Source: Alphaproteobacteria bacterium (GTDB taxonomy: Bacteria > Pseudomonadota > Alphaproteobacteria > Micavibrionales > UBA2020). From it: 64,000 nt of DNA. The notes under the pieces are model-generated. The model made no database searches and had not been told where the DNA came from. It worked only from the letters and a program-made list of their open reading frames with translations. The translations under genes were made by a program, and so were the position numbers. Where the stretch lies: NCBI GenBank assembly GCA_016794125.1, contig JAEUKT010000002.1, forward strand, positions 1,177,769 to 1,241,768. Reading direction: 5' to 3'. The stretch's first letter is position 1. Every line of letters begins with the position of its first letter. Positions 1 to 64,000 of this stretch are shown one piece after another.

Positions 1-922
1 TTCCGCCGATTTCAAGGCGGCCATTAACGGGGCCGCTGGTGATCTCGAACACCGTCGTAGCTGCAAACCCGTCGGGGTCTGCTGCTGATAATTGCGCGGT
101 GGTAATGGTTGCGCTGCCGCCCTCATCGACGGTCAGCCCCGCATTGGCGGATGCCGCCGGCGTGTCGTTGACGGGTGAAATGGAAATGGCGAAGGATCCG
201 GTGCGTTCCGACGTGCCGTCCGACACCGTGAAATTGAAACTGTCGGTCGTGAATTCCGACCCGTCGCTGACATAACGGATGCGTCCGATATCAAGGTCGC
301 GCTGGGTGAAGGTAGTGACGGCCTCCCCGGGTTTCGATACCAGCTCCAGCTGCCCGTGGCGCGGCCCGCTGTCATCGACCGTGAACACGATATCCTGCGG
401 GCGCGTATCGACGTCGCCCGCGCGCAGCCGGCTGCTGTCCAGCAACGCGCTGCCGCCTTCATCGACCCTTAATCCGGCATTGCGCGTAATGGCCGGCACG
501 CCGGGCGGTGCGGCTGTTTCTTCGGCGGCGGGTTGTGCCGCCGTGGCTGTTGCGGCCGCAGGCGGCTTCAGCAATTCCTTCAGCCGCAGTTCGGCGCCGG
601 TTTCGCGCCGCGTGAAAACCTGCTGCGTCTGCACGCCTGTGTCATTGGCCGTGCGCAGCCCCGTGGTGGATTTCAGGTTGTTTTTCAGGCTGCTGGCGCT
701 GTTATTCTGCGCCGTTTGCGCGGTCAGGAAACTGTCGAGCCGCGCGATCAGGCTGTTGGTGGATGCTGGCGAAAACAGGCGCGCAATTGCTTCGCGCTGC
801 GGGTTGCGCGTGAGTGAGTCCGCGCCCAGTTCGATCAGGGACGGCGCAAGTTTCTTCGTTTGCGTCGCAGCGATCCTGTTCGCAACGGGCGTCAGAAAAA
901 AATTCGTAATGATGTCGGCCAT
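1..922 (-). CDS. Cadherin-like/CSPG-repeat surface protein, partial (C-terminus beyond left edge, 307+ aa)
   Basis: Not in ORF track because it has no stop in the window. Manual translation from ATG at 922 (RBS AGGAGAGGG) gives MADIITNFFLTPVANR..., then repeat units NAGLRVDEGGSALLDSSRLRAGDVDT..IVFTV..PRHGQLEL...FTQRDLDIGRIRYVSDGSEFTTDSFNFTVSDG and NAGLTVDEGGSATITTAQLSAADPD. Confidence 0.85.
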   Translation of the reverse strand, partial: MADIITNFFLTPVANRIAATQTKKLAPSLIELGADSLTRNPQREAIARLFSPASTNSLIARLDSFLTAQTAQNNSASSLKNNLKSTTGLRTANDTGVQTQQVFTRRETGAELRLKELLKPPAAATATAAQPAAEETAAPPGVPAITRNAGLRVDEGGSALLDSSRLRAGDVDTRPQDIVFTVDDSGPRHGQLELVSKPGEAVTTFTQRDLDIGRIRYVSDGSEFTTDSFNFTVSDGTSERTGSFAISISPVNDTPAASANAGLTVDEGGSATITTAQLSAADPDGFAATTVFEITSGPVNGRLEIGG

Positions 923-1046
923 AATCCCCGGACACCCTCTCCTACATCTTCTATTTTAACATAATATTGCGCACTATGGAGGTAGGGCGCGGAATATCAA
1001 GGGTTTTGAAGCAAATGGGGGCGGCTGTACCGCTATTGGCGCAAGG

Positions 1047-1078
1047 AAAAACCCCCGGCCTTGCGGCGCGGGGGCTTT
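1047..1078 (-). terminator. Probable intrinsic terminator of gap
   Basis: CCCCCG/CGGGGG stem followed by a T-run on the minus strand, downstream of the gap stop. Confidence 0.6.
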
Positions 1079-1102
1079 GTCCTGAGTCGGGCTTGAAGCA
1101 GC

Positions 1103-2113
1103 TTATTTCAGCTTCGCCATCGCCACGGCCGTGTCCGACATGCGGTTCGAGAAACCCCATTCGTTGTCGTACCACATCAGCACGCGCACGAAGGTGCCGT
1201 CGATGACCTTGGTTTCCTTCAGCGCGAAGATCGAGCTGTGGGGGTCGTGGTTGAAATCGGACGATACCAGCGGTTCGGTATAGGTGCCGAGGATGCCTTT
1301 CAGCGGGCCGTTCGCGGCGGCATCCGAAATCGCCTTGTTGATTTCATCGACCGTCGTTTCGCGGTTCGCGGTGAATTTGAAATCAACGACCGACACGTTC
1401 GGCGTGGGCACGCGGAGCGAGGTGCCGTCCAGCTTGCCCTTCAGTTCCGGCAGCACGAGGCCGACGGCTTTGGCCGCGCCGGTCGAGGTCGGGATGATGT
1501 TGATCGCCGCCGCGCGCGCGCGGTGCAGATCTTTGTGCATCGTATCGACGGTGTTCTGGTCGCCGGTATAGCTGTGGATGGTGGTCATGAAACCGTGCTT
1601 GATGCCGACGGCTTTGTTCAGCACATAGGCGACGGGCGCAAGGCAGTTGGTGGTGCAGGACGCGTTCGACACGACCACATGGTTCGCCGCCAGCTTGTCA
1701 TGGTTCACGCCGTAAACAACGGTGATGTCTTCATCGGTCGCGGGAGAGGAGATCAGGACTTTTTTCGCGCCCGCGGTGATATGCTTCAGCGCGTCTTCTT
1801 TTTTCGTGAAGATACCCGTGCATTCCATCGCGATATCGACGCCCAGGTCTTTCCACGGCAGCTGGGTCGGGTCCTTGATCGCGGTCATGCGGATTTCGTG
1901 GCCGTTGACGACCAGCTTGTCGCCCGCTGCCTTCACATCGCCCTTGAAACGGCCATGCACTGAATCGTATTTCAGCAGGTGGGCGTTGGCTTCGGATGTG
2001 GCAAGGTCGTTGATGCCGACGACGGTCACGTCGTTGCGGCCGCTTTCCATGATGGAGCGCAGGACAAGGCGGCCGATGCGGCCGAAGCCATTGATGGCGA
2101 TTTTAACGGTCAT
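1103..2113 (-). CDS. gap: Glyceraldehyde-3-phosphate dehydrogenase (type I)
   Basis: INGFGRIGR, catalytic SNASCTTNCLAP, WYDNEWGFS. Confidence 0.99.
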   Translation of the reverse strand: MTVKIAINGFGRIGRLVLRSIMESGRNDVTVVGINDLATSEANAHLLKYDSVHGRFKGDVKAAGDKLVVNGHEIRMTAIKDPTQLPWKDLGVDIAMECTGIFTKKEDALKHITAGAKKVLISSPATDEDITVVYGVNHDKLAANHVVVSNASCTTNCLAPVAYVLNKAVGIKHGFMTTIHSYTGDQNTVDTMHKDLHRARAAAINIIPTSTGAAKAVGLVLPELKGKLDGTSLRVPTPNVSVVDFKFTANRETTVDEINKAISDAAANGPLKGILGTYTEPLVSSDFNHDPHSSIFALKETKVIDGTFVRVLMWYDNEWGFSNRMSDTAVAMAKLK

Positions 2114-2181
2114 GTGAATTTCCCTCTCTATGCCGGATGAACTAGGTTCTTGGGGCTATTTTTAAAGCCTTTCAGGCGAAG

Positions 2182-2210
2182 TTGACATAGGAAAATTTTT
2201 AACATAACGT
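2182..2210 (+). promoter_or_regulatory. Sigma70-like promoter TTGACA-N17-TAACGT
   Basis: Near-consensus hexamers with 17-nt spacer upstream of the orphan ORF at 2236. Confidence 0.55.
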
Positions 2211-2235
2211 GCAGCCTTCACAAAGGAACAAGAAG

Positions 2236-2841
2236 ATGCCGCAGCCGAAAAAACCCCTTTCGATTTCAAGGGCATTCAACAAATCCGCCCGCCATCCCGC
2301 CTGGAATTTCCAGCGCGGCAACAACCTGCGCGGCATCGCGGGCGCATGGAAAATCCCCGAAGGCATGACGGCATCGGGGTACGAAGACACGACGCTGAAA
2401 CGCCTGTTCGCCGATGAAGGGCTGCAGCAGATTGCGGGCGTGAAAACGGCGCGCGCGCTGGAGGCATACTGGCGCGGCGGCGGCATCTGGCAGAAGCTGA
2501 AAGACGCCGATGCGCCGCAGGCGCTGAAGGATAGCTGGGACGCGCTGGTGTCGCTGAACCCGAAACTGTCGGAGGTGACGGTCGATCGCGAAAAACTGCG
2601 CAGCCTGCTGGATGCTCATTACGGCGTGACATCGGGTTTCAATATCGACGACATCAATTTCTTTCAGGCGCAAAAGAAAATCGGCGACGGCCTGCCCGCC
2701 AAACAAGCCCACGCCATGCCCGACCACGGCCCGCGCCTCAGCCGCATCGACGCGGTGTCGAAACCGCCCATGTACTGGGTTGCCTCCCCCGAAACGGCTA
2801 AGAAGGTGGAGCAGAGGTATAAGCGGAAGGGTTTGCTTTAG
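2236..2841 (+). CDS. Hypothetical protein (201 aa)
   Basis: RBS AAAGGA before ATG 2236 (MPQPKKPLSISRAFNKSA), genome-typical codons, upstream promoter. No family recognised. Confidence 0.7.
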   Translation: MPQPKKPLSISRAFNKSARHPAWNFQRGNNLRGIAGAWKIPEGMTASGYEDTTLKRLFADEGLQQIAGVKTARALEAYWRGGGIWQKLKDADAPQALKDSWDALVSLNPKLSEVTVDREKLRSLLDAHYGVTSGFNIDDINFFQAQKKIGDGLPAKQAHAMPDHGPRLSRIDAVSKPPMYWVASPETAKKVEQRYKRKGLL

Positions 2842-3626
2842 TCTTCGTCAGGCTCGCCTGAAAGAACGCGGTCCATAAATGATTTTGGATCGTAATAAAA
2901 TTCCTGCAGGATTTTAAAGTTTTCTGTCTGCTTATACGATTTCTCGACAATGCCTTTCGGTGTCAGGTGCAGCAGCGTTGCACCGGGATATGCCATGATA
3001 AAAGGCGAATGCGTTGCAATAATGAACTGGTTACGTCCAGTCTTTTCCTTTTCGTGGAGAAGACGGACAAAATCGACTTGCTTGCGTGGTGACAAAGCCG
3101 CTTCAGGCTCGTCCATGATGTAAATACCAAAGTCGCGCAGCTTGTTGCGGAAGAGGGCGGAGTAGCCTTCGCCGTGGGATAACCCCTCCAGTAACCTGCC
3201 TTCGTAGTCTTCGTCGGCGTTCATCCCGCCGCCCGCTTCCACACCGTACATGTCCATTTGCTGTATCAAGCTATGGATAGTTTCGGCGCGGGTGTAAAAC
3301 CCTTCCGTCACTTTGGGCAGCCAAGCGGCGCGCAAAAAGCGGCTGAACTTTTCGCCTTCATTCGTGCTTGTTGCATAGTTGCGCGAACCGCCATGCGCGC
3401 CGAAGCCACACAGCGCGGCAAGAGCCTCCATGATCGTCGATTTTCCGCTACCGTTTTGGCCGACGAAAATAGTGACGGGGTGGGTGAACTCGATCTCGAA
3501 AGGTTGTGCGCGAATACTGGGGATATCCAGCGGATACCCCTCATGCCCCTCGGCCTTTGCTTCGTCGAGCCATACCTTTTTCAAGTATGGCGCTTTCATC
3601 TGCGGCTTATGGGCTTTCCTCGCCAT
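2838..3626 (-). CDS. ABC/AAA-type ATPase (COG3910-like predicted ATPase)
   Basis: Walker A GQNGSGKS, signature-like SHGEG, Walker B IYIMDEPEAALS, H-loop IIATHSP. Confidence 0.9.
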   Translation of the reverse strand: MARKAHKPQMKAPYLKKVWLDEAKAEGHEGYPLDIPSIRAQPFEIEFTHPVTIFVGQNGSGKSTIMEALAALCGFGAHGGSRNYATSTNEGEKFSRFLRAAWLPKVTEGFYTRAETIHSLIQQMDMYGVEAGGGMNADEDYEGRLLEGLSHGEGYSALFRNKLRDFGIYIMDEPEAALSPRKQVDFVRLLHEKEKTGRNQFIIATHSPFIMAYPGATLLHLTPKGIVEKSYKQTENFKILQEFYYDPKSFMDRVLSGEPDED

Positions 3627-3638
3627 GAAGAAGAACCG

Positions 3639-5654
3639 TTAAACCTTCTTCTTCACCTGCGCCACAATGTCTTCGGCGGTGATGCCGAAGTGTTTGTAGA
3701 GTTCCTGATAGGGGGCGCTTTCGCCGAAGGATTTCATGCCGACGAAGATGCCGTCGCGGCCGATGATGTGGTCCCAGCCCTGACGGACGGCGGCTTCGAC
3801 AGCGACATTCACTTTCGAATTACCAATCAGCGAGGACTGGTATTTGGCATCCTGTTGCGCAAACAATTCCAATGACGGGGCGGAGACGACGCGGGTGGAG
3901 ATTTTGTCAGCCTCCAGCATGTCGCGCGCCTTCAGCGCGATTTCGATTTCGGAACCGGTCGCCCAGATGGTGACGGTGGCATCGCTTGAGCCTTCCGCGA
4001 GGATGTAAGCGCCGCGCTTCGACAGGTTGTCGTCCGACGACTCTTTACGCACCAGCGGCAGGTTCTGGCGCGTCAGCACCAGCACCGAGGGGCCGCTCGT
4101 ATGTTCCAGCGCAATCTGCCATGCTTCCGCCGTTTCAATCACATCGGCAGGGCGCAGGACAAGCAAGTTGGGAATGCAGCGCAGCGCGGCCAGATGTTCC
4201 ACCGGCTGGTGGGTCGGGCCGTCTTCGCCGAGACCGATTGAATCGTGCGTCATGATGTAAATCACGCGCTGCTTCATCAGCGCCGACAGGCGGATGGAGG
4301 GGCGGCAATAATCGGTGAAGCTGAGGAACGTGCCGCCATAGGGGATCAGCCCCTTGTGCAGCGCCATGCCGTTCATGGCAGCCGCCATGCCGTGCTCGCG
4401 CACGCCCCAATAGACGTAACGGCCGGAATAATCTTCCTTCGTCACCTTGCCCATGTCTTTCACAAGCGTCAGGACGGAACCGGTGAGGTCCGCCGAACCG
4501 CCGACCATTTCGGGCAGCGCGGGGATCAGGGCTTCCAAAACTTTGCCGGATGCTGCGCGGGTCGCGATTTTCGGCGCTTCCGCTTTCATCTTGGCCTTGA
4601 ATGTCGAAATGACGGGTGCGACCGTTTTGGTCACATCGCCGCTGATCATGCGGTCGAACAGCGCGCGTTTTTCGCCGTCCAGTTTATCAAGGCGCGCTTG
4701 CCAGTTCTTGCGCTCCATCTGGTGCGCGCTGCCGGTTGCGCGCCATGCGGCCACAACATTTTCGGGCAGGTGGAACGGCACATGCGGCCAGTTCAGGTTC
4801 TTGCGCGCGCCCGTGATTTCTTCGTCGCCCAGCGGCGAGCCGTGGGAGGACGACTTGCCCTCTTTCGTCGGTGCGCCATAGCCGATTTTTGTTTTGCAGG
4901 AAATCAGGCTCGGCTTGTTGGGGTTCAGCTGGGCGGCGGCGATGGCCTTCGCGATCTGTTCGGGATTGTGGCCGTCGACCGTGAAGGTTTCCCAGCCGTA
5001 AGCCTCGAAGCGTTTCGGGGTGTTGTCGGTGAAGGACAGCGATGTCGGGCCGTCGATGGAAATTTCGTTATCGTCGTACAGCACGATCAGCTTGCCAAGG
5101 CCGAGATGGCCGGCGAGGGAGCAGGCCTCGTGGCTGATGCCCTCCATCAAATCGCCGTCGGAGGCGATGACATAGGTGAAGTGATTGAAAATCTCGTTGC
5201 CGAAACGCGCATTCATCATGCGCTCCGCAAGCGCGAAACCCACGCCGTTGGAAATGCCCTGACCCAGCGGGCCGGTGGTGGTTTCGATACCGGCTTCGGG
5301 CATGACTTCGGGGTGGCCGGGGGTCAGGCTGTGCAGCTGGCGGAAATTTTTCAGCTGGTCGAGCGTCATTTTCTCGTAACCCGACAGGTGCAGGATGGAA
5401 TACAGCAGCATCGAGCCATGGCCGGCGGAGAGGATGAAACGGTCGCGGTCGGGCCAGGTCGGGTTCGAGGCGTCATGTTTCATGAACTGGGTAAACAGCA
5501 CAGTCGCAACATCGGCCATGCCCATCGGCATGCCGGGGTGGCCTGAATTCGCCTTTTGCACCGCATCCATCGACAGGGCGCGGAGTGCGTTCGCAAGCTC
5601 GTTATGGCTGGCGGTTGCGGTGGTCTGGGATTTGGCGGCTTGTGCGGATGACAT
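3639..5654 (-). CDS. tkt: Transketolase
   Basis: SGHPGMPMG, RDRFILSAGHGS, SDGDLMEG, GEDGPTHQP. Start revised to 5654 (RBS AAGGAG). Confidence 0.99.
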   Translation of the reverse strand: MSSAQAAKSQTTATASHNELANALRALSMDAVQKANSGHPGMPMGMADVATVLFTQFMKHDASNPTWPDRDRFILSAGHGSMLLYSILHLSGYEKMTLDQLKNFRQLHSLTPGHPEVMPEAGIETTTGPLGQGISNGVGFALAERMMNARFGNEIFNHFTYVIASDGDLMEGISHEACSLAGHLGLGKLIVLYDDNEISIDGPTSLSFTDNTPKRFEAYGWETFTVDGHNPEQIAKAIAAAQLNPNKPSLISCKTKIGYGAPTKEGKSSSHGSPLGDEEITGARKNLNWPHVPFHLPENVVAAWRATGSAHQMERKNWQARLDKLDGEKRALFDRMISGDVTKTVAPVISTFKAKMKAEAPKIATRAASGKVLEALIPALPEMVGGSADLTGSVLTLVKDMGKVTKEDYSGRYVYWGVREHGMAAAMNGMALHKGLIPYGGTFLSFTDYCRPSIRLSALMKQRVIYIMTHDSIGLGEDGPTHQPVEHLAALRCIPNLLVLRPADVIETAEAWQIALEHTSGPSVLVLTRQNLPLVRKESSDDNLSKRGAYILAEGSSDATVTIWATGSEIEIALKARDMLEADKISTRVVSAPSLELFAQQDAKYQSSLIGNSKVNVAVEAAVRQGWDHIIGRDGIFVGMKSFGESAPYQELYKHFGITAEDIVAQVKKKV

Positions 5655-5777
5655 CGTGCATGTGCTCCTTATAAATGCTCCCGCAGAATGCAACATCACC
5701 GGGATTCGCGCAACCATGCAAAACCCTGCGATGCATGTGGAATTATTGTTGATATTGCTGTATATTTCTGAATGTTT

Positions 5778-5806
5778 TTGACATAAAAATGGCCATATTC
5801 TATAAC
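5778..5806 (+). promoter_or_regulatory. Sigma70-like promoter TTGACA-N17-TATAAC
   Basis: Near-consensus hexamers with 17-nt spacer upstream of the orphan ORF at 5843. Confidence 0.6.
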
Positions 5807-5842
5807 TGTCCGGCTGGCTGCCGTTTTTCAAAGGAATTCATC

Positions 5843-6181
5843 ATGGTCATCGGTATCGACGGTTTTCTGCATGAACGCATCGAAACGCTTTATGTATCCG
5901 AGGATCACAAGCTGTTCCTGAAGACGGGGCAGGCACAGACAGAGGGCGGACGACGCGCTTTTGTCAGCATCACGCGCTTTGACGAACTGGATGCGCTGGA
6001 ACGCCAATCCATGCTCCAACAGGCCAAGCCCCTGGACGACAATGCGCGGCTGAAGATATCGACGGTCGATGGCAAAACGGTCGTCTATGACGGTTTCACG
6101 GGGACGAACGCCGTTTTCACGCTCGCCCCGCGCAACGATGCCCCGCCCGCGAAAAAACCGAAGCTCAAATTCAGGCTTTAA
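5843..6181 (+). CDS. Hypothetical protein (112 aa) with basic Pro/Lys C-terminus
   Basis: RBS AAAGGA before ATG 5843; ends PRNDAPPAKKPKLKFRL. Confidence 0.7.
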   Translation: MVIGIDGFLHERIETLYVSEDHKLFLKTGQAQTEGGRRAFVSITRFDELDALERQSMLQQAKPLDDNARLKISTVDGKTVVYDGFTGTNAVFTLAPRNDAPPAKKPKLKFRL

Positions 6182-6232
6182 CACGCATTATACCGTCTTG
6201 CCGTGATGCCCCTGCGGGGATTACCATGACAC

Positions 6233-6493
6233 ATGACCGAAAACACCCCCGATTTCCGCAAGATGACGCCGGAGGATTTGCGCCGGAACATCACCGAGCT
6301 GAACCACCAGATCAAGCGCATGAAGCGCTTCAGCCCCAATGGCTTCGCCTATGAAATCGAACAGGCCGAAGAATTGCGCCGCAAATACAAGACCGTCTGG
6401 CGCGCCCGCCCCGGCCGCGCGTTCCACGATGTCGCCGCGCGCAAGAAAAAGCAGAAAGAAATGAAACGCTATACGCGCGGGCCGCGGTTTTAA
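6233..6493 (+). CDS. Hypothetical basic protein (86 aa)
   Basis: ORF with genome-typical codons, probable coiled N-terminal half; ends RAFHDVAARKKKQKEMKRYTRGPRF. Confidence 0.6.
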   Translation: MTENTPDFRKMTPEDLRRNITELNHQIKRMKRFSPNGFAYEIEQAEELRRKYKTVWRARPGRAFHDVAARKKKQKEMKRYTRGPRF

Positions 6494-7443
6494 GCTTTGG
6501 CCGCCTTGCGCACCGCCCATTTCGCCTTCAGCTTGGCAAACGGTTTTTCCAACTGGTGCCAGACCGGCACGATCGCAAGGCCGATCAGCAATCCCGCCAA
6601 CGTTATGACGATAAGTGAAATCGGTGTATTTAGGTAGGATAGCTCATGGCCATGTTCAAAACCCAAATCTTTCATCGCATGTTCCGCCGCCGGAATGCCG
6701 TGCAGCACGATGCCGCCGCCGACCGAAAACATGGCGGCGGTGCCGACGACCGATAAAGTCTTCATCAGGTACGGCACGCATTTCAAAATGCCGATGCCCA
6801 GTTTCTGCACCGCTTTTTTGGGTTTTTTGGCAAGGTACATCCCAAGGTCATCCAGCTTGATGATGCAACCGACAAGGCCGTACACAAATACGGTCATCCC
6901 GATGCCCACGCCGGTCAGCACGCCCGCCTGTACCCATAGCGTTTTTTCCTTCACCGCGCCCAGCGCGACCGCGACGATTTCGGCGGACAGGATGAAATCG
7001 GTATTCACGGCTTCGGCGATTTTCTTTTGCTCGACCTCCATCAATTCTTCCGCGCTTTTCTGCGCGGCCTGACGCACTTCCTTGGCGTGCGATACGTCCT
7101 CGACCGTCGGCTTCAGCGCATGGATGACTTTTTCCGCGCCTTCGTAGCACAAAAACGCGCCGCCCAGCATCAGCAGCGGCACAATTGCCCATTCCGCGAT
7201 GATGCTCAGGATCAGGGCTGCGGGGATCAGGATGCATTTATTTTTGAAAGAACCTTTTGCGACGCGCCAGACGATGGGCAATTCGCGTTTCGGGTCGATG
7301 CCGACCAGCGCCTGCGCGTTCACGGCAAGGTCGTCGCCCGCTATGCCGGCGGTTTTGGTCGCCGCGACTTTCGACATTGCCGCGACATCGTCGAGCAGCA
7401 GGGTAATATCGTCGAGCAATGCCAGCAAACCGCCAAAGGCCAT
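6490..7443 (-). CDS. DUF808 (YedI-like) membrane protein, canonical-length copy
   Basis: LLALLDDI..LLDDVAAMSKVAATKTAGIAGDDLAVNA, TDFILSAEIV, GTAAMFSVGGGIVLHG. Confidence 0.92.
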   Translation of the reverse strand: MAFGGLLALLDDITLLLDDVAAMSKVAATKTAGIAGDDLAVNAQALVGIDPKRELPIVWRVAKGSFKNKCILIPAALILSIIAEWAIVPLLMLGGAFLCYEGAEKVIHALKPTVEDVSHAKEVRQAAQKSAEELMEVEQKKIAEAVNTDFILSAEIVAVALGAVKEKTLWVQAGVLTGVGIGMTVFVYGLVGCIIKLDDLGMYLAKKPKKAVQKLGIGILKCVPYLMKTLSVVGTAAMFSVGGGIVLHGIPAAEHAMKDLGFEHGHELSYLNTPISLIVITLAGLLIGLAIVPVWHQLEKPFAKLKAKWAVRKAAKA

Positions 7444-7505
7444 GTCAGAATCTCCGTTGTTTTTCTGCGCCTAACCTAACGGATTCCCCTATCGGACAGA
7501 AGTGT

Positions 7506-7541
7506 AAAAAAAACCGCCGGGGCGGTCGAATTCCCCGGCGG
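7506..7541 (-). terminator. Intrinsic terminator between DUF808 copies
   Basis: CCGCCGGGG/CCCCGGCGG stem plus T-run on the minus strand. Confidence 0.75.
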
Positions 7542-7562
7542 CATCATGGTCGTCGTTAAACT

Positions 7563-8738
7563 TTACTTGCCGAAATTGCGGTTCAGCATCTTCTCGAACC
7601 CTTTGAAGGCGGGGGCGGCGGGTTTCACTTCCGCCGGCAATCCGGGCTCTGCCTTGGGCGCTGCGTTGTTCAAGGCTGCCTTCACATCCGGCACCGATTT
7701 CAGTGCGCCAGCCGATGCTTCAGCAACTGGGGCGGCGGGCGCGTTGTCATTGACCGGCACGGGATGCCCATAGACCTTGTGCAGCAGGCTTTTCGCAAAG
7801 CCGGTGACGGGGCCCTTGATTTTCTCGTTGAAGAAATCCTTGGCAAGCCCCGCAAGGTGCATCACCGGTTCTTTCAATACCTTCACCGCGGGGATCGCCA
7901 GCACCCCTGCCACGATACCGGTCGCCATCGTCGCTGCCGTTTCGATCATGCCGACAACCATCGGGCTGTTGCTGGCCAGATGCGCAAGGCCGGTCACGGC
8001 ATGTTCAAGTCCCGGGATGCCATGCATCAAAATCCCGCCGCCGACCGCGAACATCGCGGCGGTGCCAAGGAACGACAGGCCCTTCATCAGGGGCGGCACG
8101 GCCTTGACCAATCCGGTGCCAAAACTCCGCTTGAATTTTGAAAAGCCGTCTTCGCCTTCGGTTTTCGCGAGTTTCAGGCCCCAGTCGTCCAGTTTCACCA
8201 GGCCGCCGACAAGCCCGTAAATGCCGACTGTCATGCCGACGCCAACCGCGGCAAGCGCGCCCAGCTGCGTCAGGAAAGGGGCGGAGGCCATCGCGCCCAG
8301 CGCGACGACGACGATTTCGGCAGAGAGGATAAAATCGGTCTTGATCGCGGCGGCGACCTTTTCGGCCTCCAGCGTTTTCGCGTCTTTCTTCGGCGCGGCC
8401 TCATCTTCGTGCTTGTCCTTGTGCAGCATCTTCTCGACGCCTTCATAGGCAAGGAATGCGCCGCCCGCCATCATCAAGGGCGCAATTGCCCAAGGGGCGA
8501 CGACCGACAGCGCCATTGCGCCGGGGATGAGGTAGAAGAATTTGTTTTTCAGGGAGCCTTTGGCGACCGCCATCACCATCGGTATTTCGCGGCTGGGGTC
8601 GATGCCGCCCGCGCCGCCTGTCAGCACATGGGCATTCACTGCAAGGTCGTCACCGGAGATACCTACTGTTTTGCGCGCGGCGATTTTCGTCAATGCGGCG
8701 ATATCGTCGAGTAGTGCCAGAAGACCGGTGGCGGCCAT
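7563..8738 (-). CDS. DUF808 paralog 2 with C-terminal Pro/Ala/Lys extension
   Basis: LLALLDDIAA..KTVGISGDDLAVNA, TDFILSAEIV, GTAAMFAVGGGILMHG, plus tail ...VNDNAPAAP...PDVKAALNNAAPKAEPG... Confidence 0.9.
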   Translation of the reverse strand: MAATGLLALLDDIAALTKIAARKTVGISGDDLAVNAHVLTGGAGGIDPSREIPMVMAVAKGSLKNKFFYLIPGAMALSVVAPWAIAPLMMAGGAFLAYEGVEKMLHKDKHEDEAAPKKDAKTLEAEKVAAAIKTDFILSAEIVVVALGAMASAPFLTQLGALAAVGVGMTVGIYGLVGGLVKLDDWGLKLAKTEGEDGFSKFKRSFGTGLVKAVPPLMKGLSFLGTAAMFAVGGGILMHGIPGLEHAVTGLAHLASNSPMVVGMIETAATMATGIVAGVLAIPAVKVLKEPVMHLAGLAKDFFNEKIKGPVTGFAKSLLHKVYGHPVPVNDNAPAAPVAEASAGALKSVPDVKAALNNAAPKAEPGLPAEVKPAAPAFKGFEKMLNRNFGK

Positions 8739-8801
8739 GATGTCCCTTCGGTTGTTGTTCCAATAGGAAAAATCCTAGGTGATTCTGGACAGGCTGGCAA
8801 T

Positions 8802-8815
8802 GGTATTATAATACC
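8802..8815. promoter_or_regulatory. Perfect 14-bp palindrome GGTATTATAATACC, candidate operator
   Basis: Lies in the divergent AT-rich intergenic region, directly beside a minus-strand TTGCCA-N17-TAGGAT promoter-like element. Confidence 0.35.
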
Positions 8816-8877
8816 CCAAACAATATCAGGGAGATAGCGATCAAAAAGTAATTAAATTACAGGGTTAGGGCGATTAG

Positions 8878-8906
8878 TTGACATAATTACAATGCAATGA
8901 TAAAAC
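8878..8906 (+). promoter_or_regulatory. Sigma70-like promoter TTGACA-N17-TAAAAC
   Basis: Near-consensus hexamers with 17-nt spacer upstream of the ORF at 8954. Confidence 0.55.
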
Positions 8907-8953
8907 GGATGGCAACAAATAACAAAAATCAAAATCATTTGAGGGTGTAAAAC

Positions 8954-9448
8954 ATGTTCAGCAAAATCCGAAAAGCAGGCGAAGACTTCACGCTCGACAG
9001 TCTTACGTCATATGTCGCCGATCACCTTGCCAAGCCGGGCGCGACTGCGGAGGACAACAAGCAGTTCGGCGGTGTCGCGGGTCTTGCGCTCGGCAACCTG
9101 CTGCGCGCGGTCGGCATCATCGGCACCGGCCTTGCGGTTGTGAGCGTGCTGGCATCGCCGGTCGGTGTTGCGACCCTTGGCACGCTGGCCTTCGGCGGCG
9201 CTCTTGCGGCGGCGGGCGTATTCGGGCAGGGCATGGTCGATGGCGGCGACAAAGCGACGAATTTTGTATCGGGCGCGCGCGAAGTGCGCGGCGAAATTTT
9301 CGGCGACGCGCTCGCCGACCTGAAAAGCTGGAGCAACAAAAAACTCGGCACCAAATTCGGCCTCGCCGCATCGCGCGAAGTAAAAGTCGAGCAGCTGCAG
9401 CCCGCTGTCCAGCCGGTTGTCGTGAAACAGCCCGAACAGAAGCTTTAA
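8954..9448 (+). CDS. Hypothetical Gly/Ala-rich membrane protein (164 aa)
   Basis: RBS GAGGG; hydrophobic GGVAGLALG...GTLAFGGALAAAG stretch; tail KFGLAASREVKVEQLQPAVQPVVVKQPEQKL. Confidence 0.8.
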   Translation: MFSKIRKAGEDFTLDSLTSYVADHLAKPGATAEDNKQFGGVAGLALGNLLRAVGIIGTGLAVVSVLASPVGVATLGTLAFGGALAAAGVFGQGMVDGGDKATNFVSGAREVRGEIFGDALADLKSWSNKKLGTKFGLAASREVKVEQLQPAVQPVVVKQPEQKL

Positions 9449-9460
9449 GGATTAATCACC

Positions 9461-9973
9461 ATGCTGAAACTTCTCATGTCCGCTACGACGGATGAAGCGG
9501 GTAACATATCCGCGCCAAAAGTCCTCGAGGCCGATGCCAGCGCCTATGGCAACGAACTGGCCGCGCTGCAGGCAGCATCGACCTTTATGCAGAAGCAGGG
9601 GCTTGATGTGCTGCCTGTCACTTATGGTCACGGCATCGTGACGCTGTCAAAGGGCGACGATCTTGCCAAAAAGGCCGACGACCTGTTTTACAGCGCGAAC
9701 GCCTTCAGCCTGCGCGGCCTGCCGAGCCTGACCGCGCCCGAGCTGAAGCTCGGCGAGCCCGAGCGTGCGCGCGATATCGGACAGGCCGCGCATAGCGCGC
9801 TGCGTATCGCCCAGAAATTCAACCGCAAAGTGTCGTTCATGTTCAACAATGTCGCTATCCGCGATGTGGAGCCGAAGGCGGATATTACCAAAGCGGATAT
9901 CGACGCGATTTCGGCTAAATACAGCGTAGGTTACAAAGCGCTTTATGGTGCGGGCGGCGGCTTCAAGACCTGA
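9461..9973 (+). CDS. Hypothetical protein (170 aa)
   Basis: RBS AAGGA, 12 nt after the previous stop (probable operon), genome-typical codons. Confidence 0.75.
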   Translation: MLKLLMSATTDEAGNISAPKVLEADASAYGNELAALQAASTFMQKQGLDVLPVTYGHGIVTLSKGDDLAKKADDLFYSANAFSLRGLPSLTAPELKLGEPERARDIGQAAHSALRIAQKFNRKVSFMFNNVAIRDVEPKADITKADIDAISAKYSVGYKALYGAGGGFKT

Positions 9974-11040
9974 GGCTGAACAGGCGCAATCGCGGCGACT
10001 GCCTGCGGTTTTTCGGCGGCCGTGTTGATCGCCGCTTTCACATCCGGCATTTTCGCGAAGCTGTCATTGGCGGGCAGCAGGGCGGGCACGGGGCGCGCGA
10101 TCGTGGGCGTGGCAGCTTTCGCGGGTTTGAACTTCTGGACTGTTTTCTTCACATATGCGACTGCGGTGCGCAGGTAAGGCTTCACGGCTTTTCCAACCGG
10201 CTGCGTCGCCACGCCCGCGATCAGCCCCACGCCACCATGAAGGGCAAGCGACGCCGCGCCCTGCACCAGCGTATTCGATGACAGGTAACCCAGCGCGGCG
10301 TTCGCAATGTGATCCGCGCCCGGTATGCCATGCACCAGCATCGTGCCGCCGACCACGAACATCGCGGCGGAACCCAGCACGCCGATCGCCTTGATCAGCT
10401 TGGGCGCGATGCGCACCAGACCTTCGCCGGCCTTGCGCACGGTTTTCGAGAAAATGCTGTCGCCCTTTTTGGCGGCCATGCTGTCGCCCAGGTCGTCGAG
10501 CTTGATGACGCCCGCAACCGTGGCATACACCCCGACCGTCATGGCAAGCGCTGTCGCCGCCAGCGTGCCCAGCTGGATCAGGAACGGCGCGCCCGCGACG
10601 GTGAGCAGCGATACTGTCGTGATTTCGGCGGACAGCAGAAGGTCGGTGCGGATGGCATGCTTGATATGCTGTTTTTCCCATCCGGCATGATCCTGCGCAT
10701 GGGCCTCGTTCGCTTCGGGCTTCGGCGCCTTCATCTTGCGGTGGACAATTTTTTCCATCGCGTCATAACACAGCAGCGCGCCGCCCGCCGCGAGCATCGG
10801 GACAATCAATCCGGGCATGGTGAAGGTGAGCCCCAGCGCGGTCGGGATCAGGATGGCTTTATTCTTGAGCGCGCCCTTGAACACCTGCCAGACCATCGGC
10901 AGCTTGCGGTGGCTCTGCCCGCCGATCAGCAGGTTGCAGGCAATCGCCGTGTCGTCGCCGACCACGCCCAGCGTCTGCACCGCCGCGCGTTGCGACAGGG
11001 CAGCGATTTCTCCCAGCTGTGCGGCGAAGCCTGCCGACAT
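9943..11040 (-). CDS. DUF808 paralog 3, divergent, with C-terminal Pro/Ala/Lys extension
   Basis: QTLGVVGDDTAIA, TDLLLSAEITT, GVIKLDDLG, GSAAMFVVGGTMLVHG; tail PANDSFAKMPDVKAAINTAAEKPQ...KPPPAP. Start revised to 11040 by alignment with the other copies. Confidence 0.85.
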   Translation of the reverse strand: MSAGFAAQLGEIAALSQRAAVQTLGVVGDDTAIACNLLIGGQSHRKLPMVWQVFKGALKNKAILIPTALGLTFTMPGLIVPMLAAGGALLCYDAMEKIVHRKMKAPKPEANEAHAQDHAGWEKQHIKHAIRTDLLLSAEITTVSLLTVAGAPFLIQLGTLAATALAMTVGVYATVAGVIKLDDLGDSMAAKKGDSIFSKTVRKAGEGLVRIAPKLIKAIGVLGSAAMFVVGGTMLVHGIPGADHIANAALGYLSSNTLVQGAASLALHGGVGLIAGVATQPVGKAVKPYLRTAVAYVKKTVQKFKPAKAATPTIARPVPALLPANDSFAKMPDVKAAINTAAEKPQAVAAIAPVQPQVLKPPPAP

Positions 11041-11122
11041 GCGCGATGATCTTTCTGTTGTTGAACGACAGAAAAGATACCCCATGGGGTACAATAAGGA
11101 AAGTATTATGTAACTTATTGAT

Positions 11123-12169
11123 TTAGAAGCGATAACCGAGGCTGACAGTGCCGAAAATCGACGGGTCGTCCTGTTTGTCGAATTCCTTCGTCCGGTACAT
11201 CAGCGCATAGGATAGGCGCGTATGGCCATAGGTAAAGGCGATACCTGCGCTGGCATCGCCCACGAAGGGTTTTTTATCGACGCTATAGCTGTCGGCAAAG
11301 GTGTTGCCATCCAGAAAGATGTTGCGGGCAACCGCGCGGCCTTCGATGCCGCCGAACAGGTGCCAGCTGAATTTGCCGTCATCCACGATGAACGCGCCGG
11401 TGCCGGGCATGGCGGGGCGCACGCGGGCGGGGTCGTCCTGAAACCTCCCCGACGACGGGCTGAGGCGCAGGGACAAGCCCGCATTCGTATAGGTATAGAT
11501 ATTGCCGAGCGTCACGCCGAAATGCGGCTCCACCCCCGCGGACAATCCCAGCGGGCCTTCAAACCCGTAACGCTCCGGCCAACGGCGCTGCCAGCTGAGC
11601 ATCAGCCCCGGCTCGTTCGACAGCTGGTTGTCCCAACCGCGCGGCGTGGGGCTGTCGGAAATATGTTCATGCACGAATGTCTGCACCTGCCGCCCCAGCG
11701 CCGCAGGGCCGACCACGCCCAACGTCGCCTCGATTTCATCAATATGGTTGTCGGTCACGCTGACAAGTCCGGCGGAGGTGTAAAGGAACGCGGCCCAAGG
11801 CCTGTCATTCGGGTCCTGTGTCACCCGCGTGATGTCCTTCGGCGTGTACAGGTTATGGCCGAGCGTATAATAGACGCTGGTCGTCGGGTTGATCGAAAAG
11901 GTCGGGATTAGCCTGTCGAGCACATCGAAAATTTCGGGCGGGCGCTTGCCCATGTCGAAATAGGTGATGCGCGCGCCGTTGGTGTAATTCTGGTCGGTGC
12001 CGCCGCCATACAGGTCGTTTTCGGAATTCAGCGTGATGAATTTGCGGTCCTTCACATTGACCAGCCGCTGGGCGATCTGCTGCTGTAACGTCTCTTTCTG
12101 CTCCTCCGCGCGGGCGGGGGAGGCGAGTAACAATGCGGCGAGCAGGAATGGCAGGATGACCGGTCTCAT
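11123..12169 (-). CDS. Lipid A deacylase LpxR family (DUF2219) outer-membrane protein
   Basis: Signal peptide, ENDLYGGGTDQNYTNG, DRPWAAFLY, ARNIFLDGNTF, C-terminal aromatic YRF. Start uncertain (12169-12217). Confidence 0.85.
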   Translation of the reverse strand: MRPVILPFLLAALLLASPARAEEQKETLQQQIAQRLVNVKDRKFITLNSENDLYGGGTDQNYTNGARITYFDMGKRPPEIFDVLDRLIPTFSINPTTSVYYTLGHNLYTPKDITRVTQDPNDRPWAAFLYTSAGLVSVTDNHIDEIEATLGVVGPAALGRQVQTFVHEHISDSPTPRGWDNQLSNEPGLMLSWQRRWPERYGFEGPLGLSAGVEPHFGVTLGNIYTYTNAGLSLRLSPSSGRFQDDPARVRPAMPGTGAFIVDDGKFSWHLFGGIEGRAVARNIFLDGNTFADSYSVDKKPFVGDASAGIAFTYGHTRLSYALMYRTKEFDKQDDPSIFGTVSLGYRF

Positions 12170-12235
12170 AACGCATCCTAACATGCGGCGGGGCATCCGG
12201 TTCAACAGGGTTCCCAAGAATTCCGGCAGTGATGC

Positions 12236-12274
12236 AAAAAAACAAGCCGCCCGTTTGAAGGGGCGGCTTGTTTT
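12236..12274 (-). terminator. Intrinsic terminator of the gcv operon
   Basis: AACAAGCCGCCC/GGGCGGCTTGTT stem flanked by A and T runs. Confidence 0.8.
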
Positions 12275-12289
12275 CGGATAATCAGATGC

Positions 12290-15172
12290 TTACGCAGCTT
12301 CCGAATACGCCTCGATCGGCGGGCAGGCGCAGACAAGGTTGCGGTCGCCGGCCGCATGGTCGATGCGGTTGACGGGCGGCCAGTATTTATCGCCGACCAG
12401 ATGCGCCGCCGGGAATGCGCCGTCATGGCGGGAATAGGGGCGTTCCCACTTCTCCGCCGTCAGGTCGCCGAGCGTATGCGGGGCGAGCTGCAGGGGGTTG
12501 TTGCCCTGCGGCCATGTGCCTTTTTCCACTTTTTCGATTTCCATGCGGATAACCGTCAAGGCCTCGATGAAACGGTCCAGCTCCGCCTTGCTCTCGCTCT
12601 CCGTCGGCTCGATCATCAGCGTGCCGGGGACGGGGAAAGACATGGTGGGCGCGTGGAAACCGAAATCCATCAGGCGTTTGGCGATATCGTCGACGCTGAT
12701 ATTCGCGGATGTTTTCAGCGGGCGCGTATCAAGGATGCATTCATGCGCCACAAAGCCGTTCTTGCCTTTGTACAGCGTCACGTAATGCTTCTCGAGCTTT
12801 TTCGCGATGTAGTTGGCGTTCAGGATCGCCACCTGCGTCGCGCGTTTCAGCCCCTCCGTGCCCATAAGCGTGATATAGACCCACGAGATGGGGAGGATTG
12901 ATGCCGAGCCATAGGGCGCGGCGGATACAGGGCCAATCGCATCTTCGCCGCCCACGCCGCCCACCAGCGGATGGCCGGGCAGGAAGGGGGCAAGGTGTTC
13001 CGCAACGCCGATCGGGCCCATGCCGGGGCCGCCGCCGCCATGCGGGATGCAGAATGTTTTATGCAGGTTCATGTGCATGACATCCGCGCCGAATTTGCCG
13101 GGGCAGGCCAATCCGACCAGCGCGTTGAAATTCGCGCCGTCCATGTAAACCTGTCCGCCGTTGTCGTGGATGATCTTGCAGATCTCGCGGATTTCTTCCT
13201 CGAACACGCCATGCGTCGACGGATAGGTGACCATCAGCGCGGCGAGCCTTTCTTTGTGCTGCTCCGCCTTCGCGCGCAGGTCGGCGAGATCGACGTTGCC
13301 GTTTTCATCGCAGGCTGTGATGACAACTTCCATGCCCGCCATCACGGCGGTCGCGGGGTTGGTGCCATGCGCCGAAGACGGGATCAGGCAGATATTGCGG
13401 TGCGACTGACCCTTCGATTCATGATAGGCGCGAATGACCAGCAGGCCGGAATATTCGCCCTGCGACCCTGCGTTGGGCTGCAGCGTCACCGCCGCAAAAC
13501 CCGTCAGACTGCACAGCTTCGCTTCCAGATCTTTCAGCATCAGTTTATATCCCTGCGCCTGATCAAGCGGCGCGAAGGGGTGCATGTTGCCGAATTCGGG
13601 CCAGGTGACGGGGATCATTTCCGCCGTCGCGTTCAGCTTCATCGTGCAGGAACCCAGCGGGATCATGGAACGGTTCAGCGCGATGTCTTTCTGTTCCAGA
13701 TGGCGCAGGTAGCGCAGCATTTCCGTTTCGGAGCGGTATTGATGGAAGGTCGGGTGCTGCAGGTATTCCGATGTGCGTTTCAGCGATTGCGGAATGGCAT
13801 CCGCCACGCCCGCATCCAGCGCCTCGACCGAGAAACCCAGCGCGCCCTTGCCGGAGAACACCTGCCACAGGCGGAAGACTTCATCGCGCGTGGAGCGTTC
13901 ATCCAGCGACACGCCGATACGGCCGTCGCCGAAATCGCGCAGGTTGATTTCCTTGGCCTGCGCGCGGTCGAGAATTTCCTGCGCGTGGCTGCCGGTATCG
14001 ACCGTCACGGTGTCAAAGAAATGCTGGTTGGTGGAGCTGAAACCCAGCTTGCGCAAACCTTCCGCGAAAATCGCGGCAAGGCGGTGCGTGCGGGTCGCAA
14101 TCGTCTTCAGGCCTTCGGGGCCGTGATAGACGGCGTAGAAAGCGGCGATATTCGCCAGCAACACCTGCGCGGTGCAGATGTTCGACGTCGCCTTTTCGCG
14201 GCGGATATGCTGCTCGCGCGTTTGCAGGGCAAGGCGATAGGCTGCCTTGCCTTTGCTGTCGACCGACACGCCGACGATGCGGCCGGGGATGGAGCGTTTA
14301 TAGGCATCCTGCGCGGCAAAGAACGCGGCATGCGGGCCGCCGTATCCCAGCGGCACGCCGAAGCGCTGCGCCGATCCGAACACGATATCCGCGCCCCATT
14401 CGCCGGGCGGCTTCAGAAGCGTCAGCGCCAGCAGGTCGGTCGCAACCGCAACCGCCATGTTTTTCGATTTTGCTTTTGCCGCCAGCGCGCCGTAATCGAC
14501 GACTGCGCCGGATGTGCCGGGGTATTGCAGCAGGATGGCAAAACCGTCTTTTTCAATCAGGTCGCCAGCTTTGCCCACGACGACTTCGATGCCCAGCGGT
14601 TTCGCGCGCGTTTCCACAACCGCAATCGTTTGCGGGTGGCAGTCATCCGCCACAAGGAATACGTTGCTGGTCGATGATCCGACGCGTTTCGCCAGCGTCA
14701 TCGCTTCGGCGGCCGATGTCGCTTCATCCAGCATTGATGCGTTGGCAAGCGGCATGCCTGTCAAATCCATCGTCACCTGCTGGAAATTGATCATCGCTTC
14801 CAGACGACCCTGGGAAATTTCGGGCTGGTAGGGCGTATAGGCGGTGTACCAGCCGGGATTTTGCAGCACGTTGCGCAAAATCACGTTCGGCGTGATGGTG
14901 TCGTAGTAACCCGCGCCGATCAGCGAGCGGTAAACCTTGTTCTGTTTCGCCATGCTTTCCAAAAGCGCCAGTGCGTCATGTTCCGTCATCGGCTCGCCGG
15001 TGACGGGCGCCGATTTTTCGCGGATGGCGGCGGGCACGGATTTGTTCGTCAAATCGTCAAGGCTGGATGCGCCCACGGTGCGCAACATCGCGGCAATATC
15101 GGATTCCGAAGGCCCGATATGGCGGCGGATAAAATCGGTGCGTTGTTCAAGGTCCTGGATCGTCTGCGGCAT
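12290..15172 (-). CDS. gcvP: Glycine dehydrogenase (decarboxylating), P protein
   Basis: [41 protein letters not shown]-lysine [18 protein letters not shown]. Confidence 0.99.
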
Positions 15173-15176
15173 GCGC

Positions 15177-15551
15177 TTAAAGTCCTTTAATGTATTCATT
15201 GTATGCGGCTTCGTCTTTCAGCCCGGCGAGGTCGTTTTCGTTGGCGATCTTCACTTTGAAGAACCATGCCTTGCCCAGCGGGTCGGTGTTGACCAGCGCG
15301 GGATCGCCCGACAGGTCGCCGTTGATCTCGACCACTTCGCCGGAAACGGGGGAATACAGTTCGGATGCGGATTTCACAGATTCAACCACGCCCGCCTGAC
15401 CGCCCTTGGTCAGAGTCGCGCCGATTTTCGGCAGTTCGACGTAAACGACGTCGCCCAGCGCCTTTTGCGCGAAATCGGTCACGCCGACGGTGCCGACGCC
15501 GTTTTCGATGCGGATATATTCATGGTCTTCGCTGAACAGGATCTTGGTCAT
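15177..15551 (-). CDS. gcvH: Glycine cleavage H protein
   Basis: [19 protein letters not shown], lipoyl-lysine [16 protein letters not shown]. Confidence 0.99.
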
Positions 15552-15564
15552 TTTTGTTTTCCCT

Positions 15565-16695
15565 TTAGTCTTTTTTGTAATTGGTTTTGACGAATGGCAG
15601 CGCCACGATTTCGCACGGACGCGCCACGCCGCGCAGCATGGCGTTCAGTTTGGTGCCGGTCTTGGCGACATCGGCGTTGACGTATCCCATCGCGACAGGC
15701 CCATCGACCGTGGGGCCGAAACCGCCGGAGGTGATCACGCCCACTTTTTTGTCGCCGACGAACAATTCGGTCTTTTCGCGGATCGGCGCGCGGCCTTCGG
15801 GTTTAATCCCGACGCGCAGGATAAAGGGGCTGCCGTCCAGCTGCTTTTTAATCTTGTCGTAGCCCGGGAAACCGCCCTGTTCGCGGCGGCGTTTCGGGAT
15901 CACCCATTTCAGGTTCGCGTCGATGGGCGTCGAATGGTCGTCGATGTCATGGCCGTAGAGGCAAAGCCCCGCTTCAAGGCGCAGGCTGTCACGCGCGCCA
16001 AGGCCGATGAGTTTCACTTCCGGTTCCTGCAGCAGCTCCTTGGTGAACTCTACCGCGAAAGATTCCGGCACCGAAATTTCAAACCCGTCTTCGCCGGTAT
16101 AGCCGGAGCGCGACAGGAAAATTTCATGGCCTTTGTATGAAGTCTTCACGGATTCCATGAATTTCATCTTCAGCACATCGGGGAAGAAGATGGAGGCGAC
16201 TTGCTCCGCCTTCGGCCCCTGCAGCGCCAGCAGCGCGCGGTCGCCCAGATATTGCAGCTTCGTGCGGCTGCCGATTTTCGACTGGATGAAGGCGAAATCC
16301 TTTTCCTTGCAGGCGGCGTTCACCACCACCAGCAGCGTACGCGCATCCCAGCGGGTCACCATCAGGTCGTCGATAATGCCGCCGTCGTCGTTCAGCAAAA
16401 CGGTATAGCGCATCTTGCCGGGTTCAAGGCCGATGATGTCGCCCGGCACGATGGTTTCAAGGGCGATGGCGGGGTCGGCATCGTTGCCGGTCAAAACCGC
16501 CTGACCCATATGGGAAACATCGAACAGGCCGGCTGCCGTGCGGGTATGCACATGTTCCTTCAACACGCCCATGCCGTCATACTGCACGGGCATGTCATAA
16601 CCCGCGAAAGGCACCATTTTTCCGCCCATAGAGGTATGGAGCGGCCAGAGCGCGGTTTTGAGGAGGGGGGCGTCGGTTTTTTGAGCGGCTTCCAA
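15565..16695 (-). CDS. gcvT: Glycine cleavage T protein (aminomethyltransferase), TTG start
   Basis: MVPFAGYDMP, GLFDVSHMG, RSGYTGEDGFE, GLGARDSLRLEAGLCLYG. Confidence 0.99.
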   Translation of the reverse strand: MEAAQKTDAPLLKTALWPLHTSMGGKMVPFAGYDMPVQYDGMGVLKEHVHTRTAAGLFDVSHMGQAVLTGNDADPAIALETIVPGDIIGLEPGKMRYTVLLNDDGGIIDDLMVTRWDARTLLVVVNAACKEKDFAFIQSKIGSRTKLQYLGDRALLALQGPKAEQVASIFFPDVLKMKFMESVKTSYKGHEIFLSRSGYTGEDGFEISVPESFAVEFTKELLQEPEVKLIGLGARDSLRLEAGLCLYGHDIDDHSTPIDANLKWVIPKRRREQGGFPGYDKIKKQLDGSPFILRVGIKPEGRAPIREKTELFVGDKKVGVITSGGFGPTVDGPVAMGYVNADVAKTGTKLNAMLRGVARPCEIVALPFVKTNYKKD

Positions 16696-16734
16696 GGCAA
16701 ATTCCTTTACATAGTCAGTCGGAAACTTGCCCCG

Positions 16735-16909
16735 CTCTGTCTTCTTTGCCTTAGAGATTCCGCACTGTTACCAGATGCTTGCTCCTTTGGCGCGGCTGCA
16801 GCCGCTTTCCAGAGTACGAGTGACCGCGCGGTCCTTTTGCCTGAGAGTTTTCCGGGGTGATTGCTCCTTCGGCGCCGGTCTTTCAACCGGTCTCTCCCGC
16901 GCGGCGGTC
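16735..16909 (-). ncRNA. Tandem glycine riboswitch in the gcvT leader
   Basis: Aptamer 1 (about 16822-16909): GGGAGAGA..CGCCGAAGGAGCAA..ACTCTCAGGCAAAAGGAC. Aptamer 2 (about 16735-16814): CTCTGGAAAG..CGCCAAAGGAGCAA..TCTCTAAGGCAAAGAAGACAGAG. Confidence 0.95.
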
Positions 16910-16981
16910 GCTTTGTAGTGATTGACACTAAACCCTCTTGCCCTAAAGTCAACTAAAGGAAAGACGGGCAGGGGAAACAAC

Positions 16982-18079
16982 ATGGCCACACAATCGCAAC
17001 GCGCATCGACACCGGTGCTGGTTTCCAGCTATGCGCTTGGTTTCATTGTTTTTTGCCTGATCGTTTATATCCTCAGCGTCGCCGCCAATATCCTGATCCC
17101 CTTCGTGATCGCGGTTTTCGTCTGGTACCTTATTAATGCGATGGCGCGCGGTCTGGGCCGCATCAAGCTGGGCGACACCTACCTGCCCCGATTCTTCTGC
17201 TTCCTGTTCGCCATGCTCGTCCTCGTCGGCGGGCTGTGGTTTGTTTACAAACTGATTTCCGTGAACGCGGTCGAGGTCTTGCGCGCCGCCCCCATCTACC
17301 AGAAAAAACTGATGGCCTTCCTGCCGCGCATGCTGTCGGGCCTGCCGCCCGAATATCAGGTCAGCCCGTCCGACCTTGGCACATACCTTGATGTCGGCGG
17401 TTTCATCAAATCGCTTGTCACCGCCTTCACGGGCATCGCGGGCAAATCGCTGGTCGTGCTGTTCTATACGGGCTTCCTGCTCTACGAACAGCAGTTTTTC
17501 GGCCGCAAGCTGCATGAAATGCTGCGCGAAAAAACCGCCGAAACGCGCATCCACAAGATCATCAAGAACATCGAGGACAAGATCCAGCGTTACATCTGGG
17601 TCAAAACCTTCGTCAGCGCGATTGCCGGCGTGGCCACATGGCTGATCCTGCTGGCGTTTAAAATCAGCTTCGCCGAATTCTGGGGCGTGATCGCGTTTAT
17701 CCTGCATTTCATTCCCTATGCGGGCGCGATTGCCGCCGTGGTGCTGCCCTGCGTGGCCGCGCTGGTGCAGATCGGCGATGCGGGCGACATGACGCAGCTG
17801 GCGTCGCTGATGCTGTTCCTGTCGGCGGTGCAGGTGTTCTGCACCAGCTTCCTTGACCCGCGCCTGATGGGCGACAGCCTGAACCTGTCCCCCATCGTCA
17901 TCATTTCGGCGATCGCCGCCTGGGGCGTGCTGTGGGGCGTGCCGGGCATGTTCCTGGCGGTGCCGATCCTGTCGGCCGCCGTCATCATCATGTCGCAGTT
18001 TGATAACACGAAGCCCATCGCCATTTTAATGTCGAAAACCGGCGATATCGAAAGCCACGGCCCGGGGAAAGACGCATGA
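16982..18079 (+). CDS. AI-2E family transporter
   Basis: Multi-TM; FWGVIAFILHFIPYAG, DPRLMGDSLNLSP, WGVLWGVPGMFLAVP. Start revised to 16982. Confidence 0.93.
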   Translation: MATQSQRASTPVLVSSYALGFIVFCLIVYILSVAANILIPFVIAVFVWYLINAMARGLGRIKLGDTYLPRFFCFLFAMLVLVGGLWFVYKLISVNAVEVLRAAPIYQKKLMAFLPRMLSGLPPEYQVSPSDLGTYLDVGGFIKSLVTAFTGIAGKSLVVLFYTGFLLYEQQFFGRKLHEMLREKTAETRIHKIIKNIEDKIQRYIWVKTFVSAIAGVATWLILLAFKISFAEFWGVIAFILHFIPYAGAIAAVVLPCVAALVQIGDAGDMTQLASLMLFLSAVQVFCTSFLDPRLMGDSLNLSPIVIISAIAAWGVLWGVPGMFLAVPILSAAVIIMSQFDNTKPIAILMSKTGDIESHGPGKDA

Positions 18080-19191
18080 CGGTGAAACAATCCGCCCCCG
18101 CGCCGGTCAACAAGGCGCACAGCCTTGCGCTGGGCTTTATCGCGGCCTGCCTGTTCATTTACATCTGCCGGATCGGCGCGAACGTCATCATGCCGTTTGT
18201 GATCTCGCTGTTCATCTGGTACCTGATCAACGCGATTGCGCGCTTCCTGGGTCTGCTCTCGACAAAATCGGGATACAAGCTGCCGCGCATCTGGCGGTTC
18301 GTTTTCGCGCATGTCATCATCGGGCTTGTCGGGTTTTTGCTGTATAAAATGGTCAGCGCGAATATCGACGACGTGATGCGCGAGGCGCCGAAATACGGCG
18401 ACAGCTTCGACAAGATACTGGCGGAACTGGCGCAGCGGTTGAACCTCGACCACACGCCCACGCTGCACGAAGCGTTCAAGGAAATCTTCGGCAACTATGT
18501 CGATATCGGCCAGTTCATCACCGTTTTTGCGGGCATGCTGACCGGCATCGCGGGCAAGACGATCATCATCCTGTTCTATGTCGGATTCATGCTGTACGAA
18601 CAGCGCTGGTTCAACCGCAAGATGAAGCTGATGATCACCGACAAGGAACGCGAGGCGCATGTGCGCCACGTGCTGAAGGTCATCGACACCAAAATCCAGA
18701 AATACATCGGCGTGAAGGCCTTCGTATCGCTGCTCGATTCATTCCTGACGTTTTTGATACTCACCTATTTCAAGGTCGATTTCGCGGGCTTCTGGGGCGT
18801 GATGGCGTTCTTCCTGCACTTCATTCCCTATGCGGGGTCGTTCGTCGCCGTCACCACGCCCTGCCTGATCGCGCTGATCCAGCATGGCGACCTGACGACC
18901 GTGGCGATGCTGCTGGCGACGCTGCTGACATCCCACGCCTTCCTCGGCCATATCCTTGATCCGTACCTGATGGGCAATAACCTGAACCTGTCGCCGATCT
19001 TCATCATCTCGAACTTGGCGATGTGGGGGATGCTGTGGGGCGTGCCGGGCATGTTCCTCGCCATCCCCATCCTTGCCATCACCACGATCGCCCTGTCGCA
19101 GTTTGAATCGACGCGGCCGGTAGCGGTGCTGTTTTCAAAGACTGGGCTGGACACGCATCCGAAACGCAGGCGGATGAAGCCGCAGGTTTAA
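18076..19191 (+). CDS. AI-2E family transporter, tandem paralog
   Basis: FWGVMAFFLHFIPYAG, DPYLMGNNLNLSP, WGMLWGVPGMFLAIP; ATGA overlap with the upstream gene. Confidence 0.93.
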   Translation: MTVKQSAPAPVNKAHSLALGFIAACLFIYICRIGANVIMPFVISLFIWYLINAIARFLGLLSTKSGYKLPRIWRFVFAHVIIGLVGFLLYKMVSANIDDVMREAPKYGDSFDKILAELAQRLNLDHTPTLHEAFKEIFGNYVDIGQFITVFAGMLTGIAGKTIIILFYVGFMLYEQRWFNRKMKLMITDKEREAHVRHVLKVIDTKIQKYIGVKAFVSLLDSFLTFLILTYFKVDFAGFWGVMAFFLHFIPYAGSFVAVTTPCLIALIQHGDLTTVAMLLATLLTSHAFLGHILDPYLMGNNLNLSPIFIISNLAMWGMLWGVPGMFLAIPILAITTIALSQFESTRPVAVLFSKTGLDTHPKRRRMKPQV

Positions 19192-19197
19192 CATTTA

Positions 19198-19225
19198 CGC
19201 CACCCCGCCCTTCGGCGGGGTGGCG
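19198..19225. terminator. GC-rich hairpin between convergent genes
   Basis: CGCCACCCCGCC/GGCGGGGTGGCG 12-bp stem; no long U tract. Confidence 0.5.
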
Positions 19226-19241
19226 AAGGTGAGAGAGGGTG

Positions 19242-19799
19242 CTACAGCCCCAGCCGCTTCTTGCGCGCCAGGTATCCGCGCGTGCTCTGGTCAATTTCGT
19301 AATCGCCGACCTTGATGATCATGCCGCCGATCAGCGACGGATCGACTTCCACTTTTTTCTCGCCCGCCACGATGTTGAACTGGTCGCGCACGCGCTCGAT
19401 CAGGTGGTCGGAGGTCGAAGCATCCATCGGGAAGGCGGAGGTGAGCGTGATATCCACATTCCCCTCCAGCGCCTTGCGCTGCTTGACGTAGGATTCAAAC
19501 ACCCACGGCGCGTATGACAGCTTTTTTTCCTCGATCAGCGTATCGACGAATTCGCGGAAGATTTCATCGACTTCCATCTTGTCGTACACCGGCTTCATGA
19601 CATCTTTCATGTCGTCGGGCTTCAGGCGCGGGTCGCGCAGGACTTTTTCGAAATCGGGCATTTTCACGATTTCCGCGAGCAGTTCGAGCTTTTCTTCCCA
19701 TACCGCCACAGACGACATTTCCTGCGCGATCTCCAGCGCGGCCTTGGCGAACAGGCGTCCCAGTTTCGGGGCGATGTCGTGTTTGGGTTTTGGTTCCAT
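19242..19799 (-). CDS. ATP synthase delta/OSCP-like protein (orphan, outside an atp operon)
   Basis: A..LGRLFAKAALE N-terminus, LRDPRL, ITLTSAFPM, and C-terminal VEVDPSLIGGMIIKVGDYEIDQS typical of delta subunits. Confidence 0.8.
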   Translation of the reverse strand: MEPKPKHDIAPKLGRLFAKAALEIAQEMSSVAVWEEKLELLAEIVKMPDFEKVLRDPRLKPDDMKDVMKPVYDKMEVDEIFREFVDTLIEEKKLSYAPWVFESYVKQRKALEGNVDITLTSAFPMDASTSDHLIERVRDQFNIVAGEKKVEVDPSLIGGMIIKVGDYEIDQSTRGYLARKKRLGL

Positions 19800-22531
19800 T
19801 ATTGATCCTTCTTGAACACGAAACGCGAATAAAACCAGCTGAGCGCCAGCAACGACAGGCCGAGGCCCATGAACGAGAACACGCGGTAAAGCCCCGTCAG
19901 CTCGTCGATGTCATAGAGGAACACCTTGCCGACCGTCACGATCATCACGCCCAGCGACGCGACGCGCAGCGCCTTGTTCTGTTTCAGCGTGCCGAGGAAC
20001 AAAAGCCCCGCGCCCAGCAGCAGCCAGACGGCGGAATAGGTATAGACTTCGGCGTTTTCCGTCGCCCCTTCCAGCAGGAAGCGGCCGTGATAGGACTGGC
20101 GCACCTGCAAGGTGACGAAGATAAACAGCAGCGTCAGCGACAGCCCGCCCGTCAGGCTGCGCGGCAGCGTCGCCATGCGCAGCTGCGGTTTTTCCTCCAG
20201 CCACAGCCACAGCACGGGGAAGGCATAGGGCAGCCACAGCCAGTTCAGCAGCGGCGTTGCGCCCACATCCTGCCCGCGGTTCAAAAGCGGGTTGGAAATC
20301 AGCAGGTCGAAATAGAACACGCGGAACATCGCCATCGCGAACAGGAACGACCCCGCCCACAACAGCGCGCGGCGGCTGTACAGCCTGCCGGTGTAAACGA
20401 CCAGCAGCGACGCGGCGAAGAAGATGTTCGTGATGATGCCGCGTTCCATGAATCCCGCCTTGCGGAACAGCACGTCGCCCGGCACCTTGAACACATGGCG
20501 CGCAAGGTAATACAGCATCAGCGCGCCCAGCGCCACCATCGTCATTTCAAACAGCTCGACCAGTTTGTCGTCGCCGCGCAGGCGCAGGAAAAACGCGGCC
20601 GCGCCGATCAGTACCATCGGAATGCCCAGCTGGAACAGCGGCTGGTCCGCAAGCGGCGGCAACCCGCGCCACGGCGACCATTCAACGCCGGTCAGGCTGT
20701 TGGCGGTCACGCTGCCCAGCAGGGCCAGCTGCGGCAGGATCAGCAGCAGGAACACGGCGAACAGGATCGCCGCAATCTTGCGCAGCGCCTTGATGTCGAT
20801 CTTCCACGCCACCCAGCACACAGCCAATGTTTCGGCGGCGAAGGCCACCGCCATCCAGTCCTGATGCACTTCGATCACAAGGGCGATCGACGCGAATGCC
20901 GTCGTCATCAAACTGAACAGCGCCAGCAAACGGTCGCGCAGTTTTTCATCGCCCGCGAAATTGCGGAACACATCGCCCGTGAACCACGCAAAGAACAGCG
21001 CGAACAGCACGGCAATCGCCGACCACACATGCAGCACATCGCCGGACACGATGTTCAGCAGCGGATAGATTTCCTTGCCGATCGTACCGTAACCGACGGC
21101 GTAGAAACCAAGCGCGGCCGCCGACATCACGCCCGCCATCGTCAGCGACGGCCAGCGGCGCAGCAGCCAGAATGCGGGCAGGGTATAAACACCGGCAAGG
21201 CCCAGCTGGACCATCGCCATTTCCGCATCCGGTTGATGCCGCCAGATCAGCAGCATCAGCAGGCTTGCGCCCAGCGACAGGTAAGGCACGTATTTGAACT
21301 GCGCGGGACGGAAAAACGCCATCGCGATGCCGCCCAGCGCCAGCAGCCCGAACATGCCCCATTCCAGCAGCCCGTAATCGCAGCGCGCGGTGACAAACGC
21401 CATCAGCGAAATGCCGGCAACGGCGGTGAATACGTTCAGCGTGCCGATGCTCGCGCGGTCCTTGCCGCTCAGTTTCGTGTCTTCCTGCGCCGACGGCACC
21501 ATGATCACGCCGCTGACCGCCAGAATGAACAGGCCCATCACCAATCCGTCATCGGGGCTGAAATTGCCGCTGAAATTCCACGCCAGAATCCAGCCGAATG
21601 CCAGCACCGCCATCGGCACCGACAGCGCCCACCAGCCCAGCTTGCGGAAGGCGGTGAACAGCCCGGCGACAAGGCAGAACAGGTAGAAAAACAGCATCGG
21701 CGCGGACGGATGGTCGGTGCGGATCAGCGCAGGTGTCACGAACCCGCCCAGCATCCCCAGCACCGCAACCGGCATGCCGTGGCGCACCGACAGCACGACG
21801 GCCAGCGCGGTCGTCGCCGCCATGCCGATAAAGCCCGCCATCGGCGGGAAGAAATGATACATCTGCGTTGCGGCGTAAATCGTCGCATACAGGTCGGCGA
21901 TGCCGGCACCCGCCAGCGCCATCGCGATGCGCGCGCCGTCGGCCATGGTCGGGTTTTTCTCGCGGATATAACGCGCCCCGCCGATCAGCAGCGCGCCGAA
22001 AATAAAGCCCAGCACGATGCGGACTTCTTCGGTCAGCAGGCCTTGTTCGATCGAATATTTCACAAGGTAGAATCCCGCCAGCGCCAGCGAAATGCCGCCG
22101 ATCCAGACGGGCAGGCGCTTGCCGAACTGGAATTCGAAACCGCCGCCGTTTTGCGGTTTGGCGGTATCGACCTTGGCAGGCTGCGGAATTTTTGCGGCGG
22201 CGGCGCGCTGTTCGGCGCGGATCTTTTCCTGTTCGCGCTCGAACGCCGCGCGGATTTCATCGGGCGGCGTATAGGCAGGCATGCCGGTCGTCAGCGGCGA
22301 CGACGGCGGCACAGGTGTCGCGGGCGGCAGCGGCGATGCGGGCGGAATGGAGCTGGCGGTGCTTGCGGGCTGACCGGCGGCCGGCGTCAGCGGCATGATA
22401 TCAACGGGGCGGGGCGGCAGCGGGGCGCGGTCGATGCGTGCGCGCAGTTCGGTCACGTTGTCTTCAAGTGCGCGGAAACGACCCCAGAGGAAGAACAGGA
22501 AGACGACGACGCCAAGTATAACTATTTCCAT
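19799..22531 (-). CDS. DUF2339 family large membrane protein (910 aa)
   Basis: FEFQFGKRLPVWIGGISL..LVKYSIEQGLL, YTYSAVW, KVFLYDIDELTGLYRVFSFMGLG. Confidence 0.88.
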   Translation of the reverse strand: MEIVILGVVVFLFFLWGRFRALEDNVTELRARIDRAPLPPRPVDIMPLTPAAGQPASTASSIPPASPLPPATPVPPSSPLTTGMPAYTPPDEIRAAFEREQEKIRAEQRAAAAKIPQPAKVDTAKPQNGGGFEFQFGKRLPVWIGGISLALAGFYLVKYSIEQGLLTEEVRIVLGFIFGALLIGGARYIREKNPTMADGARIAMALAGAGIADLYATIYAATQMYHFFPPMAGFIGMAATTALAVVLSVRHGMPVAVLGMLGGFVTPALIRTDHPSAPMLFFYLFCLVAGLFTAFRKLGWWALSVPMAVLAFGWILAWNFSGNFSPDDGLVMGLFILAVSGVIMVPSAQEDTKLSGKDRASIGTLNVFTAVAGISLMAFVTARCDYGLLEWGMFGLLALGGIAMAFFRPAQFKYVPYLSLGASLLMLLIWRHQPDAEMAMVQLGLAGVYTLPAFWLLRRWPSLTMAGVMSAAALGFYAVGYGTIGKEIYPLLNIVSGDVLHVWSAIAVLFALFFAWFTGDVFRNFAGDEKLRDRLLALFSLMTTAFASIALVIEVHQDWMAVAFAAETLAVCWVAWKIDIKALRKIAAILFAVFLLLILPQLALLGSVTANSLTGVEWSPWRGLPPLADQPLFQLGIPMVLIGAAAFFLRLRGDDKLVELFEMTMVALGALMLYYLARHVFKVPGDVLFRKAGFMERGIITNIFFAASLLVVYTGRLYSRRALLWAGSFLFAMAMFRVFYFDLLISNPLLNRGQDVGATPLLNWLWLPYAFPVLWLWLEEKPQLRMATLPRSLTGGLSLTLLFIFVTLQVRQSYHGRFLLEGATENAEVYTYSAVWLLLGAGLLFLGTLKQNKALRVASLGVMIVTVGKVFLYDIDELTGLYRVFSFMGLGLSLLALSWFYSRFVFKKDQ

Positions 22532-22559
22532 CGTCTTCCTGTGCTTTCTTTATCTCTGG

Positions 22560-24344
22560 TTAGGGTTTCGGTGCTTTCGGCGCGGCGGGGGGTGTTTTCG
22601 CCTTTGCCGCTTCTTTCGCAGCTTCTTCCTGCTTCAGTGCCTTTTTGTCGGGCTTGCCGATCATGGTTTTCGGCAGGCTGTCGCGGGTTTCGAACTGCTT
22701 GGGCATTTCATACGGCGCGAGTTTATCGCGCAGGAACGCGGTCATGGTCTTGTCGTCGATTTTTTCCATGCCGGATTTATACACGATGAACGCTTTCACG
22801 GTTTCGCCGCGGTATTCATCCTTCACGCCCAGCACGATCACTTCGGACACGTTCGGGTGCTGCATGATCGCTTCTTCCACCTTGCGGGGGAATACTTTCA
22901 GGCCGGACGCGTTGATCATGTCCTTGATGCGGTCGACGATGAAGATATAGCCTTCTTCGTCCATGTAACCCACGTCGCCGGTGTGGAAATAGCCGTCTTT
23001 GTCCATCACATTGGCGGTTTCGTCGGGGCGGTTCCAGTAGCCCTGCATCACCTGCGGGCCGCGCAGGCAGATTTCGCCTTCCACGCGGATCGGGCAGGCC
23101 TGGTCGGGGAATTCCAGGTTGGCGATTTTCACTTCCGTTTTCGGGAGCGGCATGCCGATGGAATTCAGTTTCTTTTCGCCATGCACGGGGTTCGCAACCG
23201 CGATAGGCGAGGTTTCGGACAGGCCGTAACCTTCGGTCAGCGCCGTGCCGGTCAGTTTCGTCCAGCGCTGCTGCGTCGTCTCCGGCAGGCCCGCGCCGCC
23301 GGAGAGGCAGATTTTCAGCGACGACAGGTCGTATTTGCTGACATCGGGATGATCCATCAGCGCCTTATACAGCGTCGGGACACCCGCGAACATCGTGGGC
23401 TTTTCCGCGTCGATGGTTTTCAGCGTGGTTTTCGCGTCGAACTGCGGCAGCATCACGATTTCCGCGCCCAGCTTGATCGACAGGTTCATCTGCACGGTCA
23501 TCGAAAACACGTGAAAGAACGGCAGCACGACCAGCATTTTTTCCTGCTTGTTCGCCGCTTTCGTCGTGCCGCTGGTGAACCAGAAATCCGCCTGGTTCAG
23601 GTTGGCGGACAGGTTCGCATGCGTCAGCATCGCGGCCTTCGGGATACCCGTGGTGCCGCCGGTATATTGCAGCACGGCAAGGTCGGTCGGCTTCACGTCG
23701 ACCGGCGCGGGATTGCCCTTGTTCTTCATCAGTTTGGAGAACGGGATGTGTTTATCGTCGCTCTTCACTTTCACGGTGTCGGCCTTGCCGAACCAGCCCT
23801 TCACGGTATTGAGGACTTTGTACGCAAAACCCTTCACGCCCGGCAGCGCATCGGGCAGGTCTGCCACGATCACTTTTTTCAGGCAGGTGGAACCGTCCAG
23901 CATTTTGTCGATCTTGGGCTGGATTTTGGTGACGGCCAGCGACACCATCACATCGGTCTTGCTGTCGTTGATCTGGCCGCGCATTTCCTGTTCGGCATAG
24001 AGCGGGTTGAAGTTCACAACCGTCGCACCCGCCTTCAGCGCGCCGTAATAGGCGATCACGTAAAACGGCGTGTTCGGCAGGCACAGGCCGACATGCGACC
24101 CTTTGCCGAAACCGGCATCCTGCAAACCTTTGGCGAATTTATCGACTTCCTGACCCAGTTCCTTGTATGTCAGCGTCTTGCCCATGAAATTCAGCGCGGG
24201 CTTGTCGGCGTTTTTCTTGACCGAGTCCTCGAACATCTGCGTCATCGTGGAGACGGGGACTTCCATGTCCCAGTCGATATCCACCGGATATTTGTTGCTC
24301 CACGGATACTTGCCTTGAGGCTGGGGGGAGGCGGCTTCGGTCAT
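22560..24344 (-). CDS. Long-chain fatty acid--CoA ligase (FadD-like) with C-terminal PK tail
   Basis: LQYTGGTTGIPK, EGYGLSETSP, GYFHTGDVG, IVDRIKDMI, LPKTMIGK; tail AAKAKTPPAAPKAPKP. Confidence 0.95.
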   Translation of the reverse strand: MTEAASPQPQGKYPWSNKYPVDIDWDMEVPVSTMTQMFEDSVKKNADKPALNFMGKTLTYKELGQEVDKFAKGLQDAGFGKGSHVGLCLPNTPFYVIAYYGALKAGATVVNFNPLYAEQEMRGQINDSKTDVMVSLAVTKIQPKIDKMLDGSTCLKKVIVADLPDALPGVKGFAYKVLNTVKGWFGKADTVKVKSDDKHIPFSKLMKNKGNPAPVDVKPTDLAVLQYTGGTTGIPKAAMLTHANLSANLNQADFWFTSGTTKAANKQEKMLVVLPFFHVFSMTVQMNLSIKLGAEIVMLPQFDAKTTLKTIDAEKPTMFAGVPTLYKALMDHPDVSKYDLSSLKICLSGGAGLPETTQQRWTKLTGTALTEGYGLSETSPIAVANPVHGEKKLNSIGMPLPKTEVKIANLEFPDQACPIRVEGEICLRGPQVMQGYWNRPDETANVMDKDGYFHTGDVGYMDEEGYIFIVDRIKDMINASGLKVFPRKVEEAIMQHPNVSEVIVLGVKDEYRGETVKAFIVYKSGMEKIDDKTMTAFLRDKLAPYEMPKQFETRDSLPKTMIGKPDKKALKQEEAAKEAAKAKTPPAAPKAPKP

Positions 24345-24792
24345 TTTTCACTCTTCAAAAAGAAGTTGATAAAGGCCGCAGTCCCTTTACTGGAACTGCA
24401 AGCATTCACACCCACACCGCTGCGTTTTTTTGTTAAATCAAATCTGATTTTTGGAAACCGTAACAGCCAGAAAACGCCTTGTAAAGCGCGCTTGTTTTGT
24501 CATATGCGGCAGTTGTCATAGCGCGAAAAACACGCGCAAAAATTGATGCGTTGCAGCACCTTTTTCCGTTTTCTGAATGTTGCGGGAAGCCCCTTCGCTC
24601 ACACTTCTTGAGCCTGCCTAAATTGTCTCAACTTTGACCTCAAGATTCAACATAATATTTTGTTACAACGCGTTTGTGACAGGCATTTTGCAAAGCGGTT
24701 GAGCAGCTTGCGCGGAAAAAGATTTTTTCAAAACCGCAGCGCGCGTAACGCGAATGTTACGTTTGCGACAGGGGGAAAAGCGATTTTAGCGC

Positions 24793-24950
24793 GTCATCCC
24801 CGCGAAAGCCTGCCCTTCCCCCTCTCCCGCGCTTGCGGGAGAGGGACGGGGAGAGGGTGCCGAGCGGAAGAACAGGCAAACGCAGGTGGCGACGATTTCG
24901 TGCAGTGCTCACCCTCTCCCTAACCCTCTCCCGCACGCGGGAGAGGGGAC
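24793..24950. repeat. Composite palindromic REP/MITE-like element
   Basis: Inverted arms CCCCTCTCCCGC..GCGGGAGAGGG..GGAGAGGGTG (about 24818-24859) and CACCCTCTCCC..CCCTCTCCCGC..GCGGGAGAGGGG (about 24910-24948), preceded by a truncated GTCATCCCCGCGAAAGC (24793-24809). Confidence 0.8.
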
Positions 24951-24952
24951 AA

Positions 24953-24989
24953 GAAAAAAAAGGCGGCCCCTGCGGACCGCCTTTTTTTT
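24953..24989. terminator. Bidirectional-type intrinsic terminator
   Basis: A-run, GGCGG/CCGCC stem, T-run. Confidence 0.75.
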
Positions 24990-25003
24990 GAATTCGCGAA
25001 ACC

Positions 25004-25513
25004 TTACGCTTTCGGGGGCTTCGGTGCTTCCGGTGCCTTGGGCGGGGTTTTCGGTTTGGTCGCATCCGTGTCGGGCACGACGGGCGCGATGAGGTCGAGG
25101 AGGCTGGAGCCGGTCGAGGGTTTGGTGTCCGCGTCTTTTTTCAGCTCTTCCAGTTTCGCGCCGGCGGCAAGGCCGCCTTCGATCGCTTTGTCTTTTGCCA
25201 CGTTGAACGCGCCGGTGATGGCGTCGCCCGCGATGCCCGCCACGCCGTCGATTTTCTCGGCCAGCGGTTTCGCTTTTTCGGCGAGGTCGCCGATTTTCAC
25301 GGCGGCGGCGTCGGTCACGGCTTCGATCCTGTCATTCACTTCGTTCGCGGTCGCGAGGCCTTTTTGCGCGAGCTTGATGGCGGCGGCGGTGCGCTTCATC
25401 TTTTTCTCGTTCGCTTCTTTCTTGGCCGCGCGGATTTTCGCGGGATCGGTTTCTTCCTTCAGGTGGTCTTCGGCTTTTTGTTTCAGTTTATCGAGAAAGT
25501 TTTTGATACCCAT
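25004..25513 (-). CDS. Hypothetical Ala/Lys-rich helical protein (169 aa) with PK tail
   Basis: RBS AAAGGGA before MGIKNFLDKLKQ; downstream terminator; ends KPKTPPKAPEAPKPPKA. Confidence 0.8.
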   Translation of the reverse strand: MGIKNFLDKLKQKAEDHLKEETDPAKIRAAKKEANEKKMKRTAAAIKLAQKGLATANEVNDRIEAVTDAAAVKIGDLAEKAKPLAEKIDGVAGIAGDAITGAFNVAKDKAIEGGLAAGAKLEELKKDADTKPSTGSSLLDLIAPVVPDTDATKPKTPPKAPEAPKPPKA

Positions 25514-25598
25514 CTGTGCGGTCCCTTTTCTTATAGAATTTCTGTGTGGAAACAGATTAACACCCACACCCCTTGAGTCAACCAGTTATGGCAATATT

Positions 25599-26213
25599 TC
25601 AGAATAAAGACAGTTGATTATGGTCTTCTGGTAAATCGCTGTTCGCGGGGCGCTGGAATTGCCCGGTCGAGGTCAGCATGAATTCCATCGAATCGTCGGC
25701 GCGGAACAGGGCAGGGTCGGGGGCGGCCAGCCAGCGGCGGCAATCATCGACCGTCTGCAAAATCACCGGCATCCGGTCATGGACGGTCGCAACGGCGGGC
25801 ACGGCGGCTGTGGTCAGCACCGCAAAACCGTCGCGCCCGTTGAAGGTATCCCAGATGCCGGCAAAGCCCGTGACGCGCGCGGGCACGATGTCAAACGGCT
25901 GGGGCGGTTTTTGCGTGCGGTCCCATTCAAAGAAACCATCGGCAAGGATAATGCAGCGCCGCGCCTGCACACTGTCGCGGAAGGACGGTTTTTCAAAGAT
26001 CGTTTCGGAACGGCAATTGACCAGCGGCTTGCCCTCCCTCGCCCAGCGCGGGACATAGCCCCAATAAAGATGCTCGATGGAATCGGCGCGGATGACGGGC
26101 AGGGATGTGCCGGGGGTGGCCACACCTGCTGCATCCACAAAACGCGGCATTTTGATGCCGAAACGGTCGGCCAGTTCCTGCAAAGCAGCGATTTGTTTAT
26201 AGCGCCCGCACAT
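25599..26213 (-). CDS. SOS response-associated peptidase (SRAP/YedK, abasic-site protecting)
   Basis: MCGRY N-terminus (catalytic Cys2), NCRSET, DGFFEW, HDRMPVIL. Start revised to 26213. Confidence 0.9.
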   Translation of the reverse strand: MCGRYKQIAALQELADRFGIKMPRFVDAAGVATPGTSLPVIRADSIEHLYWGYVPRWAREGKPLVNCRSETIFEKPSFRDSVQARRCIILADGFFEWDRTQKPPQPFDIVPARVTGFAGIWDTFNGRDGFAVLTTAAVPAVATVHDRMPVILQTVDDCRRWLAAPDPALFRADDSMEFMLTSTGQFQRPANSDLPEDHNQLSLF

Positions 26214-26252
26214 GATATAGTCGCTTTCCAAAATTCGAGAAGGAATAGAGCA

Positions 26253-27275
26253 ATGGCGGACCAAAAGGGCAAGACAATTCTGACAGGCGTGAAGCCCACG
26301 GGCGCGCCGCATATCGGCAATTATATCGGCGCCATCCGCCCCGCGCTGCGCCTTGCCGCAAGCCACGAGAAATCTTACCTGTTCATCGCCGATTACCATG
26401 CGCTGAACGCGGTGTACGATCCAAAAGCGTTGAAGGAAGACAGCTATCAGGTCGCGGCCTGCTGGCTCGCGCTCGGGCTCGATCCCGCGAAAACGGTTTT
26501 GTACCGCCAGTCGGATATTCCGGAGATTCCGGAACTTGTCACGATTTTATCCGCCGTCACGCCCAAGGGCTTGATGGACCGCAGCCATGCGTATAAAGCC
26601 GCGAAGGACCGCAACGCCGAAGAAAACCGCGACCCCGATAACGATGTGAATATGGGCCTCTATACCTATCCGCTGCTGATGGCCGCCGACATCCTGATTG
26701 CGAATACCGATATCGTGCCGGTGGGCAAGGATCAGGTGCAGCACATCGAATTCGCGCGCGACATGGCGGGCTATTTCAACGGCGCGTTTAAGAAAAACGT
26801 GCTGAAGCTGCCCGAATACCAGCTGGAGGCCGGCGGCGCGCTGCTGCCCGGCATCGACGGCCGCAAGATGAGCAAGTCATACGGCAACCATATCCCCGTC
26901 TTCATCGACAGCGCCGCGCGCCGCAAGCTGGTGATGAAAACCGTCACGGATTCCAAACTGCCCGCCGAAGCCAAGAACCCCGATGAAAACGTGATCTTCC
27001 AGATCTACACGCATGTCGGCACGCCGGAAGAAGTGCAGGCGATGCGCGACGCCTTTGAAAAAGGCGGCATGGGCTATGGCGACGCGAAACAGAAATTGTT
27101 CGAGGCGCTGGAACGCAACTTCGAACAGCCCACCGCGAAGTATAACGAGCTGATGGCCGACCGGAAAAAACTGGACGACATTCTGGAGGAAGGCGCAGCC
27201 CGCGCGCGCAAAGTGACGCGCGAGACGCTGTCGAATGTCAGGGAAGCGATTGGGTTGACGCGGCTGCGTAACTAA
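26253..27275 (+). CDS. trpS: Tryptophan--tRNA ligase
   Basis: TGVKPTGAPHIGNYIG (HIGH-like), VPVGKDQVQHIE, KMSKSYGN. Start revised to 26253 (RBS AAGGA). Confidence 0.98.
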   Translation: MADQKGKTILTGVKPTGAPHIGNYIGAIRPALRLAASHEKSYLFIADYHALNAVYDPKALKEDSYQVAACWLALGLDPAKTVLYRQSDIPEIPELVTILSAVTPKGLMDRSHAYKAAKDRNAEENRDPDNDVNMGLYTYPLLMAADILIANTDIVPVGKDQVQHIEFARDMAGYFNGAFKKNVLKLPEYQLEAGGALLPGIDGRKMSKSYGNHIPVFIDSAARRKLVMKTVTDSKLPAEAKNPDENVIFQIYTHVGTPEEVQAMRDAFEKGGMGYGDAKQKLFEALERNFEQPTAKYNELMADRKKLDDILEEGAARARKVTRETLSNVREAIGLTRLRN

Positions 27276-27296
27276 ACACGGGCTTAGGGTGCTGTT

Positions 27297-27644
27297 ATGA
27301 TCGCGTCGATATTTTCTCGGATTTTTTTGAAACGCTATCGAGCTCGATTGCACGGTCAAAATTTTCGCATTCAGTTTGATGGTAAACTAGAAAATGCTTG
27401 TTTTATTACGACTCGTTATATTAGCGCGATGGATGAAACCCAAGCAAAGGAACTAGCCAAAACAGTAGTATTGCACGAGCTTGCGCATCGCCTGAATGTC
27501 GATATCGAACAACAACTCAATTCACGGCAAAATCCCGCGTCGCTCGTTGTCGAAGAAATTTATCAAGTTAAGTGGCGCGCAGGTAGGCTTCGTATTCAGC
27601 GGGGCTTTACCTTCTATGAATGCGAAGATCATAAATCGGAATGA
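27297..27644 (+). CDS. Hypothetical protein in an AT-rich patch (115 aa)
   Basis: Uninterrupted ORF with atypical codons; start uncertain (27297 or 27429). Confidence 0.5.
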   Translation: MIASIFSRIFLKRYRARLHGQNFRIQFDGKLENACFITTRYISAMDETQAKELAKTVVLHELAHRLNVDIEQQLNSRQNPASLVVEEIYQVKWRAGRLRIQRGFTFYECEDHKSE

Positions 27645-27688
27645 TCCCTAATAAAAAATACATATATTTCAGTAATTTAATCCATATA

Positions 27689-27717
27689 TTGACATAACAA
27701 GTCATATCCCGTATCCT
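27689..27717 (+). promoter_or_regulatory. Sigma70-like promoter TTGACA-N17-TATCCT
   Basis: Near-consensus hexamers with 17-nt spacer upstream of 27751. Confidence 0.55.
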
Positions 27718-27750
27718 CCGCGCAACCTCAAAACCAGCGAGCCGAGAGCC

Positions 27751-28902
27751 ATGAAATTCGAAGACACCAGCCTGTTGCGTCACCCGACCGTCGAGAAGGC
27801 GTATAACGTCATGCGCACATTTTTTACCGATGGCGACGACTGGGCGCGGGAAGCGGTGCGGGTCGGCGAGATCATCACGGCCAATGCCAAGAACCCCGAC
27901 CCCGATGCGATCGCGGCGAGTGTGCTGATGAACGGCATGGTTATTCCGTATGAGGCGGAGCAGTTCGAACAGTCTGTGTCCCCCCGCGCGGCGGATTACC
28001 TGAAAAAATTCTACGAACTCGACCTCGAAAACCCGAAATTCTCGACCGCGGGCGAACAGCAGGTGTTGCTGGCGACCTCCGTCATTGGCCTTCAGGCCGT
28101 GCAGGCGAAAATCGCCGCCGGCGAAGTGGCGCATATCATCGAATACCGCAATGTCAGCCGCGTGATCGACATGAACGAACGCAGCCTCGCCGAAATCGCG
28201 CGCGACGGCACGACGGAAACCGAAATGCTGCAGGCCGCGCAAACGGCCTTGGTCGGCGCGCAAACCGCGCTGGCGGGCGTTGTCGCGCAGCGCGTAAACG
28301 AATTGAAATTCGAAAACACCGGTCTGCCGGACCACCCGACCATCCGCAGCGTGTACGAAGACATGAAGGCATGGGCATTCGATGGCGACCCGCTGGGCGG
28401 CTATGCCCAGACAAATGCCGCGATTGCCAAAGTCGTGGCCGACAGCGTTTCCAGCGATCCCGAAGTGATCGCGGCGGCGCTCCTGAACCAGTACAGCACC
28501 CTGCGCCCCGGCCATAAAAAGCCCGAAGATTTCGGTGCGCGCATTGCCGAATTGTGGGAACAATCTTCCCCCTGGGCGCGCATGAGCAGCGAAGACGACG
28601 CAAAACAGCCGAAAACGCCGGAGGCGCTTGCCATCCGTCAGGCGGCGCGCCTGTACTTCCTTGAAGGCCAGATCGAATGGATGAATTCGGCCAAGGGCAT
28701 GGAACAAGAATCGCGCGTGCAAACGCTGGAACGCCTCGAAGACAGCCGCGATATCGTGGCGCAGGCGGCGGCATCGCAGGATAATGCGGTGTTCAAGGCG
28801 CGGCTTGAAAAGGCGGTCGCGGGCGCGGACGCGCTGATCCACAAGCCCGAAAACGTAAAGATCCGCAAGCCGGGCAGCCCGAAGGTCGATCCGGGTTGGT
28901 AA
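27751..28902 (+). CDS. Two-repeat protein resembling degenerate RelA/SpoT-type HD hydrolase domains
   Basis: Internal duplication MKFEDTSLLRHPTV / LKFENTGLPDHPTI; DPDAIAASVLMNG and DPEVIAAALLNQY..EDFGARIAEL align with HD_4 AAxLHD..FG..VA, with the HD residues lost. Confidence 0.75.
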   Translation: MKFEDTSLLRHPTVEKAYNVMRTFFTDGDDWAREAVRVGEIITANAKNPDPDAIAASVLMNGMVIPYEAEQFEQSVSPRAADYLKKFYELDLENPKFSTAGEQQVLLATSVIGLQAVQAKIAAGEVAHIIEYRNVSRVIDMNERSLAEIARDGTTETEMLQAAQTALVGAQTALAGVVAQRVNELKFENTGLPDHPTIRSVYEDMKAWAFDGDPLGGYAQTNAAIAKVVADSVSSDPEVIAAALLNQYSTLRPGHKKPEDFGARIAELWEQSSPWARMSSEDDAKQPKTPEALAIRQAARLYFLEGQIEWMNSAKGMEQESRVQTLERLEDSRDIVAQAAASQDNAVFKARLEKAVAGADALIHKPENVKIRKPGSPKVDPGW

Positions 28903-28945
28903 AATTCAGGAAATAATGTAGTATCCGTTGCATAAGGTTTTAGTC

Positions 28946-29176
28946 ATGAAAATCGCACTCGCCATTCTCGCCGCTCTCGTTATCGCCACTCCTGCAATCG
29001 CAGACCGTGGCGATGCGAATGACGCGCCGAAAATCGTGATCGCGAAAACCACCTCCGAACAGCGCGCCGTTGCGGAAATCATCTCCGGCCGCCTGCGCTC
29101 GGCACTGGAAAGCGAGCCCTATACGCTCGACATTTCCACGCCCGCGCAAACCAGCGACATATCGATTAGCCGCTAA
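28946..29176 (+). CDS. Small secreted hypothetical protein (76 aa)
   Basis: Signal peptide MKIALAILAALVIATPAIA. Confidence 0.65.
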   Translation: MKIALAILAALVIATPAIADRGDANDAPKIVIAKTTSEQRAVAEIISGRLRSALESEPYTLDISTPAQTSDISISR

Positions 29177-29347
29177 ATAACCCGTCCTTCGCCTGACTTC
29201 GCGTTTCACCCCCCGCGCAAGCAGCGGCGGGGGCGAAAACTGTTGCGCAAACACAAGGAAATGACGTTATGAAAATAATTAGATGATAGACCCAAAAAGC
29301 TAATTCAGGCATTTTGCTAAGTGATTTTTGCATCCCAGAGGAACACC

Positions 29348-32215
29348 ATGACCATCGACTACGGCAACACCATCCACCTTCCGAAAACCGACTTCCCGCG
29401 CCGCGCCGGACTTGCGCAGCTGGAGCCGAAAATCCAGAAGCGGTGGGCGGATATGGACCTCTATAAAAAGCAGCGCGAGGCGTCGAAAGACCGCGAGACG
29501 TTTATCCTGCATTTCGGCCCTCCATTCGCCAACGGGCATATCCATCTTGGCCACCTGCTGTCGAAAACGCTGAAGGATTTCGTGACGCGCAGCCAGCAGG
29601 CGACCGGCAAAAACGCGCTGCTGGTGCCCGGCTGGGATTGCCACGGGTTGCCGATCGAATGGAAGATCGAGGAAAAATACCGCGCCGAGGGCAAGAAGAA
29701 GAATGATACCGACGCCGTCGCCTTCCGCGCCGAATGCCGCAATTTCGCGCAGGGCTGGGTCGATGTGCAGAACAGCGAATTCCAGCGCGTGGGCGTGATG
29801 GGCGACTGGAAAAATTACTACAGCACCATGCACCCGACATCGGAAGCCACGATCGCGCAGGAAATCCACAAATTCCTGCTAAACGGCGGATTGTACCGCG
29901 GATCGAAACCCGTCATGTGGTCGATCCCCGAACAAACCGCGCTCGCCGAAGCGGAAGTGGAATACAAGGACGTTACGTCCGACACCGCATGGGTGAAATT
30001 CCCCGTCGCGAAAAAAGGCACGAAATTCCCGGCATCGTTCGACGGCGCATCCGTCGTTATCTGGACGACGACCCCCTGGACGCTGCCCGGCAACCGTGCC
30101 GTCGCCTATGGCAAGGACATTGATTACATCGTTGTGACTGTGTCCTCGGTTGGCGAAGAAGCGCTGGTAAAAGCGGGCGACAAGCTGATCGTCGCATCCG
30201 CGCTGCTGGATGCTTTCCTGAAAAGCGCGAAAATCACCGGCAGCACGCAATCGGAATCTGCCAAGGGCGAAGCGTTCGAAGGCACGATCTGCCATCACGC
30301 GCTGCACGGCAAGGGCTACGAATTCGACGTGCCGATGCTCGAAGGCGATTTCGTCACGACCGATGCGGGTACGGGTTTCGTGCATATCGCGCCGGGTCAT
30401 GGCGAGGACGATTACCGCCTCGGCCTGAAAAACCATATTGAAGTGCCGCATACCGTGAAGGGCGATGGCACGTATTTCGAAGACGTGCCGCTCTTCGCTG
30501 GCATCCCCGTCTATCTGCCCGACGGCAAAAAAGGCTGGGCGAATAAAACCGTGCTGAAGGAAATCACAGAGTCCGGCAACCTTGTGGCCAAGGCGCAGAT
30601 CCAGCACAGCTATCCGCATTCGTGGCGTTCAAAAGCGCCCGTGATCTTCCGCAACACGCCGCAATGGTTTATCTCGATGGAGAAAAACGACCTGCGCGCG
30701 AAGGCGCTGTCGGAAATCAAGAAAACGCGCTGGATCCCCGCGCGCGGCGAAAACCGCATCGCGGCGATGGTGGAGCAGCGCGGTGATTGGTGCGTATCCC
30801 GCCAGCGCGCCTGGGGCGTACCCATCGCGATCTTCGTGAACAAGAAAACGAACGAGCCGCTGAAGGACGAAAAAGTCCTGAAAAACATCATCGATATCTT
30901 CAACAAGGAAGGATCGGATGCGTGGTTCGCGCGTCCTGCTTCGGATTTCCTTGGTGCTGGTTATAACGCTGACGATTTCGAACAGGTGAAGGACATCATC
31001 GACGTCTGGTTTGAATCGGGCTCCACCCAAGGCTTCGTGCTGGAAAACCGTCCCGACCTGCACCGCCCCGCCGACCTTTATCTGGAAGGCTCGGACCAGC
31101 ATCGCGGCTGGTTCCAGTCATCCTTGCTGGTCGGCTGCGGCACGCGCGGCGACGCACCGTTCAAGGCTGTTTTGACGCACGGTTTCATCCTCGACGAAAA
31201 AGGCTACAAGATGTCCAAAAGCACGGGCAACGTGACATCGCCCAACGCGCTGATGGAAAAATACGGCGCGGATGTGATGCGCCTCTGGGTCGCGGGTTCG
31301 GATTACACCGAAGACATCAAGTTCGGTGAAAACATCCTGTCCGGCCATGTCGATATCTATCGCCGCATCCGCAACACCTTCTGCTATCTGCTGGGTTCGG
31401 TCACGGGCTTCAAGGCATCGGATCGTCTTGCGTATGACAAGCTTGGCGATTTCGACAAGTGGGTGCTGCACCGCCTGTATGAAATCGACCAGACCGTGCG
31501 CCAATGCGTGAATGATTTCGATTTCCTGAAACTGACGACCGTGGTGCATAACTTCTGCGCGCGCGACCTGTCGGCTTTCTATTTCGATGTGTGCAAGGAC
31601 ACGCTGTATTGCGAAGCGACCGGCAGCGACAAGCGCCGCGGCGTGCTGACGGTGCTGGACCATGTGTTCAACCACCTTGTGCATTGGTTGTCGCCCGTGC
31701 TGGTCTATACGACCGAAGAAGCATGGCTGTCGTATAAGGGCCTGACGCTGGACGACGCGAAGGAAAGCATCCACCTGTCCACCATGCCCGTCGCGCCGAA
31801 AGAATGGCTGAATGCCGACCTTGCCGTGAAATGGGACAAGATCGCGGCCGTGCGCGGCGTGGTCACCGGCGCGCTGGAAATCAAGCGCGCGGAAAAACAG
31901 ATCGGCGCGTCGCTGGAGGCATCGCCGCAGGTGTTCGTGGCCGATACCGCATTGGCGGGCGTGCTGAAAAGCATTTCCTTCGCCGATGTCTGCATCACAT
32001 CGGGCATCGATGTGCAGCATGGCGCGGCACCCGCCGGCGCATTCACGCTGCAGGGCGTGGAGGGCGTATCGGTCGTGTTCCACAAGGCAGAGGGCGCGAA
32101 ATGCGAGCGTTGCTGGCGATATACCGGCGATGTGGGCAGCAACGCGCACCATGCCGGCATCTGCGCCCGTTGCGCGGAAGTCGTTGAACGCGAACATAAA
32201 TCCGCCGCCGCGTAA
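29348..32215 (+). CDS. ileS: Isoleucine--tRNA ligase
   Basis: PPFANGHIHLGH, PGWDCHGLPIE, WTTTPWTLP, EGSDQHRGWF, KMSKS, C-terminal CERCW..CARC zinc finger. Confidence 0.99.
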   Translation: MTIDYGNTIHLPKTDFPRRAGLAQLEPKIQKRWADMDLYKKQREASKDRETFILHFGPPFANGHIHLGHLLSKTLKDFVTRSQQATGKNALLVPGWDCHGLPIEWKIEEKYRAEGKKKNDTDAVAFRAECRNFAQGWVDVQNSEFQRVGVMGDWKNYYSTMHPTSEATIAQEIHKFLLNGGLYRGSKPVMWSIPEQTALAEAEVEYKDVTSDTAWVKFPVAKKGTKFPASFDGASVVIWTTTPWTLPGNRAVAYGKDIDYIVVTVSSVGEEALVKAGDKLIVASALLDAFLKSAKITGSTQSESAKGEAFEGTICHHALHGKGYEFDVPMLEGDFVTTDAGTGFVHIAPGHGEDDYRLGLKNHIEVPHTVKGDGTYFEDVPLFAGIPVYLPDGKKGWANKTVLKEITESGNLVAKAQIQHSYPHSWRSKAPVIFRNTPQWFISMEKNDLRAKALSEIKKTRWIPARGENRIAAMVEQRGDWCVSRQRAWGVPIAIFVNKKTNEPLKDEKVLKNIIDIFNKEGSDAWFARPASDFLGAGYNADDFEQVKDIIDVWFESGSTQGFVLENRPDLHRPADLYLEGSDQHRGWFQSSLLVGCGTRGDAPFKAVLTHGFILDEKGYKMSKSTGNVTSPNALMEKYGADVMRLWVAGSDYTEDIKFGENILSGHVDIYRRIRNTFCYLLGSVTGFKASDRLAYDKLGDFDKWVLHRLYEIDQTVRQCVNDFDFLKLTTVVHNFCARDLSAFYFDVCKDTLYCEATGSDKRRGVLTVLDHVFNHLVHWLSPVLVYTTEEAWLSYKGLTLDDAKESIHLSTMPVAPKEWLNADLAVKWDKIAAVRGVVTGALEIKRAEKQIGASLEASPQVFVADTALAGVLKSISFADVCITSGIDVQHGAAPAGAFTLQGVEGVSVVFHKAEGAKCERCWRYTGDVGSNAHHAGICARCAEVVEREHKSAAA

Positions 32216-32301
32216 GGATTTTTATCCGGCAGGGGTGGCGAAACGGCAGGCGCAGCTTATATAGCTTGCCAGCACAACTTTTTGATATGAAGGAAAATGA
32301 A

Positions 32302-32868
32302 ATGACCGGAACCGCAACCGCACACGTCCTGCCCCATGTGAACAACATCGAAACGCTAAAGGACGCGCTGCCCGATTTCGCCAAAGATATCCGCCTGAAC
32401 CTGTCGGGCGTGATCAAGGCGGATGATGTGTCGGGCGGCCTCAGCCTCAACCATGTTATGGGTGTCGCGCTGGCTTCGGCTTATGCAACGCGCAACCGCA
32501 CCGTGATCGCGGCGCTGGAGGGTGAAACCGCCTCCATCCTCAGCCCCGAAGAAATCAACGCCGCGAAGGCCGCCGCGACCGTGATGGCGATGAGCAATAT
32601 TTACTACCGCTCCACCTATATGGTCGGCGACGATGAAATCGGCAAGCTGCCGGCAGGCCTGCGCATGAACGTGATCGGCAACCCCGGCGTGGATAAAGTG
32701 ACGTTCGAGCTTTATTCGCTGGGCGTTTCCGCCGTCAACGGCTGCTCCGCCTGCCTTGCCGCCCATGCGAAAGGCGCGCAGGCGCATGACATCAGCAAAG
32801 TCGGCGTGCAGCATACGCTGCGCATCGCGGCGGTGTTGTTCGCGGCGGCGCAGGCTGTTTCGATTTAA
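32302..32868 (+). CDS. ahpD: Alkyl hydroperoxide reductase AhpD
   Basis: LPDFAKDIRLNL, MAMSNIYYR, SAVNGCSACLAAH (CxxC). Confidence 0.9.
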   Translation: MTGTATAHVLPHVNNIETLKDALPDFAKDIRLNLSGVIKADDVSGGLSLNHVMGVALASAYATRNRTVIAALEGETASILSPEEINAAKAAATVMAMSNIYYRSTYMVGDDEIGKLPAGLRMNVIGNPGVDKVTFELYSLGVSAVNGCSACLAAHAKGAQAHDISKVGVQHTLRIAAVLFAAAQAVSI

Positions 32869-32887
32869 TTTTTAAGGGAGTTATTTC

Positions 32888-33334
32888 ATGAGCAAGAAAA
32901 GCGCGAAAGTCATCGAAGCACTCGAAAAACTGCTGGCGGACAGCTACACGCTGCAGCTGAAAACGCAGAATTACCATTGGAACGTGACAGGCCCCAGCTT
33001 CAATTCGCTGCACCTGCTGTTTGAAACGCAATACACCGACCTTTCCACCGCCGTCGATGAAATCGCGGAACGCATCCGCGCGCTGGGCGGCAAGGCGCCG
33101 GGCAGCTTCAAGGCGTTTGCGAAACTGGCCAGCATCAAGGAAGAAACGGAATCGCCCAAGGCGACCGACATGGTGAAAAACCTCGCCAAAGATCAGGAAA
33201 CCATCGTGGCATCGGCCGAAAAAGTGCTGAAGGCCGCCGAAGAAATCGGCGACGAACCGACGGTCGACCTTGCCATCGGCCGCCAACAGCTGCACCAGAA
33301 AAACGCCTGGATGCTGCACGCGCATCTGGAATAA
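32888..33334 (+). CDS. dps: Dps family ferritin-like DNA protection protein
   Basis: KTQNYHWNVTG..LHLLFE, DEIAERIRALG, HQKNAWML. Confidence 0.97.
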   Translation: MSKKSAKVIEALEKLLADSYTLQLKTQNYHWNVTGPSFNSLHLLFETQYTDLSTAVDEIAERIRALGGKAPGSFKAFAKLASIKEETESPKATDMVKNLAKDQETIVASAEKVLKAAEEIGDEPTVDLAIGRQQLHQKNAWMLHAHLE

Positions 33335-33337
33335 GCC

Positions 33338-33775
33338 ATGCCGGGTTTCCTTTTAACATGGAATCCCGCGATCGGCGACCAAGGCGACAACTGGTCGGAT
33401 GACGACCTTGTGAAGAAATTAATCTCTCCCTTCCGCCGGAAGGGGGAGATTTTTTTGAACTGGCGCACCGCCGCGCCGCGCAAGATGCAAATCGGCGACC
33501 AAGTGTTTTTGCTGAAACAGGGGCCGCGCCCCAAGGGCATCTTCGGCATCGGCGTTGTGGCAAAGCAGGCCGAACGCGAACCGGATGATCCCGCGCGGTT
33601 CCGCGTGCGTGTGCAGATCATCAAACTGGTGAACCCTGTAAAGGGCGAATTTCTGGCGGGTGAAATGGCGCTGACGGATTTGATCGGCAAATTGCTGGTC
33701 GGCGCGCGCTTTAGCGGCCGGTCTATTCCCGAAGACCGCTTGAAGCGGCTCAATAAATATCTGGCTAAAGGCTGA
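33338..33775 (+). CDS. Standalone EVE/PUA-like domain protein (tentative)
   Basis: FLLTWNP, W, GDQVFLLKQG..KGIFGIGVV pattern recalled from EVE-like domains; not confirmed by search. Confidence 0.55.
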   Translation: MPGFLLTWNPAIGDQGDNWSDDDLVKKLISPFRRKGEIFLNWRTAAPRKMQIGDQVFLLKQGPRPKGIFGIGVVAKQAEREPDDPARFRVRVQIIKLVNPVKGEFLAGEMALTDLIGKLLVGARFSGRSIPEDRLKRLNKYLAKG

Positions 33776-34460
33776 AACTGTCGCCGTGTTTGTGGCGCGT
33801 CACCACGCCGTCTTTCAGCACGGTCACGCGGCCTTTGCCGACGACCTCGTAATTGCCGTTTTTGATCACGACGCCGGTGTCTTCGTCCAATCCGATGCCA
33901 ATCTTGCGGCTGTCGGCGGCGGCTGCGCCGAATAAACGCTTCAGCCGGTGGCGCTGGTTGAAATGCGTGTCGAACACGATATCGGGTGTGAAACTTAATC
34001 CTTCGCCAAGACCCAATCCGCCGGGTTTCAATGCGTTGCGCGGCTCGCCGCCCGTGATCATCAATTGCGACATGGCGGCGGCACCCGCGCTGGTGCCCGC
34101 AATGACCGCGCCTTCGGTTTCACGCGCGGCAAGCGCGGCAAGGAATGCCGTGCCGCCAAAGGCCGCCGACAGTTTTTCCTGATCGCCGCCCGAGAAAAAG
34201 ACGACATCGTAATTTTTGAGCGATGTGACGCTGGCGGGCGCGTCTGCTTCTGCCTTGGTCGTGATATGGCGGATATCGGGCGTGACATTCAGCCGCGCGA
34301 AAGCGTCGCGGTATTTTTCCGCGACTTCTTCGGGATACCCGGTCGCGGTCGTGATGACCAGCACGCGCGGGTTCGCGAGGGCAGATTCCGCCAGCACGCG
34401 CTTCAGCACGGTCATTTCGCCGGTTTTGTCCTCTGCGCCGCCGATGGCAATGATTGTCAT
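33765..34460 (-). CDS. Cyanophycinase-like serine hydrolase (peptidase S51)
   Basis: IAIGGAEDK, FFSGGDQ, nucleophile GTSAGA, DTHFNQRHRLKRL, GIGLDEDT. Confidence 0.88.
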   Translation of the reverse strand: MTIIAIGGAEDKTGEMTVLKRVLAESALANPRVLVITTATGYPEEVAEKYRDAFARLNVTPDIRHITTKAEADAPASVTSLKNYDVVFFSGGDQEKLSAAFGGTAFLAALAARETEGAVIAGTSAGAAAMSQLMITGGEPRNALKPGGLGLGEGLSFTPDIVFDTHFNQRHRLKRLFGAAAADSRKIGIGLDEDTGVVIKNGNYEVVGKGRVTVLKDGVVTRHKHGDSFSL

Positions 34461-34461
34461 G

Positions 34462-35406
34462 TCAGAACCATGTGGTGAAAACATTGATGGCGGGCAGCAG
34501 TTTCGGCTTTACCGCCGGGTCGCGCCCCGCCAGCCACAGATGGCTATCGATATCCTGCGACCGCGCGCCGCTCGCCTTCGCCAATTCATCGGCAGCGGTG
34601 ATCGTCGCCGCGCGTAGGTCGCGCACAACAGAGTCGTTTTCGGCAAAGCCCTGCTTCGATGTCAGTTTTTCGCGCAAATCATCCGACAGTTTCAGCACGC
34701 CCAGCCCCTCCAGCACCTGCGGCAGTACGTAGTCGGATGCCACGGGCGCGTCGGTTACAACCGCCACGCCGCGGTTTTCGGCATGTGCCGCCGTCATCAG
34801 CACGCTCAGGATCGCTTTTTTGCGGAACGGGTCGGCGGCAAAACTTTGCGGGAAGATATCGGCCATCGCGTTGATAAAGGCGAAATCGAAATTGTATTTA
34901 TTATCTTGCGGCTGCCATGCAGCCTTCACCAGTTTATCCAGCGCGGCATAGGCGGCGGGGTCGGCGAATTCGCGGAACATCGCAAGGCGTTCCTGCGCCA
35001 TCGGCGCGTCCTTCAGCAGCGGCGCGATTTTGGCATCTACTTGTGCGGCATCGTGAATGTCGATGCCGGGTATCACGTTGGCAGCGCGTAGCTCGTCCAT
35101 TTTCGCCAGCATCGCGGCTGCGCCCGATCCGTTGATGTTCCATTTCTGCGGTACGCCGTTTGCATCGGGCGTGATAAATCCGCCCTGCTGCGCGCAGATC
35201 AGCGCCATTTCAAACAACACGCGCGTGGCATCGAACGGGTCCTGCTTGGCGGTGTCGCTGATATAATTATTCCAGCTGGGTGCCTTGCCCGCCTGTTTGA
35301 ACGATACCGCCACATCGTGCAGCTTTTCGGCATCAATGGAGACATGGGGCGACGCAGCCACGATATCGCGCGCGTTCTGCATGAACTGTTCAAGGCGGGT
35401 CATCAT
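34462..35406 (-). CDS. Queuosine salvage (DUF2419/Qng1-like) protein, divergent
   Basis: SDYVLPQVLEGLGVLKLSDDL, DLRAATITAADEL, DIDSHLW. Start 35406 after RBS CAGGAG. Confidence 0.7.
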   Translation of the reverse strand: MMTRLEQFMQNARDIVAASPHVSIDAEKLHDVAVSFKQAGKAPSWNNYISDTAKQDPFDATRVLFEMALICAQQGGFITPDANGVPQKWNINGSGAAAMLAKMDELRAANVIPGIDIHDAAQVDAKIAPLLKDAPMAQERLAMFREFADPAAYAALDKLVKAAWQPQDNKYNFDFAFINAMADIFPQSFAADPFRKKAILSVLMTAAHAENRGVAVVTDAPVASDYVLPQVLEGLGVLKLSDDLREKLTSKQGFAENDSVVRDLRAATITAADELAKASGARSQDIDSHLWLAGRDPAVKPKLLPAINVFTTWF

Positions 35407-35462
35407 TTTACTCCTGAGATAACCTATTTTATGGCAATCGCAACAGGAGTCAACCCGGACTA

Positions 35463-36356
35463 TCAGCCTGAAAAGGCTGCGAAATATTGCACCAGATGGT
35501 CGATGAATTTGCGGGTGCGGGCGCTTAAATGACGCTGCGGCACATAGACGGCCTGTATCAGCATCGGTTCTTCCTCGTATTCCTCCAGCAATATTTCCAG
35601 CGCGCCGCTGTTCACATGGTCGCCGACGATGAAACTGGGCAGCACGGTGATGCCGCAATCGCGGAGCGCGGCATCCAGCAGCAGCGATCCGTTATCGCTG
35701 GAAAAACGTCCCGCCACAGGCTGTAAATGTTTGCGCCCGTTGATGCGGTAACCCCAGGCCTTGCCGTCATTCACGCCGCTATAGACCATGCAGTTATGCT
35801 GCGACAGGTCCTGCGGTTTTTCGGGGCGGCCGTGCTGGTTTAAATATGCGGGGCTGGCGACCGTCACGCGCCGGCTTTCCGCCAGTTTGCGCGCAACTAA
35901 TGACGTATTGGCGATATCGCCGATGCGGATCGCAAGGTCAAAATCCTCCTGCGTCAATTCAGCCGCGCGGTCACCAAGATACAGCCGCACGCCGACATCG
36001 GGATATTTATCAAGGAATGACGCGACAGCGGGGCCGAGGAATTTTGTGCCGAAGGTGACCGGCGCGCTGACGCGCACATCGCCGACGGGGTTTTCATTTT
36101 GATAGCGCAGGTTTTCTTCAACTTCGGCCAGTTCGTGGATGATGCGGCGCGCATGGTCGAAGTATTGATAGCCCGCATCTGTCAGCGCCACATGCCGCGT
36201 GGTGCGCTGGAGCAGGCGGGTGCCGAGATAACCTTCCAGATCCTTGATGCGTTTGCTGACCACCGAATTGGCGATGTTCAGCCGCCGTGCGGTTTCTGCG
36301 AAGCTGTTGGTCTCGGCGACCGTCACGAAAGCGAGGATATTGGCCAGTCTGTCCAT
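35463..36356 (-). CDS. LysR family transcriptional regulator
   Basis: SFAETARRLNIANSVVSKRIKDLEGYLGTRLLQRTTR, FDLAIRIG. Confidence 0.97.
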   Translation of the reverse strand: MDRLANILAFVTVAETNSFAETARRLNIANSVVSKRIKDLEGYLGTRLLQRTTRHVALTDAGYQYFDHARRIIHELAEVEENLRYQNENPVGDVRVSAPVTFGTKFLGPAVASFLDKYPDVGVRLYLGDRAAELTQEDFDLAIRIGDIANTSLVARKLAESRRVTVASPAYLNQHGRPEKPQDLSQHNCMVYSGVNDGKAWGYRINGRKHLQPVAGRFSSDNGSLLLDAALRDCGITVLPSFIVGDHVNSGALEILLEEYEEEPMLIQAVYVPQRHLSARTRKFIDHLVQYFAAFSG

Positions 36357-36358
36357 AA

Positions 36359-36389
36359 TTTATATTAGTCGAATAAATCGAAATATAAA
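36359..36389. promoter_or_regulatory. Imperfect inverted repeat, candidate LysR operator
   Basis: TTTATATT..TCGA-ATAAA-TCGA-AATATAAA in the LysR/pirin divergent intergenic region. Confidence 0.45.
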
Positions 36390-36458
36390 TGATAATTTCA
36401 TGATATTCCGCTTTTTAAACGAACAGAATATATTGGTAGATAGAAAGGTTGGTGTAAC

Positions 36459-37163
36459 ATGATGAACATCACAAAATCGAATGATCGTGGAGAAACAGGT
36501 ACTTACTGGCTGCAAAGCTTCCACAGCTTCTCCTTCGGCGAATATTATGATCCTCGCAATATGGGTTTCGGCCCGCTGCGCGTCATCAACGAAGACGTTG
36601 TGCGCGCCGGTACGGGTTTCGACACCCATCCCCATGCGAATATGGAGATCATGACCTATGTCCTCAGCGGTTCGCTGGAGCATAAGGACAGCCTCGGCAA
36701 TGGCGGCATCATCCGCCCCGGCGACGTTCAATTGATGAGCGCGGGGAAAGGGATTCTGCACAGCGAGAAAAACCCGTCGGAGTCTGAAGACGTCCACCTG
36801 CTGCAAATCTGGATCATGCCCAATGTTGCGGGCACGCAGCCGGGTTACCAGCAAACCACGTTCAATCCGGTGGAAATGCAGAATGCGCTGCGGCTGGTCG
36901 TGTCGCCCGATGGCGAAAACGGCTCGCTGGTGATCAAGCAGGATGCAAGGCTCTGGGTTGCGCGGCTGGATGCGGGTGCCGGCGTTTCTCTGGAAATGAA
37001 GCCGGACCGGAAATACTGGTTCCAGATGGCGCGCGGTTCTGCGGAGCTGCTCGGCAAAACGCTGGAGCAGGGCGATGCGCTCGGGCTTGATAATGAACCC
37101 GGCAAGGCGGATATTAAAGCGACCGAAAAATCCGAACTGCTCGTGTTCGAACTGCCCCGTTAA
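36459..37163 (+). CDS. Pirin family protein (YhhW-like)
   Basis: HSFSFGEYYDP, GFDTHPHANMEI, LEHKDSLGNG, QLMSAGKGILHSE. Confidence 0.96.
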   Translation: MMNITKSNDRGETGTYWLQSFHSFSFGEYYDPRNMGFGPLRVINEDVVRAGTGFDTHPHANMEIMTYVLSGSLEHKDSLGNGGIIRPGDVQLMSAGKGILHSEKNPSESEDVHLLQIWIMPNVAGTQPGYQQTTFNPVEMQNALRLVVSPDGENGSLVIKQDARLWVARLDAGAGVSLEMKPDRKYWFQMARGSAELLGKTLEQGDALGLDNEPGKADIKATEKSELLVFELPR

Positions 37164-37178
37164 CAAAGGAAATAAACC

Positions 37179-37763
37179 ATGACCACAAAAACAAAACTCC
37201 TCGTTTTCGCGGGCGCGACGCGTAACGGCTCGTTCAACAAGAAACTCGCAAAACTCGCCGCGCAAGCGGCGGGTGATGCGGGCGCCGATGTGACGCTCGT
37301 CGACCTCAAGGATTACCCGATGCCGCTCTATGACGGCGACGATGAAGGGGCAAGCGGCCTGCCTGCAAAGGCGCTGGAATTCAAGAAGCTGGTGAAGGAG
37401 GCCGACGGTTTCCTGATTGCTTCGCCCGAATACAACAGCAGCTATTCCGGCGTGCTGAAAAACACCATCGACTGGGCCAGCCGCCCGTCGGAAGCGGGCG
37501 AAGGATCCGCCGCCGCATTCGCAGGGAAATACGCAGGCATCATGGCGGCGTCGCCCGGTGCACTGGGCGGGCTGCGCGGGCTCTACGCCTTGCGCGAGTT
37601 GTTGATGAACATCAACGTGACGGTGCTGCCACGCATGCAGGCGGTGGGTGGTGCTGCCGCGGCGTTCAACGATGACGGCACGCTGAAGGACGAAAAATTC
37701 GCCAAGGGCGTGGCGGGCGTGGCACAAGACCTCGTGAAAACCTTGCAGAAACTCAAGGCATAA
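37179..37763 (+). CDS. NADPH-dependent FMN reductase
   Basis: AGATRNGSFNKKL, SPEYNSS..LKNTIDWASR, SPGALGGLRG. Confidence 0.95.
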   Translation: MTTKTKLLVFAGATRNGSFNKKLAKLAAQAAGDAGADVTLVDLKDYPMPLYDGDDEGASGLPAKALEFKKLVKEADGFLIASPEYNSSYSGVLKNTIDWASRPSEAGEGSAAAFAGKYAGIMAASPGALGGLRGLYALRELLMNINVTVLPRMQAVGGAAAAFNDDGTLKDEKFAKGVAGVAQDLVKTLQKLKA

Positions 37764-37775
37764 CGGGGAAAAATT

Positions 37776-39101
37776 TTGAACACCAGACCCACGCTGCTGG
37801 AGGGCGATCCGGGTGCGCATATCAGGCGCCTGACGCTCCCGCTTGCCTGGGGCATGCTGGCGATGACCAGCTTTTCGGTGTTCGACGCGTGGTTTATTTC
37901 GCATCTAGGCACGAAATATCTGGCCGCGATGGGTTTCACGATTCCGGTCGTGATGTTTTTCATGGGCATCGTGTTTGGTACTTCCGTCGGCACGACATCG
38001 GCCATCGCGCGCGTCTATGGCGAAGGCGATTTTGAAAAAGTGCGCCGCATGGCGACCGATGCCTTGAGCCTGACTGTCGTCAGCACCATTAGCGCGTCGA
38101 TCCTTGGCATGCTGTTCATCGACCCCATTTTCCGGCTGATGGGCGCGACGCCGGAGCTGATGCCGCTCATCCACCGTTACATGATGATCTGGTATTGCGG
38201 GTTGCCGTTCCTCGGCCTGTTGATGGTTGGGAACGCCTGCATCCGCGCGACGGGGGATACGCATTTTGTCTCTAAAATGATGACGCTGCTGGCCGTCAGC
38301 AATATTATCCTCGATCCGTTCTTTATCTTTGGCTGGGGGCCGTTTCCGGAATGGAAACTGGCGGGGGCGGCGGCGACGCTGGTCACGTCCTATTACCTCA
38401 CCTGCTGCGTTTCCATGTATTTCCTGATCTTCAAAAAGAAAATCCTGACGCATCCCGTCATTCATCCCGGCCAGCTGAAATCATGGGGGCGTATTTTGCA
38501 CGTGGCGGTGCCGTCCATCGTCAGCAACCAGATCGCGCCCATTTCCGCCGCCATCATCACATGGATGGCGGCGCAGTTCGGCAAGGAAGCGGTGGCCGCG
38601 CTGGGCGTGGCAACGCGTATCGAAAGCATGGCGACGCTGCTGTTTTATTCCATGGGCGCGGCGATCGCCATTTTCGCGGGCCAGAATTACGGCGCGGGCA
38701 ACTACGGCCGCATCCAACAGGGCGTCGCCACGGGTGCTAGATATTCGATGATCTGGGGGCTGTTGCTGGCGGCCACACTGTGGGCGTTTGCGTGGCACAT
38801 CCCGACCTTTTTCGATTCGAACGAAAAAGTGATTGCCTATACCGCGCAATACCTGCACTGGGTGCCGATCAGCTATGGCGCGCTGGGCGTGCTGGTGGTG
38901 TCGAACGCCGCGCTGAACGCGATGGGCAAGCCGCTGCCCGCGACGACGCTGATCCTGCTGAAGACCTTCGTGATTTATGTGCCGCTTGCCTATGTGTTGC
39001 AGGCGAAAATGGGCTTCACCGGTATTCTGGCGGCGCTGGTCGCCACCAATTTCATCCTCGGCATTATCTCGTATTTCTGGAACAAGAAAATCGCATCCTG
39101 A
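37776..39101 (+). CDS. MATE family efflux transporter (TTG start)
   Basis: About 12 hydrophobic segments; LAAMGF, RATGDT, NIILDPFFIFG, QNYGAG. Confidence 0.93.
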   Translation: MNTRPTLLEGDPGAHIRRLTLPLAWGMLAMTSFSVFDAWFISHLGTKYLAAMGFTIPVVMFFMGIVFGTSVGTTSAIARVYGEGDFEKVRRMATDALSLTVVSTISASILGMLFIDPIFRLMGATPELMPLIHRYMMIWYCGLPFLGLLMVGNACIRATGDTHFVSKMMTLLAVSNIILDPFFIFGWGPFPEWKLAGAAATLVTSYYLTCCVSMYFLIFKKKILTHPVIHPGQLKSWGRILHVAVPSIVSNQIAPISAAIITWMAAQFGKEAVAALGVATRIESMATLLFYSMGAAIAIFAGQNYGAGNYGRIQQGVATGARYSMIWGLLLAATLWAFAWHIPTFFDSNEKVIAYTAQYLHWVPISYGALGVLVVSNAALNAMGKPLPATTLILLKTFVIYVPLAYVLQAKMGFTGILAALVATNFILGIISYFWNKKIAS

Positions 39102-39114
39102 CGGAGTTTCAAAT

Positions 39115-39456
39115 ATGGACGTCGCCATCAAGACCATCGCGCTGCTGTTCGCCTCCAACGTGTTCATGACTTTCGCGTGGTATGGCCATCTGAAGCACAA
39201 GGAAACTGCGCTGTGGATCGTGATCCTCATCAGCTGGGGCATCGCGTTTTTCGAATACTGCCTGCAAGTTCCCGCGAACCGCATGGGCAATGCGGTGTTC
39301 AACGCCGCGCAGTTGAAAACCATTCAGGAAATCATCACGCTGGTGGTGTTTTCGGGATTTTCGGTCTGGTACCTGCACGAGCCGCTGAAATGGAACCATA
39401 TCGTCGGGTTTGTGCTGATCGTGGCGGCGTCGTTCTTTATCTTCAAGAAATGGTGA
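39115..39456 (+). CDS. DMT family small membrane protein (DUF486-like)
   Basis: SNVFMTFAWYGHLK, SWGIAFFEYCLQVPANRMG, QLKTIQEIITL. Confidence 0.92.
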   Translation: MDVAIKTIALLFASNVFMTFAWYGHLKHKETALWIVILISWGIAFFEYCLQVPANRMGNAVFNAAQLKTIQEIITLVVFSGFSVWYLHEPLKWNHIVGFVLIVAASFFIFKKW

Positions 39457-40074
39457 TTAGTGTTTCGGCGCGGGATAGGCGACGGTATCTTTCGGCGCGG
39501 TCGATAAGCCGCGATCGGGCGGGTTGGTAACGGGCGTGAATTCCAGCGTCTTGCCCACAAGGCCGCCCAGCGTGACGACTTTTTTCCAGCCGCTGATGGC
39601 GTAACCGCGGATTTTCAAATTTTTCTGGTCGCCGTGGGGCAATTGTATGTCGAAACCGAAGGCTTCCTTGCGCTGCTCGATCCAGATTTTCCCTTGCCAC
39701 CTGCCGCCACCCATATTTTTCATGTCGCGCAGCTGCGGTTTGTAGTCGAGCGCCTTTTCGAAATCGGCCTGCGTGAGTTTATTCTTGTCCTTGCTGACAT
39801 TGCCTGCGACAAGGGTGCGGACTTTATCGTTTTCGGGGTTCAGCGCGTGGATGCGGAATTGTATGCCGGTTGAATCCGTCCACACATCAATCACGCCGTC
39901 ATATTCGGGGTGCTTCCAATAACTATGCGCGGTTTGCGGGATGGGCTGCACAGCCGCTGCCGGCACAACGGCATTTTGTGCACGCATCGGGCGAACCGAT
40001 GCTGCCAAAAATCCCAGCGCCAGCGCCGAGGTGGTGGCGAGGGTGGTGAAAATCTTCGCACGTTTGCTTGTCAT
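39457..40074 (-). CDS. Secreted protein, distantly DUF2147-like
   Basis: N-terminal hydrophobic leader; WQGKIW, LKIRGYA, LVGKTLEFTPV resemble the DUF2147 C-terminus; tail PAPKH. Confidence 0.5.
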   Translation of the reverse strand: MTSKRAKIFTTLATTSALALGFLAASVRPMRAQNAVVPAAAVQPIPQTAHSYWKHPEYDGVIDVWTDSTGIQFRIHALNPENDKVRTLVAGNVSKDKNKLTQADFEKALDYKPQLRDMKNMGGGRWQGKIWIEQRKEAFGFDIQLPHGDQKNLKIRGYAISGWKKVVTLGGLVGKTLEFTPVTNPPDRGLSTAPKDTVAYPAPKH

Positions 40075-40130
40075 AACCGGAATATAGGGGAAGCAGGGCG
40101 AGCCCGTCAAACAGAATATATGGTACTGGT

Positions 40131-41384
40131 TTAACTGCCGAATTTACGCTGGCTGTCATAGCCGAGGCCAAGTGCGACGGAAGACAGCTTGTTTTCTTCC
40201 GACAACACGGCGTTGGGGAAACGCGAACAGACCGCCTGTTTCAAAAGCGGCGTTTCGGTCGGCCCGCCGGTCAGGATGATGATTTCAATATCGTCATCCG
40301 TCAGGTTCGCGGTTGCGAGACATTCCGTGATCGATTCCGAAATGCGGTCGATATGCGTGGTGATGGCGGTGTTGAACACTTCGCGCTGCACATCCAGCGT
40401 GAAACCGTTTTCGATGAAGCCCAGTTCGGCTGTCGTGCTTTCGCTGTCCGTCAGCTCGATCTTGGCTGTTTCAACCGACGACAGAATGCGGTGGCCAAGC
40501 TCGTGTTCCAGCGCGTTCACGAAACGGCCAAAGCGTTTCGAAGCGTGCGATTCAGATAAGATGTCGCGCATATCCTTCTTCACCTTGGGCGTGTAGAGGA
40601 AGTTCACCTTCGACCATTCCGACATGTCGTGGAACGGCGACAGCGGCACGTCAAAGCGTTTTTCGCCATAGGTGCTGCGATAGCCGAAAGACGGCATAAA
40701 ACTTGAAAGGCTCAGGGATTTATCAAAATCATTGCCGCCGATGCGCACGCCCGAATGGCCAAGAATGTCCTGCGACCTGTCTGCGCGGTTGATATATTTT
40801 TGCGATACCTTGATGACTGTGAAATCGGACGTGCCGCCGCCGATATCGGCGACCAGTGCGCGTTTTTCGTTTGTTACCTTCACTTCATGCGCGAATGCCG
40901 CCGCGACGGGCTCGAACTGGAAAGCGATATGCCTGAAGCCGGCTGCGGCCGCAATGCGCTGCAATTCGCTTTCCGCGCGCGCGTCGCCTGCGGTGTCGCC
41001 GTCGATGAAATGCACGGGGCGGCCCATCACGGCATGGGTCAGTTCGTGGTTCAGCTGCTGTTCGGCGGTCTTTTTGATATGGCTGATGAAATCGCCGATG
41101 ATGCTGTCGAAACTGCGCATGCGGCCATTCACGACCGTGCCCTGGTTCATCAAGGATGTGCCCAGAATGCGTTTCAGGCTGCGCATAAAGCGGCCCTCTT
41201 CGCCTTCGAAAAACAGTTTCTGCGCGGCGCGGCCGAAGGCGGGCATGGGCATGGTGGCGGGATAGAATATCGCGCTTGGCAAGGTGTCGGCTTCACTCTC
41301 CACCTTCAGCAGGCGTGCGCCGGCCGGATCGCCCAGCGCGATTGCAGAATTCGACGTGCCGAAATCGATGCCGCAGGGATGCAT
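40131..41384 (-). CDS. Hsp70-family protein (YegD-like)
   Basis: GIDFGTSNS, MGRPVHF, FQFEPVAAA, DIGGGTSDF, IGGNDFD, LTGG. Confidence 0.92.
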   Translation of the reverse strand: MHPCGIDFGTSNSAIALGDPAGARLLKVESEADTLPSAIFYPATMPMPAFGRAAQKLFFEGEEGRFMRSLKRILGTSLMNQGTVVNGRMRSFDSIIGDFISHIKKTAEQQLNHELTHAVMGRPVHFIDGDTAGDARAESELQRIAAAAGFRHIAFQFEPVAAAFAHEVKVTNEKRALVADIGGGTSDFTVIKVSQKYINRADRSQDILGHSGVRIGGNDFDKSLSLSSFMPSFGYRSTYGEKRFDVPLSPFHDMSEWSKVNFLYTPKVKKDMRDILSESHASKRFGRFVNALEHELGHRILSSVETAKIELTDSESTTAELGFIENGFTLDVQREVFNTAITTHIDRISESITECLATANLTDDDIEIIILTGGPTETPLLKQAVCSRFPNAVLSEENKLSSVALGLGYDSQRKFGS

Positions 41385-41439
41385 GTGCCACCTTTTTGGG
41401 AAAGCGATGTTTTTATACGCATCGCGCGCGCAAGGCAAG

Positions 41440-41471
41440 AAAAAACCCCGCCGGTTGACGGGCGGGGTTTT
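41440..41471 (-). terminator. Intrinsic terminator of the polyamine operon
   Basis: AAAACCCCGCC/GGCGGGGTTTT stem with flanking A and T runs. Confidence 0.75.
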
Positions 41472-41494
41472 AAAGGTTTGGAATGGCGAAAGAA

Positions 41495-42412
41495 TTACGC
41501 GAGCTTTTTCGTGCGCGTTTTGACTTTCTTCGCCAGGAAAGCGTAGCTCATGATCTTGTAGGCCAGCTTGGCGGCGAGGAAGTCGCAGCCATGCATATTG
41601 GGCTTGGGCGCCAGTTCGTTCACATCCGCGCCGATGAAGGTCGAGACCTTCGCGACTTCGCGGATGATGTTGACGGCTTCGTCCCAGAACAACCCGCCCG
41701 GCTCCGGCGTGCCGGTCGCGGGGATCATGCTGGCGTCAAACGCGTCAATGTCGAAGGTGACATAGACGTTCTTGCCCTTGAAGTTGCGCACGATCTCCTT
41801 CATGTCCCACAGGTGCTTTTCGCGCGCCCAGTAGATTTTCAGGCGTTTCTTGTTTTTCTCCAGGAACGGGATTTCGCCAGACGATATGTTGCGGATGCCA
41901 AATGAATAAACGCTGACATTCGCAGGATCCATCGTGCGGCAGATGGCTGACGCATGGGAATAATGCTCGCCATGATAACCGTCGCGCAGGTCGGCATGCG
42001 CGTCGAAATGCAGCACCGCCACATCCTTGAAATTGCGCGCATAGGGACGGATCGCGCCCGCCGTGATCGAATGTTCGCCGCCGAACACGAAGGGAAATTT
42101 GCCCATCGCCAGCACTTCTTCGACTTGTGCATCCAGCTGTTCCAGCGCCTTTTCGACCGATTTTGCGATCTTCACGGGTTTTGCGGTCACAACGCCGTAT
42201 TCGCGGAACGGTTCGCTCCAGAATTCGTCGTCGAACAATTCGACTTGATGCGACGCGTTGATCATCGCGGCGGGGCCTTTCGACGTGCCGCCGCCATAGG
42301 ACACCGACGCTTCAAGGCCGAAGGGAATGACGACGACTTGCGCGTCTTTGGGCGATACGGCATCGCCCTTTTCAAGGCCGAGGAAGCCGTCGGCGGGTTT
42401 CATGAATTCCAT
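41495..42412 (-). CDS. speB: Agmatinase / ureohydrolase
   Basis: GGEHSIT, HFDAHADLR, TFDIDAFD, PATGTPEPGG. Confidence 0.92.
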   Translation of the reverse strand: MEFMKPADGFLGLEKGDAVSPKDAQVVVIPFGLEASVSYGGGTSKGPAAMINASHQVELFDDEFWSEPFREYGVVTAKPVKIAKSVEKALEQLDAQVEEVLAMGKFPFVFGGEHSITAGAIRPYARNFKDVAVLHFDAHADLRDGYHGEHYSHASAICRTMDPANVSVYSFGIRNISSGEIPFLEKNKKRLKIYWAREKHLWDMKEIVRNFKGKNVYVTFDIDAFDASMIPATGTPEPGGLFWDEAVNIIREVAKVSTFIGADVNELAPKPNMHGCDFLAAKLAYKIMSYAFLAKKVKTRTKKLA

Positions 42413-42473
42413 TTTATGCTCCTTTCAAAATTTCTGACGGCAAGAATAGCGACACCGCCGGCGTTTTCAAGCC

Positions 42474-42902
42474 TTACTCGTCGTCGATCATCCCGCTGCC
42501 CTTGGAAATCGCCAGGAAAGCGTCGCGGTCGAGGTTTACGTGGGGGCCAAGGTCATGCTGGTCGAGGTCTTCGATCGGCACCCAGACGAATTCGCTATGC
42601 TCCGGCGTCAGCTTCACCTTGTCGCCGAGCGGGCGGCAGAGATATGCGAGGTTCAAAAGCGGCTGACCTTCGCGTTTTCCCGTGCGGGCGTGGAAAATCT
42701 GCATCACATCGACCTTCAACCCGGTTTCTTCCTTGTATTCGCGGGCGAGCGCGTCTTCGGGTGACTCCCCATGCTCCACGCCGCCGCCGCAGAATTCCCA
42801 GCCGATGAATTCCGATCCCGGCGCGGGCGCGCGCTTCAATAGCAGGACTTCGCCCTCGTCGCTCATCAGCACGCCGGTTGCGCGGACATTGAATTGTGCC
42901 AT
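42474..42902 (-). CDS. NUDIX hydrolase
   Basis: Nudix box GGVEHGESPEDALAREYKEETG. Confidence 0.93.
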   Translation of the reverse strand: MAQFNVRATGVLMSDEGEVLLLKRAPAPGSEFIGWEFCGGGVEHGESPEDALAREYKEETGLKVDVMQIFHARTGKREGQPLLNLAYLCRPLGDKVKLTPEHSEFVWVPIEDLDQHDLGPHVNLDRDAFLAISKGSGMIDDE

Positions 42903-42974
42903 TTTGTGTATTCCTTCAAAAAGATTTCCGGCCGGAACTTTTTAACGGTTCCGGCCGGAATATTTCGTTATCGC

Positions 42975-44042
42975 TTACTTGAACAGCTTGTTCCAGTTGC
43001 GGCGGCTGCGTTTTTTCCAGTAGCCGCGATGATAAGCGTCGGATGCCAGCAGCGGCATGACCGAGCCTGCTTCCGCGAACACCATCTGCTCAAGCGCAAC
43101 GTCCACCTTACCCCAGCTGCACGCTTCTTTCAGCGTGGAGGAGGAGCAGGCGCCGTCGCGCACATCGGCGATGGTGATCTGCACGGCATATTTGTGCATA
43201 TCAACATCTTTGTGGCCGAGGATTTCCGCGCAGACGACGGTGTCCTGCGTGAAGTTTTTCGGCACGCCGCCGCCGATCATCAGCAGGCCGGTGGTGCCGG
43301 CTGCGATTTTCACGTCGGTCAGTTCGCGGAAGTCAGCCACCGCGTCGATGCACATATAGTTCTTGGGGTTTTTCTTCTGGTGCAGCACAAGGCCGAAACC
43401 AGCGGAAGAATCCACGAAAGCGGGGCAGAAGATCGGCACGCCGTGTTCATAGCATGCAGCGATCAGCGAGTTTTTCTTCTTCGCTTTTTTCGTCAGGTAT
43501 TTGCCCATTTCCCAGATGAATTCGCGCGACGAATAGGGGCGGCGCTCGAGGCTCTGCGCGATTTCAAAGATGGTGTGGTCGACAGCCTGCAGGTCTTCTT
43601 CGTCAATATAGGTGTCGTAAATGCGGTCGATGTAAAGATCGCGCAGTTCGCGGTCATCCACCTGGCTGTCGGCGCGGTAATGCTTGAAGCCGAGCGCTTC
43701 GAAGAAGTCCATGTCCACGATTGATGCGCCGGTTGCGACGATCACGTCGACCATGTTGCTTTTCACCATTTCGGTGTACAGGTCCATGCAGCCGCCGGCC
43801 GAGGTGGAGCCCGCGAGCGTCAGGATGGAGGTCGCGCCCTTGTCCTGCAGCATGGTGTTGAAAATATCTGCCGCGCGGGAAAGGTCGCGCGAGGTGAAGG
43901 ACATTTTGCCCATACCGTCGATGATCGGGCGCGCATCGAATTTCTTGATGTCGATATGCTCGATCGGGGTGTTCAGCAGCGCCGCCTTGCGGTTGCTTTT
44001 CGGGTGGGGTTTCGCCTTCACGGCTTTCAGGTTGCTTTTCAT
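42975..44042 (-). CDS. Deoxyhypusine synthase-like protein
   Basis: MSFTSR, DRIYDT, CPAFVDSS, IGGGVPKN, DGACSSSTLKEACSWGKV with the active-site Lys retained. Confidence 0.93.
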   Translation of the reverse strand: MKSNLKAVKAKPHPKSNRKAALLNTPIEHIDIKKFDARPIIDGMGKMSFTSRDLSRAADIFNTMLQDKGATSILTLAGSTSAGGCMDLYTEMVKSNMVDVIVATGASIVDMDFFEALGFKHYRADSQVDDRELRDLYIDRIYDTYIDEEDLQAVDHTIFEIAQSLERRPYSSREFIWEMGKYLTKKAKKKNSLIAACYEHGVPIFCPAFVDSSAGFGLVLHQKKNPKNYMCIDAVADFRELTDVKIAAGTTGLLMIGGGVPKNFTQDTVVCAEILGHKDVDMHKYAVQITIADVRDGACSSSTLKEACSWGKVDVALEQMVFAEAGSVMPLLASDAYHRGYWKKRSRRNWNKLFK

Positions 44043-44145
44043 GTCTTTAGTCCTTTTTATCAATCTGCCCTGCGCGTTTCAGGCCGCCCCTTAAGATAAG
44101 GAGTGGCCCTGAAAAGGGTTTTACGCGGTCAATTTGTGGCGAAAA

Positions 44146-45345
44146 TTATCCCGTCACGCAGAGTTCGTTTGAATCCGTCGTTTCCAGCGCGTCATCGTAG
44201 AGCGTGACCAGCGGCGGTGCCTTGACGGACACGACTTCATGGGCGGAAAAGCCGTTGAAGTCGGTACGCATGGTGTTCCCATAGGCGCCGAGCTGGCCGA
44301 TCTCGATGTAATCCCCTTCCCGGACGTCTTCCGGCAGGTAAAAGGGGCCAGGCATATAATCAATGCTGTCGCAGGTGGGGCCGTAGAAACGGAAACCCTT
44401 GTGCGGCGCACTGGTGCCTCCCGGCGTCGGACGGATGAGACGAACCGGGTAACGGAAACCCAGGTGGCCTGCGTCGAACAGGCTGCCATAGGTTCCATCA
44501 TTGATGTACAGCACATCGTCCTTGCGGAGCTCCACCTTGACGACCACGGATGCGCTCTCGGCCACAAGCGCGCGGCCGGGTTCGCACCAGAACTCGTAGC
44601 GGTCCGGGTGGGGAAGGCGGTCTAAACCGCTTTCGATGGCGTGTTTATAATCTGCAAGCGCCGGAGGCGCCATGTCGGGGTAGATCGACGGGAAGCCGCC
44701 GCCGATGTCGATGATATCGACGCGGGTGCGCGGGATCTGGCGCAGGATGCCGCCCACGATGTTCAGCGCCGCCACATAGGCAGCGGGGTCCATCGTTTGC
44801 GAGCCCACATGGAAGCAGATGCCAAGGCGCTTGGCATGCTTGCGCGCGAGCTTCAGCACTTCGGGCGCTTTTTCCGGCAGGCAGCCGAACTTGCCGGCGA
44901 GCGGCAATTCCGACGAGGTGTTGGGGACAGCGAGACGCAGACACAGGCCGAGGTCTTTCGACTTGCCGGTGCAGGCGACGATCTTTTCCAGTTCCTCGAC
45001 CGAGTCAAAGGAGAAGTCGCGCACGCCGTAATCAAAATACGCCTGCTCGATGGCATGGCGGCTTTTGACAGGGTGCATAAAGGCGATATGGCTGCCGGGG
45101 GCGATTTCGTTCACCAGCTGGATTTCGGGGATGGATGCCGCGTCAAAATGCTTCACGCCCGCATCGCGCAGGCCGGCCAGCACGTATTTGGCGGGGTTCG
45201 CCTTGACGGCGTACAGCACCTTGCCCGGGAAATTGTCGAGAAACCACTTTGCAGAGGTCTGCAGGGCGGCGGGGCGGAAACAGGTAACGGGAATGTTGGG
45301 GCGTCGCTGGCGGACTACGTCTTCGGGGCCGTCGAATTTTTCCAT
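44146..45345 (-). CDS. Fold-type III PLP decarboxylase (ornithine decarboxylase-like)
   Basis: YAVKANP, FHVGSQ, DIGGGFP, EPGRALV, GPTCDSID. Confidence 0.93.
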   Translation of the reverse strand: MEKFDGPEDVVRQRRPNIPVTCFRPAALQTSAKWFLDNFPGKVLYAVKANPAKYVLAGLRDAGVKHFDAASIPEIQLVNEIAPGSHIAFMHPVKSRHAIEQAYFDYGVRDFSFDSVEELEKIVACTGKSKDLGLCLRLAVPNTSSELPLAGKFGCLPEKAPEVLKLARKHAKRLGICFHVGSQTMDPAAYVAALNIVGGILRQIPRTRVDIIDIGGGFPSIYPDMAPPALADYKHAIESGLDRLPHPDRYEFWCEPGRALVAESASVVVKVELRKDDVLYINDGTYGSLFDAGHLGFRYPVRLIRPTPGGTSAPHKGFRFYGPTCDSIDYMPGPFYLPEDVREGDYIEIGQLGAYGNTMRTDFNGFSAHEVVSVKAPPLVTLYDDALETTDSNELCVTG

Positions 45346-45501
45346 TTCATGAAACCCTCCTGCGGGCTGTCATGAGATAACCGCACGCGAATCGTTCGCT
45401 GCCGTGCCCTCATAATTAAGGTTATAAGTTGATTCGATTCAATGTAAAGAATTTTTGAAATCTCAGGGGCTTTGCGCCGGTCACATCGCGTTACAGAATA
45501 T

Positions 45502-47097
45502 TCACGATGCCGGTTTTGGCTGCGGCTGGCGCAGCGGCAGCACGGCTGTCGGCTTCGGAATGCTCTTTAGCACGGGCTCTACCGCCGCGATATCCACGCC
45601 GTGGCGCGCATTCGCCGCCACGTAATCGATCCGGCGCACATCGTTAAGATAAGTCTGCTGCAGCTTGGTCATCAGGACGGGCAGGGCGGCGTTGTCAGGC
45701 TGGGTCTTGATGCCGTCCATCAGGGCGGTCTGCAGCGCGCCATAGGCCCCGATCATGGTCTGGGGGGTGATCTTGCCATACAGGGCGAAGGCGCGTTCCT
45801 GCAGCATCGCGCTGGCGTTCCAGGCGCGCACCTTGGCCATGCCGGCCTTTTCCTTGTCCGTCAGCGGCGTGCCGCCCTTGGGGGCGTGTTTGTCGGCCTG
45901 TTCGGCGGCCACATAGATACGGCGGAATTCCTGTGCGCGGATAAAATCGGGGTCCTGCCCTGCCAGAATACCTAATGCCCGCTTCTGCGCGGGGGTCTTG
46001 GCATCCTCCAGCATAACTGTATAGCCCACGATGGGCCCGGTCAGCTCCTTGGCGTCCATGACCGAGAAGTAAAGCGCCTGCGCCTGCGTGTCGTTGAGCG
46101 CGCGGAAGGCGGGCAGGCCCATTTTGACGATCCGGCTTTTCAGTTCCGCCAGCACCGGGGGCGAAAAATGCAGGACATCGCCCAGTTCGCGTTTCCGCCA
46201 GTCGGATACCGCGTCGATGATCTCGAGTCCGGCCTTGCCGCTGCGGATCAGGTCGCCCGCCGCGCCGACATCCGCCAGCGACTCCTTATTATATCGTAGC
46301 GCGATAAATTCCCGCACGGTTGCGTTGTTGCGGGCGGCGTTGGGCTTCTTCATTTCCTTTTCCACCGCCTCCTCGTCAAACCCGTGGATGGGGTAGCGGC
46401 TGTCCAGGCAATGCCAGGATTCATGGGTGTTCACAAAGGCGACTTTCTGCTGGAACGTCAAACCGGGCAGGTCAAAAGGCAGCGCATGCGCCGATGACGG
46501 CACGATCACGCAGGCTTCGCCGGAAGCCCCCGTCATGTTGACGAAGGCGGAAGGGCTCTGGGTTTTGACCAGGCCGAAGCTGAACTGGAAAAAGTTGGCC
46601 ATGCTGCCTGCCACGATGCGGGCGCGGGCGGGCTCCATCTGCACATTATGCTCGCCCAGCATCATCTGCACGATGGCGGTGGAGGGCAGGCCCAGCGCCG
46701 TGCCGGCATCGAAACGGGCGGGGTCCAGCAGTACGACGCGGTCATGCAGCCCCTGCATATGCTGCAGGCTAAGCGTCAGGCGGTCGCCCAGCAGGTTCAG
46801 GTCGCGCGAATAGGCATCGCCGGTGTGGATTTTCGATGCCATGAAGTCGTTCCGCGCCGCGTTGATCAGCGCCATGCGGACCTCCATGCGGTATTCCATC
46901 TCCCGCAGGTCGGGCGGTACCTGTTCGGTAACCGCTGCGCCGGTGCCGTCGGGGGCTGCGGGCGGGCCGTTCTGCGCCGATGCGGGCATGGCGCTGCCCA
47001 GCAGCACGGTCGCAAGCGCGGTGGAGGCCGCGAATTTGCGCCATACCGCGCTCAGCTGGCCTTTTTTATGCGGGTCTTTGGTGTCGTTTTTCGCCAT
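45502..47097 (-). CDS. Secreted hypothetical protein with HExxH metallopeptidase-like motif (531 aa)
   Basis: Signal-like STALATVLLGSAMPASA; FVNTHESWHCLD plus downstream KESLADVGA; tail PLRQPQPKPAS. Confidence 0.7.
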   Translation of the reverse strand: MAKNDTKDPHKKGQLSAVWRKFAASTALATVLLGSAMPASAQNGPPAAPDGTGAAVTEQVPPDLREMEYRMEVRMALINAARNDFMASKIHTGDAYSRDLNLLGDRLTLSLQHMQGLHDRVVLLDPARFDAGTALGLPSTAIVQMMLGEHNVQMEPARARIVAGSMANFFQFSFGLVKTQSPSAFVNMTGASGEACVIVPSSAHALPFDLPGLTFQQKVAFVNTHESWHCLDSRYPIHGFDEEAVEKEMKKPNAARNNATVREFIALRYNKESLADVGAAGDLIRSGKAGLEIIDAVSDWRKRELGDVLHFSPPVLAELKSRIVKMGLPAFRALNDTQAQALYFSVMDAKELTGPIVGYTVMLEDAKTPAQKRALGILAGQDPDFIRAQEFRRIYVAAEQADKHAPKGGTPLTDKEKAGMAKVRAWNASAMLQERAFALYGKITPQTMIGAYGALQTALMDGIKTQPDNAALPVLMTKLQQTYLNDVRRIDYVAANARHGVDIAAVEPVLKSIPKPTAVLPLRQPQPKPAS

Positions 47098-47307
47098 CGG
47101 ATCCGGTCATTCAACAAAAGGCGCGCTATAAGCGCCTGAAACTTCGAAAGGAATCATCCGAGCCTATATTATACTATACATAATTAAGGATTCGTGTATT
47201 ATGTCGAACGCTTGACCAAAAACATATTGAAAAATAACGATTTTTCAATAGGATGCAGCGCAACAAAACAACAATAAACGATTCAAAACGATTCAGGGCG
47301 GAAAAAT

Positions 47308-49131
47308 ATGACCAACAAGCTTCGCAACATTGCCATCATTGCTCACGTTGACCATGGCAAAACAACCCTCGTCGACGTGCTGCTCCGCCAGTCGGGCCAG
47401 TTCCGCGCCAACGAAAAAGTCGCCGAGCGCGTCATGGACTCCAACGACCTTGAAAAAGAGCGCGGCATCACGATCCTTGCGAAGGTCACCTCGCTGATGT
47501 GGAAAGACACCCGCATCAATATCGTCGACACTCCCGGCCACGCGGATTTCGGCGGCGAAGTCGAACGCATCCTTTCCATGGTCGACGGCGTTGTCATTCT
47601 GGTGGACGCAGCCGAAGGCGCGCTGCCCCAGACCAAATTCGTTTCCGGCAAGGCGCTGAAACTGGGCCTGAAGCCGATCGTTGTCATCAACAAGGTCGAC
47701 CGCCCCGATGCGCGCCCCGACGAAGTGCATGAAGAAGTGTTCGATCTTTTCGTGGCGCTGGAAGCAACCGACGAACAGCTCGATTTCCCCATCCTCTACG
47801 CTTCCGGCCGTCAGGGCTGGGCGTCCAAGACGCTGGACGGCGACAAGAAAGACCTCGCGCCCCTGTTCGACCTGATCTGCGAATACGTGCCCGCGCCGAA
47901 GGTGGAGGAAAACAAGCCCTTCTCGATGCTGGTCACCATGATCGAAAGCAACCCCTATCTGGGCCGCGTCGTCACCGGTCGCATCACCACGGGTTCCGTG
48001 AAGACCAACCAGCAGCTGAAATCGCTGTCGATCGACGGAAGCGCGGTTGAAAACTTCCGCGCGACCAAGATTTTGGCCTTCCGCGGCATCGAGCGCGAGC
48101 CGCTCGACGAAGCGCATGCGGGCGACATCATTTCGCTGGCAGGCATGACGCAGGCGACCTCCGTCACCAACACGGTTTGCGAGCCGTCGGTCACCGAAGC
48201 CCTGCCGGCCATTCCGATCGACCCGCCCACCATTTCCATGTCCTTCGCCGTCAACAACGGCCCGTTCGCGGGCACCGAAGGCACCAAAGTCACCTCCCGC
48301 ATGATCCGCGAGCGCCTGTTCAAGGAAGCGGAAAGCAACGTGGCGATGAAAGTCCTCGACGGCCAGACCTCGGACACGTTCGAAGTGTTCGGTCGCGGCG
48401 AATTGCAGATGTCGGTTCTGATCGAAACCATGCGCCGCGAAGGCTTCGAGCTGATGATCGGCCGCCCGCGCGTGCTGTACAAGGAAGACGAAGCGACCGG
48501 CGAAAAGCTGGAGCCGTATGAAGAAGTCGTGATCGACGTCGATCAGGAACATTCCGGTACGGTCGTGCAGAAAATGGCGATCCGCAAAGGCGAGATGATG
48601 TCGATGGCACCGTCGGGCGCCGGCAAGGTCAAGATGACCTTTATCGCCCCCACCCGCGGGTTGATCGGCTATCACGGCGAATTCCTGACCGATACGCGCG
48701 GCACGGGCATCATCAACCGCCTGTTCCACGGCTACGGCCCGTTCAAGGGCGCGGTCGAAGGCCGCCGCGTCGGCGTGCTGCTGGCGATGGACACCGGCGA
48801 AGCGACCGAATACGACCTGTGGAAACTGGAAGAACGCGGCGTGATCATGGTCCTGCCGGGTACCAAGGTTTATGAAGGCATGATCGTGGGCGAACACAAC
48901 CGCGACAACGACCTTGCCGTCAACATCCTGCGCGGCAAGAAACTGACCAACGTCCGCGCCTCGGGTTCGGATGACTCCACCAAGCTGATCCCGCCCCGCA
49001 TCCTGACGCTGGAGCAGGCGATCACCTTCATCAACGACGACGAACTGGTCGAAGTCACCCCGAAAACCCTGCGCCTGCGCAAAGCGATCCTCGATCCCAA
49101 CCTGCGCAAGCGCCTGGAGAAGGCAGGCTAA
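47308..49131 (+). CDS. typA: Translational GTPase TypA/BipA
   Basis: AHVDHGKTTLVD, EKERGITI, DTPGHADFGGEVER, GRGELQM, EVTPKTLRLRK. Confidence 0.99.
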   Translation: MTNKLRNIAIIAHVDHGKTTLVDVLLRQSGQFRANEKVAERVMDSNDLEKERGITILAKVTSLMWKDTRINIVDTPGHADFGGEVERILSMVDGVVILVDAAEGALPQTKFVSGKALKLGLKPIVVINKVDRPDARPDEVHEEVFDLFVALEATDEQLDFPILYASGRQGWASKTLDGDKKDLAPLFDLICEYVPAPKVEENKPFSMLVTMIESNPYLGRVVTGRITTGSVKTNQQLKSLSIDGSAVENFRATKILAFRGIEREPLDEAHAGDIISLAGMTQATSVTNTVCEPSVTEALPAIPIDPPTISMSFAVNNGPFAGTEGTKVTSRMIRERLFKEAESNVAMKVLDGQTSDTFEVFGRGELQMSVLIETMRREGFELMIGRPRVLYKEDEATGEKLEPYEEVVIDVDQEHSGTVVQKMAIRKGEMMSMAPSGAGKVKMTFIAPTRGLIGYHGEFLTDTRGTGIINRLFHGYGPFKGAVEGRRVGVLLAMDTGEATEYDLWKLEERGVIMVLPGTKVYEGMIVGEHNRDNDLAVNILRGKKLTNVRASGSDDSTKLIPPRILTLEQAITFINDDELVEVTPKTLRLRKAILDPNLRKRLEKAG

Positions 49132-49146
49132 GCCTTTCACCGAACC

Positions 49147-49193
49147 AAAACAAAACGGCCATTTTCATTTTGAGAAAATGGCCGTTTTTGTTT
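49147..49193. terminator. Intrinsic terminator after typA
   Basis: AAAACAAAACGGCCATTTTC/GAAAATGGCCGTTTTTGTTT inverted repeat. Confidence 0.8.
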
Positions 49194-49198
49194 CTGTC

Positions 49199-49278
49199 GT
49201 CATCCCCGCGAAAGCGGGGATCCCGTCGGCGGCTTGAGCCCTGCCAATCCCTGAGATCCCCGCCTTCGCGGGGATGAC
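49199..49278. repeat. REP-like double-hairpin element
   Basis: GTCATCCCCGCGAAAGCGGGGATCC...GATCCCCGCCTTCGCGGGGATGAC inverted termini; left end identical to 24793-24809. Confidence 0.85.
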
Positions 49279-49285
49279 GCGGGTG

Positions 49286-49837
49286 TTACGGCTTCATCCC
49301 GAACTTCTGCGCGCCTTTCGCATAGACCTTATCAAACTCGCCCTCCAGCCCCGCATTCACGCCGCGCAACCCGTCGACCACGTTCTTCGCCCAGCTGAAA
49401 TATTCCTGCTTGCGCGCGAGGCTCCAGTCGGGCGGCGGGGAGTCGAGGATGGCGCGGAGGTTGGAGATTTTGTCGGCGGTCTTTACCAGCTTCGCCGCGT
49501 CCGATTTATGCGGCGCGTGTTCGACCTGCAAACGCTTGCGCTCCGCCTTCGGCAATGATTTGTCATCCGTACATTCCTGCACGATATCAGCGACGTTCTG
49601 GCCGAATTCCTTCACCAGTTCCGCGTATTTCGTATCGGTGTCCTCGATCGTGTCATGCAGCACGGCGGCGCAGAGCGCATCGGCGTCCTTGCCGTCGGTG
49701 AATTGCGCGACAAGGTCGGCAACCTCGATCAGGTGGTTGACATAGGGCTCGGCGCGTTCGCCCTTGCGGCGCTGGTCGGTGTGTTTTTTGGCGGCAAACA
49801 ACAATGCGCGCGTCAGTTTCTGCGAAACTTCGGTCAT
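49286..49837 (-). CDS. Small alarmone hydrolase-like HD protein (Mesh1/HD_4)
   Basis: AAKKHTDQRRK..EPYVNHL, AAVLHDTIEDT, LVKTADKISNL; catalytic motifs intact. Confidence 0.93.
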   Translation of the reverse strand: MTEVSQKLTRALLFAAKKHTDQRRKGERAEPYVNHLIEVADLVAQFTDGKDADALCAAVLHDTIEDTDTKYAELVKEFGQNVADIVQECTDDKSLPKAERKRLQVEHAPHKSDAAKLVKTADKISNLRAILDSPPPDWSLARKQEYFSWAKNVVDGLRGVNAGLEGEFDKVYAKGAQKFGMKP

Positions 49838-49899
49838 GAGGATTCCTTTTGGTATGTCCCCATGCTAGGCGTTCTGCGGCGGTCTGGCAAGCCGGCGCG

Positions 49900-51138
49900 T
49901 CAGCCGGGGTTGTTCTCGCCCTGTTCGGCGGGCCTGTTCTGTCCCGCTTCGCCGCACATGGTGAAGGCGCGTGTGGCGGCGAAAGGGCCGATCGTTTCGA
50001 AAACCGCGACCATGCCGAAGACCAGCGCCGATACCTGCGCGCCCGTGCCGGGCAACAGCTTGTTCAGTGTCGTGGCAAGCCCGATCGCCATGCCGGCCAT
50101 CGGTATGATAAGTAGCGATGCCGCCGCCGCCTGCCTGTTATCGACCGTCGTGAAGCGCGACGCAATAAAAACGCCGGCGGTTTTCGTGGCGCAGCGTATC
50201 AGCACCAGCAGCACGGGCGCGATGCCCGCCATCATCAGCGCAGGCAGGTCAATTTTCGCCCCCGCCAGCACGAACAGGGCGATGAAGAACAGGTCGCCCC
50301 CTTCGCCGAAGCCGACCTTTGACAGGTTGGATTTGGATGATTCAAACCAGCGGGTGGCGATGCCCATCACCAGCGGCGCGAACAGCCCCGACATGCCCAG
50401 CATGCTGCAAACGCCCAGCGTGACCATGACCGCGCCGATCACGACGACAAAACGGTAATGTTCGTCCTGCTCGCGAAAGACGCGGGCGATGCGCACGGCG
50501 CACCAGGCAGCGAAAATGCCGACGCCCGTCGCGCCGAACAGGCGGTAGGCCGGCACCAGGACCGCAGCCGATGCCGCGCTGGTTTCCGGCGCCATCGCAA
50601 AGGGCAGCACGGCGGAAAACACGATGAAGGAAAAAAGGTTGTTCATCGCCACCAGCGATTTCGCCAGCGACGTGACCGTGCCTTTCGCGCGCATTTCCTC
50701 CGCCACATGGACCAGCACGGCGGGGGACGACGAAATGGCGATCGCGCCGATCAGGGCCGCAACCGTCCAGCTGTTGCCAAGGAATTTAACCGCGAACGTC
50801 ACGCCGGCGAAGGTCAGCAGGCTTTCGAGTATTGCTGTCAGCATGATGCGCTTCGAGCGCAGCATCGCCTCCGGATGCAGCATGTTACCCAGCTTGTAAA
50901 GGATCAGCCCCAGCGCGATGTCGATGATGACATACGCGTCCTTCAGCATGTCGGCGGTGATCAGCCCAAGCCCGTGCGGACCCGTCAGGAGCCCCAGCAG
51001 CATGAAGGCGGTGATGGTGGGCATCAGGTGGATGCGGTTCGCAATCAGCCCCCCTGTGACCCCCAGCAGGAGCAGCATGCCAAAGGCCAGCATCGCGTTC
51101 GGGTGCAGATTGGGGATATAGGTCAGGAAGGCTTCCAT
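49900..51138 (-). CDS. Cation:proton antiporter (CPA family)
   Basis: About 12 TM segments; SSSPAVLVHV, LVAMNNL, FFVLAGA-like LFVLAGAKID, FETIGP. Confidence 0.85.
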   Translation of the reverse strand: MEAFLTYIPNLHPNAMLAFGMLLLLGVTGGLIANRIHLMPTITAFMLLGLLTGPHGLGLITADMLKDAYVIIDIALGLILYKLGNMLHPEAMLRSKRIMLTAILESLLTFAGVTFAVKFLGNSWTVAALIGAIAISSSPAVLVHVAEEMRAKGTVTSLAKSLVAMNNLFSFIVFSAVLPFAMAPETSAASAAVLVPAYRLFGATGVGIFAAWCAVRIARVFREQDEHYRFVVVIGAVMVTLGVCSMLGMSGLFAPLVMGIATRWFESSKSNLSKVGFGEGGDLFFIALFVLAGAKIDLPALMMAGIAPVLLVLIRCATKTAGVFIASRFTTVDNRQAAAASLLIIPMAGMAIGLATTLNKLLPGTGAQVSALVFGMVAVFETIGPFAATRAFTMCGEAGQNRPAEQGENNPG

Positions 51139-51270
51139 GCGGCATCATTGCTCCGGTTACAGCCGGAATATAATGGCGGAGCGCGGGAAAAATCAACTAT
51201 CGTTCGGCAGGAGGTAGAAAGCCGGGCGCTGCAAGCCCGGCTTTCCTATCTTCAATGCAATGCGCTGATA

Positions 51271-51786
51271 TTAAATCTCGCGCCCGCTTTGGTGATCTGT
51301 ATTGAAATAGGTGTCATTACCGCCTGCACTGCTGGTGCGGTATTCCTTCTGATAGTCGCGCGCCAGGCTTTCAAGGTCTTCGACCGTGCGCGACGACACT
51401 GCGCTTGCCTCGCCGTGGCCCTCGTCAAGGCCGTCGCCCTGAATATTTTCGTCATAAACCTCCGAGCCTTCAAGGCGCAGGCCGGCGGATTTCCAGTCTT
51501 GCTTGCCGCCGACGTAATCGGACACGTTGGTATAACCGAGGCCTTCGAGGATTTCCGCAGCCTTGGTCGATGCCGCGCAATCGGCGCTGGCGCAATAGGT
51601 GACAATTTTCCGCGATTTGTCGGCCAGCTGCTTGGGCGCTTCGGCGGCCAGCGTTTCCAGTGGCATCGACAGCGCGCCCGGGATATGGCCGTGGTCGTAT
51701 TCGGATTTGGGCAATGCCTCGATAAGGGCGAAATCCTCGCCCGACGACATCAGCCTGTTCAGCTCGTCACGTTTAATGGGTTGCAT
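51271..51786 (-). CDS. Rhodanese-like domain protein with acidic C-terminal extension
   Basis: YDHGHIPGALSMP, IVTYCASADC, GYTNVSDYVGGKQDW; RBS GGAGG before 51786. Confidence 0.9.
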   Translation of the reverse strand: MQPIKRDELNRLMSSGEDFALIEALPKSEYDHGHIPGALSMPLETLAAEAPKQLADKSRKIVTYCASADCAASTKAAEILEGLGYTNVSDYVGGKQDWKSAGLRLEGSEVYDENIQGDGLDEGHGEASAVSSRTVEDLESLARDYQKEYRTSSAGGNDTYFNTDHQSGREI

Positions 51787-51888
51787 GGAATCCTCCATTG
51801 CCCTTCAAGCGGGCGTTCGTTGACAGGTTGTAACTGACAAACGAACGAGGGCGGCAGGGGTTCCCCGAAAATGCCCGCCCAAAAATGA

Positions 51889-51919
51889 AAGAAGCCGGGC
51901 ATCAAAAGCCCGGCTTCTT
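51889..51919 (-). terminator. Intrinsic terminator after the Cys-rich peptide
   Basis: AAGAAGCCGGGC/GCCCGGCTTCTT stem, followed by TTTCATTTTT on the minus strand. Confidence 0.75.
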
Positions 51920-51942
51920 GAAATCACAGTGAAGCGGTTATA

Positions 51943-52110
51943 TTAGCCGCCGCACGAACCCGATTTCTCCTTGGAAGAACCGCAGGAGCCGGTGTTGGTG
52001 CCGCAAGAGCCCGAGGTCTCAACTTTTTTCGCTTCCGTGCCGCAAGAGCCGGTTTTGGGAGCGTTGGAGGAACAGGAGCCTTTTTCGTCTTTTTTGAGTT
52101 GTTCTTGCAT
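51943..52110 (-). CDS. 55-aa peptide with five GSC(G/S) repeats
   Basis: RBS AAAGGA, own terminator; MQEQLKKDEKGSCSSNAPKTGSCGTEAKKVETSGSCGTNTGSCGSSKEKSGSCGG, with repeats encoded by varied synonymous codons. Confidence 0.85.
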   Translation of the reverse strand: MQEQLKKDEKGSCSSNAPKTGSCGTEAKKVETSGSCGTNTGSCGSSKEKSGSCGG

Positions 52111-52382
52111 GGCAATTATCCTTTTGTTGGGTTGCACCTGACGCCGCATTCGCAGTCGTCACGGGAAAGGATATAGCCCCCGAAAAGGCCTTGTCCACCC
52201 GTCATCCCGGCAATTCAGGCACGTACCTGTTAGTCCGTTGATATAGCGTGTAATATATATTAATTATTATTTTCATAATAATATAAGTAATCGATCAAAA
52301 ACGCCACATTCGCCGTCAGTACTGCTTCAGCCGGATATGGCATACTGGCATCGTTCCGGATTCGCAAAAGGAGCTTTGCGCC

Positions 52383-53222
52383 ATGTACAGCCGCCTGTTT
52401 TATTTCCTGATGCCGCTGGTGGTCGTGACCGCCATTATCGGCTTTTCCGCGCTGGCCGAAAACGACCATGCGGCGATGAAGCACGATGAACCTGCCGTTG
52501 AAAAACAGGCGGGCGGGATGCAGGCGCGCGTTTCGCCCGATGCGCTGGTGCAGGGCCGCGAAACCGCGTTCACGCTGACGCTGGCCAAAGACAATCTTCC
52601 TGTGTCGCTCGCCGCGCTGGAGGAACGCCATACCCGCAAAATCCACCTGCTGGTCGTGGATGAAAGCATGACCGATTACCATCATCTGCATCCCGTGGCG
52701 GGCGGCGAAGCGGGCACATACACTTTCGCCTTTACGCCGAATACCGCGCATAACTATATGCTCTATGCCGATGTGAAGCCGCTGAACGGTGCTGCGCAGA
52801 TGATTCCGGTGAAGCTGAACGGCGCTGTGCCCTGCGCTAAAGACTGCCTTGATAAATCCGCGGCCGACCGCGTGACGGCCGGCGATGTGACGGCGCAGGT
52901 GGTGTTTGACGGCAAAACGGTCAAGGCTGGTGCGCCCGTGAACGCCGAAGTGATCCTGACCGGCACCGACGGCAAGCCGCTTGCCGATCTCGAGCCCGTG
53001 ATGGGCGCATACGGACATATCGTCGGCTTCTATGAAGGCTTCAAGGCTGTCGCCCATATGCACCCGATGGGGGCGGAACCTGAAAAACCCGAAGACCGTG
53101 GCGCGTCGCCCGTGAAATTCATGCTGCATCCGGACCACCCCGGATACCTGAAATATTTCGTGCAGATCCGGCGCGGCGGCAAAGACGTATTTTTGCCTTT
53201 CGGCATCAACATAGAAAAATAA
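52383..53222 (+). CDS. Secreted His-rich putative metal-binding protein
   Basis: Signal peptide; EERHTRKIHL, DYHHLHP, LEPVMGAYGHIV, AHMHP. Function inferred from His clusters. Confidence 0.7.
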   Translation: MYSRLFYFLMPLVVVTAIIGFSALAENDHAAMKHDEPAVEKQAGGMQARVSPDALVQGRETAFTLTLAKDNLPVSLAALEERHTRKIHLLVVDESMTDYHHLHPVAGGEAGTYTFAFTPNTAHNYMLYADVKPLNGAAQMIPVKLNGAVPCAKDCLDKSAADRVTAGDVTAQVVFDGKTVKAGAPVNAEVILTGTDGKPLADLEPVMGAYGHIVGFYEGFKAVAHMHPMGAEPEKPEDRGASPVKFMLHPDHPGYLKYFVQIRRGGKDVFLPFGINIEK

Positions 53223-53246
53223 GCTGCCTGCAGCGCGCGCAAATGC

Positions 53247-53534
53247 CTAATGTATATCGTCGAAATGGCGCCCGTGATTGATTTCGGGGTTGAGGCGGTT
53301 TTCGCAGGTCAGGTCGTCGAATTTCTTCGTTACGTTGTCGGCCTTTACCATTTTCCTGATGCCGCGTTCCGACCCGTAAAAGGCATCACCCTCGAATTTT
53401 TTCTGCGCGGCGCGCTCTTTTTCATGGTCGACAGGCTCCGGCCGCGCCTCGAGATTTTCAAAGTCGAGGCCGTTCAGGTGCAGCGTCTTGCGTTCGGTTT
53501 GCGTTGAATTTTCAGGGGTTTTGATGCCGGGCAT
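53247..53534 (-). CDS. Hypothetical protein (95 aa)
   Basis: Strong RBS CAGGAG; no family recognised. Confidence 0.65.
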   Translation of the reverse strand: MPGIKTPENSTQTERKTLHLNGLDFENLEARPEPVDHEKERAAQKKFEGDAFYGSERGIRKMVKADNVTKKFDDLTCENRLNPEINHGRHFDDIH

Positions 53535-53605
53535 GGTGAAATCTCCTGTTGCAGCGGGGAAATAGCGTACAGGAAGCTAATCGGCAAGGTTTCAGATAGT
53601 TCCGG

Positions 53606-54280
53606 CTACTCGCGGCGCAGCACGACAAAATGTCCCGCCCAGCGCGTCTGGAAGCCAAGGCGGTTGTACAGGGCTACCGCACGGTCGTTATCGGCGCGGG
53701 AATGCAGGAAGGGCGTTTCGCCGCGCGCGATAATCCCCTGCATCACCTTCGTCATCACCGCCGCCGCATAACCGCGCCCCGTGTAATCGGGATGGGTGCA
53801 GACGGCGCTGACTTCGGTGTATCCCGGCACCTTCATCCGCTCGCCCGCAAGAGCAACCAGTTTACTGTCCTGATAGATGCCGAAATAATCGCCCATTTCA
53901 TGCGTGCGGCTGGTGAAGGGGCCGGGGCGGGCAAGCGTCGTCAGCGCGATCATCTCCGCCGATTGCGCGGCGCTAAGTTTCACGATTTCCGCCGTGCTTT
54001 CTTTCGCATCGGGAATGCCGCTGTCGCAGACCATGCGGATCAGCGGCGCACCCGCCAGCACTTCCCAGCCCTTGCGTGGCTGCCAGGGCTCGGCCAAAAA
54101 CAGCGCGGTCACGCCGTTGCCCAGCAATGCCGCCAGTGCATCATGATCGACCTCGCCGTTTTCAAACCCGCTGAAGGGCGCGACTTCGGGCACGAAACGC
54201 TTCACCCCGCCGTCGCCCATCGCGAAATGGGATTGGCGGGTGGTAAGCGCGGTCCAGATGATGTTGTCGAGCGGTTGCAT
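53606..54280 (-). CDS. GNAT family acetyltransferase (FR47-like)
   Basis: LDNIIWTAL, AGERMK, EVSAVCTHPDYTGRGYA, AVALYNRLGF. Start revised to 54280. Confidence 0.92.
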   Translation of the reverse strand: MQPLDNIIWTALTTRQSHFAMGDGGVKRFVPEVAPFSGFENGEVDHDALAALLGNGVTALFLAEPWQPRKGWEVLAGAPLIRMVCDSGIPDAKESTAEIVKLSAAQSAEMIALTTLARPGPFTSRTHEMGDYFGIYQDSKLVALAGERMKVPGYTEVSAVCTHPDYTGRGYAAAVMTKVMQGIIARGETPFLHSRADNDRAVALYNRLGFQTRWAGHFVVLRRE

Positions 54281-54281
54281 G

Positions 54282-54980
54282 CTAACTGATGAGTAACAAA
54301 CGCGGCGGGCGGCCGTCAACCGTGTCGGGCGCGCGGTGGATGCAGGGCGCAACGGGGCTGCCCGGATATTCGACCGCGATGCGCCACATATTGCCGATGC
54401 CGAACGAATAGCGCACGGCGTTTGGGAGCGGAGCATAATGCAGGTCGTAACAATTCTCGCGCAGGAATTCCTCGAAGCTTCCGCCGCCTTTATTCGCGAA
54501 TAAATCCTGCAATTTTTGCCGCGTTACGGGATTGTCGATGCGGCGTTGCGCGGAGGCATTGTCCAGCCCTTCGCTCGAAGATTCGTTATAGCTGCACAGA
54601 TAGGTGTCGGCCTGAACGGGCGCGCGGTCGGCGTGGAAAGAATATACATCCGTCGGCACGGCGTTGCCGTCGTCGCGCGGATAGCGCGGCACGCATTCAA
54701 GGCTGGGCAGCAGGCCGCGTTCCTGCAACAGCTGACGGTCGGCCAATAATATATCGGCAGCGATGCAGCCCTGTGCGCTCAGGCGCGGGCGTAGGCTTTC
54801 AATGGCTTCTTCATCCAGCGAAACGATGTCTTCTTCGTTCTGCAGCAGCGCCGCGATTTCATCGAAATTGCCCGGCAATTGCCGCGCCCAGCAGATCGCA
54901 TTCACCTCCGGCCCGAAGGATGCGTTCACCAGATCGTCGAAACTGCCGACGATGCGTATGCGGGATGTGGCCGGCGTCAT
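54282..54980 (-). CDS. DUF1826-like protein
   Basis: NAICWAR, DVYSFHADRAP..TYLCSY, CIHRAP pattern; family assignment from recall. Confidence 0.7.
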   Translation of the reverse strand: MTPATSRIRIVGSFDDLVNASFGPEVNAICWARQLPGNFDEIAALLQNEEDIVSLDEEAIESLRPRLSAQGCIAADILLADRQLLQERGLLPSLECVPRYPRDDGNAVPTDVYSFHADRAPVQADTYLCSYNESSSEGLDNASAQRRIDNPVTRQKLQDLFANKGGGSFEEFLRENCYDLHYAPLPNAVRYSFGIGNMWRIAVEYPGSPVAPCIHRAPDTVDGRPPRLLLIS

Positions 54981-57900
54981 TACAGCGTGGCGGGTTTCGG
55001 CGGCTTCGGCTGCTTGACGGGTGCGGGCGGCTGCATGGCGGCGACCTTGGCGGGATCAACGCCATAGGCCTTGTCCAGTACGGGGCGCACGCCCGGGATC
55101 GCGGCCTTGAACACCGATGCGGCAAGTGCGCTCGTGAATTTATGCTTGCCGGCATCGGGGCCGTCGACATAGGCGACGACGGTGCCATAGAAACGGTCGT
55201 CGATTGCGAACACAAACGTCGCCGTGCGGTTTTTCGCCTCCGACGACGTGACACCGCCGCCGCGGCTGAAGGTCTGCTGGCGGTTGTCGCCGGTGCCGGT
55301 CTTGCCGCCGACGGGCAGGATGCGCCCGTCGCTGAGGACGACCGACTTGTTGGCGCGGCGGGCCGTGCCTTCCTCCACCACGCCGTTCATTTCGCGGCGA
55401 ACGAGCCTGGTGACCTCTTCGGGCAGCACGCGCTTGCCGGCCGCATGCTTGGGCAGGAAGTCGAGCGCATAGGGCGTATCCGCAGCAAAGCTGATTTCCT
55501 CGAACTTCTCCGCCGGTTTCAGGATGCCGCCGTTCTGGATGATGCCGGACAGCGTGGCCAGCGCGGCGGGCGTATCGCCCGATGAACCCAGCGCGGAGGC
55601 GTAGGACGGCACCATTTTATCGAAGGAATAACCAAGGTTTTTCCATGTCGCATGGATATGCACAAAGGCTTCTTTTTCCAGCATGATGCGGATGCGCGTA
55701 TTTTGCGCTTCGATCTTGTCGGATTTCAGCAGCCATTTATAAGTCAGGATACGCGCATCGGCGGATGCAGCGACCGCTTCGGACCATGTGCTGTCGGGCG
55801 ATTTTGCGCGGTGTTCGCCCAGCCACAATGCCAGCGGATGCACGCCGGTAAGATAGCCGCGGTCGTTCAGGTCGAACTTGCCGGGCGCGTAATCGTCGTA
55901 CAGTTTCTGGAAGTTGGTGTTGTCGCCGATATTCGTGCCTTCCTTGCGGATAAAGGCTTCCATCTTTTCAACCGGTGCGTCGGGGAATACCGAGCGGTAA
56001 ACGACCGCCAGATGCGCGCCGGTGCGCTTGGTTTTCGCGGCCAGCAGCGTTGCGGTTTCGTCGGGGGATTTGCCCTTTTGTTCGCCCCAGGCGCGCCACA
56101 GGAAGGTTGTGCCTTCGGCATGGACGAACTGTTCAAGGTACTTGCGGCGCTGCGGATTGTCGGGGTTGTCGAAAATATCCGCGCTGACATCCATTTTTTG
56201 TGATTGCGTGTAATACACGATGTCTTTCATCATGCGGATGAAGGACAGGTTGACCGAATGGTGGAACGCGTCCTTGACGTTATACGACTTGTAGTTTTCC
56301 GACGATTCAAAGTTGTCAAACGTATGCACGCCCCCGCCGGTGAAGAAACGCTCGCCGTTGCCGCCGGAATACATGCGGTCCAGCGACGCCTCCAGCATCG
56401 CGTTCAGCGATTTGTCGGTCGCGGTGTTCGCCATGTAATCAATCGCCCAGCGCGACAGGTTGTCGTCGCGCAGCACGTGGATTTTCTGCAGTTCCGCCGC
56501 ATCCATGCCGCTGTATTTCTTATGCAGCTCCGACATCGCTTCAAGGTATGAAACAAGCGTGCGCAGCTTCGCGGTCGAGCCCAGTTCCAGTTTCGTGCCT
56601 TCGTTCACGTTCAGCGCGCCGTCGAAATTGTCGGCCTGCACGCGCAGCACGTTCGTGCCGTCGGGCAGTTTTTCGTAGAGTGTGAAGGAATAGCGCAGCT
56701 GGTCTGCCAGCGCCGGGTTCAGCAGCTGGAATCCGGTCAGGCCGTTCTTCGCCGCGATTTCGGGGTCGGACAGGCTGTGCAGCAGTTTCGTGACCGCTTC
56801 GTCCGCGCGCGCGTCAATCGTCGTGCGTGCGGTGATATCAAGGCGGTTGAGTGCATAGATGTCTTTGACGCCAAGATCACGCAGCAGGCTCACCTGCAAG
56901 GCCTCGATCGATTTCTGGCGCGCTTCTTCTGTCACGCGCGGAGCGCGGCTTGGTTTTGCGAATTCGGGATGCGCCGCCATCACCGCGTCCTTCATGCGCG
57001 GGCTGATGATGCCCTGTTCCGCCAGCAGCGGCAGGTAGGCATCGACGCGCGCATCCAGCTCCGCGCGTTCCTTCAGCAGATAGGAGGAGGGCTTCGTGAC
57101 CGACATGACAAGCCGCAGCGCCTGACGGTAAGCATCCGCCGCGCGTTTCAGCTCCGCGTCGTCCATTTGTGAATCGGGTTTTTTCAGCAGCCGGTTGGCT
57201 TCGGCGAAATCCGCGCCGAACCACGCGACCATGCCGTCACCAAAACCAGTGATTTCGCCCGCGCCGGGGAAGGAGGAGAGGGGGATCGAATTGAGGTAAT
57301 CCAGCACGATGCGCTGGCCGGCTTCGCGCGTGTCGCGCCCGCCGGAATAATTGCGCGTCGATGCGGTTAGCATCTGCTCCAGCTTTTCCTTGCCCGTGCG
57401 CGTGATACCGTCGGGCGAATGGCGGAATTTTTCGGTCTGCGTCGCCAGCGTCGATCCGCCGGGTGCGTTGCCGCCGATATGTATTTTCTTCAGCAGCTGG
57501 TCGCGCGCGGCCTTGGCGAAGCGGCCCCAGTTGATGGCGTTGTTATGCGTGTTTGCCTGTTTTTCGATCAGCTGGCGGTCTTCGACGAACAGCAGGCTCT
57601 GCGCCAATACGGGCGGGATGCTGTCGTAATCGGCATAGACCTGGCGCGGGAAGCGCGCGTCGAACATCACCTGTGCATTGCCATCGACCAGCCTCAAACC
57701 GGCTTGCGCCTTTTCATTATAGATGGGGAACAGCTGCAGCCCCGCAATATTGCGGTCGGCCCATTCGCCTTCTTTCTGCACCTCGAACCCGCGCGCGGTC
57801 AGGCGTTCGCGGAATTGCAGCGTTTGCGTGTAACCCATGCGCTCGTCATACGGCCCTGCGGCGGGCGGCGCGATGGTGGGGCTTGTCTGCTGCATCTGGG

Positions 57901-58297
57901 TGAAGGTTTTTCCCTCTGCCACGCTCGTGAAGAAATGCGATTGCAGATAGGATGTTTTGACTTCGGCATATATGCCCGCGCCCAGCACCACAGTTGTCGT
58001 GCCCGCAATTGCGGCGCGCTGCGCCCAGCGTGGCCATGCGCGATATGCATTTGCGGCTTCCTTCGCCTTCTTGCCCACAGCCGCTGCGCCATTGGACATC
58101 AGCGACGCGCCCGTCGCCAATGCGCCGGATCCCGCCTGCACGATGGACGCGCCGGTGGACAGCAGCTTTGATTTGAATGACGGCGGTGCCGGCGGCAGTG
58201 GCGCTGCAGGCACAGGATCAACAAGGCTTGAATCGGGGGAAGGGGTGTCGCCTGCAGGGGTAAGGTCAGGGTCGCGTTTATCGTCTTCATTCGACAT
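54980..58297 (-). CDS. Large divergent class A penicillin-binding protein (transglycosylase plus transpeptidase)
   Basis: TG motifs LLFVEDR, GGSTLATQ, DYLNSIP; TP motifs STAK, SVN, GKTGTG; long N-terminal extension; tail PVKQPKPPKPATL. Confidence 0.85.
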   Translation of the reverse strand: MSNEDDKRDPDLTPAGDTPSPDSSLVDPVPAAPLPPAPPSFKSKLLSTGASIVQAGSGALATGASLMSNGAAAVGKKAKEAANAYRAWPRWAQRAAIAGTTTVVLGAGIYAEVKTSYLQSHFFTSVAEGKTFTQMQQTSPTIAPPAAGPYDERMGYTQTLQFRERLTARGFEVQKEGEWADRNIAGLQLFPIYNEKAQAGLRLVDGNAQVMFDARFPRQVYADYDSIPPVLAQSLLFVEDRQLIEKQANTHNNAINWGRFAKAARDQLLKKIHIGGNAPGGSTLATQTEKFRHSPDGITRTGKEKLEQMLTASTRNYSGGRDTREAGQRIVLDYLNSIPLSSFPGAGEITGFGDGMVAWFGADFAEANRLLKKPDSQMDDAELKRAADAYRQALRLVMSVTKPSSYLLKERAELDARVDAYLPLLAEQGIISPRMKDAVMAAHPEFAKPSRAPRVTEEARQKSIEALQVSLLRDLGVKDIYALNRLDITARTTIDARADEAVTKLLHSLSDPEIAAKNGLTGFQLLNPALADQLRYSFTLYEKLPDGTNVLRVQADNFDGALNVNEGTKLELGSTAKLRTLVSYLEAMSELHKKYSGMDAAELQKIHVLRDDNLSRWAIDYMANTATDKSLNAMLEASLDRMYSGGNGERFFTGGGVHTFDNFESSENYKSYNVKDAFHHSVNLSFIRMMKDIVYYTQSQKMDVSADIFDNPDNPQRRKYLEQFVHAEGTTFLWRAWGEQKGKSPDETATLLAAKTKRTGAHLAVVYRSVFPDAPVEKMEAFIRKEGTNIGDNTNFQKLYDDYAPGKFDLNDRGYLTGVHPLALWLGEHRAKSPDSTWSEAVAASADARILTYKWLLKSDKIEAQNTRIRIMLEKEAFVHIHATWKNLGYSFDKMVPSYASALGSSGDTPAALATLSGIIQNGGILKPAEKFEEISFAADTPYALDFLPKHAAGKRVLPEEVTRLVRREMNGVVEEGTARRANKSVVLSDGRILPVGGKTGTGDNRQQTFSRGGGVTSSEAKNRTATFVFAIDDRFYGTVVAYVDGPDAGKHKFTSALAASVFKAAIPGVRPVLDKAYGVDPAKVAAMQPPAPVKQPKPPKPATL

Positions 58298-58431
58298 GAT
58301 TGCCGAGACTCCAGAAGGGCTGGTATTTGTTTATGTGAAACAACCTATACCGCTTATAGGATTTATGCAAACGAAAAGCGATAAAGCTAAATAATTGAAA
58401 TAACTTAGCTATATTTTTAAGGGGGGAGGAA

Positions 58432-58506
58432 TGGTGCCGCAGATGGGATTTGAACCCGCGACCTCCCGCTTACGAAGCGGATGCTCTACCACTGAGCTAC
58501 TGCGGC
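58432..58506 (-). tRNA. tRNA-Thr (anticodon CGT)
   Basis: GCCGCAGTAGCTCAGTGGTAGAGCATCCGCTT-CGT-AAGCGGGAGGTCGCGGGTTCAAATCCCATCTGCGGCACCA; cloverleaf with encoded CCA. Confidence 0.97.
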
Positions 58507-58669
58507 AACAGGGCGCAACATACGGGAAAGCGGTGCGGTTTTCAAGCATGTAATGCAGGCGGCGCGTCGTCCGCCTTTTCAAAAAATTGTTTAAAATCAA
58601 GGCATCAGCGTGGCGGGGTTGCTTTATTAACCAACGGCATGCCAATTTGGGCGGAAATAACGGAGTAGA

Positions 58670-60025
58670 ATGCCCATGATCGACCCGAAAGAATTCTTTG
58701 CCGAAAACCCCGATGTCGAGACGCTCGAAGCGTTTATCGTCGATGTCAGCGGCATCCTGCGCGGCAAGAAAATGCCCCGCCAGAACGCGGATAAACTATT
58801 CAAGGGCGGCGTGCGCATGCCGCGTTCCGCTTTCGCGGTCGATATCTGGGGGCAGGACGTTCCAGCGGCGCAGCTGATCATCGAAACGGGCGATAACGAC
58901 GGTGTTTGCTATCCTGTCCGTAATTCGCTGCGCATGGTGCCGTGGCTGAAAAACACCGCGCAGGTGATGCTGACGATGAAGGAACCCGACGGCCGCCCGT
59001 TCTTCGGCGACAGCCGACAGGTGTTGAAAAAAATCGTCGGCCTCTACGCAAAAAAGGGCTGGACGCCCGTGGTGGCGGCGGAGCTGGAATTCTACCTGCT
59101 GGATGCGCAGATGGATGAACGCGGCAATCCGCAACCGCCGCTGTCGCCCCGTTCCGGCAAGCGCTCCAACGCCGCGCACCTGTTCAGCATTTCTGAAATC
59201 ACCGAATTCGACAACGTGCTGGGCGGCATTTCCAAGGCCTGTGACATGCAGGGGATTCCGGCCGATGCATGCATCTCGGAAAACGGGCCCGGCCAGTATG
59301 AAATCAACCTGTACCATGTGCCGGACGCGCTGGCCGCCGCCGACCATGCGACGCTGATGAAGCGCGTCGTGCGCGGCGTGGCGCGCAAGCACGGTTTCGA
59401 TGCGACCTTCATGGCGAAACCCTACGGCAACGAAGCCGGCAACGGCATGCACGTGCATTTCAGCGTGATCGACAAAAACGGCAAAAACATTTTCGCGGGC
59501 AAGGATTACAAGGGATCGCCCGCGCTGCGCCATGCGCTGGGCGGCCTTTTGAAACATATGGGCGACACGACCGCGATTTTCGCGCCCAACTTCAACTCCT
59601 ACCGCCGTTTCGCTGTGGGCAGCCATGCGCCGACGGCGGTGGCATGGGGATACGACAACCGCACGGCGGCCTGCCGCGTGCCCGCCGCCGATATCGACGC
59701 CACGCGCATCGAACACCGCGTGGCCGGCGGCGACACCAACCCGTATCTGTGCATCGCCGCGATTTTGGCCGCCGCCTATGACGGACTTGTGAACAGGCTG
59801 GATCCCGGCAAGCCGGCCAGCGGCAACATCTATAACTCCAAGGCCAAACGCCTGCCCAACGCATGGGAAACCGCGCTGGAACTGTTCGAAGGATCGAAAT
59901 TCATCAAAAAATATTTCGGCGAAAATTACCAGCGTATGTACCTTGCCTGCAAATTACAGGAGCAGGACATCATCGACCGCCAGGTCAGCTCTCTCGAATA
60001 CGACACTTACCTCAGGGATATCTAA
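58670..60025 (+). CDS. Glutamine synthetase-like protein (gamma-glutamylpolyamine synthetase, PuuA-like)
   Basis: DVSGILRGK, AAELEFYL, ENGPGQYEIN, FMAKPY..GNGMHVHFS, WGYDNRTAACRVP, IEHRVAGGDTNPY. Confidence 0.88.
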   Translation: MPMIDPKEFFAENPDVETLEAFIVDVSGILRGKKMPRQNADKLFKGGVRMPRSAFAVDIWGQDVPAAQLIIETGDNDGVCYPVRNSLRMVPWLKNTAQVMLTMKEPDGRPFFGDSRQVLKKIVGLYAKKGWTPVVAAELEFYLLDAQMDERGNPQPPLSPRSGKRSNAAHLFSISEITEFDNVLGGISKACDMQGIPADACISENGPGQYEINLYHVPDALAAADHATLMKRVVRGVARKHGFDATFMAKPYGNEAGNGMHVHFSVIDKNGKNIFAGKDYKGSPALRHALGGLLKHMGDTTAIFAPNFNSYRRFAVGSHAPTAVAWGYDNRTAACRVPAADIDATRIEHRVAGGDTNPYLCIAAILAAAYDGLVNRLDPGKPASGNIYNSKAKRLPNAWETALELFEGSKFIKKYFGENYQRMYLACKLQEQDIIDRQVSSLEYDTYLRDI

Positions 60026-60028
60026 ATC

Positions 60029-61318
60029 TTGCAAGCACAACCCGCCACACATACCGGTTCATATTACGCAGCCAGCGCCAACCCGCAGCCCGAACGCCCG
60101 CCGCTGCAGGGCGACGTCACTGCCGATGTCTGCGTGATCGGCGCAGGCTTTGCCGGCATTTCGACCGCGTTGCACCTTGCCGAAAAAGGCCTGAAGGTGG
60201 TGGTGCTGGAGGCGGTGAAAATCGCGTTCGGAGCATCGGGCCGCAACGGCGGGCAGATCATCAACGGCTATTCCCGCGATTACGACACCATTCTGGGTCG
60301 CTACGGTCAGGACACGGCGAAAGCGCTTTTGAACATGAGCTTCGAGGGTGGCGACATCATCCGCGAACGCATACAAAAATATAACATCAAATGCGATCAC
60401 AAAACCGGCAGCTTCTTCGCCGCCTTCACGCCCGCGCAGATGAAATTCCTGCAACGCCGCCGCGAAGTCTGGGCAAGCGCGGGTCACGACCAGACCGAAA
60501 TGTACGACGACAAAAAGGTGCGCGAAGTTTCCGACACGCCGCTGTATATCGGCGGCATGCTGGATAAGCGCGGCGGGCATATCCACCCGATGAACCTTGT
60601 GCTGGGTCAGGCGGCGGCGCTGGAATCCCTCGGCGGTAAAATTTACGAGCTCAGCCGCGTGACGCATATCGACAAGGGCGCAAAACCCGTCGCCCATACC
60701 GCGCAGGGCAAGGTGACCGCGAATTTCATCGTCGTCTGCGGCAACGCCTATATCGGCGAAAGCGTGCCGGAACTGCCGCACCGTTTCATGTCGGTCAGCA
60801 GCCAGATTGTGACGACCGAGGTGCTGGGCGCGGAGCTGACGGATAAAATGATGCCGTCCGATTTCTGCCTCGAGGATTGCAATTACCTGCTCGATTACTA
60901 CCGTATCACGGGCGACAAACGCCTGCTGTTCGGCGGCGGTGTGGTTTATACAGGGGCGGAGCCGTCGGATATCATCCGCCGCCTTGAACCCCACGTCCTC
61001 AAGACCTTCCCCTTCCTCAAGGGCAAAAAATTCGATTTCGCGTGGAGCGGCAATTTCGCGCTGACGCTCACCCGTATGCCGCATATCGGGCGTTTGTCGG
61101 ATACGGTCTATTTCATTCAGGGCGACAGCGGGCACGGGGTGACCACCACCCACCTGCTGGGCCGCCTGACCGCCGAAGCGATCAACCAGCAGGCCCGCCG
61201 CTGGGACGTTTTCGCGAATATGCCAAATTACCCCTTCCCCGGCGGCCGCCTGTTCCGCGTGCCGCTGACGATGATGGGGGCGTGGTATTATGGCATGAAG
61301 GAAAAATTAGGCCTTTAA
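60029..61318 (+). CDS. FAD-dependent oxidoreductase (PuuB/OrdL-like), TTG start
   Basis: SYYAASA, IGAGFAG, GASGRNGGQ, HIHPMNL, LDYYR, GHGV; directly after the PuuA-like gene. Confidence 0.9.
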   Translation: MQAQPATHTGSYYAASANPQPERPPLQGDVTADVCVIGAGFAGISTALHLAEKGLKVVVLEAVKIAFGASGRNGGQIINGYSRDYDTILGRYGQDTAKALLNMSFEGGDIIRERIQKYNIKCDHKTGSFFAAFTPAQMKFLQRRREVWASAGHDQTEMYDDKKVREVSDTPLYIGGMLDKRGGHIHPMNLVLGQAAALESLGGKIYELSRVTHIDKGAKPVAHTAQGKVTANFIVVCGNAYIGESVPELPHRFMSVSSQIVTTEVLGAELTDKMMPSDFCLEDCNYLLDYYRITGDKRLLFGGGVVYTGAEPSDIIRRLEPHVLKTFPFLKGKKFDFAWSGNFALTLTRMPHIGRLSDTVYFIQGDSGHGVTTTHLLGRLTAEAINQQARRWDVFANMPNYPFPGGRLFRVPLTMMGAWYYGMKEKLGL

Positions 61319-61418
61319 GACGGCTTGATTTCATAACTCCCGAATAAATCTTTGTTAATGCGCCCCGATTACCATTAAAATCGGTTAGCGAAATTTTAGC
61401 CACAAAGAGGAATTCGAC

Positions 61419-64000
61419 ATGCCTACTTGGACCGGTTCGACAGGCGACGACAATATCCAGCTCGGCGGCGGTCCTTGGACAGTCGATGGGGATTCAGGTG
61501 ACGACCTCATCGTCACGGATACTTCGGTAGCGTTTGACGACACGATCGACGGCGGTTCAGGTGCCGACGTCATGCGCGGCAATTTCGGCAATGACATCTA
61601 TCTGGTTGATGACGTTTCCGATATCGTCGTCGAGGCAAGCTCGCTTGGCGGCATCGACCGCGTCATTGCGACCGTTTCCTACACGCTGTCGAATAACATC
61701 GAAATTCTTGAAATGCAGGGCTCCGAAACGGGCATCGGCAATAGCGGCGCGAACACCATTTTCGGCGATGGCGGCGATAACGTCATCAACGGCGCCGGCG
61801 GCGCGGATACGATGGATGGCGGTGGCGACGGTAATGACACATTTTACATCGATAACGTCGGCGATGTGATCCTGAACGTCGGTGCGATTGCCGATGTCGT
61901 CAATACGGTTTATTCCACTCTCGACGTCGATCTGACGGCGGGCGTGTTCATGGACTTTACGGACGCGACGCTGGTCGGCAGCATATCGGTGGACATCACG
62001 GGCAACGATGCCGCCAACTACCTGGTCGGCAACGCGGGGGTGAATACGATAGACGGCGGCTTGGGCGCGGACTCGCTCGACGGCGGCGCGGGCGCGGATC
62101 GCCTGATCGGCGGACAGGGGGACGATACCTATTTCCTCGACAATGTGAACGACCGCATTACGGAAAACTTCAACGAGGGCATGGATACCGTGTTTTCCTC
62201 GGTTTCCGTCAATCTCGGTCTTGCGGCTTTCGCGAACCTCGAAAACCTGATCCTGACAGGCACGGCCAACATCAACGGCACGGCGGGCGCAACGGGCAAC
62301 GCCATTCAGGGTAACGCGGGTAGAAACACCATCACCGGCGGCGCGGGCGACGACATTCTGTCGGGCGGCCTGAACGGCGCGGCTGTGGGCGGCGACCGCC
62401 TTGTGGGCGGCGCGGGCGACGACCGCTATACCGTCTTGAACGCGGCGGATGTCGTCATTGAAGCCGTGGGCGGCGGCATCGACGAGATTACCGCCTATAC
62501 CTCTTTCAACCTGTCGGCGGCTGCGCTGGCGGCACAGGAAATCGAAAACCTGACGCTGGTCGGCCCGAATGCATTTAACGGCACGGGCAACGCGCGCGCT
62601 AACGTCATCATCGGCAACAGCCTCGACAACACGCTGGACGGCGGCAAGAACACTGCCGGCTTTGACACGCTGATCGGCGGCGACGGCGACGACACTTACA
62701 TCATCCACAATGCCAGCGACTTCATCGACGAAATCGTCGACCAGGGCATCGACACGGTGAAAGCAGACTTCACCTATACCCTCACCACTTTCGTTGAAAA
62801 CCTTGTGCTGACCGGCACCGGCAATTTCAACGGCACCGGCAACGTCGCCGACAACCTCCTGACCGGCAACAGCGGCGCGAACTCGCTCGACGGTCTTGCG
62901 GGTGCCGACACCATGATCGGCGGCGCGGGCAACGACACCTATTTCGTCGAGGATATCGGCGACGTCGTTTCCGAAAACGCCAATGCCGGCATTGATACCG
63001 TGCAATCGACGATCGGCTACACGCTGCAGGACAACATCGAAAACCTGGTGTTGCTGGGCACCGACGACATCGACGGCACCGGCAACGCGCTTAACAACAC
63101 GATCACCGGCAACAGCGGCAGCAACACGCTGGACGGAGGTGCGGGCGCGGACCGGCTTATCGGCGGTTTGGGCGACGACACCTATATCGTTGATTCACTC
63201 AGCGACGTCATCGTTGATACGGGCGGCATCGACACTGTCCAGTCCTCTGTCAACGTCAATCTTTCCTCAGTCCAGTATTTCGGCATCGAAAACGCAACGC
63301 TCGGCGGCACGGGCAACACGACGGCGACAGGTAACGCTGCGGTCAACATCCTGACCGGCAATGACGGCAACAACCTGCTCGACGGCGGCGCGGGTGACGA
63401 CACCATGTCGGGCGGCGCGGGCGACGACACCTTCGTTGTGGACGCGGCACTCGATGTAGTCATCGAAAACGCCTCCGAAGGCACAGATACCGTGCGTTCT
63501 GGCGTCACCTATACGCTCTCGGCGAATGTCGAAAACCTTGTCCTGACCGGCGCTCTGGCCATCAACGGCACCGGCAACGCGGAAAACAACACGCTGACCG
63601 GCAACAGCGCGGCGAACGTGCTGACCGGCGGCCTTGGCGACGATACCTATGTCGTTGATACGCTCGACACGATCGTCGAGGCGGGTGGCGAAGGCAATGA
63701 CACCGCGATCTTCACATCCACCGTTGCGGGAGACACCTACACTCTCGGCAACAACGTCGAAAACCTGGTGCTGGACGGCACGGCCGCGATCAACGGCATC
63801 GGCGACGGCGGCGACAACACAATCACGGGCAATAGCGCGGTCAACACGCTCGACGGCGGCAACGGCAACGATACGCTCGACGGCGGCGCGGGCGCGGATA
63901 CCATGATCGGCGGCGCGGGCAACGACACCTTCTTCGTTAACATGACGACGGATGTGGTGAGCGAGGCTGCGGCATCGGGCAATGATACCGTCAACGCCTC
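61419..64000 (+). CDS. RTX-type Ca-binding repeat protein, partial (860+ aa, runs off right edge)
   Basis: Not in ORF track. ATG 61419 after RBS AAAGAGG: MPTWTGSTGDDNIQLGGG..., with repeated GGxGxD nonamers and modules such as GGAGNDTYFVEDIGDVVSENANAGIDTVQSTIGYTL..NIENLVLLG. Confidence 0.95.
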   Translation, partial: MPTWTGSTGDDNIQLGGGPWTVDGDSGDDLIVTDTSVAFDDTIDGGSGADVMRGNFGNDIYLVDDVSDIVVEASSLGGIDRVIATVSYTLSNNIEILEMQGSETGIGNSGANTIFGDGGDNVINGAGGADTMDGGGDGNDTFYIDNVGDVILNVGAIADVVNTVYSTLDVDLTAGVFMDFTDATLVGSISVDITGNDAANYLVGNAGVNTIDGGLGADSLDGGAGADRLIGGQGDDTYFLDNVNDRITENFNEGMDTVFSSVSVNLGLAAFANLENLILTGTANINGTAGATGNAIQGNAGRNTITGGAGDDILSGGLNGAAVGGDRLVGGAGDDRYTVLNAADVVIEAVGGGIDEITAYTSFNLSAAALAAQEIENLTLVGPNAFNGTGNARANVIIGNSLDNTLDGGKNTAGFDTLIGGDGDDTYIIHNASDFIDEIVDQGIDTVKADFTYTLTTFVENLVLTGTGNFNGTGNVADNLLTGNSGANSLDGLAGADTMIGGAGNDTYFVEDIGDVVSENANAGIDTVQSTIGYTLQDNIENLVLLGTDDIDGTGNALNNTITGNSGSNTLDGGAGADRLIGGLGDDTYIVDSLSDVIVDTGGIDTVQSSVNVNLSSVQYFGIENATLGGTGNTTATGNAAVNILTGNDGNNLLDGGAGDDTMSGGAGDDTFVVDAALDVVIENASEGTDTVRSGVTYTLSANVENLVLTGALAINGTGNAENNTLTGNSAANVLTGGLGDDTYVVDTLDTIVEAGGEGNDTAIFTSTVAGDTYTLGNNVENLVLDGTAAINGIGDGGDNTITGNSAVNTLDGGNGNDTLDGGAGADTMIGGAGNDTFFVNMTTDVVSEAAASGNDTVNA

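Follow-up and report, generated by a model that had tools for sequence, protein, structure and literature searches.

Why do unrelated proteins in one region of an alphaproteobacterial genome end in similar basic, Pro-rich tails? An earlier note on this DNA quoted nine such C-termini and read them as a candidate targeting or secretion signal. We analyzed the same 64 kb stretch (hereafter the window) together with ~20 syntenic loci, a sample rather than the whole proteome. At roughly even odds (probability of about 0.5), the tails are clade-specific, disordered, polybasic C-terminal extensions that are maintained by selection and act as a local tether or docking peptide.

Frequency, composition and conservation of the tails

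All nine quoted C-termini matched our translations exactly, but they were not uniformly Pro-rich: five were strong and four were weak or of a different kind. Among the strong tails, those of DUF808-3 (9943-11094, minus strand), an orphan protein (25004-25567, minus strand) and a divergent, class-A-like PBP (54980-58297, minus strand) each have six Pro within the final 15 residues, and those of a FadD-like acyl-CoA ligase (22560-24344, minus strand) and a second orphan (45502-47097, minus strand) have five and four, respectively. The other four are DUF808-2 and three proteins with only three Pro within the final 15 residues, located at 5789-6181 (plus strand; listed earlier as 5843), 27751-28902 (plus strand) and 39457-40110 (minus strand). 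The first of these three is a small protein and a weak carrier, whose basic, Pro-poor ending (APPAKKPKLKFRL, 6140-6178) is retained in the close relative L020 (VKKPNLKFRL), and the small exported protein at 39457-40110 (TNPPDRGLSTAPKDTVAYPAPKH, 39460-39528), which yielded no orthologue, is also a weak carrier. The ending of the 27751-28902 protein (KIRKPGSPKVDPGW, 28858-28899) was rejected as a low-complexity tail, being a family-specific motif conserved across orthologues (KIRKPGSPRIDPGW, KIRKPGSPKRDLGW, AIRAPGTPKREPGW; consensus KIRKPGSP[KR]xD[PL]GW). One further carrier, absent from the earlier list, is a membrane protein at 8954-9448 (plus strand) that ends in ...QPAVQPVVVKQPEQKL (9398-9445), an ending conserved in L020.

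Using one ORF caller for both sets, we found at least four Pro in the final 15 residues in 5 of 46 window proteins and in 3 of 167 proteins from GC-matched alphaproteobacterial controls (odds ratio 6.7, p = 0.013). The tails are non-random and clade-specific, and ~7-fold commoner than in the controls; the same threshold was reached by 37 of 227 proteins in relatives. Counted by family, the difference was 12/106 versus 3/167 (p = 0.0015). At least five Pro occurred in 4 of 50 window proteins, with ~0.19 expected from the 0.38% of internal 15-residue windows that reach this number. The 54 window proteins contained 20 Pro-rich segments, five of them directly at the C-terminus. Over the last eight positions, Pro made up 13-17% of residues in relatives versus 4.7% in bulk, and the controls were close to bulk. 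Such tails are carried by roughly a tenth of the proteins in this predatory, Micavibrio-like alphaproteobacterium.

The tails are composed of 35% Pro, 16% Ala and 16% Lys, with a net charge of ~+2.6 and a K:R ratio of 99:27 over 42 tails. This composition (Pro/Ala/Lys, with a modelled coil in the 25004 protein) places them in the class of low-complexity regions predicted to be intrinsically disordered, as do length and sequence that change fast while composition is retained (8-74 residues in FadD beyond the GKxD[KR]K anchor motif; indels in PBP and 45502). No DNA element was shared among the tails, and a DNA repeat was rejected as their source; third-position GC was normal for coding sequence, and a frame artefact was likewise rejected.

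The earlier note had treated the core proteins of the window as a tail-free internal control, which is only partly valid. Many control proteins also have basic ends without Pro (KKKV in Tkt, KLKAKWAVRKAAKA in DUF808-1, KKVKTRTKKLA in an arginase-family protein and KKRSRRNWNKLFK in a deoxyhypusine-synthase-like protein), and core proteins of relatives do carry tails. ATP synthase delta ends in ...KKPPPPPAA in relatives and TrpS has an extension in L010; both tails have been gained and lost among relatives. Weber et al. (2020; PMC7246954) found that Lys/Arg enrichment extends through the final ~20 positions in every phylum and that the C-terminal Pro bias depends strongly on the clade. This universal Lys/Arg bias explains why the control proteins, and the tails themselves, are basic at their ends. 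However, the tails are Pro-rich extensions of 10-90 residues, present on ~10% of proteins and in some cases closed by a conserved tip, and not a preference at one or two residues. Low-complexity regions of prokaryotes share the palette, being rich in Pro, Ala and Gly, encoded with CCG and conserved over orthologues (Ntountoumi et al. 2019; PMC6821194), whereas the tails are strictly C-terminal, basic, clade-restricted and in ~7-fold excess.

Orthologues in relatives were tailed down to ~50% identity, and orthologues in other lineages, checked for the FadD and DUF808 outgroups, had no tail. The PBP tail (PAKVAAMQPPAPVKQPKPPKPATL, 54983-55054) retained its composition in orthologues whose identity ranges from 97% down to 68%; its codons showed synonymous changes with the residues retained, and L003 had a 6-nt indel. 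The protein itself matched transglycosylase and transpeptidase domains, both weakly (Pfam and NCBIfam profiles). The 45502-47097 orphan, for which searches of Pfam and NCBIfam returned no match, has a tail (IPKPTAVLPLRQPQPKPAS, 45505-45561) that is longer in its L002 orthologue, where it is again Pro-rich and ends in RQTPPKPPS.

A lineage-wide shift in tolerance could produce mostly functionless tails. Selection against C-terminal Pro would be weakened, for example by efficient termination through RF3, and slippage-prone 3' ends rich in CCG/AAG would lengthen frames, with the universal Lys/Arg near the C-terminus as the only benefit. The reported correlation of the clade-variable Pro bias with RF3, beside a Lys/Arg enrichment that is universal (PMC7246954), favors this explanation, as do the predominance of Pro, Ala and Gly in bacterial low-complexity regions with CCG as the dominant Pro codon (PMC6821194) and the gains and losses in ATP synthase delta and TrpS. 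Furthermore, 8% of tailless proteins also end in Pro, and the presence of tails in every compartment fits a process acting at synthesis. However, the tails of FadD, 25004 and long DUF808 proteins are retained to ~50% identity with a position-specific tip, PBP tail residues are kept under synonymous change, and stop-codon usage is equal in tailed and tailless genes. We regard it as a serious but unlikely explanation.

A variable linker and a C-terminal tip in three families

The tail of the FadD-like ligase (PDKKALKQEEAAKEAAKAKTPPAAPKAPKP, 22563-22652) lies past the AMP-binding_C domain (Pfam; domain end at residue 564 of 594) and has a Pro/Lys tip after a short helix-like stretch. Across 94 clade homologues (49-99% identity), a variable linker is followed by a tip anchored to the C-end. 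Pro occupies position -3 in 64 of the 94 and in 62 of 91 distinct tails spanning 21 lengths, and the information at this position is 2.37 bits, compared with a shuffle maximum of 1.6. The last two residues of the tips are variable, and ~30% of clade FadD tails lack a Pro tip. Some of the conservation seen with tails anchored at the C-end could come from an alignment-free artefact, as columns distant from the anchor are scrambled by indels. The 18 outgroup FadD orthologues, with Skermanella, Azospirillum and one Rhodospirillales MAG as named members, have no tail and a net charge of -0.6.

The 25004-25567 orphan carries a tail (TKPSTGSSLLDLIAPVVPDTDATKPKTPPKAPEAPKPPKA, 25007-25126) with a conserved internal motif before a KPPKA-COOH tip. 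All nine orthologues are tailed, and each ends in PP plus two residues. A single-sequence AF2 model of this helical protein predicts helices at residues 4-129 and coil at residues 130-169 (coil pLDDT 52-65).

DUF808-3 extends 88 residues (9946-10209) beyond the DUF808 domain (Pfam; domain end at residue 295 of 383) and terminates in ...VQPQVLKPPPAP. The extension is present in 40 long DUF808 paralogues or orthologues (352-393 aa), often with a KPPxP-type tip, whereas ~80 canonical DUF808 proteins from many phyla (~305-315 aa) terminate just past the last membrane helix. The 109-residue extension of DUF808-2 (7566-7892, minus strand; Pfam and translation) has a Pro/Ala-rich linker and no Pro within its final 15 residues; its tip, AFKGFEKMLNRNFGK, is a different conserved end motif, which reads AFKGFEAMLKKNFGK in L020.

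Position-specific anchoring at the C-end within the FadD, long DUF808 and 25004 families marks these tails as candidate C-terminal short linear motifs on a flexible linker, with a tip consensus of roughly [KR]-P-P-x-[P/A/M]-COOH. The NWETF pentapeptide of MCPs, the SSB tip and the FtsZ C-terminal peptide likewise combine a variable disordered linker with a short conserved terminal peptide. The architecture is the same, but those peptides belong to single families and have a known reader, whereas the tip here recurs on unrelated families and its reader is putative. Exactly two residues follow [KR]PP in 25 of 41 occurrences in FadD and 9 of 21 in DUF808. Across families, a FadD-tip profile scores the C-ends of unrelated families higher than permuted versions of the same tails. 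At the family level, six families have PP at offset 2 and six at offset 5; since offset 2 is not significantly preferred, the cross-family motif is suggestive only.

Such a tip could belong to a proteolysis code, in which the disordered tail is an initiation region and the tip a degron or anti-degron recognized by ClpXP, FtsH or another AAA+ protease or adaptor; alternatively, the tip would keep carboxypeptidases out. Carrier turnover would thereby be set over the predator life cycle. A P[AV]ND[NST][QF]-like motif is conserved in the tails of long DUF808 proteins and of some FadD proteins (PANDSFAK in DUF808-3; PANDNQ also in DUF808 tails). This motif may resemble the AANDxx element with which ssrA tags of alphaproteobacteria bind their adaptor, upstream of an LAA-like end, and the KPPKAAI and KKPAI tips may resemble the basic MuA-type ClpX motif (RRKKAI). 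The tip also keeps its register with the free carboxylate in cytoplasm-facing proteins that are unrelated. C-terminal residues do affect bacterial degradation and expression (PMC7246954). The final two residues are variable, though, and the periplasmic carriers would require another reader, leaving this explanation a low probability in our estimate.

A nascent-chain effect would act regardless of compartment, since the ribosome is the only site common to all these C-termini. With Pro-Pro placed two codons ahead of the stop, elongation or termination would be slowed in an EF-P-dependent manner, holding the finished chain on the ribosome or tuning expression, and Pro-Pro near the stop codon is what the tips provide. 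The L007 protein at 2226-4043 ends in ...LPQPRPPGL, which we take to be similar to type II proline-rich antimicrobial peptides in their C-terminal half; these peptides act by binding the exit tunnel and trapping release factors. However, stalling on ~10% of proteins would be costly, no compensating stop-codon preference was seen between tailed and tailless genes, the 3' contexts are heterogeneous (terminator, overlapping start codon or spacer), and the linker and internal motifs are left over. We consider this effect very improbable as the cause of the tails.

Topology of the carriers and secretion signals

The tails of FadD, 25004 and DUF808 face the cytoplasm. PBP, 45502 and 39457 have an N-terminal membrane anchor or signal-peptide-like sequence (in 39457-40110, a hydrophobic segment at residues 20-38 by hydropathy scan; in the exported 45502 protein, a signal-peptide-like N-terminus), and their tails are therefore periplasmic. 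The caveat in the earlier note, by which localisation or anchoring may suit such carriers better than export, comes closer to what these data permit. Of 12 families with tails, only ~4 contain a membrane helix or signal peptide, which we read as no clear enrichment of envelope proteins.

The earlier note had looked to VirB/D4 type IV secretion. The signals of that system are unstructured and net-positive, as the tails are, and follow an Arg-rich consensus of the R-x7-R-x-R-x-R type. This spacing was absent from the nine tails, which are rich in Lys rather than Arg. Pfam scans of the 64-kb window found no components of T4SS, T3SS or Tad systems among its proteins. That the tails occur in cytoplasm and periplasm alike, and that housekeeping enzymes carry them, also argues against a type IV secretion signal. 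Delivery of repurposed enzymes to prey through a VirB/D4-type or other dedicated secretion system, which the predatory lifestyle of the clade (PMC3189940) would favor, is extremely improbable: the M. aeruginosavorus ARL-13 genome paper found no evidence of type III/IV systems (PMC3189940), three tails are already periplasmic, and FadD, DUF808 and, in relatives, ATP synthase delta show tails on proteins of the housekeeping or inner-membrane kind.

Signals for sortase, exosortase and rhombosortase (LPXTG, PEP-CTERM, GlyGly-CTERM), which join a motif, a hydrophobic helix and a C-terminal basic cluster, were rejected, as the hydropathy scan showed no hydrophobic segment in any tail. A type I C-terminal signal, which is uncleaved and preceded by RTX nonapeptide repeats, was also rejected, the tail carriers having no RTX repeats. 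RTX and cadherin-like repeats were confined to the two giant proteins at either end of the window.

Proposed role of the tails

The presence of tails on either face of the inner membrane, housekeeping proteins included, implies local action on each carrier rather than one export machine, and it is here that the tether or docking reading fits. Pro/Ala/Lys low-complexity extensions, likely polyproline-II-like, have been appended to many unrelated proteins of the Micavibrio-like lineage, probably lengthening and shortening via small in-frame indels. In FadD, 25004 and the long DUF808 proteins, selection would retain a variable linker and a tip in register with the free C-terminus. Each tail would then likely be a tether or docking peptide, flexible and positively charged, that contacts anionic membrane or envelope surfaces or a partner protein.

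Two known systems have comparable tails. The disordered, Pro-rich C-terminal extension of CrtA, an enzyme of the alphaproteobacterium Cereibacter, is dispensable for catalysis and seemingly mediates association with other membrane proteins (PMC13488962); however, CrtA is one protein with a Gly-rich end segment, whereas the tails are a proteome-wide trend. The actinobacterial DNA-binding proteins Ku, HupB and TopA have basic Lys/Ala/Pro low-complexity tails of the 'PAKKA' type that are missing from orthologues of other lineages (PMC3553676, PMC6821194). Those tails are repeat arrays on DNA-binding carriers, while the ones described here occur on enzymes, membrane proteins and periplasmic proteins and lack the PAKKA repeat.

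A more specific and rather doubtful proposal treats [KR]-P-P-x-[P/A/M]-COOH, borne by a Pro/Ala/Lys linker, as a C-terminal recognition peptide peculiar to the clade, a 'C-end code' for a putative cytoplasmic factor. If this is true, the putative reader, whether a protease adaptor, a scaffold or a membrane surface, would set the stability or placement of about one-tenth of the proteome in Micavibrio-like epibiotic predators.

Gene content of the window and its relatives

The window has a GC content of ~0.59 and carries ~54 genes, which were called by frame-specific GC followed by a Pfam check. They include Gap, Tkt, three DUF808 paralogues, LpxR, GcvTHP, two AI-2E transporters, ATP synthase delta, DUF2339, a FadD-like ligase, TrpS, IleS, Dps, a polyamine cluster, TypA/BipA, and a divergent class-A-like PBP. 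The PBP orthologues came from MAGs labelled Alphaproteobacteria bacterium, Bdellovibrionales bacterium, and uncultured Micavibrio sp. (97% to 68% identity), and FadD homologues carry the name Micavibrio sp.; the window therefore belongs to a Micavibrio-like alphaproteobacterium. To date, NCBI places the genus Micavibrio under Bdellovibrionales.

The gcvT-gcvH-gcvP operon (12290-16695, minus strand) is preceded by tandem aptamers of a glycine riboswitch (Rfam RF00504; 77 and 34 bits; 16727-16909, minus strand). An AAA_21/AAA_15 (AbiEii-like/OLD-type) ATPase gene between Gap and Tkt (2838-3626, minus strand) is kept in the close relative L020. The TrpS ORF of 538 aa (25659-27275, plus strand) is over-extended at its 5' end: the Pfam match covers residues 206-488 only, TrpS orthologues are 335-355 aa long, and the upstream part overlaps a SRAP-family gene (25599-26399, minus strand). 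A 435-aa Hsp70/MreB-superfamily protein (40131-41438, minus strand), whose match is limited to the N-terminal ATPase half of Hsp70, adjoins the exported 39457 protein. The polyamine cluster (41495-45345, minus strand) contains an arginase/agmatinase-family gene, NUDIX, a deoxyhypusine-synthase-like gene (PF01916, 1e-91), and an Orn/Arg/DAP decarboxylase; a deoxyhypusine synthase homologue near many poly-Pro C-termini is curious in light of EF-P/eIF5A biology. A family of small, very basic proteins ending in ARPGRAFHDVAARKKKQKEMKRYTRGPRF, represented by several paralogues in each genome, adjoins the DUF808 genes and gave no Pfam match (window 6233-6493, plus strand; relatives' loci L021, 12284-12574 and 15888-16328, and L022, 6266-7921).

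Proline at the C-termini

All nine C-termini quoted in the earlier note were confirmed on translation. Its claim that the nine proteins end in similar tails held for DUF808-3, the 25004 protein, and the PBP (six prolines each in the last 15 residues), FadD (five), and 45502 (four). The likeness was weaker in 5843, 27751, and 39457 (three each) and missing from the end of DUF808-2 (none), whose prolines cluster ahead of another conserved ending. Many of the core proteins taken as a tail-free internal control also end basic (KKKV, KLKAKWAVRKAAKA, KKVKTRTKKLA), and in bacterial C-termini Lys/Arg enrichment is universal and Pro bias clade-variable (PMC7246954). Proline is what sets the tails apart.

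At least five prolines occurred in the C-terminal 15 residues of 4 of 50 window proteins, versus 0.19 expected from the 0.38% of internal 15-residue windows with that many. N-termini with at least four prolines were found in one case. The 54 proteins contained 20 Pro-rich segments, of which five were directly at the C-terminus, and the N-terminal ones (PBP, DUF2339) were Pro/Ala/Ser-rich with little Lys.

Using the same ORF caller on all sequence sets and a criterion of at least four prolines in the last 15 residues, we found tails in 5/46 window proteins, 37/227 proteins of 18 loci from relatives, and 3/167 proteins of GC-matched controls (Sinorhizobium pSymA/pSymB, an Azospirillum plasmid and chromosome, and a Skermanella chromosome). 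The excess of the window over the controls (odds ratio 6.7, p = 0.013) argues against a composition no different from random GC-rich extensions, a possibility raised in the earlier note. With orthologues clustered, 12 of 106 families had tails versus 3 of 167 controls (p = 0.0015), in a sample of 64 kb and ~20 loci that were mostly syntenic. In the relatives, Pro made up 13-17% at every one of the 8 C-terminal positions versus 4.7% in bulk, with the controls near bulk. The tails consisted of 35% P, 16% A, and 16% K, with a net charge of +2.6.

Conservation of the tails and their tip

The FadD tail was present in 94 clade homologues (49-99% identity) and comprised a short helix-like stretch, a variable-length linker, and a Pro/Lys tip, with a total of 8-74 residues. 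All 18 outgroup orthologues, the named ones being Skermanella, Azospirillum, and a Rhodospirillales MAG, had no tail and were net acidic. In the 25004 family, the motif KPSTGSxLLDxIAPxVPExDATKPK was kept in 9/9 orthologues, which end in APKPPxx or APPAP, and a single-sequence AF2 model predicted helices for residues 4-129 and coil for 130-169. Metagenome scans yielded only 5 loci with the 25004 alignment and no match with DUF808-2.

Long DUF808 paralogues and orthologues (n = 40, 352-393 aa) have an extension of 60-90 residues, frequently with a KPPxP end, whereas canonical DUF808 proteins (~80, from many phyla) end right after the last membrane helix. These long tails (9946-10209 and 7566-7892, both minus strand; homologues P0121-P0160) share the internal motifs P[AV]ND[NST][QF] and VPDVKAALNxAA. 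The former, with the like sequences PANDSFAK in DUF808-3 and VNDNAP in DUF808-2, looks similar to the beginning of ssrA tags in alphaproteobacteria. Some FadD tails contain AANENK or AGNDNK.

The highly divergent PBP (54980-58297, minus strand; 1105 aa) gave weak domain matches (transglycosylase, 54 bits; transpeptidase region, TIGR02074, 50 bits versus a cut-off of 509). The Pro-rich region of ~90 residues at its N-terminus probably faces the cytoplasm. The PBP stop codon and the start codon of the following gene overlap (TAATG). The PBP tail persists across orthologues from 97% down to 68% identity, with synonymous changes in Lys/Ala codons that leave the residues unchanged and a 6-nt deletion in one relative. 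The Pro-rich tail of 45502 is longer in its orthologue, and 27751 ends in a specific conserved motif. The endings of 5843, 8954 (8954-9448, plus strand), and DUF808-2 are kept in a close relative, yet they are not of the Pro-tip type. A lack of conservation among close relatives, which the earlier note had allowed for, is contradicted by the FadD, 25004, DUF808, and PBP tails.

Tails turn over among the relatives: ATP synthase delta ends in KKPPPPPAA or NNNPPPPAA in two of them, with no such end in the window, and TrpS is extended in one. Eight close homologues of ATP synthase delta all had no tail. Among the 150 bacterial representatives listed, a Pro-rich end (at least three Pro in the last 15 residues) was found only in P0252, one of the four best-scoring; the best-scoring, P0249, ends in GPKAP with only 2 Pro.

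The FadD tip, in register with the free C-terminus, has the consensus A-P-K-[PA]-P-[KG]-[PAM]-COOH. Pro occupied -3 in 62 of 91 distinct tails, which span 21 lengths, and the information at -3, -4, and -2 was above 200/200 composition-preserving shuffles. Exactly two residues followed [KR]PP in 25/41 occurrences in FadD and 9/21 in DUF808. The FadD-tip profile ranked the C-ends of 25004 (p = 0.005), a GNAT protein of locus L005 (p = 0.001), and an exported protein of locus L007 with lytic-transglycosylase-like motifs (p < 0.001) above their own permuted tails. By protein count, PP at offset 2 occurred 18 times versus 3-5 at adjacent offsets. Orthologue clustering reduced this peak to 6 families, the same as for offset 5, so the tip register has good support within families and is no more than suggestive across them.

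A second basic ending, [RK]x[FY]G[MKR]-COOH, recurs in some FadD tails (RHRKFGM, NANRFGM, and RRYGM; homologues P0046, P0077, P0080, P0084, and P0091), with similar endings in DUF808-2 (NRNFGK; 7566-7610, minus strand) and an HD-domain protein (KFGMKP; 49286-49837, minus strand). FadD and DUF808 members thus bear either tip type.

Readings of the tails and their significance

The best reading is that the tails are C-terminal extensions peculiar to the clade, disordered, polybasic, and rich in Pro/Ala/Lys, some of them with a conserved C-terminal tip. We infer that each tail may have a local role on its carrier, either tethering it or serving as a docking peptide. Their architecture is like that of the MCP pentapeptide and the SSB and FtsZ tips, which are tethered C-terminal peptides. 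They extend the Lys/Arg bias found universally at C-termini, where Pro varies by clade (PMC7246954), and the prokaryotic Pro/Ala-rich low-complexity regions (PMC6821194). A further parallel is CrtA, whose Pro-rich extension appears to associate with membrane complexes (PMC13488962). In the literature, we found no paper pairing Micavibrio with 'proline-rich' and no description of such tails for Micavibrio.

An attractive alternative by analogy is that the tails would form a proteolysis code, consistent with the C-terminal tip on carriers and with PANDSF/PANDNQ-like linker motifs that look like ssrA tags; a tmRNA gene for comparison was found neither in the window nor in the loci. A purely neutral by-product is plausible for sporadic tails but hard to reconcile with the deep conservation of the tip. 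Ribosomal pausing would agree with the compartment independence of the tails, but it would be costly and has no supporting signal.

The proposal that the tails are VirB/D4 T4SS signals was not upheld. Its caveat that some carriers are membrane or Sec-signal proteins proved correct: an N-terminal anchor places the tail of the PBP in the periplasm, and signal-peptide-like N-termini do so for those of 45502 and 39457. FadD and 25004 are cytoplasmic, as are the DUF808 tails, because they are strongly basic and follow the last membrane helix (positive-inside rule). A single export signal cannot serve both membrane sides. The suggested search for T4SS, T3SS, and Tad loci found no components encoded within the window. 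The tails sit on housekeeping or inner-membrane proteins and are Lys-based (K:R 99:27), not of the Arg pattern of VirB/D4 signals. A sortase- or exosortase-type signal was rejected since the tails have no hydrophobic helix. Envelope enrichment of the carriers was not evident (membrane helix or signal peptide in ~4/12 families). Two giant repeat proteins cut by the window ends, with cadherin-like/Big_9 domains (1-922, minus strand; left) and at least nine RTX calcium-binding repeats (61419-64000, plus strand; right), are typical type I secretion substrates with no relation to the Pro/Lys tails.

No shared DNA element or MITE was found at gene 3' ends, and the tail codons differ; a frame or annotation artefact was rejected on the grounds of coding-like third-position GC and conservation in orthologues, and stop-codon choice did not differ (TAA in 57% of tail genes versus 62% of others).

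The local reading of the tails corrects a tempting misreading, in that basic unstructured C-termini in a predator alone are no evidence of effector delivery. For annotation, the tails account for why Micavibrio-like proteins differ in length from their orthologues and should not be mistaken for frameshifts or missed stop codons. If proteome-wide, they would be a clear case of a lineage-specific rule for protein ends, in which unrelated enzymes, membrane, and periplasmic proteins gained a like Pro/Lys tail and some families a like tip. If true, this would make testable what reads bacterial C-termini besides the ssrA tag.

Follow-up and report, generated by a model that had tools for sequence, protein, structure and literature searches.

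The small alarmone hydrolases (SAHs; RelA/SpoT hydrolase type, Pfam HD_4) have an all-alpha HD fold with some 9-10 helices and break down the starvation signal ppGpp by an Mn-dependent 3'-pyrophosphohydrolase activity. They carry out their chemistry through a series of short motifs, among which HD2 is a His, HD3 a His-Asp pair, HD4 a Glu-Asp pair, HD5 an Asp and HD6 an Asn (PMC9293644). An Arg in HD1 stacks on the base, the residues of HD2, HD3 and HD5 are Mn ligands, HD4 serves nucleophilic attack and HD6 contacts the base, while the enzymes themselves dimerise via their N-terminal helices (PMC9293644). Ligands of the fold, as given in the titles of PDB entries, are (p)ppGpp, NADPH and PAPS, together with the CCA end of tRNA, the pyrophosphorylated form of which is a substrate of active SAHs (bioRxiv 10.1101/2021.04.30.441581). 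Two further settings of the fold are relevant here. The pseudo-hydrolase domain of RelA is a regulatory switch (PMC8012599), and antitoxins of the ATfaRel type are catalytically active and need this activity for their function, as seen with the D54A mutant (PMC7229694).

The 383-residue protein described here is encoded in a 64-kb stretch of DNA, the whole of which is referred to as the window. It represents a free-standing, duplicated and fully inactivated SAH, a combination that is apparently undescribed. Both of its copies of the fold lack the catalytic residues, and the protein would therefore be an undescribed, non-enzymatic relative of the ppGpp hydrolases, termed pseudo-SAH below.

The gene, its locus and its promoter

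The coding sequence of the pseudo-SAH (27751..28902, plus strand) begins with an ATG and comprises 383 codons plus a stop. As claimed in the preliminary description, its translation contains DPDAIAASVLMNG, DPEVIAAALLNQY, EDFGARIAELW and ALAIRQAARLYFL. The GC3 of this frame is 0.76, with 0.77 for trpS and 0.76 for ileS; the antisense ORF (27607..28842) is longer (411 aa), has a GC3 of 0.62 and is a shadow. Gene order runs from trpS through the pseudo-SAH gene and a small ORF for a putatively exported product to ileS. Upstream trpS is found in 16/16 genome loci with enough flanking sequence and ileS follows downstream, down to orthologues of 27% identity, the neighbours in all loci being SRAP, trpS, the small ORF and ileS. 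The small ORF, orf82 (28928..29176, plus strand), starts 26 nt downstream with a signal-peptide-like N-terminus, is recovered by tblastn in 15 of 17 distinct loci and belongs to no Pfam family. It is a conserved neighbour of the pseudo-SAH gene, to which a functional link is unproven.

A promoter (27689..27717, plus strand), consisting of a TTGACA(TAA) −35 element, a 17-nt spacer and a TATCCT −10 element, is located directly after the trpS stop codon and 33 nt upstream of the ATG. This agrees with the promoter proposed earlier, TTGACA being present at 27689 and a consensus scan giving 10/12. Upstream of orthologues, 16 of 18 loci carry TTGACATAA, within unconserved flanks and at protein identities as low as 27%, and the consensus of 32 sites reads TTGACATAA-N14-TAnnnT. 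The same promoter also precedes atpH and a gene for an ankyrin-repeat protein. A special regulon marked by TTGACATAA was considered, an idea weakened by the motif at atpH; TTGACATAA looks like the strong sigma-70 promoter type of the clade. Literature searches with the promoter string returned unrelated primers only, and an Rfam scan of 25000-30000 gave no match. Given a GC3 like that of its neighbours, the trpS/ileS context down to 27% identity and the conserved promoter, 27751..28902 is a real, vertically inherited core gene with its own promoter in a clade of Micavibrio-related Alphaproteobacteria.

Full-length homologues of the protein number 43, at 34–95% identity, and the carriers of the family are exclusively Micavibrio-related alphaproteobacterial MAGs, all of them uncultured; the 64-kb window holds no further copy. 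That the family is unrecognised, as first suggested, is confirmed by the lack of a matching family in Pfam, NCBIfam, PADLOC and PHROGs (two far-sub-threshold matches in NCBIfam, nothing in PADLOC or PHROGs) and by homologues that are all labelled ‘hypothetical’, and no paper was found on stand-alone or tandem pseudo-SAHs. With a pI of 4.96 the protein is acidic and, judged from its sequence, soluble. Secretion was considered and set aside, as neither a signal peptide nor a membrane helix is present (maximum 19-residue hydropathy below 1.6). Cys content ranges from 0 to 5 over the family, which is unremarkable.

Two repeats with the SAH fold

The internal duplication proposed in the preliminary description is borne out by BLASTP of aa 1-184 against aa 185-383 (E 4e-9, 32% identity), and homology of the halves by profile-profile comparison with hhalign (probability 95.7%, E 8.6e-9, 114 columns). 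Half 1 and half 2 correspond helix for helix in both hhalign and the AF2 model of the 383-aa protein (pLDDT 93.3, pTM 0.84). In this model the 383 residues are wholly accounted for by two HD-fold repeats. The RelA_SpoT and TGS models match neither the protein nor its 30 homologues, which, together with the length filled by the two repeats, upholds the view that it is stand-alone and not part of a long RSH. The pTM of 0.84 would also suit a rigid body of two lobes.

The likeness of half 1 to SAHs was assessed by model and that of half 2 by profile. Repeat 1 (aa 1-184; 27751..28302, plus strand), modelled by itself, reaches a pLDDT of 93.7. An HD-like fold, on which the earlier reading had been staked, was recovered for this model by Foldseek, the top 10 PDB matches all being SAH or Rel hydrolases, with RelH (7qod) at TM 0.68/0.65 and probability 1.00. 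For the full model, the best-scoring PDB matches are likewise SAHs (RelH, MESH1 and PaSAH; probability 0.97-0.99) with a target-normalised TM of 0.54-0.59. Repeat 2 (aa 185-363; 28303..28839, plus strand) aligns in register with SAHs in the local mode of hhalign (probability 75%, E 2.5e-5), and its alignment with MESH1 gives the same register. Pfam HD_4 matches the protein in one stretch, aa 218-286 (E 0.0024, 18 bits, below the 27.2-bit cut-off), and only 3 of 30 homologues show a match, all sub-threshold. Less sensitive routes gave little: hhalign against the single SAH sequence from the window is weak (probability 3.7%), its global mode distorts the alignment, and phmmer of the single sequence against PDB returned noise only (SlyA and myosin light chain, E > 0.2).

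The family profile, searched against 1.84 billion representatives, retrieved 71 proteins, including 3 genuine HD_4 proteins at E ~1e-4. A bridge to the SAHs is also provided by sister family A3, whose members have two repeats in 415-494 aa (e.g. P0187 and P0232). Pfam HD_4 is matched by 10 of 19 A3 members, the best at 33.8 bits against the 27.2-bit cut-off, and the A3 profile finds the 383-aa protein at E 4e-27. Single-repeat sister forms of 200-280 aa exist as well (e.g. L021 7932-8648, P0044 and P0185). The repeat types may stand in opposite order in A3 and in the family of the 383-aa protein; HMM assignments of repeat type are inconsistent among members. From the top Foldseek matches, the true HD_4 proteins recovered with the family profile and the passing of the HD_4 threshold by sister family A3 it follows that both halves have the SAH (Pfam HD_4) fold. 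The preliminary description of a tandem of two RelA/SpoT-type hydrolase folds is thereby supported by Foldseek, hhalign, the family profile and A3 alike.

Replacement of the catalytic motifs

An intact HD protein at 49286 had served as comparator for the earlier reading. This protein is real, passing HD_4 at 71 bits, and is a MESH1-like SAH of 183 aa that also matches the HD model; as to strand, its gene (49286..49837) lies on the minus strand. All HD2-HD6 residues are present in it (MESH1 numbering), it is the sole other match to the repeat HMMs in the window, and it is a possible partner of the pseudo-SAH.

Residue counts at the HD2-HD6 equivalents were taken over 30 homologues and confirm that the metal-binding HD and the catalytic residues are lost in both halves. 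In half 2, H35 is replaced by T221, H61 by N246, D62 by Q247, D122 by A299 and N126 by F303, and E65/D66 by variable residues. The HD2/HD3 equivalents T221, N246 and Q247 are found in 26-28 of the 30 homologues, the HD5/HD6 equivalents A299 and F303 in 20/30 and 25/30 respectively, and the HD4 equivalents, positions 250 and 251, vary freely. T221, N222, N246 and Q247, at the old metal site, are kept polar at 87-93% and are not metal-binding residues. In half 1, where the old active site is filled with hydrophobic residues, the corresponding replacements are E34 (variable) for H35, M/L60 for H61, N/D61 for D62, V/I at 64 and 65 for E65/D66, T/H109 for D122 and G113 for N126. The relic of the ‘HD’ helix can be located in both repeats: alignments and residue counts place it in repeat 1 at PDPDAIAASVLMNGM (27895..27939, plus strand), with MN in place of HD, and in repeat 2 at DPEVIAAALLNQY (28456..28494, plus strand), with NQ in place of HD, to be compared with DPEIIAAALLHD in P0221, a true SAH. 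The wider family likewise lacks the HD dyad. With HD2-HD6 replaced in both repeats family-wide, hydrolysis of (p)ppGpp, NADPH or pyrophosphorylated tRNA via the known mechanism is predicted to be impossible.

For the Arg of HD1, local alignments begin past the position and a global alignment places a 10-residue gap in half 2. R22 of half 1 and K206 of half 2 lie near the position expected for this Arg.

Conserved segments outside the former active site

Each repeat opens with a conserved motif, which is common to the sister families and not found in true SAHs. In repeat 1 it reads FEDTSLLRHPTVEKA (27757..27801, plus strand), with T6, L8, H11, P12, V14 and A17 invariant, and includes the most conserved 10-residue window of the protein (aa 8-17, 0.91). 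Its counterpart in repeat 2, FENTGLPDHPTIRSVY (28309..28356, plus strand), also acts as inter-repeat linker, has invariant F187, G191, L192, P193 and P196, and reaches a conservation of 0.88 over aa 187-196. The C-terminal segment ..HKPENVKIRKPGSPKVDPGW (28840..28899, plus strand; aa 371-380, conservation 0.82) is net basic, in agreement with the basic tail noted at the outset (pI 9.5 over the last 24 aa). Its RKPGSP..GW signature is present in all orthologues, the one of 27% identity included, and absent from other ORFs of the examined loci; the tail peptide has no match in PDB. A free docking tail was considered and is disfavoured by the AF2 pLDDT of ~90 at aa 371-380. Given that value, the tail is probably packed on the protein body, as modelled.

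Ranked by conservation, the top five 10-residue windows comprise both N-terminal motifs, the two helix caps preceding the HD position and the C-terminal RKPGSP segment, all of which fall outside the old catalytic motifs. Over the old active site itself, 4 of 7 positions in half 2 are conserved at >=80%, against a background of 29% (p = 0.11), and 1 of 7 in half 1 (p 0.93). As this enrichment is not significant, the argument from a conserved pocket is only suggestive. Invariant polar residues beyond the classical motifs are H11, E40, D50, D236, S273, E330 and R372.

Proposed function and alternatives

The preferred reading, held tentatively and at a little under an even chance, is that two SAH units, covalently joined into a pseudo-dimer, serve a binding or adaptor function without catalysis. 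Because free SAHs are dimers, the fusion would amount to a covalent pseudo-dimer, and the protein would most likely act by binding and not as an enzyme, in the manner of a sensor, buffer or adaptor. Repeat 2, with nearly invariant polar Y218, T221, N222, N246 and Q247 at the former metal site, would be the candidate pocket for a phosphorylated nucleotide or the 3' end of a tRNA, and repeat 1, hydrophobic at that site, its structural partner. The N-terminal motifs and the C-terminal RKPGSP..GW, which are under the strongest constraint, would probably hold the lobes together or form a partner interface. It is distinctly unlikely that the protein is, in particular, a receptor or sponge, free of metal, that takes up either an alarmone-like nucleotide or a tRNA with a modified end.

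Conservation that is strongest outside the catalytic motifs suits protein-protein contacts, or a role that is structural only, no less than a nucleotide pocket. A serious, if less likely, alternative is a scaffold or adaptor pure and simple, with no small-molecule ligand, the HD fold as a stable helical chassis, and protein contacts made by the N-terminal motifs and the C-terminal segment. It draws on the top five windows being N-terminal motifs, helix caps and the RKPGSP segment instead of catalytic equivalents, on the non-significant enrichment of the old active site (p 0.11), and on an N-terminal motif that defines the whole superfamily, single-repeat forms included. Conservation of T221, N222, N246 and Q247 as polar residues at 87-93% is, however, not expected of a filled-in relic, and no partner is known.

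In other enzyme families inactive paralogues tune active ones. That the pseudo-SAH similarly pairs with, and adjusts the activity of, the SAH at 49286..49837 or a long Rel/SpoT is improbable here. The window also encodes an intact SAH, and in a related MAG one shares a contig with the pseudo-SAH (P0017, P0068); SAHs dimerise through N-terminal helices (PMC9293644), and in RelA the pseudo-hydrolase domain is a regulatory switch (PMC8012599). A fused pseudo-dimer would, however, normally satisfy its own dimer interface, and no RSH gene adjoins the pseudo-SAH gene in any locus.

The location of the gene, which trpS and ileS flank in all the genomes examined, even where identity falls to 27%, and the acceptance of the pyrophosphorylated tRNA CCA end by active SAHs (bioRxiv 10.1101/2021.04.30.441581) bring to mind a factor linked to tRNA or aminoacyl-tRNA synthetases, that is, a dead SAH binding the tRNA 3' CCA end or a synthetase. 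This is quite improbable: a promoter that immediately follows the trpS stop codon serves the gene itself, so that co-transcription with trpS need not occur, gene order in a narrow clade can be purely historical, a pI of ~5 is unusual for an RNA binder, and paralogous families occur in unrelated contexts.

An exported decoy or inhibitor, directed at foreign RSH enzymes or alarmone signalling in prey or host, is still more doubtful, and no support for it was found. What speaks for it is that Micavibrio in culture are predators and the lineage carries a Micavibrio-like label, that several paralogous forms peculiar to the lineage have arisen within the family, and that one gene behind the same promoter type is that of the ankyrin-repeat protein. 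Pro-rich basic tails are commoner behind TTGACATAA-type promoters (Fisher p 2e-4), but this statistic counts 7 non-independent orthologues. Against export stand the absence of a signal peptide and of RTX repeats, a fixed housekeeping neighbourhood, a promoter type that also drives atpH, and a tail modelled as packed on the body (pLDDT ~90). More speculatively, the protein could belong to a lineage-specific set whose genes lie behind the TTGACATAA promoter and whose products finish in a Pro-rich basic C-terminus, which could be a novel export or targeting signal in predatory Micavibrio-like bacteria.

Least probable of all is a neo-enzyme whose new active site is relocated or works independently of metal, for instance with invariant H11/H195, E40 or D50. 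The invariant polar residues outside the classical motifs (H11, E40, D50, D236, S273, E330 and R372) might point to this, but D50-P51 and D236-P237 correspond to a helix cap also seen in true SAHs (DPEIIAAALLHD in P0221), and no HD-fold enzyme is known to work without metal ligands (PMC9293644).

Implications

To our knowledge, the only RSH hydrolase domains described as catalytically dead are regulatory modules that form part of RelA-type enzymes. The pseudo-SAH gene is under purifying selection at a fixed chromosomal site throughout its clade, and relatives with two repeats or with one accompany it in these genomes. Epibiotic predators of reduced genome size are related to this clade, and the retention of several genes of this kind in such a setting implies a real cost-benefit. 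For research on the stringent response the protein offers a natural ‘binding-only’ hydrolase fold, which could show what the fold recognises without chemistry, be it alarmone, NADPH, PAPS or a tRNA end. Should the sponge or receptor reading be true, it would constitute a new class of effector of the (p)ppGpp pathway, made from the hydrolase itself. With its new N-terminal motif it also defines a domain family that is missing from current databases. In practice, work on the protein is limited by its carriers, every one of which is an uncultured MAG.

Comparison with known systems

Among the relatives are the sister families of the same genomes, which are themselves undescribed. Common to them and the 383-aa protein are the FxxTGLPxxP motif at the N-terminus, the xPxxIAAALL helix lacking HD, Pro/Lys-rich C-terminal ends and a promoter of the same type. 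They differ in a Peptidase_M20 or Peptidase_M50 neighbourhood, in tails of their own that often end in GPxL or FDLD, and in being closer to HD_4 than the family of the 383-aa protein.

The SAH antitoxins of toxSAS systems, such as ATfaRel, are likewise stand-alone proteins of the SAH fold. They are, however, catalytically active and adjoin the gene of a small alarmone synthetase (SAS) toxin, whereas the 383-aa protein is without catalytic residues; no SAS gene lies next to the pseudo-SAH gene in any locus, nor did PADLOC give a match.

With RelA, a long RSH, the protein has in common a hydrolase fold without its catalytic residues that has been retained in a non-catalytic role (PMC8012599). 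The dead domain of RelA is nevertheless single, fused to active synthetase and ribosome-binding domains, and acts within its polypeptide, while the 383-aa protein has two dead copies and no synthetase domain.

A further comparison is with the SAHs proper (MESH1, C. glutamicum RelH and P. aeruginosa SAH; PF13328). The all-helical fold is shared, with ~180-195 residues per repeat, and several motifs are in register, namely the Y of PYxxH, DPxxIAAALL, FGxxV/FSPRI and the AxLxKxA..L helix. The 383-aa protein is stand-alone like them, without synthetase, TGS or ACT domains, and its two fused copies correspond to the dimers that SAHs form. It departs from them in scoring below the Pfam gathering threshold, in a conserved motif FExTxLxxHP that precedes helix 1 in either repeat, in a conserved C-terminal RKPGSP..GW, in its tandem fusion and in the replacement of HD2 to HD6 in both repeats.

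Gene and protein properties

The pseudo-SAH gene (27751..28902, + strand) starts with ATG and encodes a 383-residue protein, a non-catalytic, soluble, two-lobed derivative of the small alarmone hydrolases (SAH, RelA/SpoT-type hydrolases of Pfam HD_4) that is under purifying selection. Its GC3 of 0.76 agrees with the codon usage of the housekeeping genes nearby, trpS (0.77) and ileS (0.76), identifying the + frame as a real gene, and this frame has 43 full-length homologues with 34–95% identity. An antisense ORF (27607-28842, - strand) of 411 amino acids is longer than the gene and covers nearly all of it; with a GC3 of 0.62, and with the homologue search made with the + frame, it is best regarded as a shadow ORF. 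An automatic gene caller choosing by length could pick the shadow instead.

The full-length model is all helical (mean pLDDT 93.3, pTM 0.84), and neither a signal peptide nor a membrane helix was found in the protein. It is acidic (pI 4.96), with a last stretch of 24 residues that is basic (pI 9.5), the basic tail reported in the preliminary description.

Internal duplication and fold

The protein had been described as an internal duplication of two HD_4-like domains, and both parts of this description are borne out. BLASTP of residues 1-184 against 185-383 gives 32% identity (E 4e-9). When 30 homologues are used to build a profile for each half, the two profiles match over 114 columns (probability 95.7%, E 8.6e-9). 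The predicted helices of half 1 (12-22, 29-45, 51-62, 78-88, 100-122, 129-151 and 157-184) correspond one to one in the model to those of half 2 (12-28, 33-48, 53-60, 79-88, 106-129, 135-157 and 162-179, after subtraction of 184).

Four independent lines of evidence argue that both halves are RelA/SpoT-type hydrolase folds: Foldseek with the full model, Foldseek with half 1, hhalign and the family profile. SAHs lead the PDB matches of the full model (probability up to 0.99, target-normalised TM 0.54-0.59), including RelH (7qod), MESH1 (9chy/3nr1/5vxa), the P. aeruginosa SAH and Rel N-terminal regions, with HD and (p)ppGpp hydrolase proteins among the best matches in a viral library. Half 1 modelled separately (pLDDT 93.7), a comparison proposed at the outset, has only SAH/Rel proteins as its ten best structure matches, RelH at TM 0.68/0.65 and probability 1.00. 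In hhalign, the half-2 profile matches an SAH alignment over 96 columns (probability 75%, E 2.5e-5) and the half-1 profile does so in the same register (E 0.007), a register identical to that in which MESH1 aligns when PDB is searched with a profile. The family profile, searched against 1.84 billion representative proteins, retrieves only 71 at E <= 0.001, three of which are genuine HD_4 proteins (E 1.1e-4 to 3.2e-4), two of them SAHs and the third a long RSH carrying RelA_SpoT and TGS domains. With the single sequence, Pfam HD_4 remains sub-threshold (residues 218-286, E 0.0024, 18 bits; cut-off 27.2 bits), and searches of PDB and NCBIfam returned nothing. A two-repeat sister family, A3, links the pseudo-SAH family to genuine HD_4 proteins: Pfam HD_4 recognises 10 of its 19 members, with a top score of 33.8 bits that clears the cut-off, and its own profile matches the target at E 4e-27.

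Catalytic residues and conservation

The hydrolase motifs comprise HD1 Arg, HD2 His, HD3 His-Asp, HD4 Glu-Asp, HD5 Asp-Lys/Arg and HD6 Asn, with a Mn2+ ion held by HD2, HD3 and HD5 (PMC9293644). The window's own SAH (49286..49837, - strand), 74% identical to that of a Micavibrio sp. MAG, has the complete set in MESH1 numbering. With equivalents assigned by the hhalign register, HD2-HD6 are replaced in repeat 2 by T221, N246, Q247, variable residues at 250 and 251, A299 and F303, and in repeat 1 by E34, M/L60, N/D61, V/I64, I/V65, T/H109 and G113; for the HD1 Arg the alignments gave no equivalent position. These substitutions hold throughout the 30 homologues, in agreement with the catalytic loss first noted, and would therefore exclude the known reaction mechanism for both repeats.

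Where repeat 2 would once have held the metal, its residues are polar and almost invariant (Y218 in 27/30, T221 in 26/30, N222 in 27/30, N246 and Q247 each in 28/30). Of the seven catalytic equivalents in each repeat, four are at least 80% conserved in repeat 2 (p 0.11) and one in repeat 1, neither enrichment being significant. The most conserved ten-residue windows are LLRHPTVEKA (8-17), PDPDAIAASV (49-58), FENTGLPDHP (187-196), DPEVIAAALL (236-245) and IRKPGSPKVD (371-380), and an FExTxLxxHP motif stands before helix 1 in both repeats. The C-terminal segment is retained even at 27% identity, where an orthologue reads ..HAPENTAMRKPGTPKPQRGW, and, since its pLDDT is about 90, probably lies against the body instead of extending as a free tail.

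Distribution and gene neighbourhood

All homologues are unnamed and derive from metagenome-assembled genomes. The labels of these genomes are Alphaproteobacteria or uncultured Micavibrio, except in two that are likely mislabelled. These two, JBBRVE010000046.1 ('Bdellovibrionales bacterium') and DASPMW010000039.1 ('Patescibacteria group bacterium'), carry orthologues of 88% and 81% identity in the SRAP-trpS-gene-orf82-ileS order of the alphaproteobacterial MAGs; probably the labels are wrong or the contigs mis-binned.

The order SRAP(-), trpS(+), gene(+), small exported orf82(+) where present, ileS(+) occurs in one ENA assembly and in all 16 species-representative genomes whose flanks were long enough. 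Across loci the target protein diverges to 27% identity and TrpRS and IleRS stay above 60%; farther out, AMP-binding ligase and SRAP genes are common to the window and distant loci. No RNA families were found near the gene. The SRAP (YedK-type) gene (25599-26210, - strand) is divergent from trpS; its mechanical ORF call reaches upstream to 26399, and because the Pfam domain begins at MCGRY the true start is probably 26210. Its protein ends ..NQLSLF, which we take to resemble a sliding-clamp-binding motif. Downstream, orf82 (28928-29176, + strand; 82 amino acids, signal-peptide-like N-terminus, no Pfam family) lies 26 nt past the pseudo-SAH stop, and most genomes have it conserved 3' of the gene. 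A 115-residue ORF rich in AT (27297-27644, + strand; GC3 0.38 against about 0.76 in its neighbours) separates trpS from the pseudo-SAH promoter; it is shared only with the closest relative (61% identity), had no match in a family search, and is probably a recent insertion or no gene.

Promoter

The promoter initially recognised by TTGACATA, which is its -35 box, reads TTGACA-17-TATCCT. The element TTGACATAA is kept 43-101 nt upstream of the start codon at 16/18 orthologous loci, amid unalignable intergenic DNA. In 347 kb of window and loci, where about 2.6 copies of the 9-mer would be expected, there are 38 (TAA follows 38 of the 119 TTGACA hexamers): at 5778-5786, 8878-8886 and 27689-27697 (+ strand) in the window and at 35 further sites in loci L002-L023. 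A TAnnnT box 14 nt downstream is common to the sites (TTGACATAA-N14-TAnnnT), nearly all of which precede a co-directional ORF by 25-160 nt. Given this conservation and enrichment, the gene is predicted to have its own strong, clade-typical sigma-70 promoter just past the trpS stop.

Besides the pseudo-SAH gene and its paralogues, the element stands ahead of atpH, genes resembling orf82, one ankyrin-repeat and one HEAT-like gene, and many others without a Pfam match. Where inserted genes separate orf82 from the pseudo-SAH gene, orf82 bears a copy of its own. We take the element for a type of promoter and not for the mark of a dedicated regulon. Genes behind it, such as 5789-6181 and 27751-28902 (+) in the window and, among other loci, L009 4616-5479(-), L012 6629-7882(+) and L023 406-1488(+), average 2.9 Pro in the last 20 residues against 1.65 for others (p 1e-5). 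Pro-rich, net-basic tails occur in 14/24 of them against 41/196 others (Fisher p 2e-4); these 24 include seven orthologues of the target, which makes the test non-independent.

Relatives with other architectures

Single-repeat relatives of 200-280 amino acids include P0044, P0185 and a gene at L021 7932-8648(+), which comes from the same genome as the pseudo-SAH orthologue at L012. A3 proteins have 415-494 amino acids and a conserved neighbourhood of Peptidase_M20 and Peptidase_M50 genes, distinct from the trpS-ileS site; adjacent two-repeat paralogues lie between these genes at L022 5473-6795 and 7001-8383 (+), and a paralogous pseudo-SAH gene at L023 7001-8293 (+). The member P0232 and the pseudo-SAH orthologue P0019 both carry EPN97 locus tags and belong to one MAG. 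All single-repeat and A3 relatives have the N-terminal motif, and most have Pro/Lys-rich tails. In the wider-family scan the HD dyad was confined to genuine RSH proteins, with one exception, the A3 member P0190, whose first repeat still has AALLHD.

Possible function and novelty

Free SAHs are dimers (PMC9293644), so the fusion may form a covalent pseudo-dimer. Because SAH-fold ligands range over (p)ppGpp, (pp)pApp, NADPH, PAPS and the pyrophosphorylated tRNA CCA end (PDB titles; bioRxiv 10.1101/2021.04.30.441581), the most economical reading, advanced tentatively, is a binding protein that would serve as sensor, buffer or adaptor and have its candidate pocket in repeat 2. The identity assigned in this reading is very probable; the binding mechanism is somewhat less likely than not. 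The conservation pattern favours a ligand-free scaffold instead. The protein might also regulate the cell's own SAH or Rel, and gene order, the sole pointer in that direction, suggests a tRNA- or synthetase-linked factor. A neo-enzyme is a further alternative. An exported, prey-directed decoy has thin evidence and is opposed by the missing signal peptide and the fixed housekeeping neighbourhood.

No family in Pfam, NCBIfam, PADLOC or PHROGs covers the protein, and a literature search for comparable proteins found nothing. The updated RSH classification distinguishes 11 SAH subfamilies, and a term search of it turned up neither dead nor tandem forms (PMC7229694). The protein is best described as a pseudo-enzyme made from the RSH hydrolase fold, which here stands alone and is duplicated; it belongs to a superfamily defined by the FExTxLxxHP motif that true SAHs lack.

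Follow-up and report, generated by a model that had tools for sequence, protein, structure and literature searches.

Why does a gene related to the queuosine-salvage enzyme Qng1 stand immediately ahead of a cyanophycinase-like gene, and do the two products work together? In this study, we explored the locus within the window, that is, the whole 64,000-nt stretch of DNA that was analysed. The model we consider probable is that of a two-gene transcription unit of functionally independent scavenging enzymes, joined at a site of variable gene content that follows a LysR-family gene. Both reading frames are carried by the minus strand, at the coordinates given in the preliminary description (table 1). 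That description had also read the genes as 1 nt apart (TGAcATG), assigned them to Q_salvage-like and cyanophycinase-like S51 proteins, and found no cyanophycin synthetase in the window; all of this was borne out. The junction is TGA-C-ATG, with a single nucleotide between the stop codon of the Qng1-like gene and the start codon of the cyanophycinase gene, a usual operon spacing and of no significance alone. A single sigma-70-like promoter was found 5' of the pair, in the 56-nt space between the LysR stop codon and the Qng1-like gene. Co-oriented and with a common promoter, the two genes form a two-gene transcription unit in this strain, in which translation of the cyanophycinase is likely coupled to that of the Qng1-like gene by termination-reinitiation. 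Homologues of the upstream protein, P0001, start at the second ATG (35403), which gives 313 aa. For the downstream protein, P0002, the longer ORF spans 33765-34484; its start was set at 34460 because relatives without the upstream gene begin at that Met, and in these cyanophycinase-only relatives GGAG stands before the same ATG.

Table 1. Features of the Qng1-like/cyanophycinase locus (positions in the window)
Feature	Position	Strand	Remarks
LysR-family regulator gene, YafC/AaeR-like	35463..36356	-	Upstream, same strand as pair
Promoter, sigma-70-like	35426..35453	-	TTGACT-N16-TAAAAT, 10/12 matches
Ribosome-binding site AGGAG	35411..35415	-	4 nt before ATG at 35406; read from sequence
Qng1/DUF2419-family gene P0001, divergent, 314 aa	34462..35406	-	PF10343, AF2, Foldseek, profile match
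TGAcATG stop/start junction	34458..34464	-	No Shine-Dalgarno upstream, TGGTTCTGACATG
Cyanophycinase gene P0002 (S51), 231 aa, orphan, signal-peptide-less	33765..34460	-	TIGR02069, PDB matches

P0002 is predicted from its sequence to be a cytoplasmic cyanophycinase-type serine peptidase. It scored 71.5 bits with Peptidase_S51 and 193.9 bits with the NCBIfam cyanophycinase equivalog TIGR02069 (cut-off 126.6; model positions 1-218 of 250), and thus lies over the equivalog cut-off like CphB and CphE (MEROPS S51, TIGR02069; 3EN0, 7UQV, 7UQW). Its PDB matches were 7uqv (E 5e-40) and 3en0 (E 7e-27), and it is ~45% identical to a solved cyanophycinase. In the 231-aa numbering, the motifs GGDQ, GTSAG, DTHF, RHRLKRL, and DEDT occur at 91, 122, 164, 170, and 192, respectively, the last four aligning with the motifs of 3en0 and 7uqv. 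P0002 therefore shares with CphB and CphE the GTSAG serine, the DxH histidine, the DEDT acidic residue, GGDQ, and the R-x-R-x-x-R pocket, and the cyanophycinase-specific Ser/His/Glu and Arg residues are kept. In CphB we take Ser132 and Glu201 to be catalytic. His174 and Arg178 of CphB, which bind beta-(Asp-Arg)2 (PMC12661447), both align with retained residues. On the other hand, P0002 is without ~30 C-terminal profile positions, its C-terminus being about 35-45 residues shorter than those of solved cyanophycinases, and, unlike the extracellular CphE, it has no signal peptide. Unlike CphB and CphE, it also comes from a genome (99.95% complete) in which profile searches found no cphA, IaaA, IadA, or PF04952 (CphZ-type) gene; in relatives, cphA occurs only alongside a long cyanophycinase type (263-282 bits). 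Given the missing C-terminal positions and the lack of a known dipeptidase partner, the true substrate could differ. P0002 might then be no working cyanophycinase but a truncated S51 peptidase that acts on something else, such as Asp-containing prey peptides. Its 231-aa length and partial coverage of the model, a genome devoid of cphA and of any known beta-Asp-Arg dipeptidase, and the missing signal peptide, which would leave it with no access to extracellular polymer, are consistent with this; yet the score well over the equivalog cut-off, the identity to a solved enzyme, and the intact motifs with catalytic Ser, His, and Arg-rich pocket argue for a genuine cyanophycinase, and cyanophycinases in the absence of cphA are already known (PMC9974463). 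We find the truncated-peptidase alternative possible but doubtful.

The upstream protein is the more interesting member of the pair. Qng1/QNG1 (DUF2419, PF10343) is a queuosine-5'-monophosphate N-glycosidase with structures 7U07, 7UK3, 7ULC, and 7UGK (PMC9881137). P0001 passes the PF10343 (Q_salvage) threshold of 25 with 34.5 bits, although the alignment covers only its last 90 residues (224-313). Its AF2 model (pLDDT 91.5, pTM 0.90) has as best Foldseek matches the Qng1 structures 7u07, 7uk3, 7ulc, and 7ugk (TM 0.67-0.71, E about 3e-11, ~345 columns), so that the fold is alike from end to end (TM about 0.7) at only ~20% identity. Similarly, a profile of the subfamily matched StQng1 full-length (E 4.5e-30). 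This divergent Qng1-like subfamily comprises about 90 clusters at 50% identity, and 56 of its 60 representatives match PF10343. From these sequence comparisons, P0001 appears to belong to a distinct, divergent, uncharacterised branch of the Qng1 family; together with the model, they lead us to predict a nucleotide N-glycosidase of the HhH type whose side-chain pocket has been remodelled.

This remodelling is best seen against StQng1, whose residue roles are those assigned in PMC9881137; our pocket mapping derives from the profile alignment and the predicted model, not a solved structure, and the subfamily counts refer to 60 representatives, which are metagenomic proteins. The HhH catalytic residues are kept, D225 aligning with St D231 (the D231N mutant chain 7ulc included) and K196 with St K199, and are present in at least 58 of the 60 members. 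So is the aliphatic/aromatic sandwich plus Asp that reads the 7-deazaguanine ring: D287, W291, and L200 correspond to St D298, W302, and I203 (subfamily counts: D 59/60, W/F/Y 59/60, L 59/60). The ribose-stacking residues Y226 (St Y232) and F77 (St F75) are likewise retained, and W89 corresponds to St W81 in the full-length profile alignment. The chain ends at the position aligned to St Y323 in all 60 members (F in 48, Y in 10), and P0001 accordingly finishes with an aromatic residue, F314; in Qng1 the carboxylate of this C-terminal aromatic residue belongs to the active site, and a tag placed at the C-terminus abolishes the activity of the enzyme. The cyclopentenediol pocket (St P46, W48, H53, Y93, W94, and W299), by contrast, keeps only P43 and W45. 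The other four positions carry small residues (H53 to S50, Y93 to A96, W94 to A97, W299 to S288); across the subfamily Y93 becomes S/A, W94 is variable, and W299 becomes S/G/A. The triad Y323/E267/H316 is altered together, to F/V/I. The small residues at four positions that house the queuosine side chain in Qng1 make it likely that P0001 acts on another nucleotide. Among the 5'-phosphate ligands, K233 is replaced by V227 (Q/R in the wider subfamily), Q306 by R295, and R80 maps to N83 or K88 according to gap placement. Since two phosphate ligands are changed (K233, and R80 with its uncertain mapping), a 5'-phosphate substrate is not certain.

Could P0001 simply be a redundant second Qng1 isozyme acting on queuosine-5'-monophosphate? 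Unlike Qng1, it shares its genome with a canonical member of the family, encoded on contig 3 (201 bits). On that contig, an ABC transporter gene, an alpha/beta-hydrolase gene, and canonical Qng1 form a conserved cluster. The genome contains tgt, and searches of it found neither queA, queC, nor YhhQ, a gene content that fits a queuine-salvage lifestyle; nor was GluQRS found there. Canonical Qng1 occurs in 34 of 36 family genomes, whereas the divergent paralog is patchy and undergoing loss in close relatives; among 61 genomes sampled, the paralog is accompanied by canonical Qng1 in all but one (G042). The reliance of the organism on queuine salvage, the PF10343 match, and the retention of every catalytic, base-binding, and ribose-binding residue agree with a second isozyme. 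Nevertheless, the loss of bulk at four of six cyclopentenediol-pocket positions, the joint change of the triad, the low identity to Qng1 structures, and the near-constant presence of the canonical enzyme while the paralog disappears make redundancy unlikely. From sequence and model, the substrate of P0001 is probably other than plain Q-5'MP, which the canonical Qng1 of the genome can handle.

Does the pairing itself carry meaning? Of the 26 loci that carry the Qng1-like gene, only two, those of the window and of a near relative, have the cyanophycinase gene beside it. Among 13 genome loci with the Qng1-like gene it is adjacent in L018 only, and it is adjacent in none of 12 metagenome loci. In G011, the second instance of the pair, the Qng1-like gene has suffered an 11-nt deletion and a frameshift. 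Within the genus, the slot after the LysR gene holds both genes in two genomes (G000, G011), the Qng1-like gene only in three (G007, G009, G013), and the cyanophycinase gene only in five (G001, G002, G005, G008, G012); overall, the Qng1-like gene occurs without a cyanophycinase in at least nine loci of shared synteny. The TTGAC..ATTGCCATAAAAT element also precedes the Qng1-like gene in G011 and lies directly 5' of the cyanophycinase gene in five genomes without the Qng1-like gene, so that, by genome comparison, either gene is served by the same promoter. The pairing is a strain-level juxtaposition, local to a single slot of variable content, and does not mark a conserved functional unit; for this reason we set aside the proposed queuosine-cyanophycin scavenging unit. 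Of that proposal, the scavenging part fits the genome, in which tgt is present and queA, queC, YhhQ, and cphA are absent; the unit falls to the refuting outcome that the preliminary description had itself named, a pair that is not conserved. In its fullest form, the S51 hydrolase would act first on a queuosine derivative, e.g. deacylating glutamyl-queuosine (GluQ), and the Q_salvage protein would then free the base. The tight junction, the one promoter, a second gene without its own Shine-Dalgarno sequence, the queuine-salvaging genome, and an enlarged P0001 pocket that could in principle admit a bulkier Q derivative all lend themselves to such a scheme. We nonetheless judge it very improbable: one of the two pairs has a frameshifted partner, five close relatives have the cyanophycinase by itself, all other loci have only the Qng1-like gene, and nothing favours the deacylation, the S51 protein being a cyanophycinase equivalog by score that keeps the residues expected of one, in a genome without GluQRS. 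In the accounts of two-gene cyanophycin-degradation clusters, which pair a cyanophycinase with CphZ, IaaA, or IadA (PMC9974463, PMC10206079), no queuosine-salvage-like neighbour is mentioned. CphZ, a cyanophycin dipeptide hydrolase clustered with cyanophycinase, is an M14/AstE-type metallopeptidase (PMC9974463), and a DUF2419-like identity for it was rejected on that account. The present locus resembles those clusters in its lack of cphA and its tight link to a second hydrolase-type gene, but its second gene encodes a homologue of HhH nucleotide glycosidases and not a dipeptidase, and the linkage is not conserved. Given the recurrence of both genes in the same promoter slot across the genus, they could still be regulated together and serve loosely connected physiological ends, e.g. 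during predation.

The LysR gene is the anchor of conserved synteny; opposite it lies a divergently transcribed operon of an unassigned gene, an FMN reductase-like gene, and MatE. We rejected a reading of the LysR protein as OxyR, in which dps and ahpD would complete an oxidative-stress island; the best NCBIfam matches are of YafC/AaeR type, all sub-cut-off. A 514-aa minus-strand ORF (36360-37904) was discarded as the shadow of two better-conserved plus-strand genes. In the Micavibrio-like clade, dps and ahpD are syntenic neighbours, but on the opposite strand. This synteny was not found in the distant clade, where the Qng1-like gene (L019, L021-L026) has no common neighbourhood and its neighbours are unrelated (LprI, a DDAH-like gene, GNAT, homogentisate dioxygenase, M3 peptidase, ShlB, and MscS). 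That P0001 might be an AGOG/HhH-type DNA glycosylase acting on damaged or modified DNA bases, as the proximity of dps and ahpD, the HhH-glycosylase-like fold of Qng1, the AGOG 8-oxoguanine glycosylases among second-tier Foldseek matches, and a Pfam AGOG match in one of the 60 subfamily representatives might suggest, is scarcely credible given a TM of ~0.4 to AGOG vs 0.7 to Qng1, the retention across 60 members of the aromatic C-terminal residue which, with its carboxylate, shuts the pocket of Qng1 round a mononucleotide, and the strand and clade restriction of the dps/ahpD synteny.

We thus return to two independent enzymes in one transcription unit. The presence of tgt and canonical Qng1 and the absence of queA, queC, YhhQ, cphA, IadA, IaaA, and CphZ-type genes make each enzyme plausibly an independent scavenger. 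P0001 would enclose in its pocket a nucleoside 5'-monophosphate with a guanine-like base, probably a 7-deazaguanine. By analogy with Qng1, Asp225 would cleave the N-glycosidic bond, either as the nucleophile or by stabilising an oxocarbenium ion, and Lys196 and the Phe314 C-terminal carboxylate would position the ribose. More tentatively, and with less than even confidence, we suggest that P0001-type proteins free the base of some nucleotide that is not plain Q-5'MP, which would open a second way into queuine-type salvage for bacteria that lack de novo synthesis. Candidate substrates are bulkier or differently substituted 7-deazaguanine nucleotides from digested prey tRNA or DNA, including epoxy-Q, glutamyl-Q, glycosyl-Q, and preQ-type or other 7-deazaguanine (deoxy)nucleotides. 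P0002, in turn, would cut (beta-Asp-Arg)n material taken up from outside, the source of the polymer being placed there because the cell cannot make cyanophycin.

Overall, the Qng1-like proteins form a compact, conserved subfamily with the catalytic core intact and the side-chain pocket widened or altered, nearly always found with canonical Qng1 in bacteria obliged to salvage queuine. They are therefore concrete candidates for enzymes that salvage further Q vitamers or 7-deazaguanines. The cluster of ABC transporter, alpha/beta-hydrolase, and canonical Qng1 is, for its part, a candidate to fill the place of the queuine/queuosine uptake system missing from the lineage. Finally, the occurrence in Micavibrio-like predators of cytoplasmic cyanophycinases without synthetase or known dipeptidase bears on the breadth of cyanophycin as food.

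The locus is best seen as encoding two scavenging enzymes that are independent of each other and share one promoter in one strain lineage: a divergent Qng1-like gene (gene 1, product P0001) followed by a short cyanophycinase gene (gene 2, product P0002). An AGGAG site accompanies the sigma-70-like promoter 5' of gene 1, whose homologues start at the second Met (313 aa). The gene 2 ORF has its upstream-most possible start at 34484; in relatives without gene 1, the cyanophycinase begins at the Met encoded at 34460, with open frames of 231 aa, so the real product starts there and the junction reads TGA-C-ATG. The 1-nt gap (TGAcATG) claimed in the preliminary description is thus borne out on the minus strand. 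No Shine-Dalgarno precedes gene 2 in the window (TGGTTCTGACATG), whereas genomes with gene 2 standing alone carry GGAG ahead of the same ATG. Given this and the shared promoter, co-transcription and reinitiation coupling of the two genes are likely in this strain.

Features of the locus, its surroundings and the contig 3 cluster (window positions unless stated)
Feature	Position	Strand	Remark
Gene 1 (P0001, Qng1-like)	35406 to 34462	-	314 aa
Gene 2 (P0002, cyanophycinase)	33765-34460	-	231 aa, start set from relatives
Sigma-70-like promoter TTGACT-N16-TAAAAT	35453-35426	-	upstream of gene 1
Hairpin, 14-bp stem, then T-run	33421-33451	+	inside ORF 33338-33775
Shadow ORF	36360-37904	-	514 aa; less conserved than overlapped plus-strand genes
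Unknown gene	36459-37163	+	overlapped by shadow ORF
ArsH/FMN-reductase-like gene	37179-37763	+	overlapped by shadow ORF
Half-ABC transporter, alpha/beta hydrolase, canonical Qng1	contig 3, L077:5496-9240	-	cluster

This arrangement had been read as a functionally coupled scavenging pair, a reading that conservation does not support. The P0001 family comprises 42 clusters in a word-indexed search, all from uncultured alphaproteobacteria, and among species-representative genomes a cyanophycinase adjoins the Qng1-like gene in one of 13 loci (one, L016, without a LysR match and two, L015 and L020, on truncated contigs), namely L018 of genome G011, with proteins ~88-90% identical to the window's; the 12 metagenome loci all lack a nearby cyanophycinase. 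The common synteny of closer relatives is instead MatE, an FMN reductase-like gene, an unknown gene, LysR and the Qng1-like gene, then Dps, AhpD and IleRS. Within the genus, the slot after LysR holds the Qng1-like gene alone in G007, G013 and G009, the cyanophycinase alone in G001, G002, G005, G008 and G012, including genomes with flanking proteins 92-99% identical to the window's, and both genes only in the window and G011. In G011, an 11-nt deletion within the invariant GSGAAAM motif shifts the frame of the Qng1-like gene, so that the sole other genome with the pair likely carries a pseudogene. The deletion falls at nucleotides 291-301 of the gene (L045:5414-6341, the same contig as L018, JAQSWE010000019.1). 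The promoter element that follows LysR shows homology between loci where it directly serves the cyanophycinase and loci where it serves the Qng1-like gene, and the most economical history would be insertion of the cyanophycinase behind an older Qng1-like gene, then repeated loss of the latter. Whichever the order of events, each gene survives without the other. The pair is not conserved, the outcome that the preliminary description had named as refuting its proposal.

The cyanophycinase-like call for gene 2 itself holds: P0002 matches Peptidase_S51 and the cyanophycinase equivalog TIGR02069 (193.9 bits vs 126.6), aligns with solved cyanophycinases (E 5e-40 for 7uqv, 7e-27 for 3en0), and its GGDQ, GTSAG, DTHF, R-H-R-L-K-R and DEDT align with catalytic and substrate-binding motifs; in CphB, His174 and Arg178 bind beta-(Asp-Arg)2 (PMC12661447). 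The protein has no signal peptide, relatives of it are publicly annotated as cyanophycinase, and its best-supported function is that of a predicted cytoplasmic cyanophycinase. It spans only positions 1-218 of the 250 of TIGR02069 and belongs to the short forms (~195-210 bits), as opposed to the long forms covering positions 1-250. Among the relatives, long forms of 263-282 bits occur in the four genomes that also have cphA, adjoining it in two; those of ~220-245 bits and short forms alike occur in genomes without cphA. Cyanophycinases encoded in cphA-less genomes are already on record, mostly alongside a dipeptidase partner (PMC9974463, PMC10206079). In the window's genome neither a known partner (IaaA-type Asparaginase_2, IadA, or the AstE_AspA domain used by CphZ) nor cphA was found, and the enzyme is an orphan there. 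Partial cyanophycin synthetase matches in the relatives G003 (C69:17137-17976), G013 (C7:90331-91239) and G014 (C3:202357-203181), at model positions ~190-480 with 205-227 bits and one internal stop each, could represent cphA remnants or a different gene of the ATP-grasp/Mur type.

The assembly (3.16 Mb, 4 contigs, 99.95% complete) also answers for the queuosine genes that the preliminary description had listed for checking with cphA. It contains tgt (426 bits) and, on contig 3, another Q_salvage gene of the canonical kind, matched along its whole length with 201 bits, and queA, queC and YhhQ/Vut_1 were not found; with this gene content the organism looks like a direct queuine salvager. Its Tgt (L009, G000:C1:1554803-1555948) reads AIGGSLGST where preQ1-type bacterial TGTs have GGLAVGE, which, together with the absence of queA, queC and YhhQ, suggests a queuine-accepting enzyme. 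The idea of glutamyl-queuosine deacylation finds no support, as GluQRS was not found in the genome (the search gave only two GluRS-sized ORFs, both below cut-off). A unit of queuosine salvage enzyme and serine hydrolase does exist at another locus, where a half-ABC transporter (646 aa, TMD+NBD, ABC_membrane + ABC_tran), an S33/S9-like alpha/beta hydrolase (274 aa) and, last, the canonical Qng1 (328 aa) are joined by 4-nt overlaps. Of 10 relatives sampled, 7 keep this gene order, with tandem hydrolase copies in G006 (two) and G013 (three). Since the genome has no YhhQ, the cluster is a candidate unit for taking up and processing queuine/queuosine.

Around the locus, the hairpin lies ~90 nt past the dps stop, in the N-terminal part of an EVE-domain ORF whose Pfam match begins at residue 47. 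Translation of EVE may begin at a more downstream start, or the hairpin may act as the dps terminator. Convergent with the cyanophycinase, whose stop its 3' end overlaps by 11 nt, the EVE gene occurs in G001, G008 and G012 but not in G002, G005 and G011. The shadow ORF was rejected as a gene, having no family match and 40-49% conservation against 62-96% for the overlapped plus-strand genes, which form with MatE an operon divergent from LysR.

As to gene 1, its placement in the Q_salvage family was confirmed (34.5 bits, cut-off 25), the match covering only the last 90 residues; no NCBIfam model matched. A confident AlphaFold2 model from the family alignment (pLDDT 91.5) has Qng1 structures as best matches (TM 0.67-0.71, ~20% identity, ~345 columns), AGOG-type DNA glycosylases scoring far lower (TM ~0.4). 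An exhaustive profile search gave 91 clusters (50% identity) aligned over full length at E <= 1e-30, 376 at <= 1e-10 and 1424 at <= 1e-3. PF10343 matches 56 of 60 subfamily representatives, and their profile aligns over full length with Sphaerobacter thermophilus Qng1 (StQng1; E 4.5e-30, positions 11-314 against 9-321), allowing comparison with the published active site residue by residue (PMC9881137). The subfamily is rare outside the order (E <= 1e-25 in 3 of 300 other class-level genomes, all weak scores), and its more distant members showed no conserved gene neighbourhood.

P0001 D225 corresponds to StQng1 D231, the D231N mutant chain placing N in this column, and K196 (K199), L200 (I203), Y226 (Y232), F77 (F75), D287 (D298), W291 (W302) and W45 (W48) are likewise kept. 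All 60 subfamily proteins terminate exactly at the aromatic residue that matches the C-terminal Y323 in the alignment; in Qng1, the carboxylate of Y323 belongs to the active site (PMC9881137). Conversely, H53 is replaced by S50, Y93 by A96 (S/A in the subfamily), W94 by A97 (variable) and W299 by S288 (G/A), the hydrogen-bonded triad Y323/E267/H316 has changed jointly to F314/V261/I307, the phosphate ligand K233 is V227, and Q306 is R295. Thus, on residue comparison, chemistry and guanine-type base recognition appear preserved, and the cyclopentenediol side-chain pocket rebuilt. Within the taxonomic family, 34 of 36 genomes carry a canonical Qng1, and the divergent paralog is patchy, nearly always additional to it; this distribution and the rebuilt pocket argue for a predicted substrate different from that of canonical Qng1 rather than for redundancy. 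The novelty of the locus is this divergent Qng1-like subfamily, not the gene pair.
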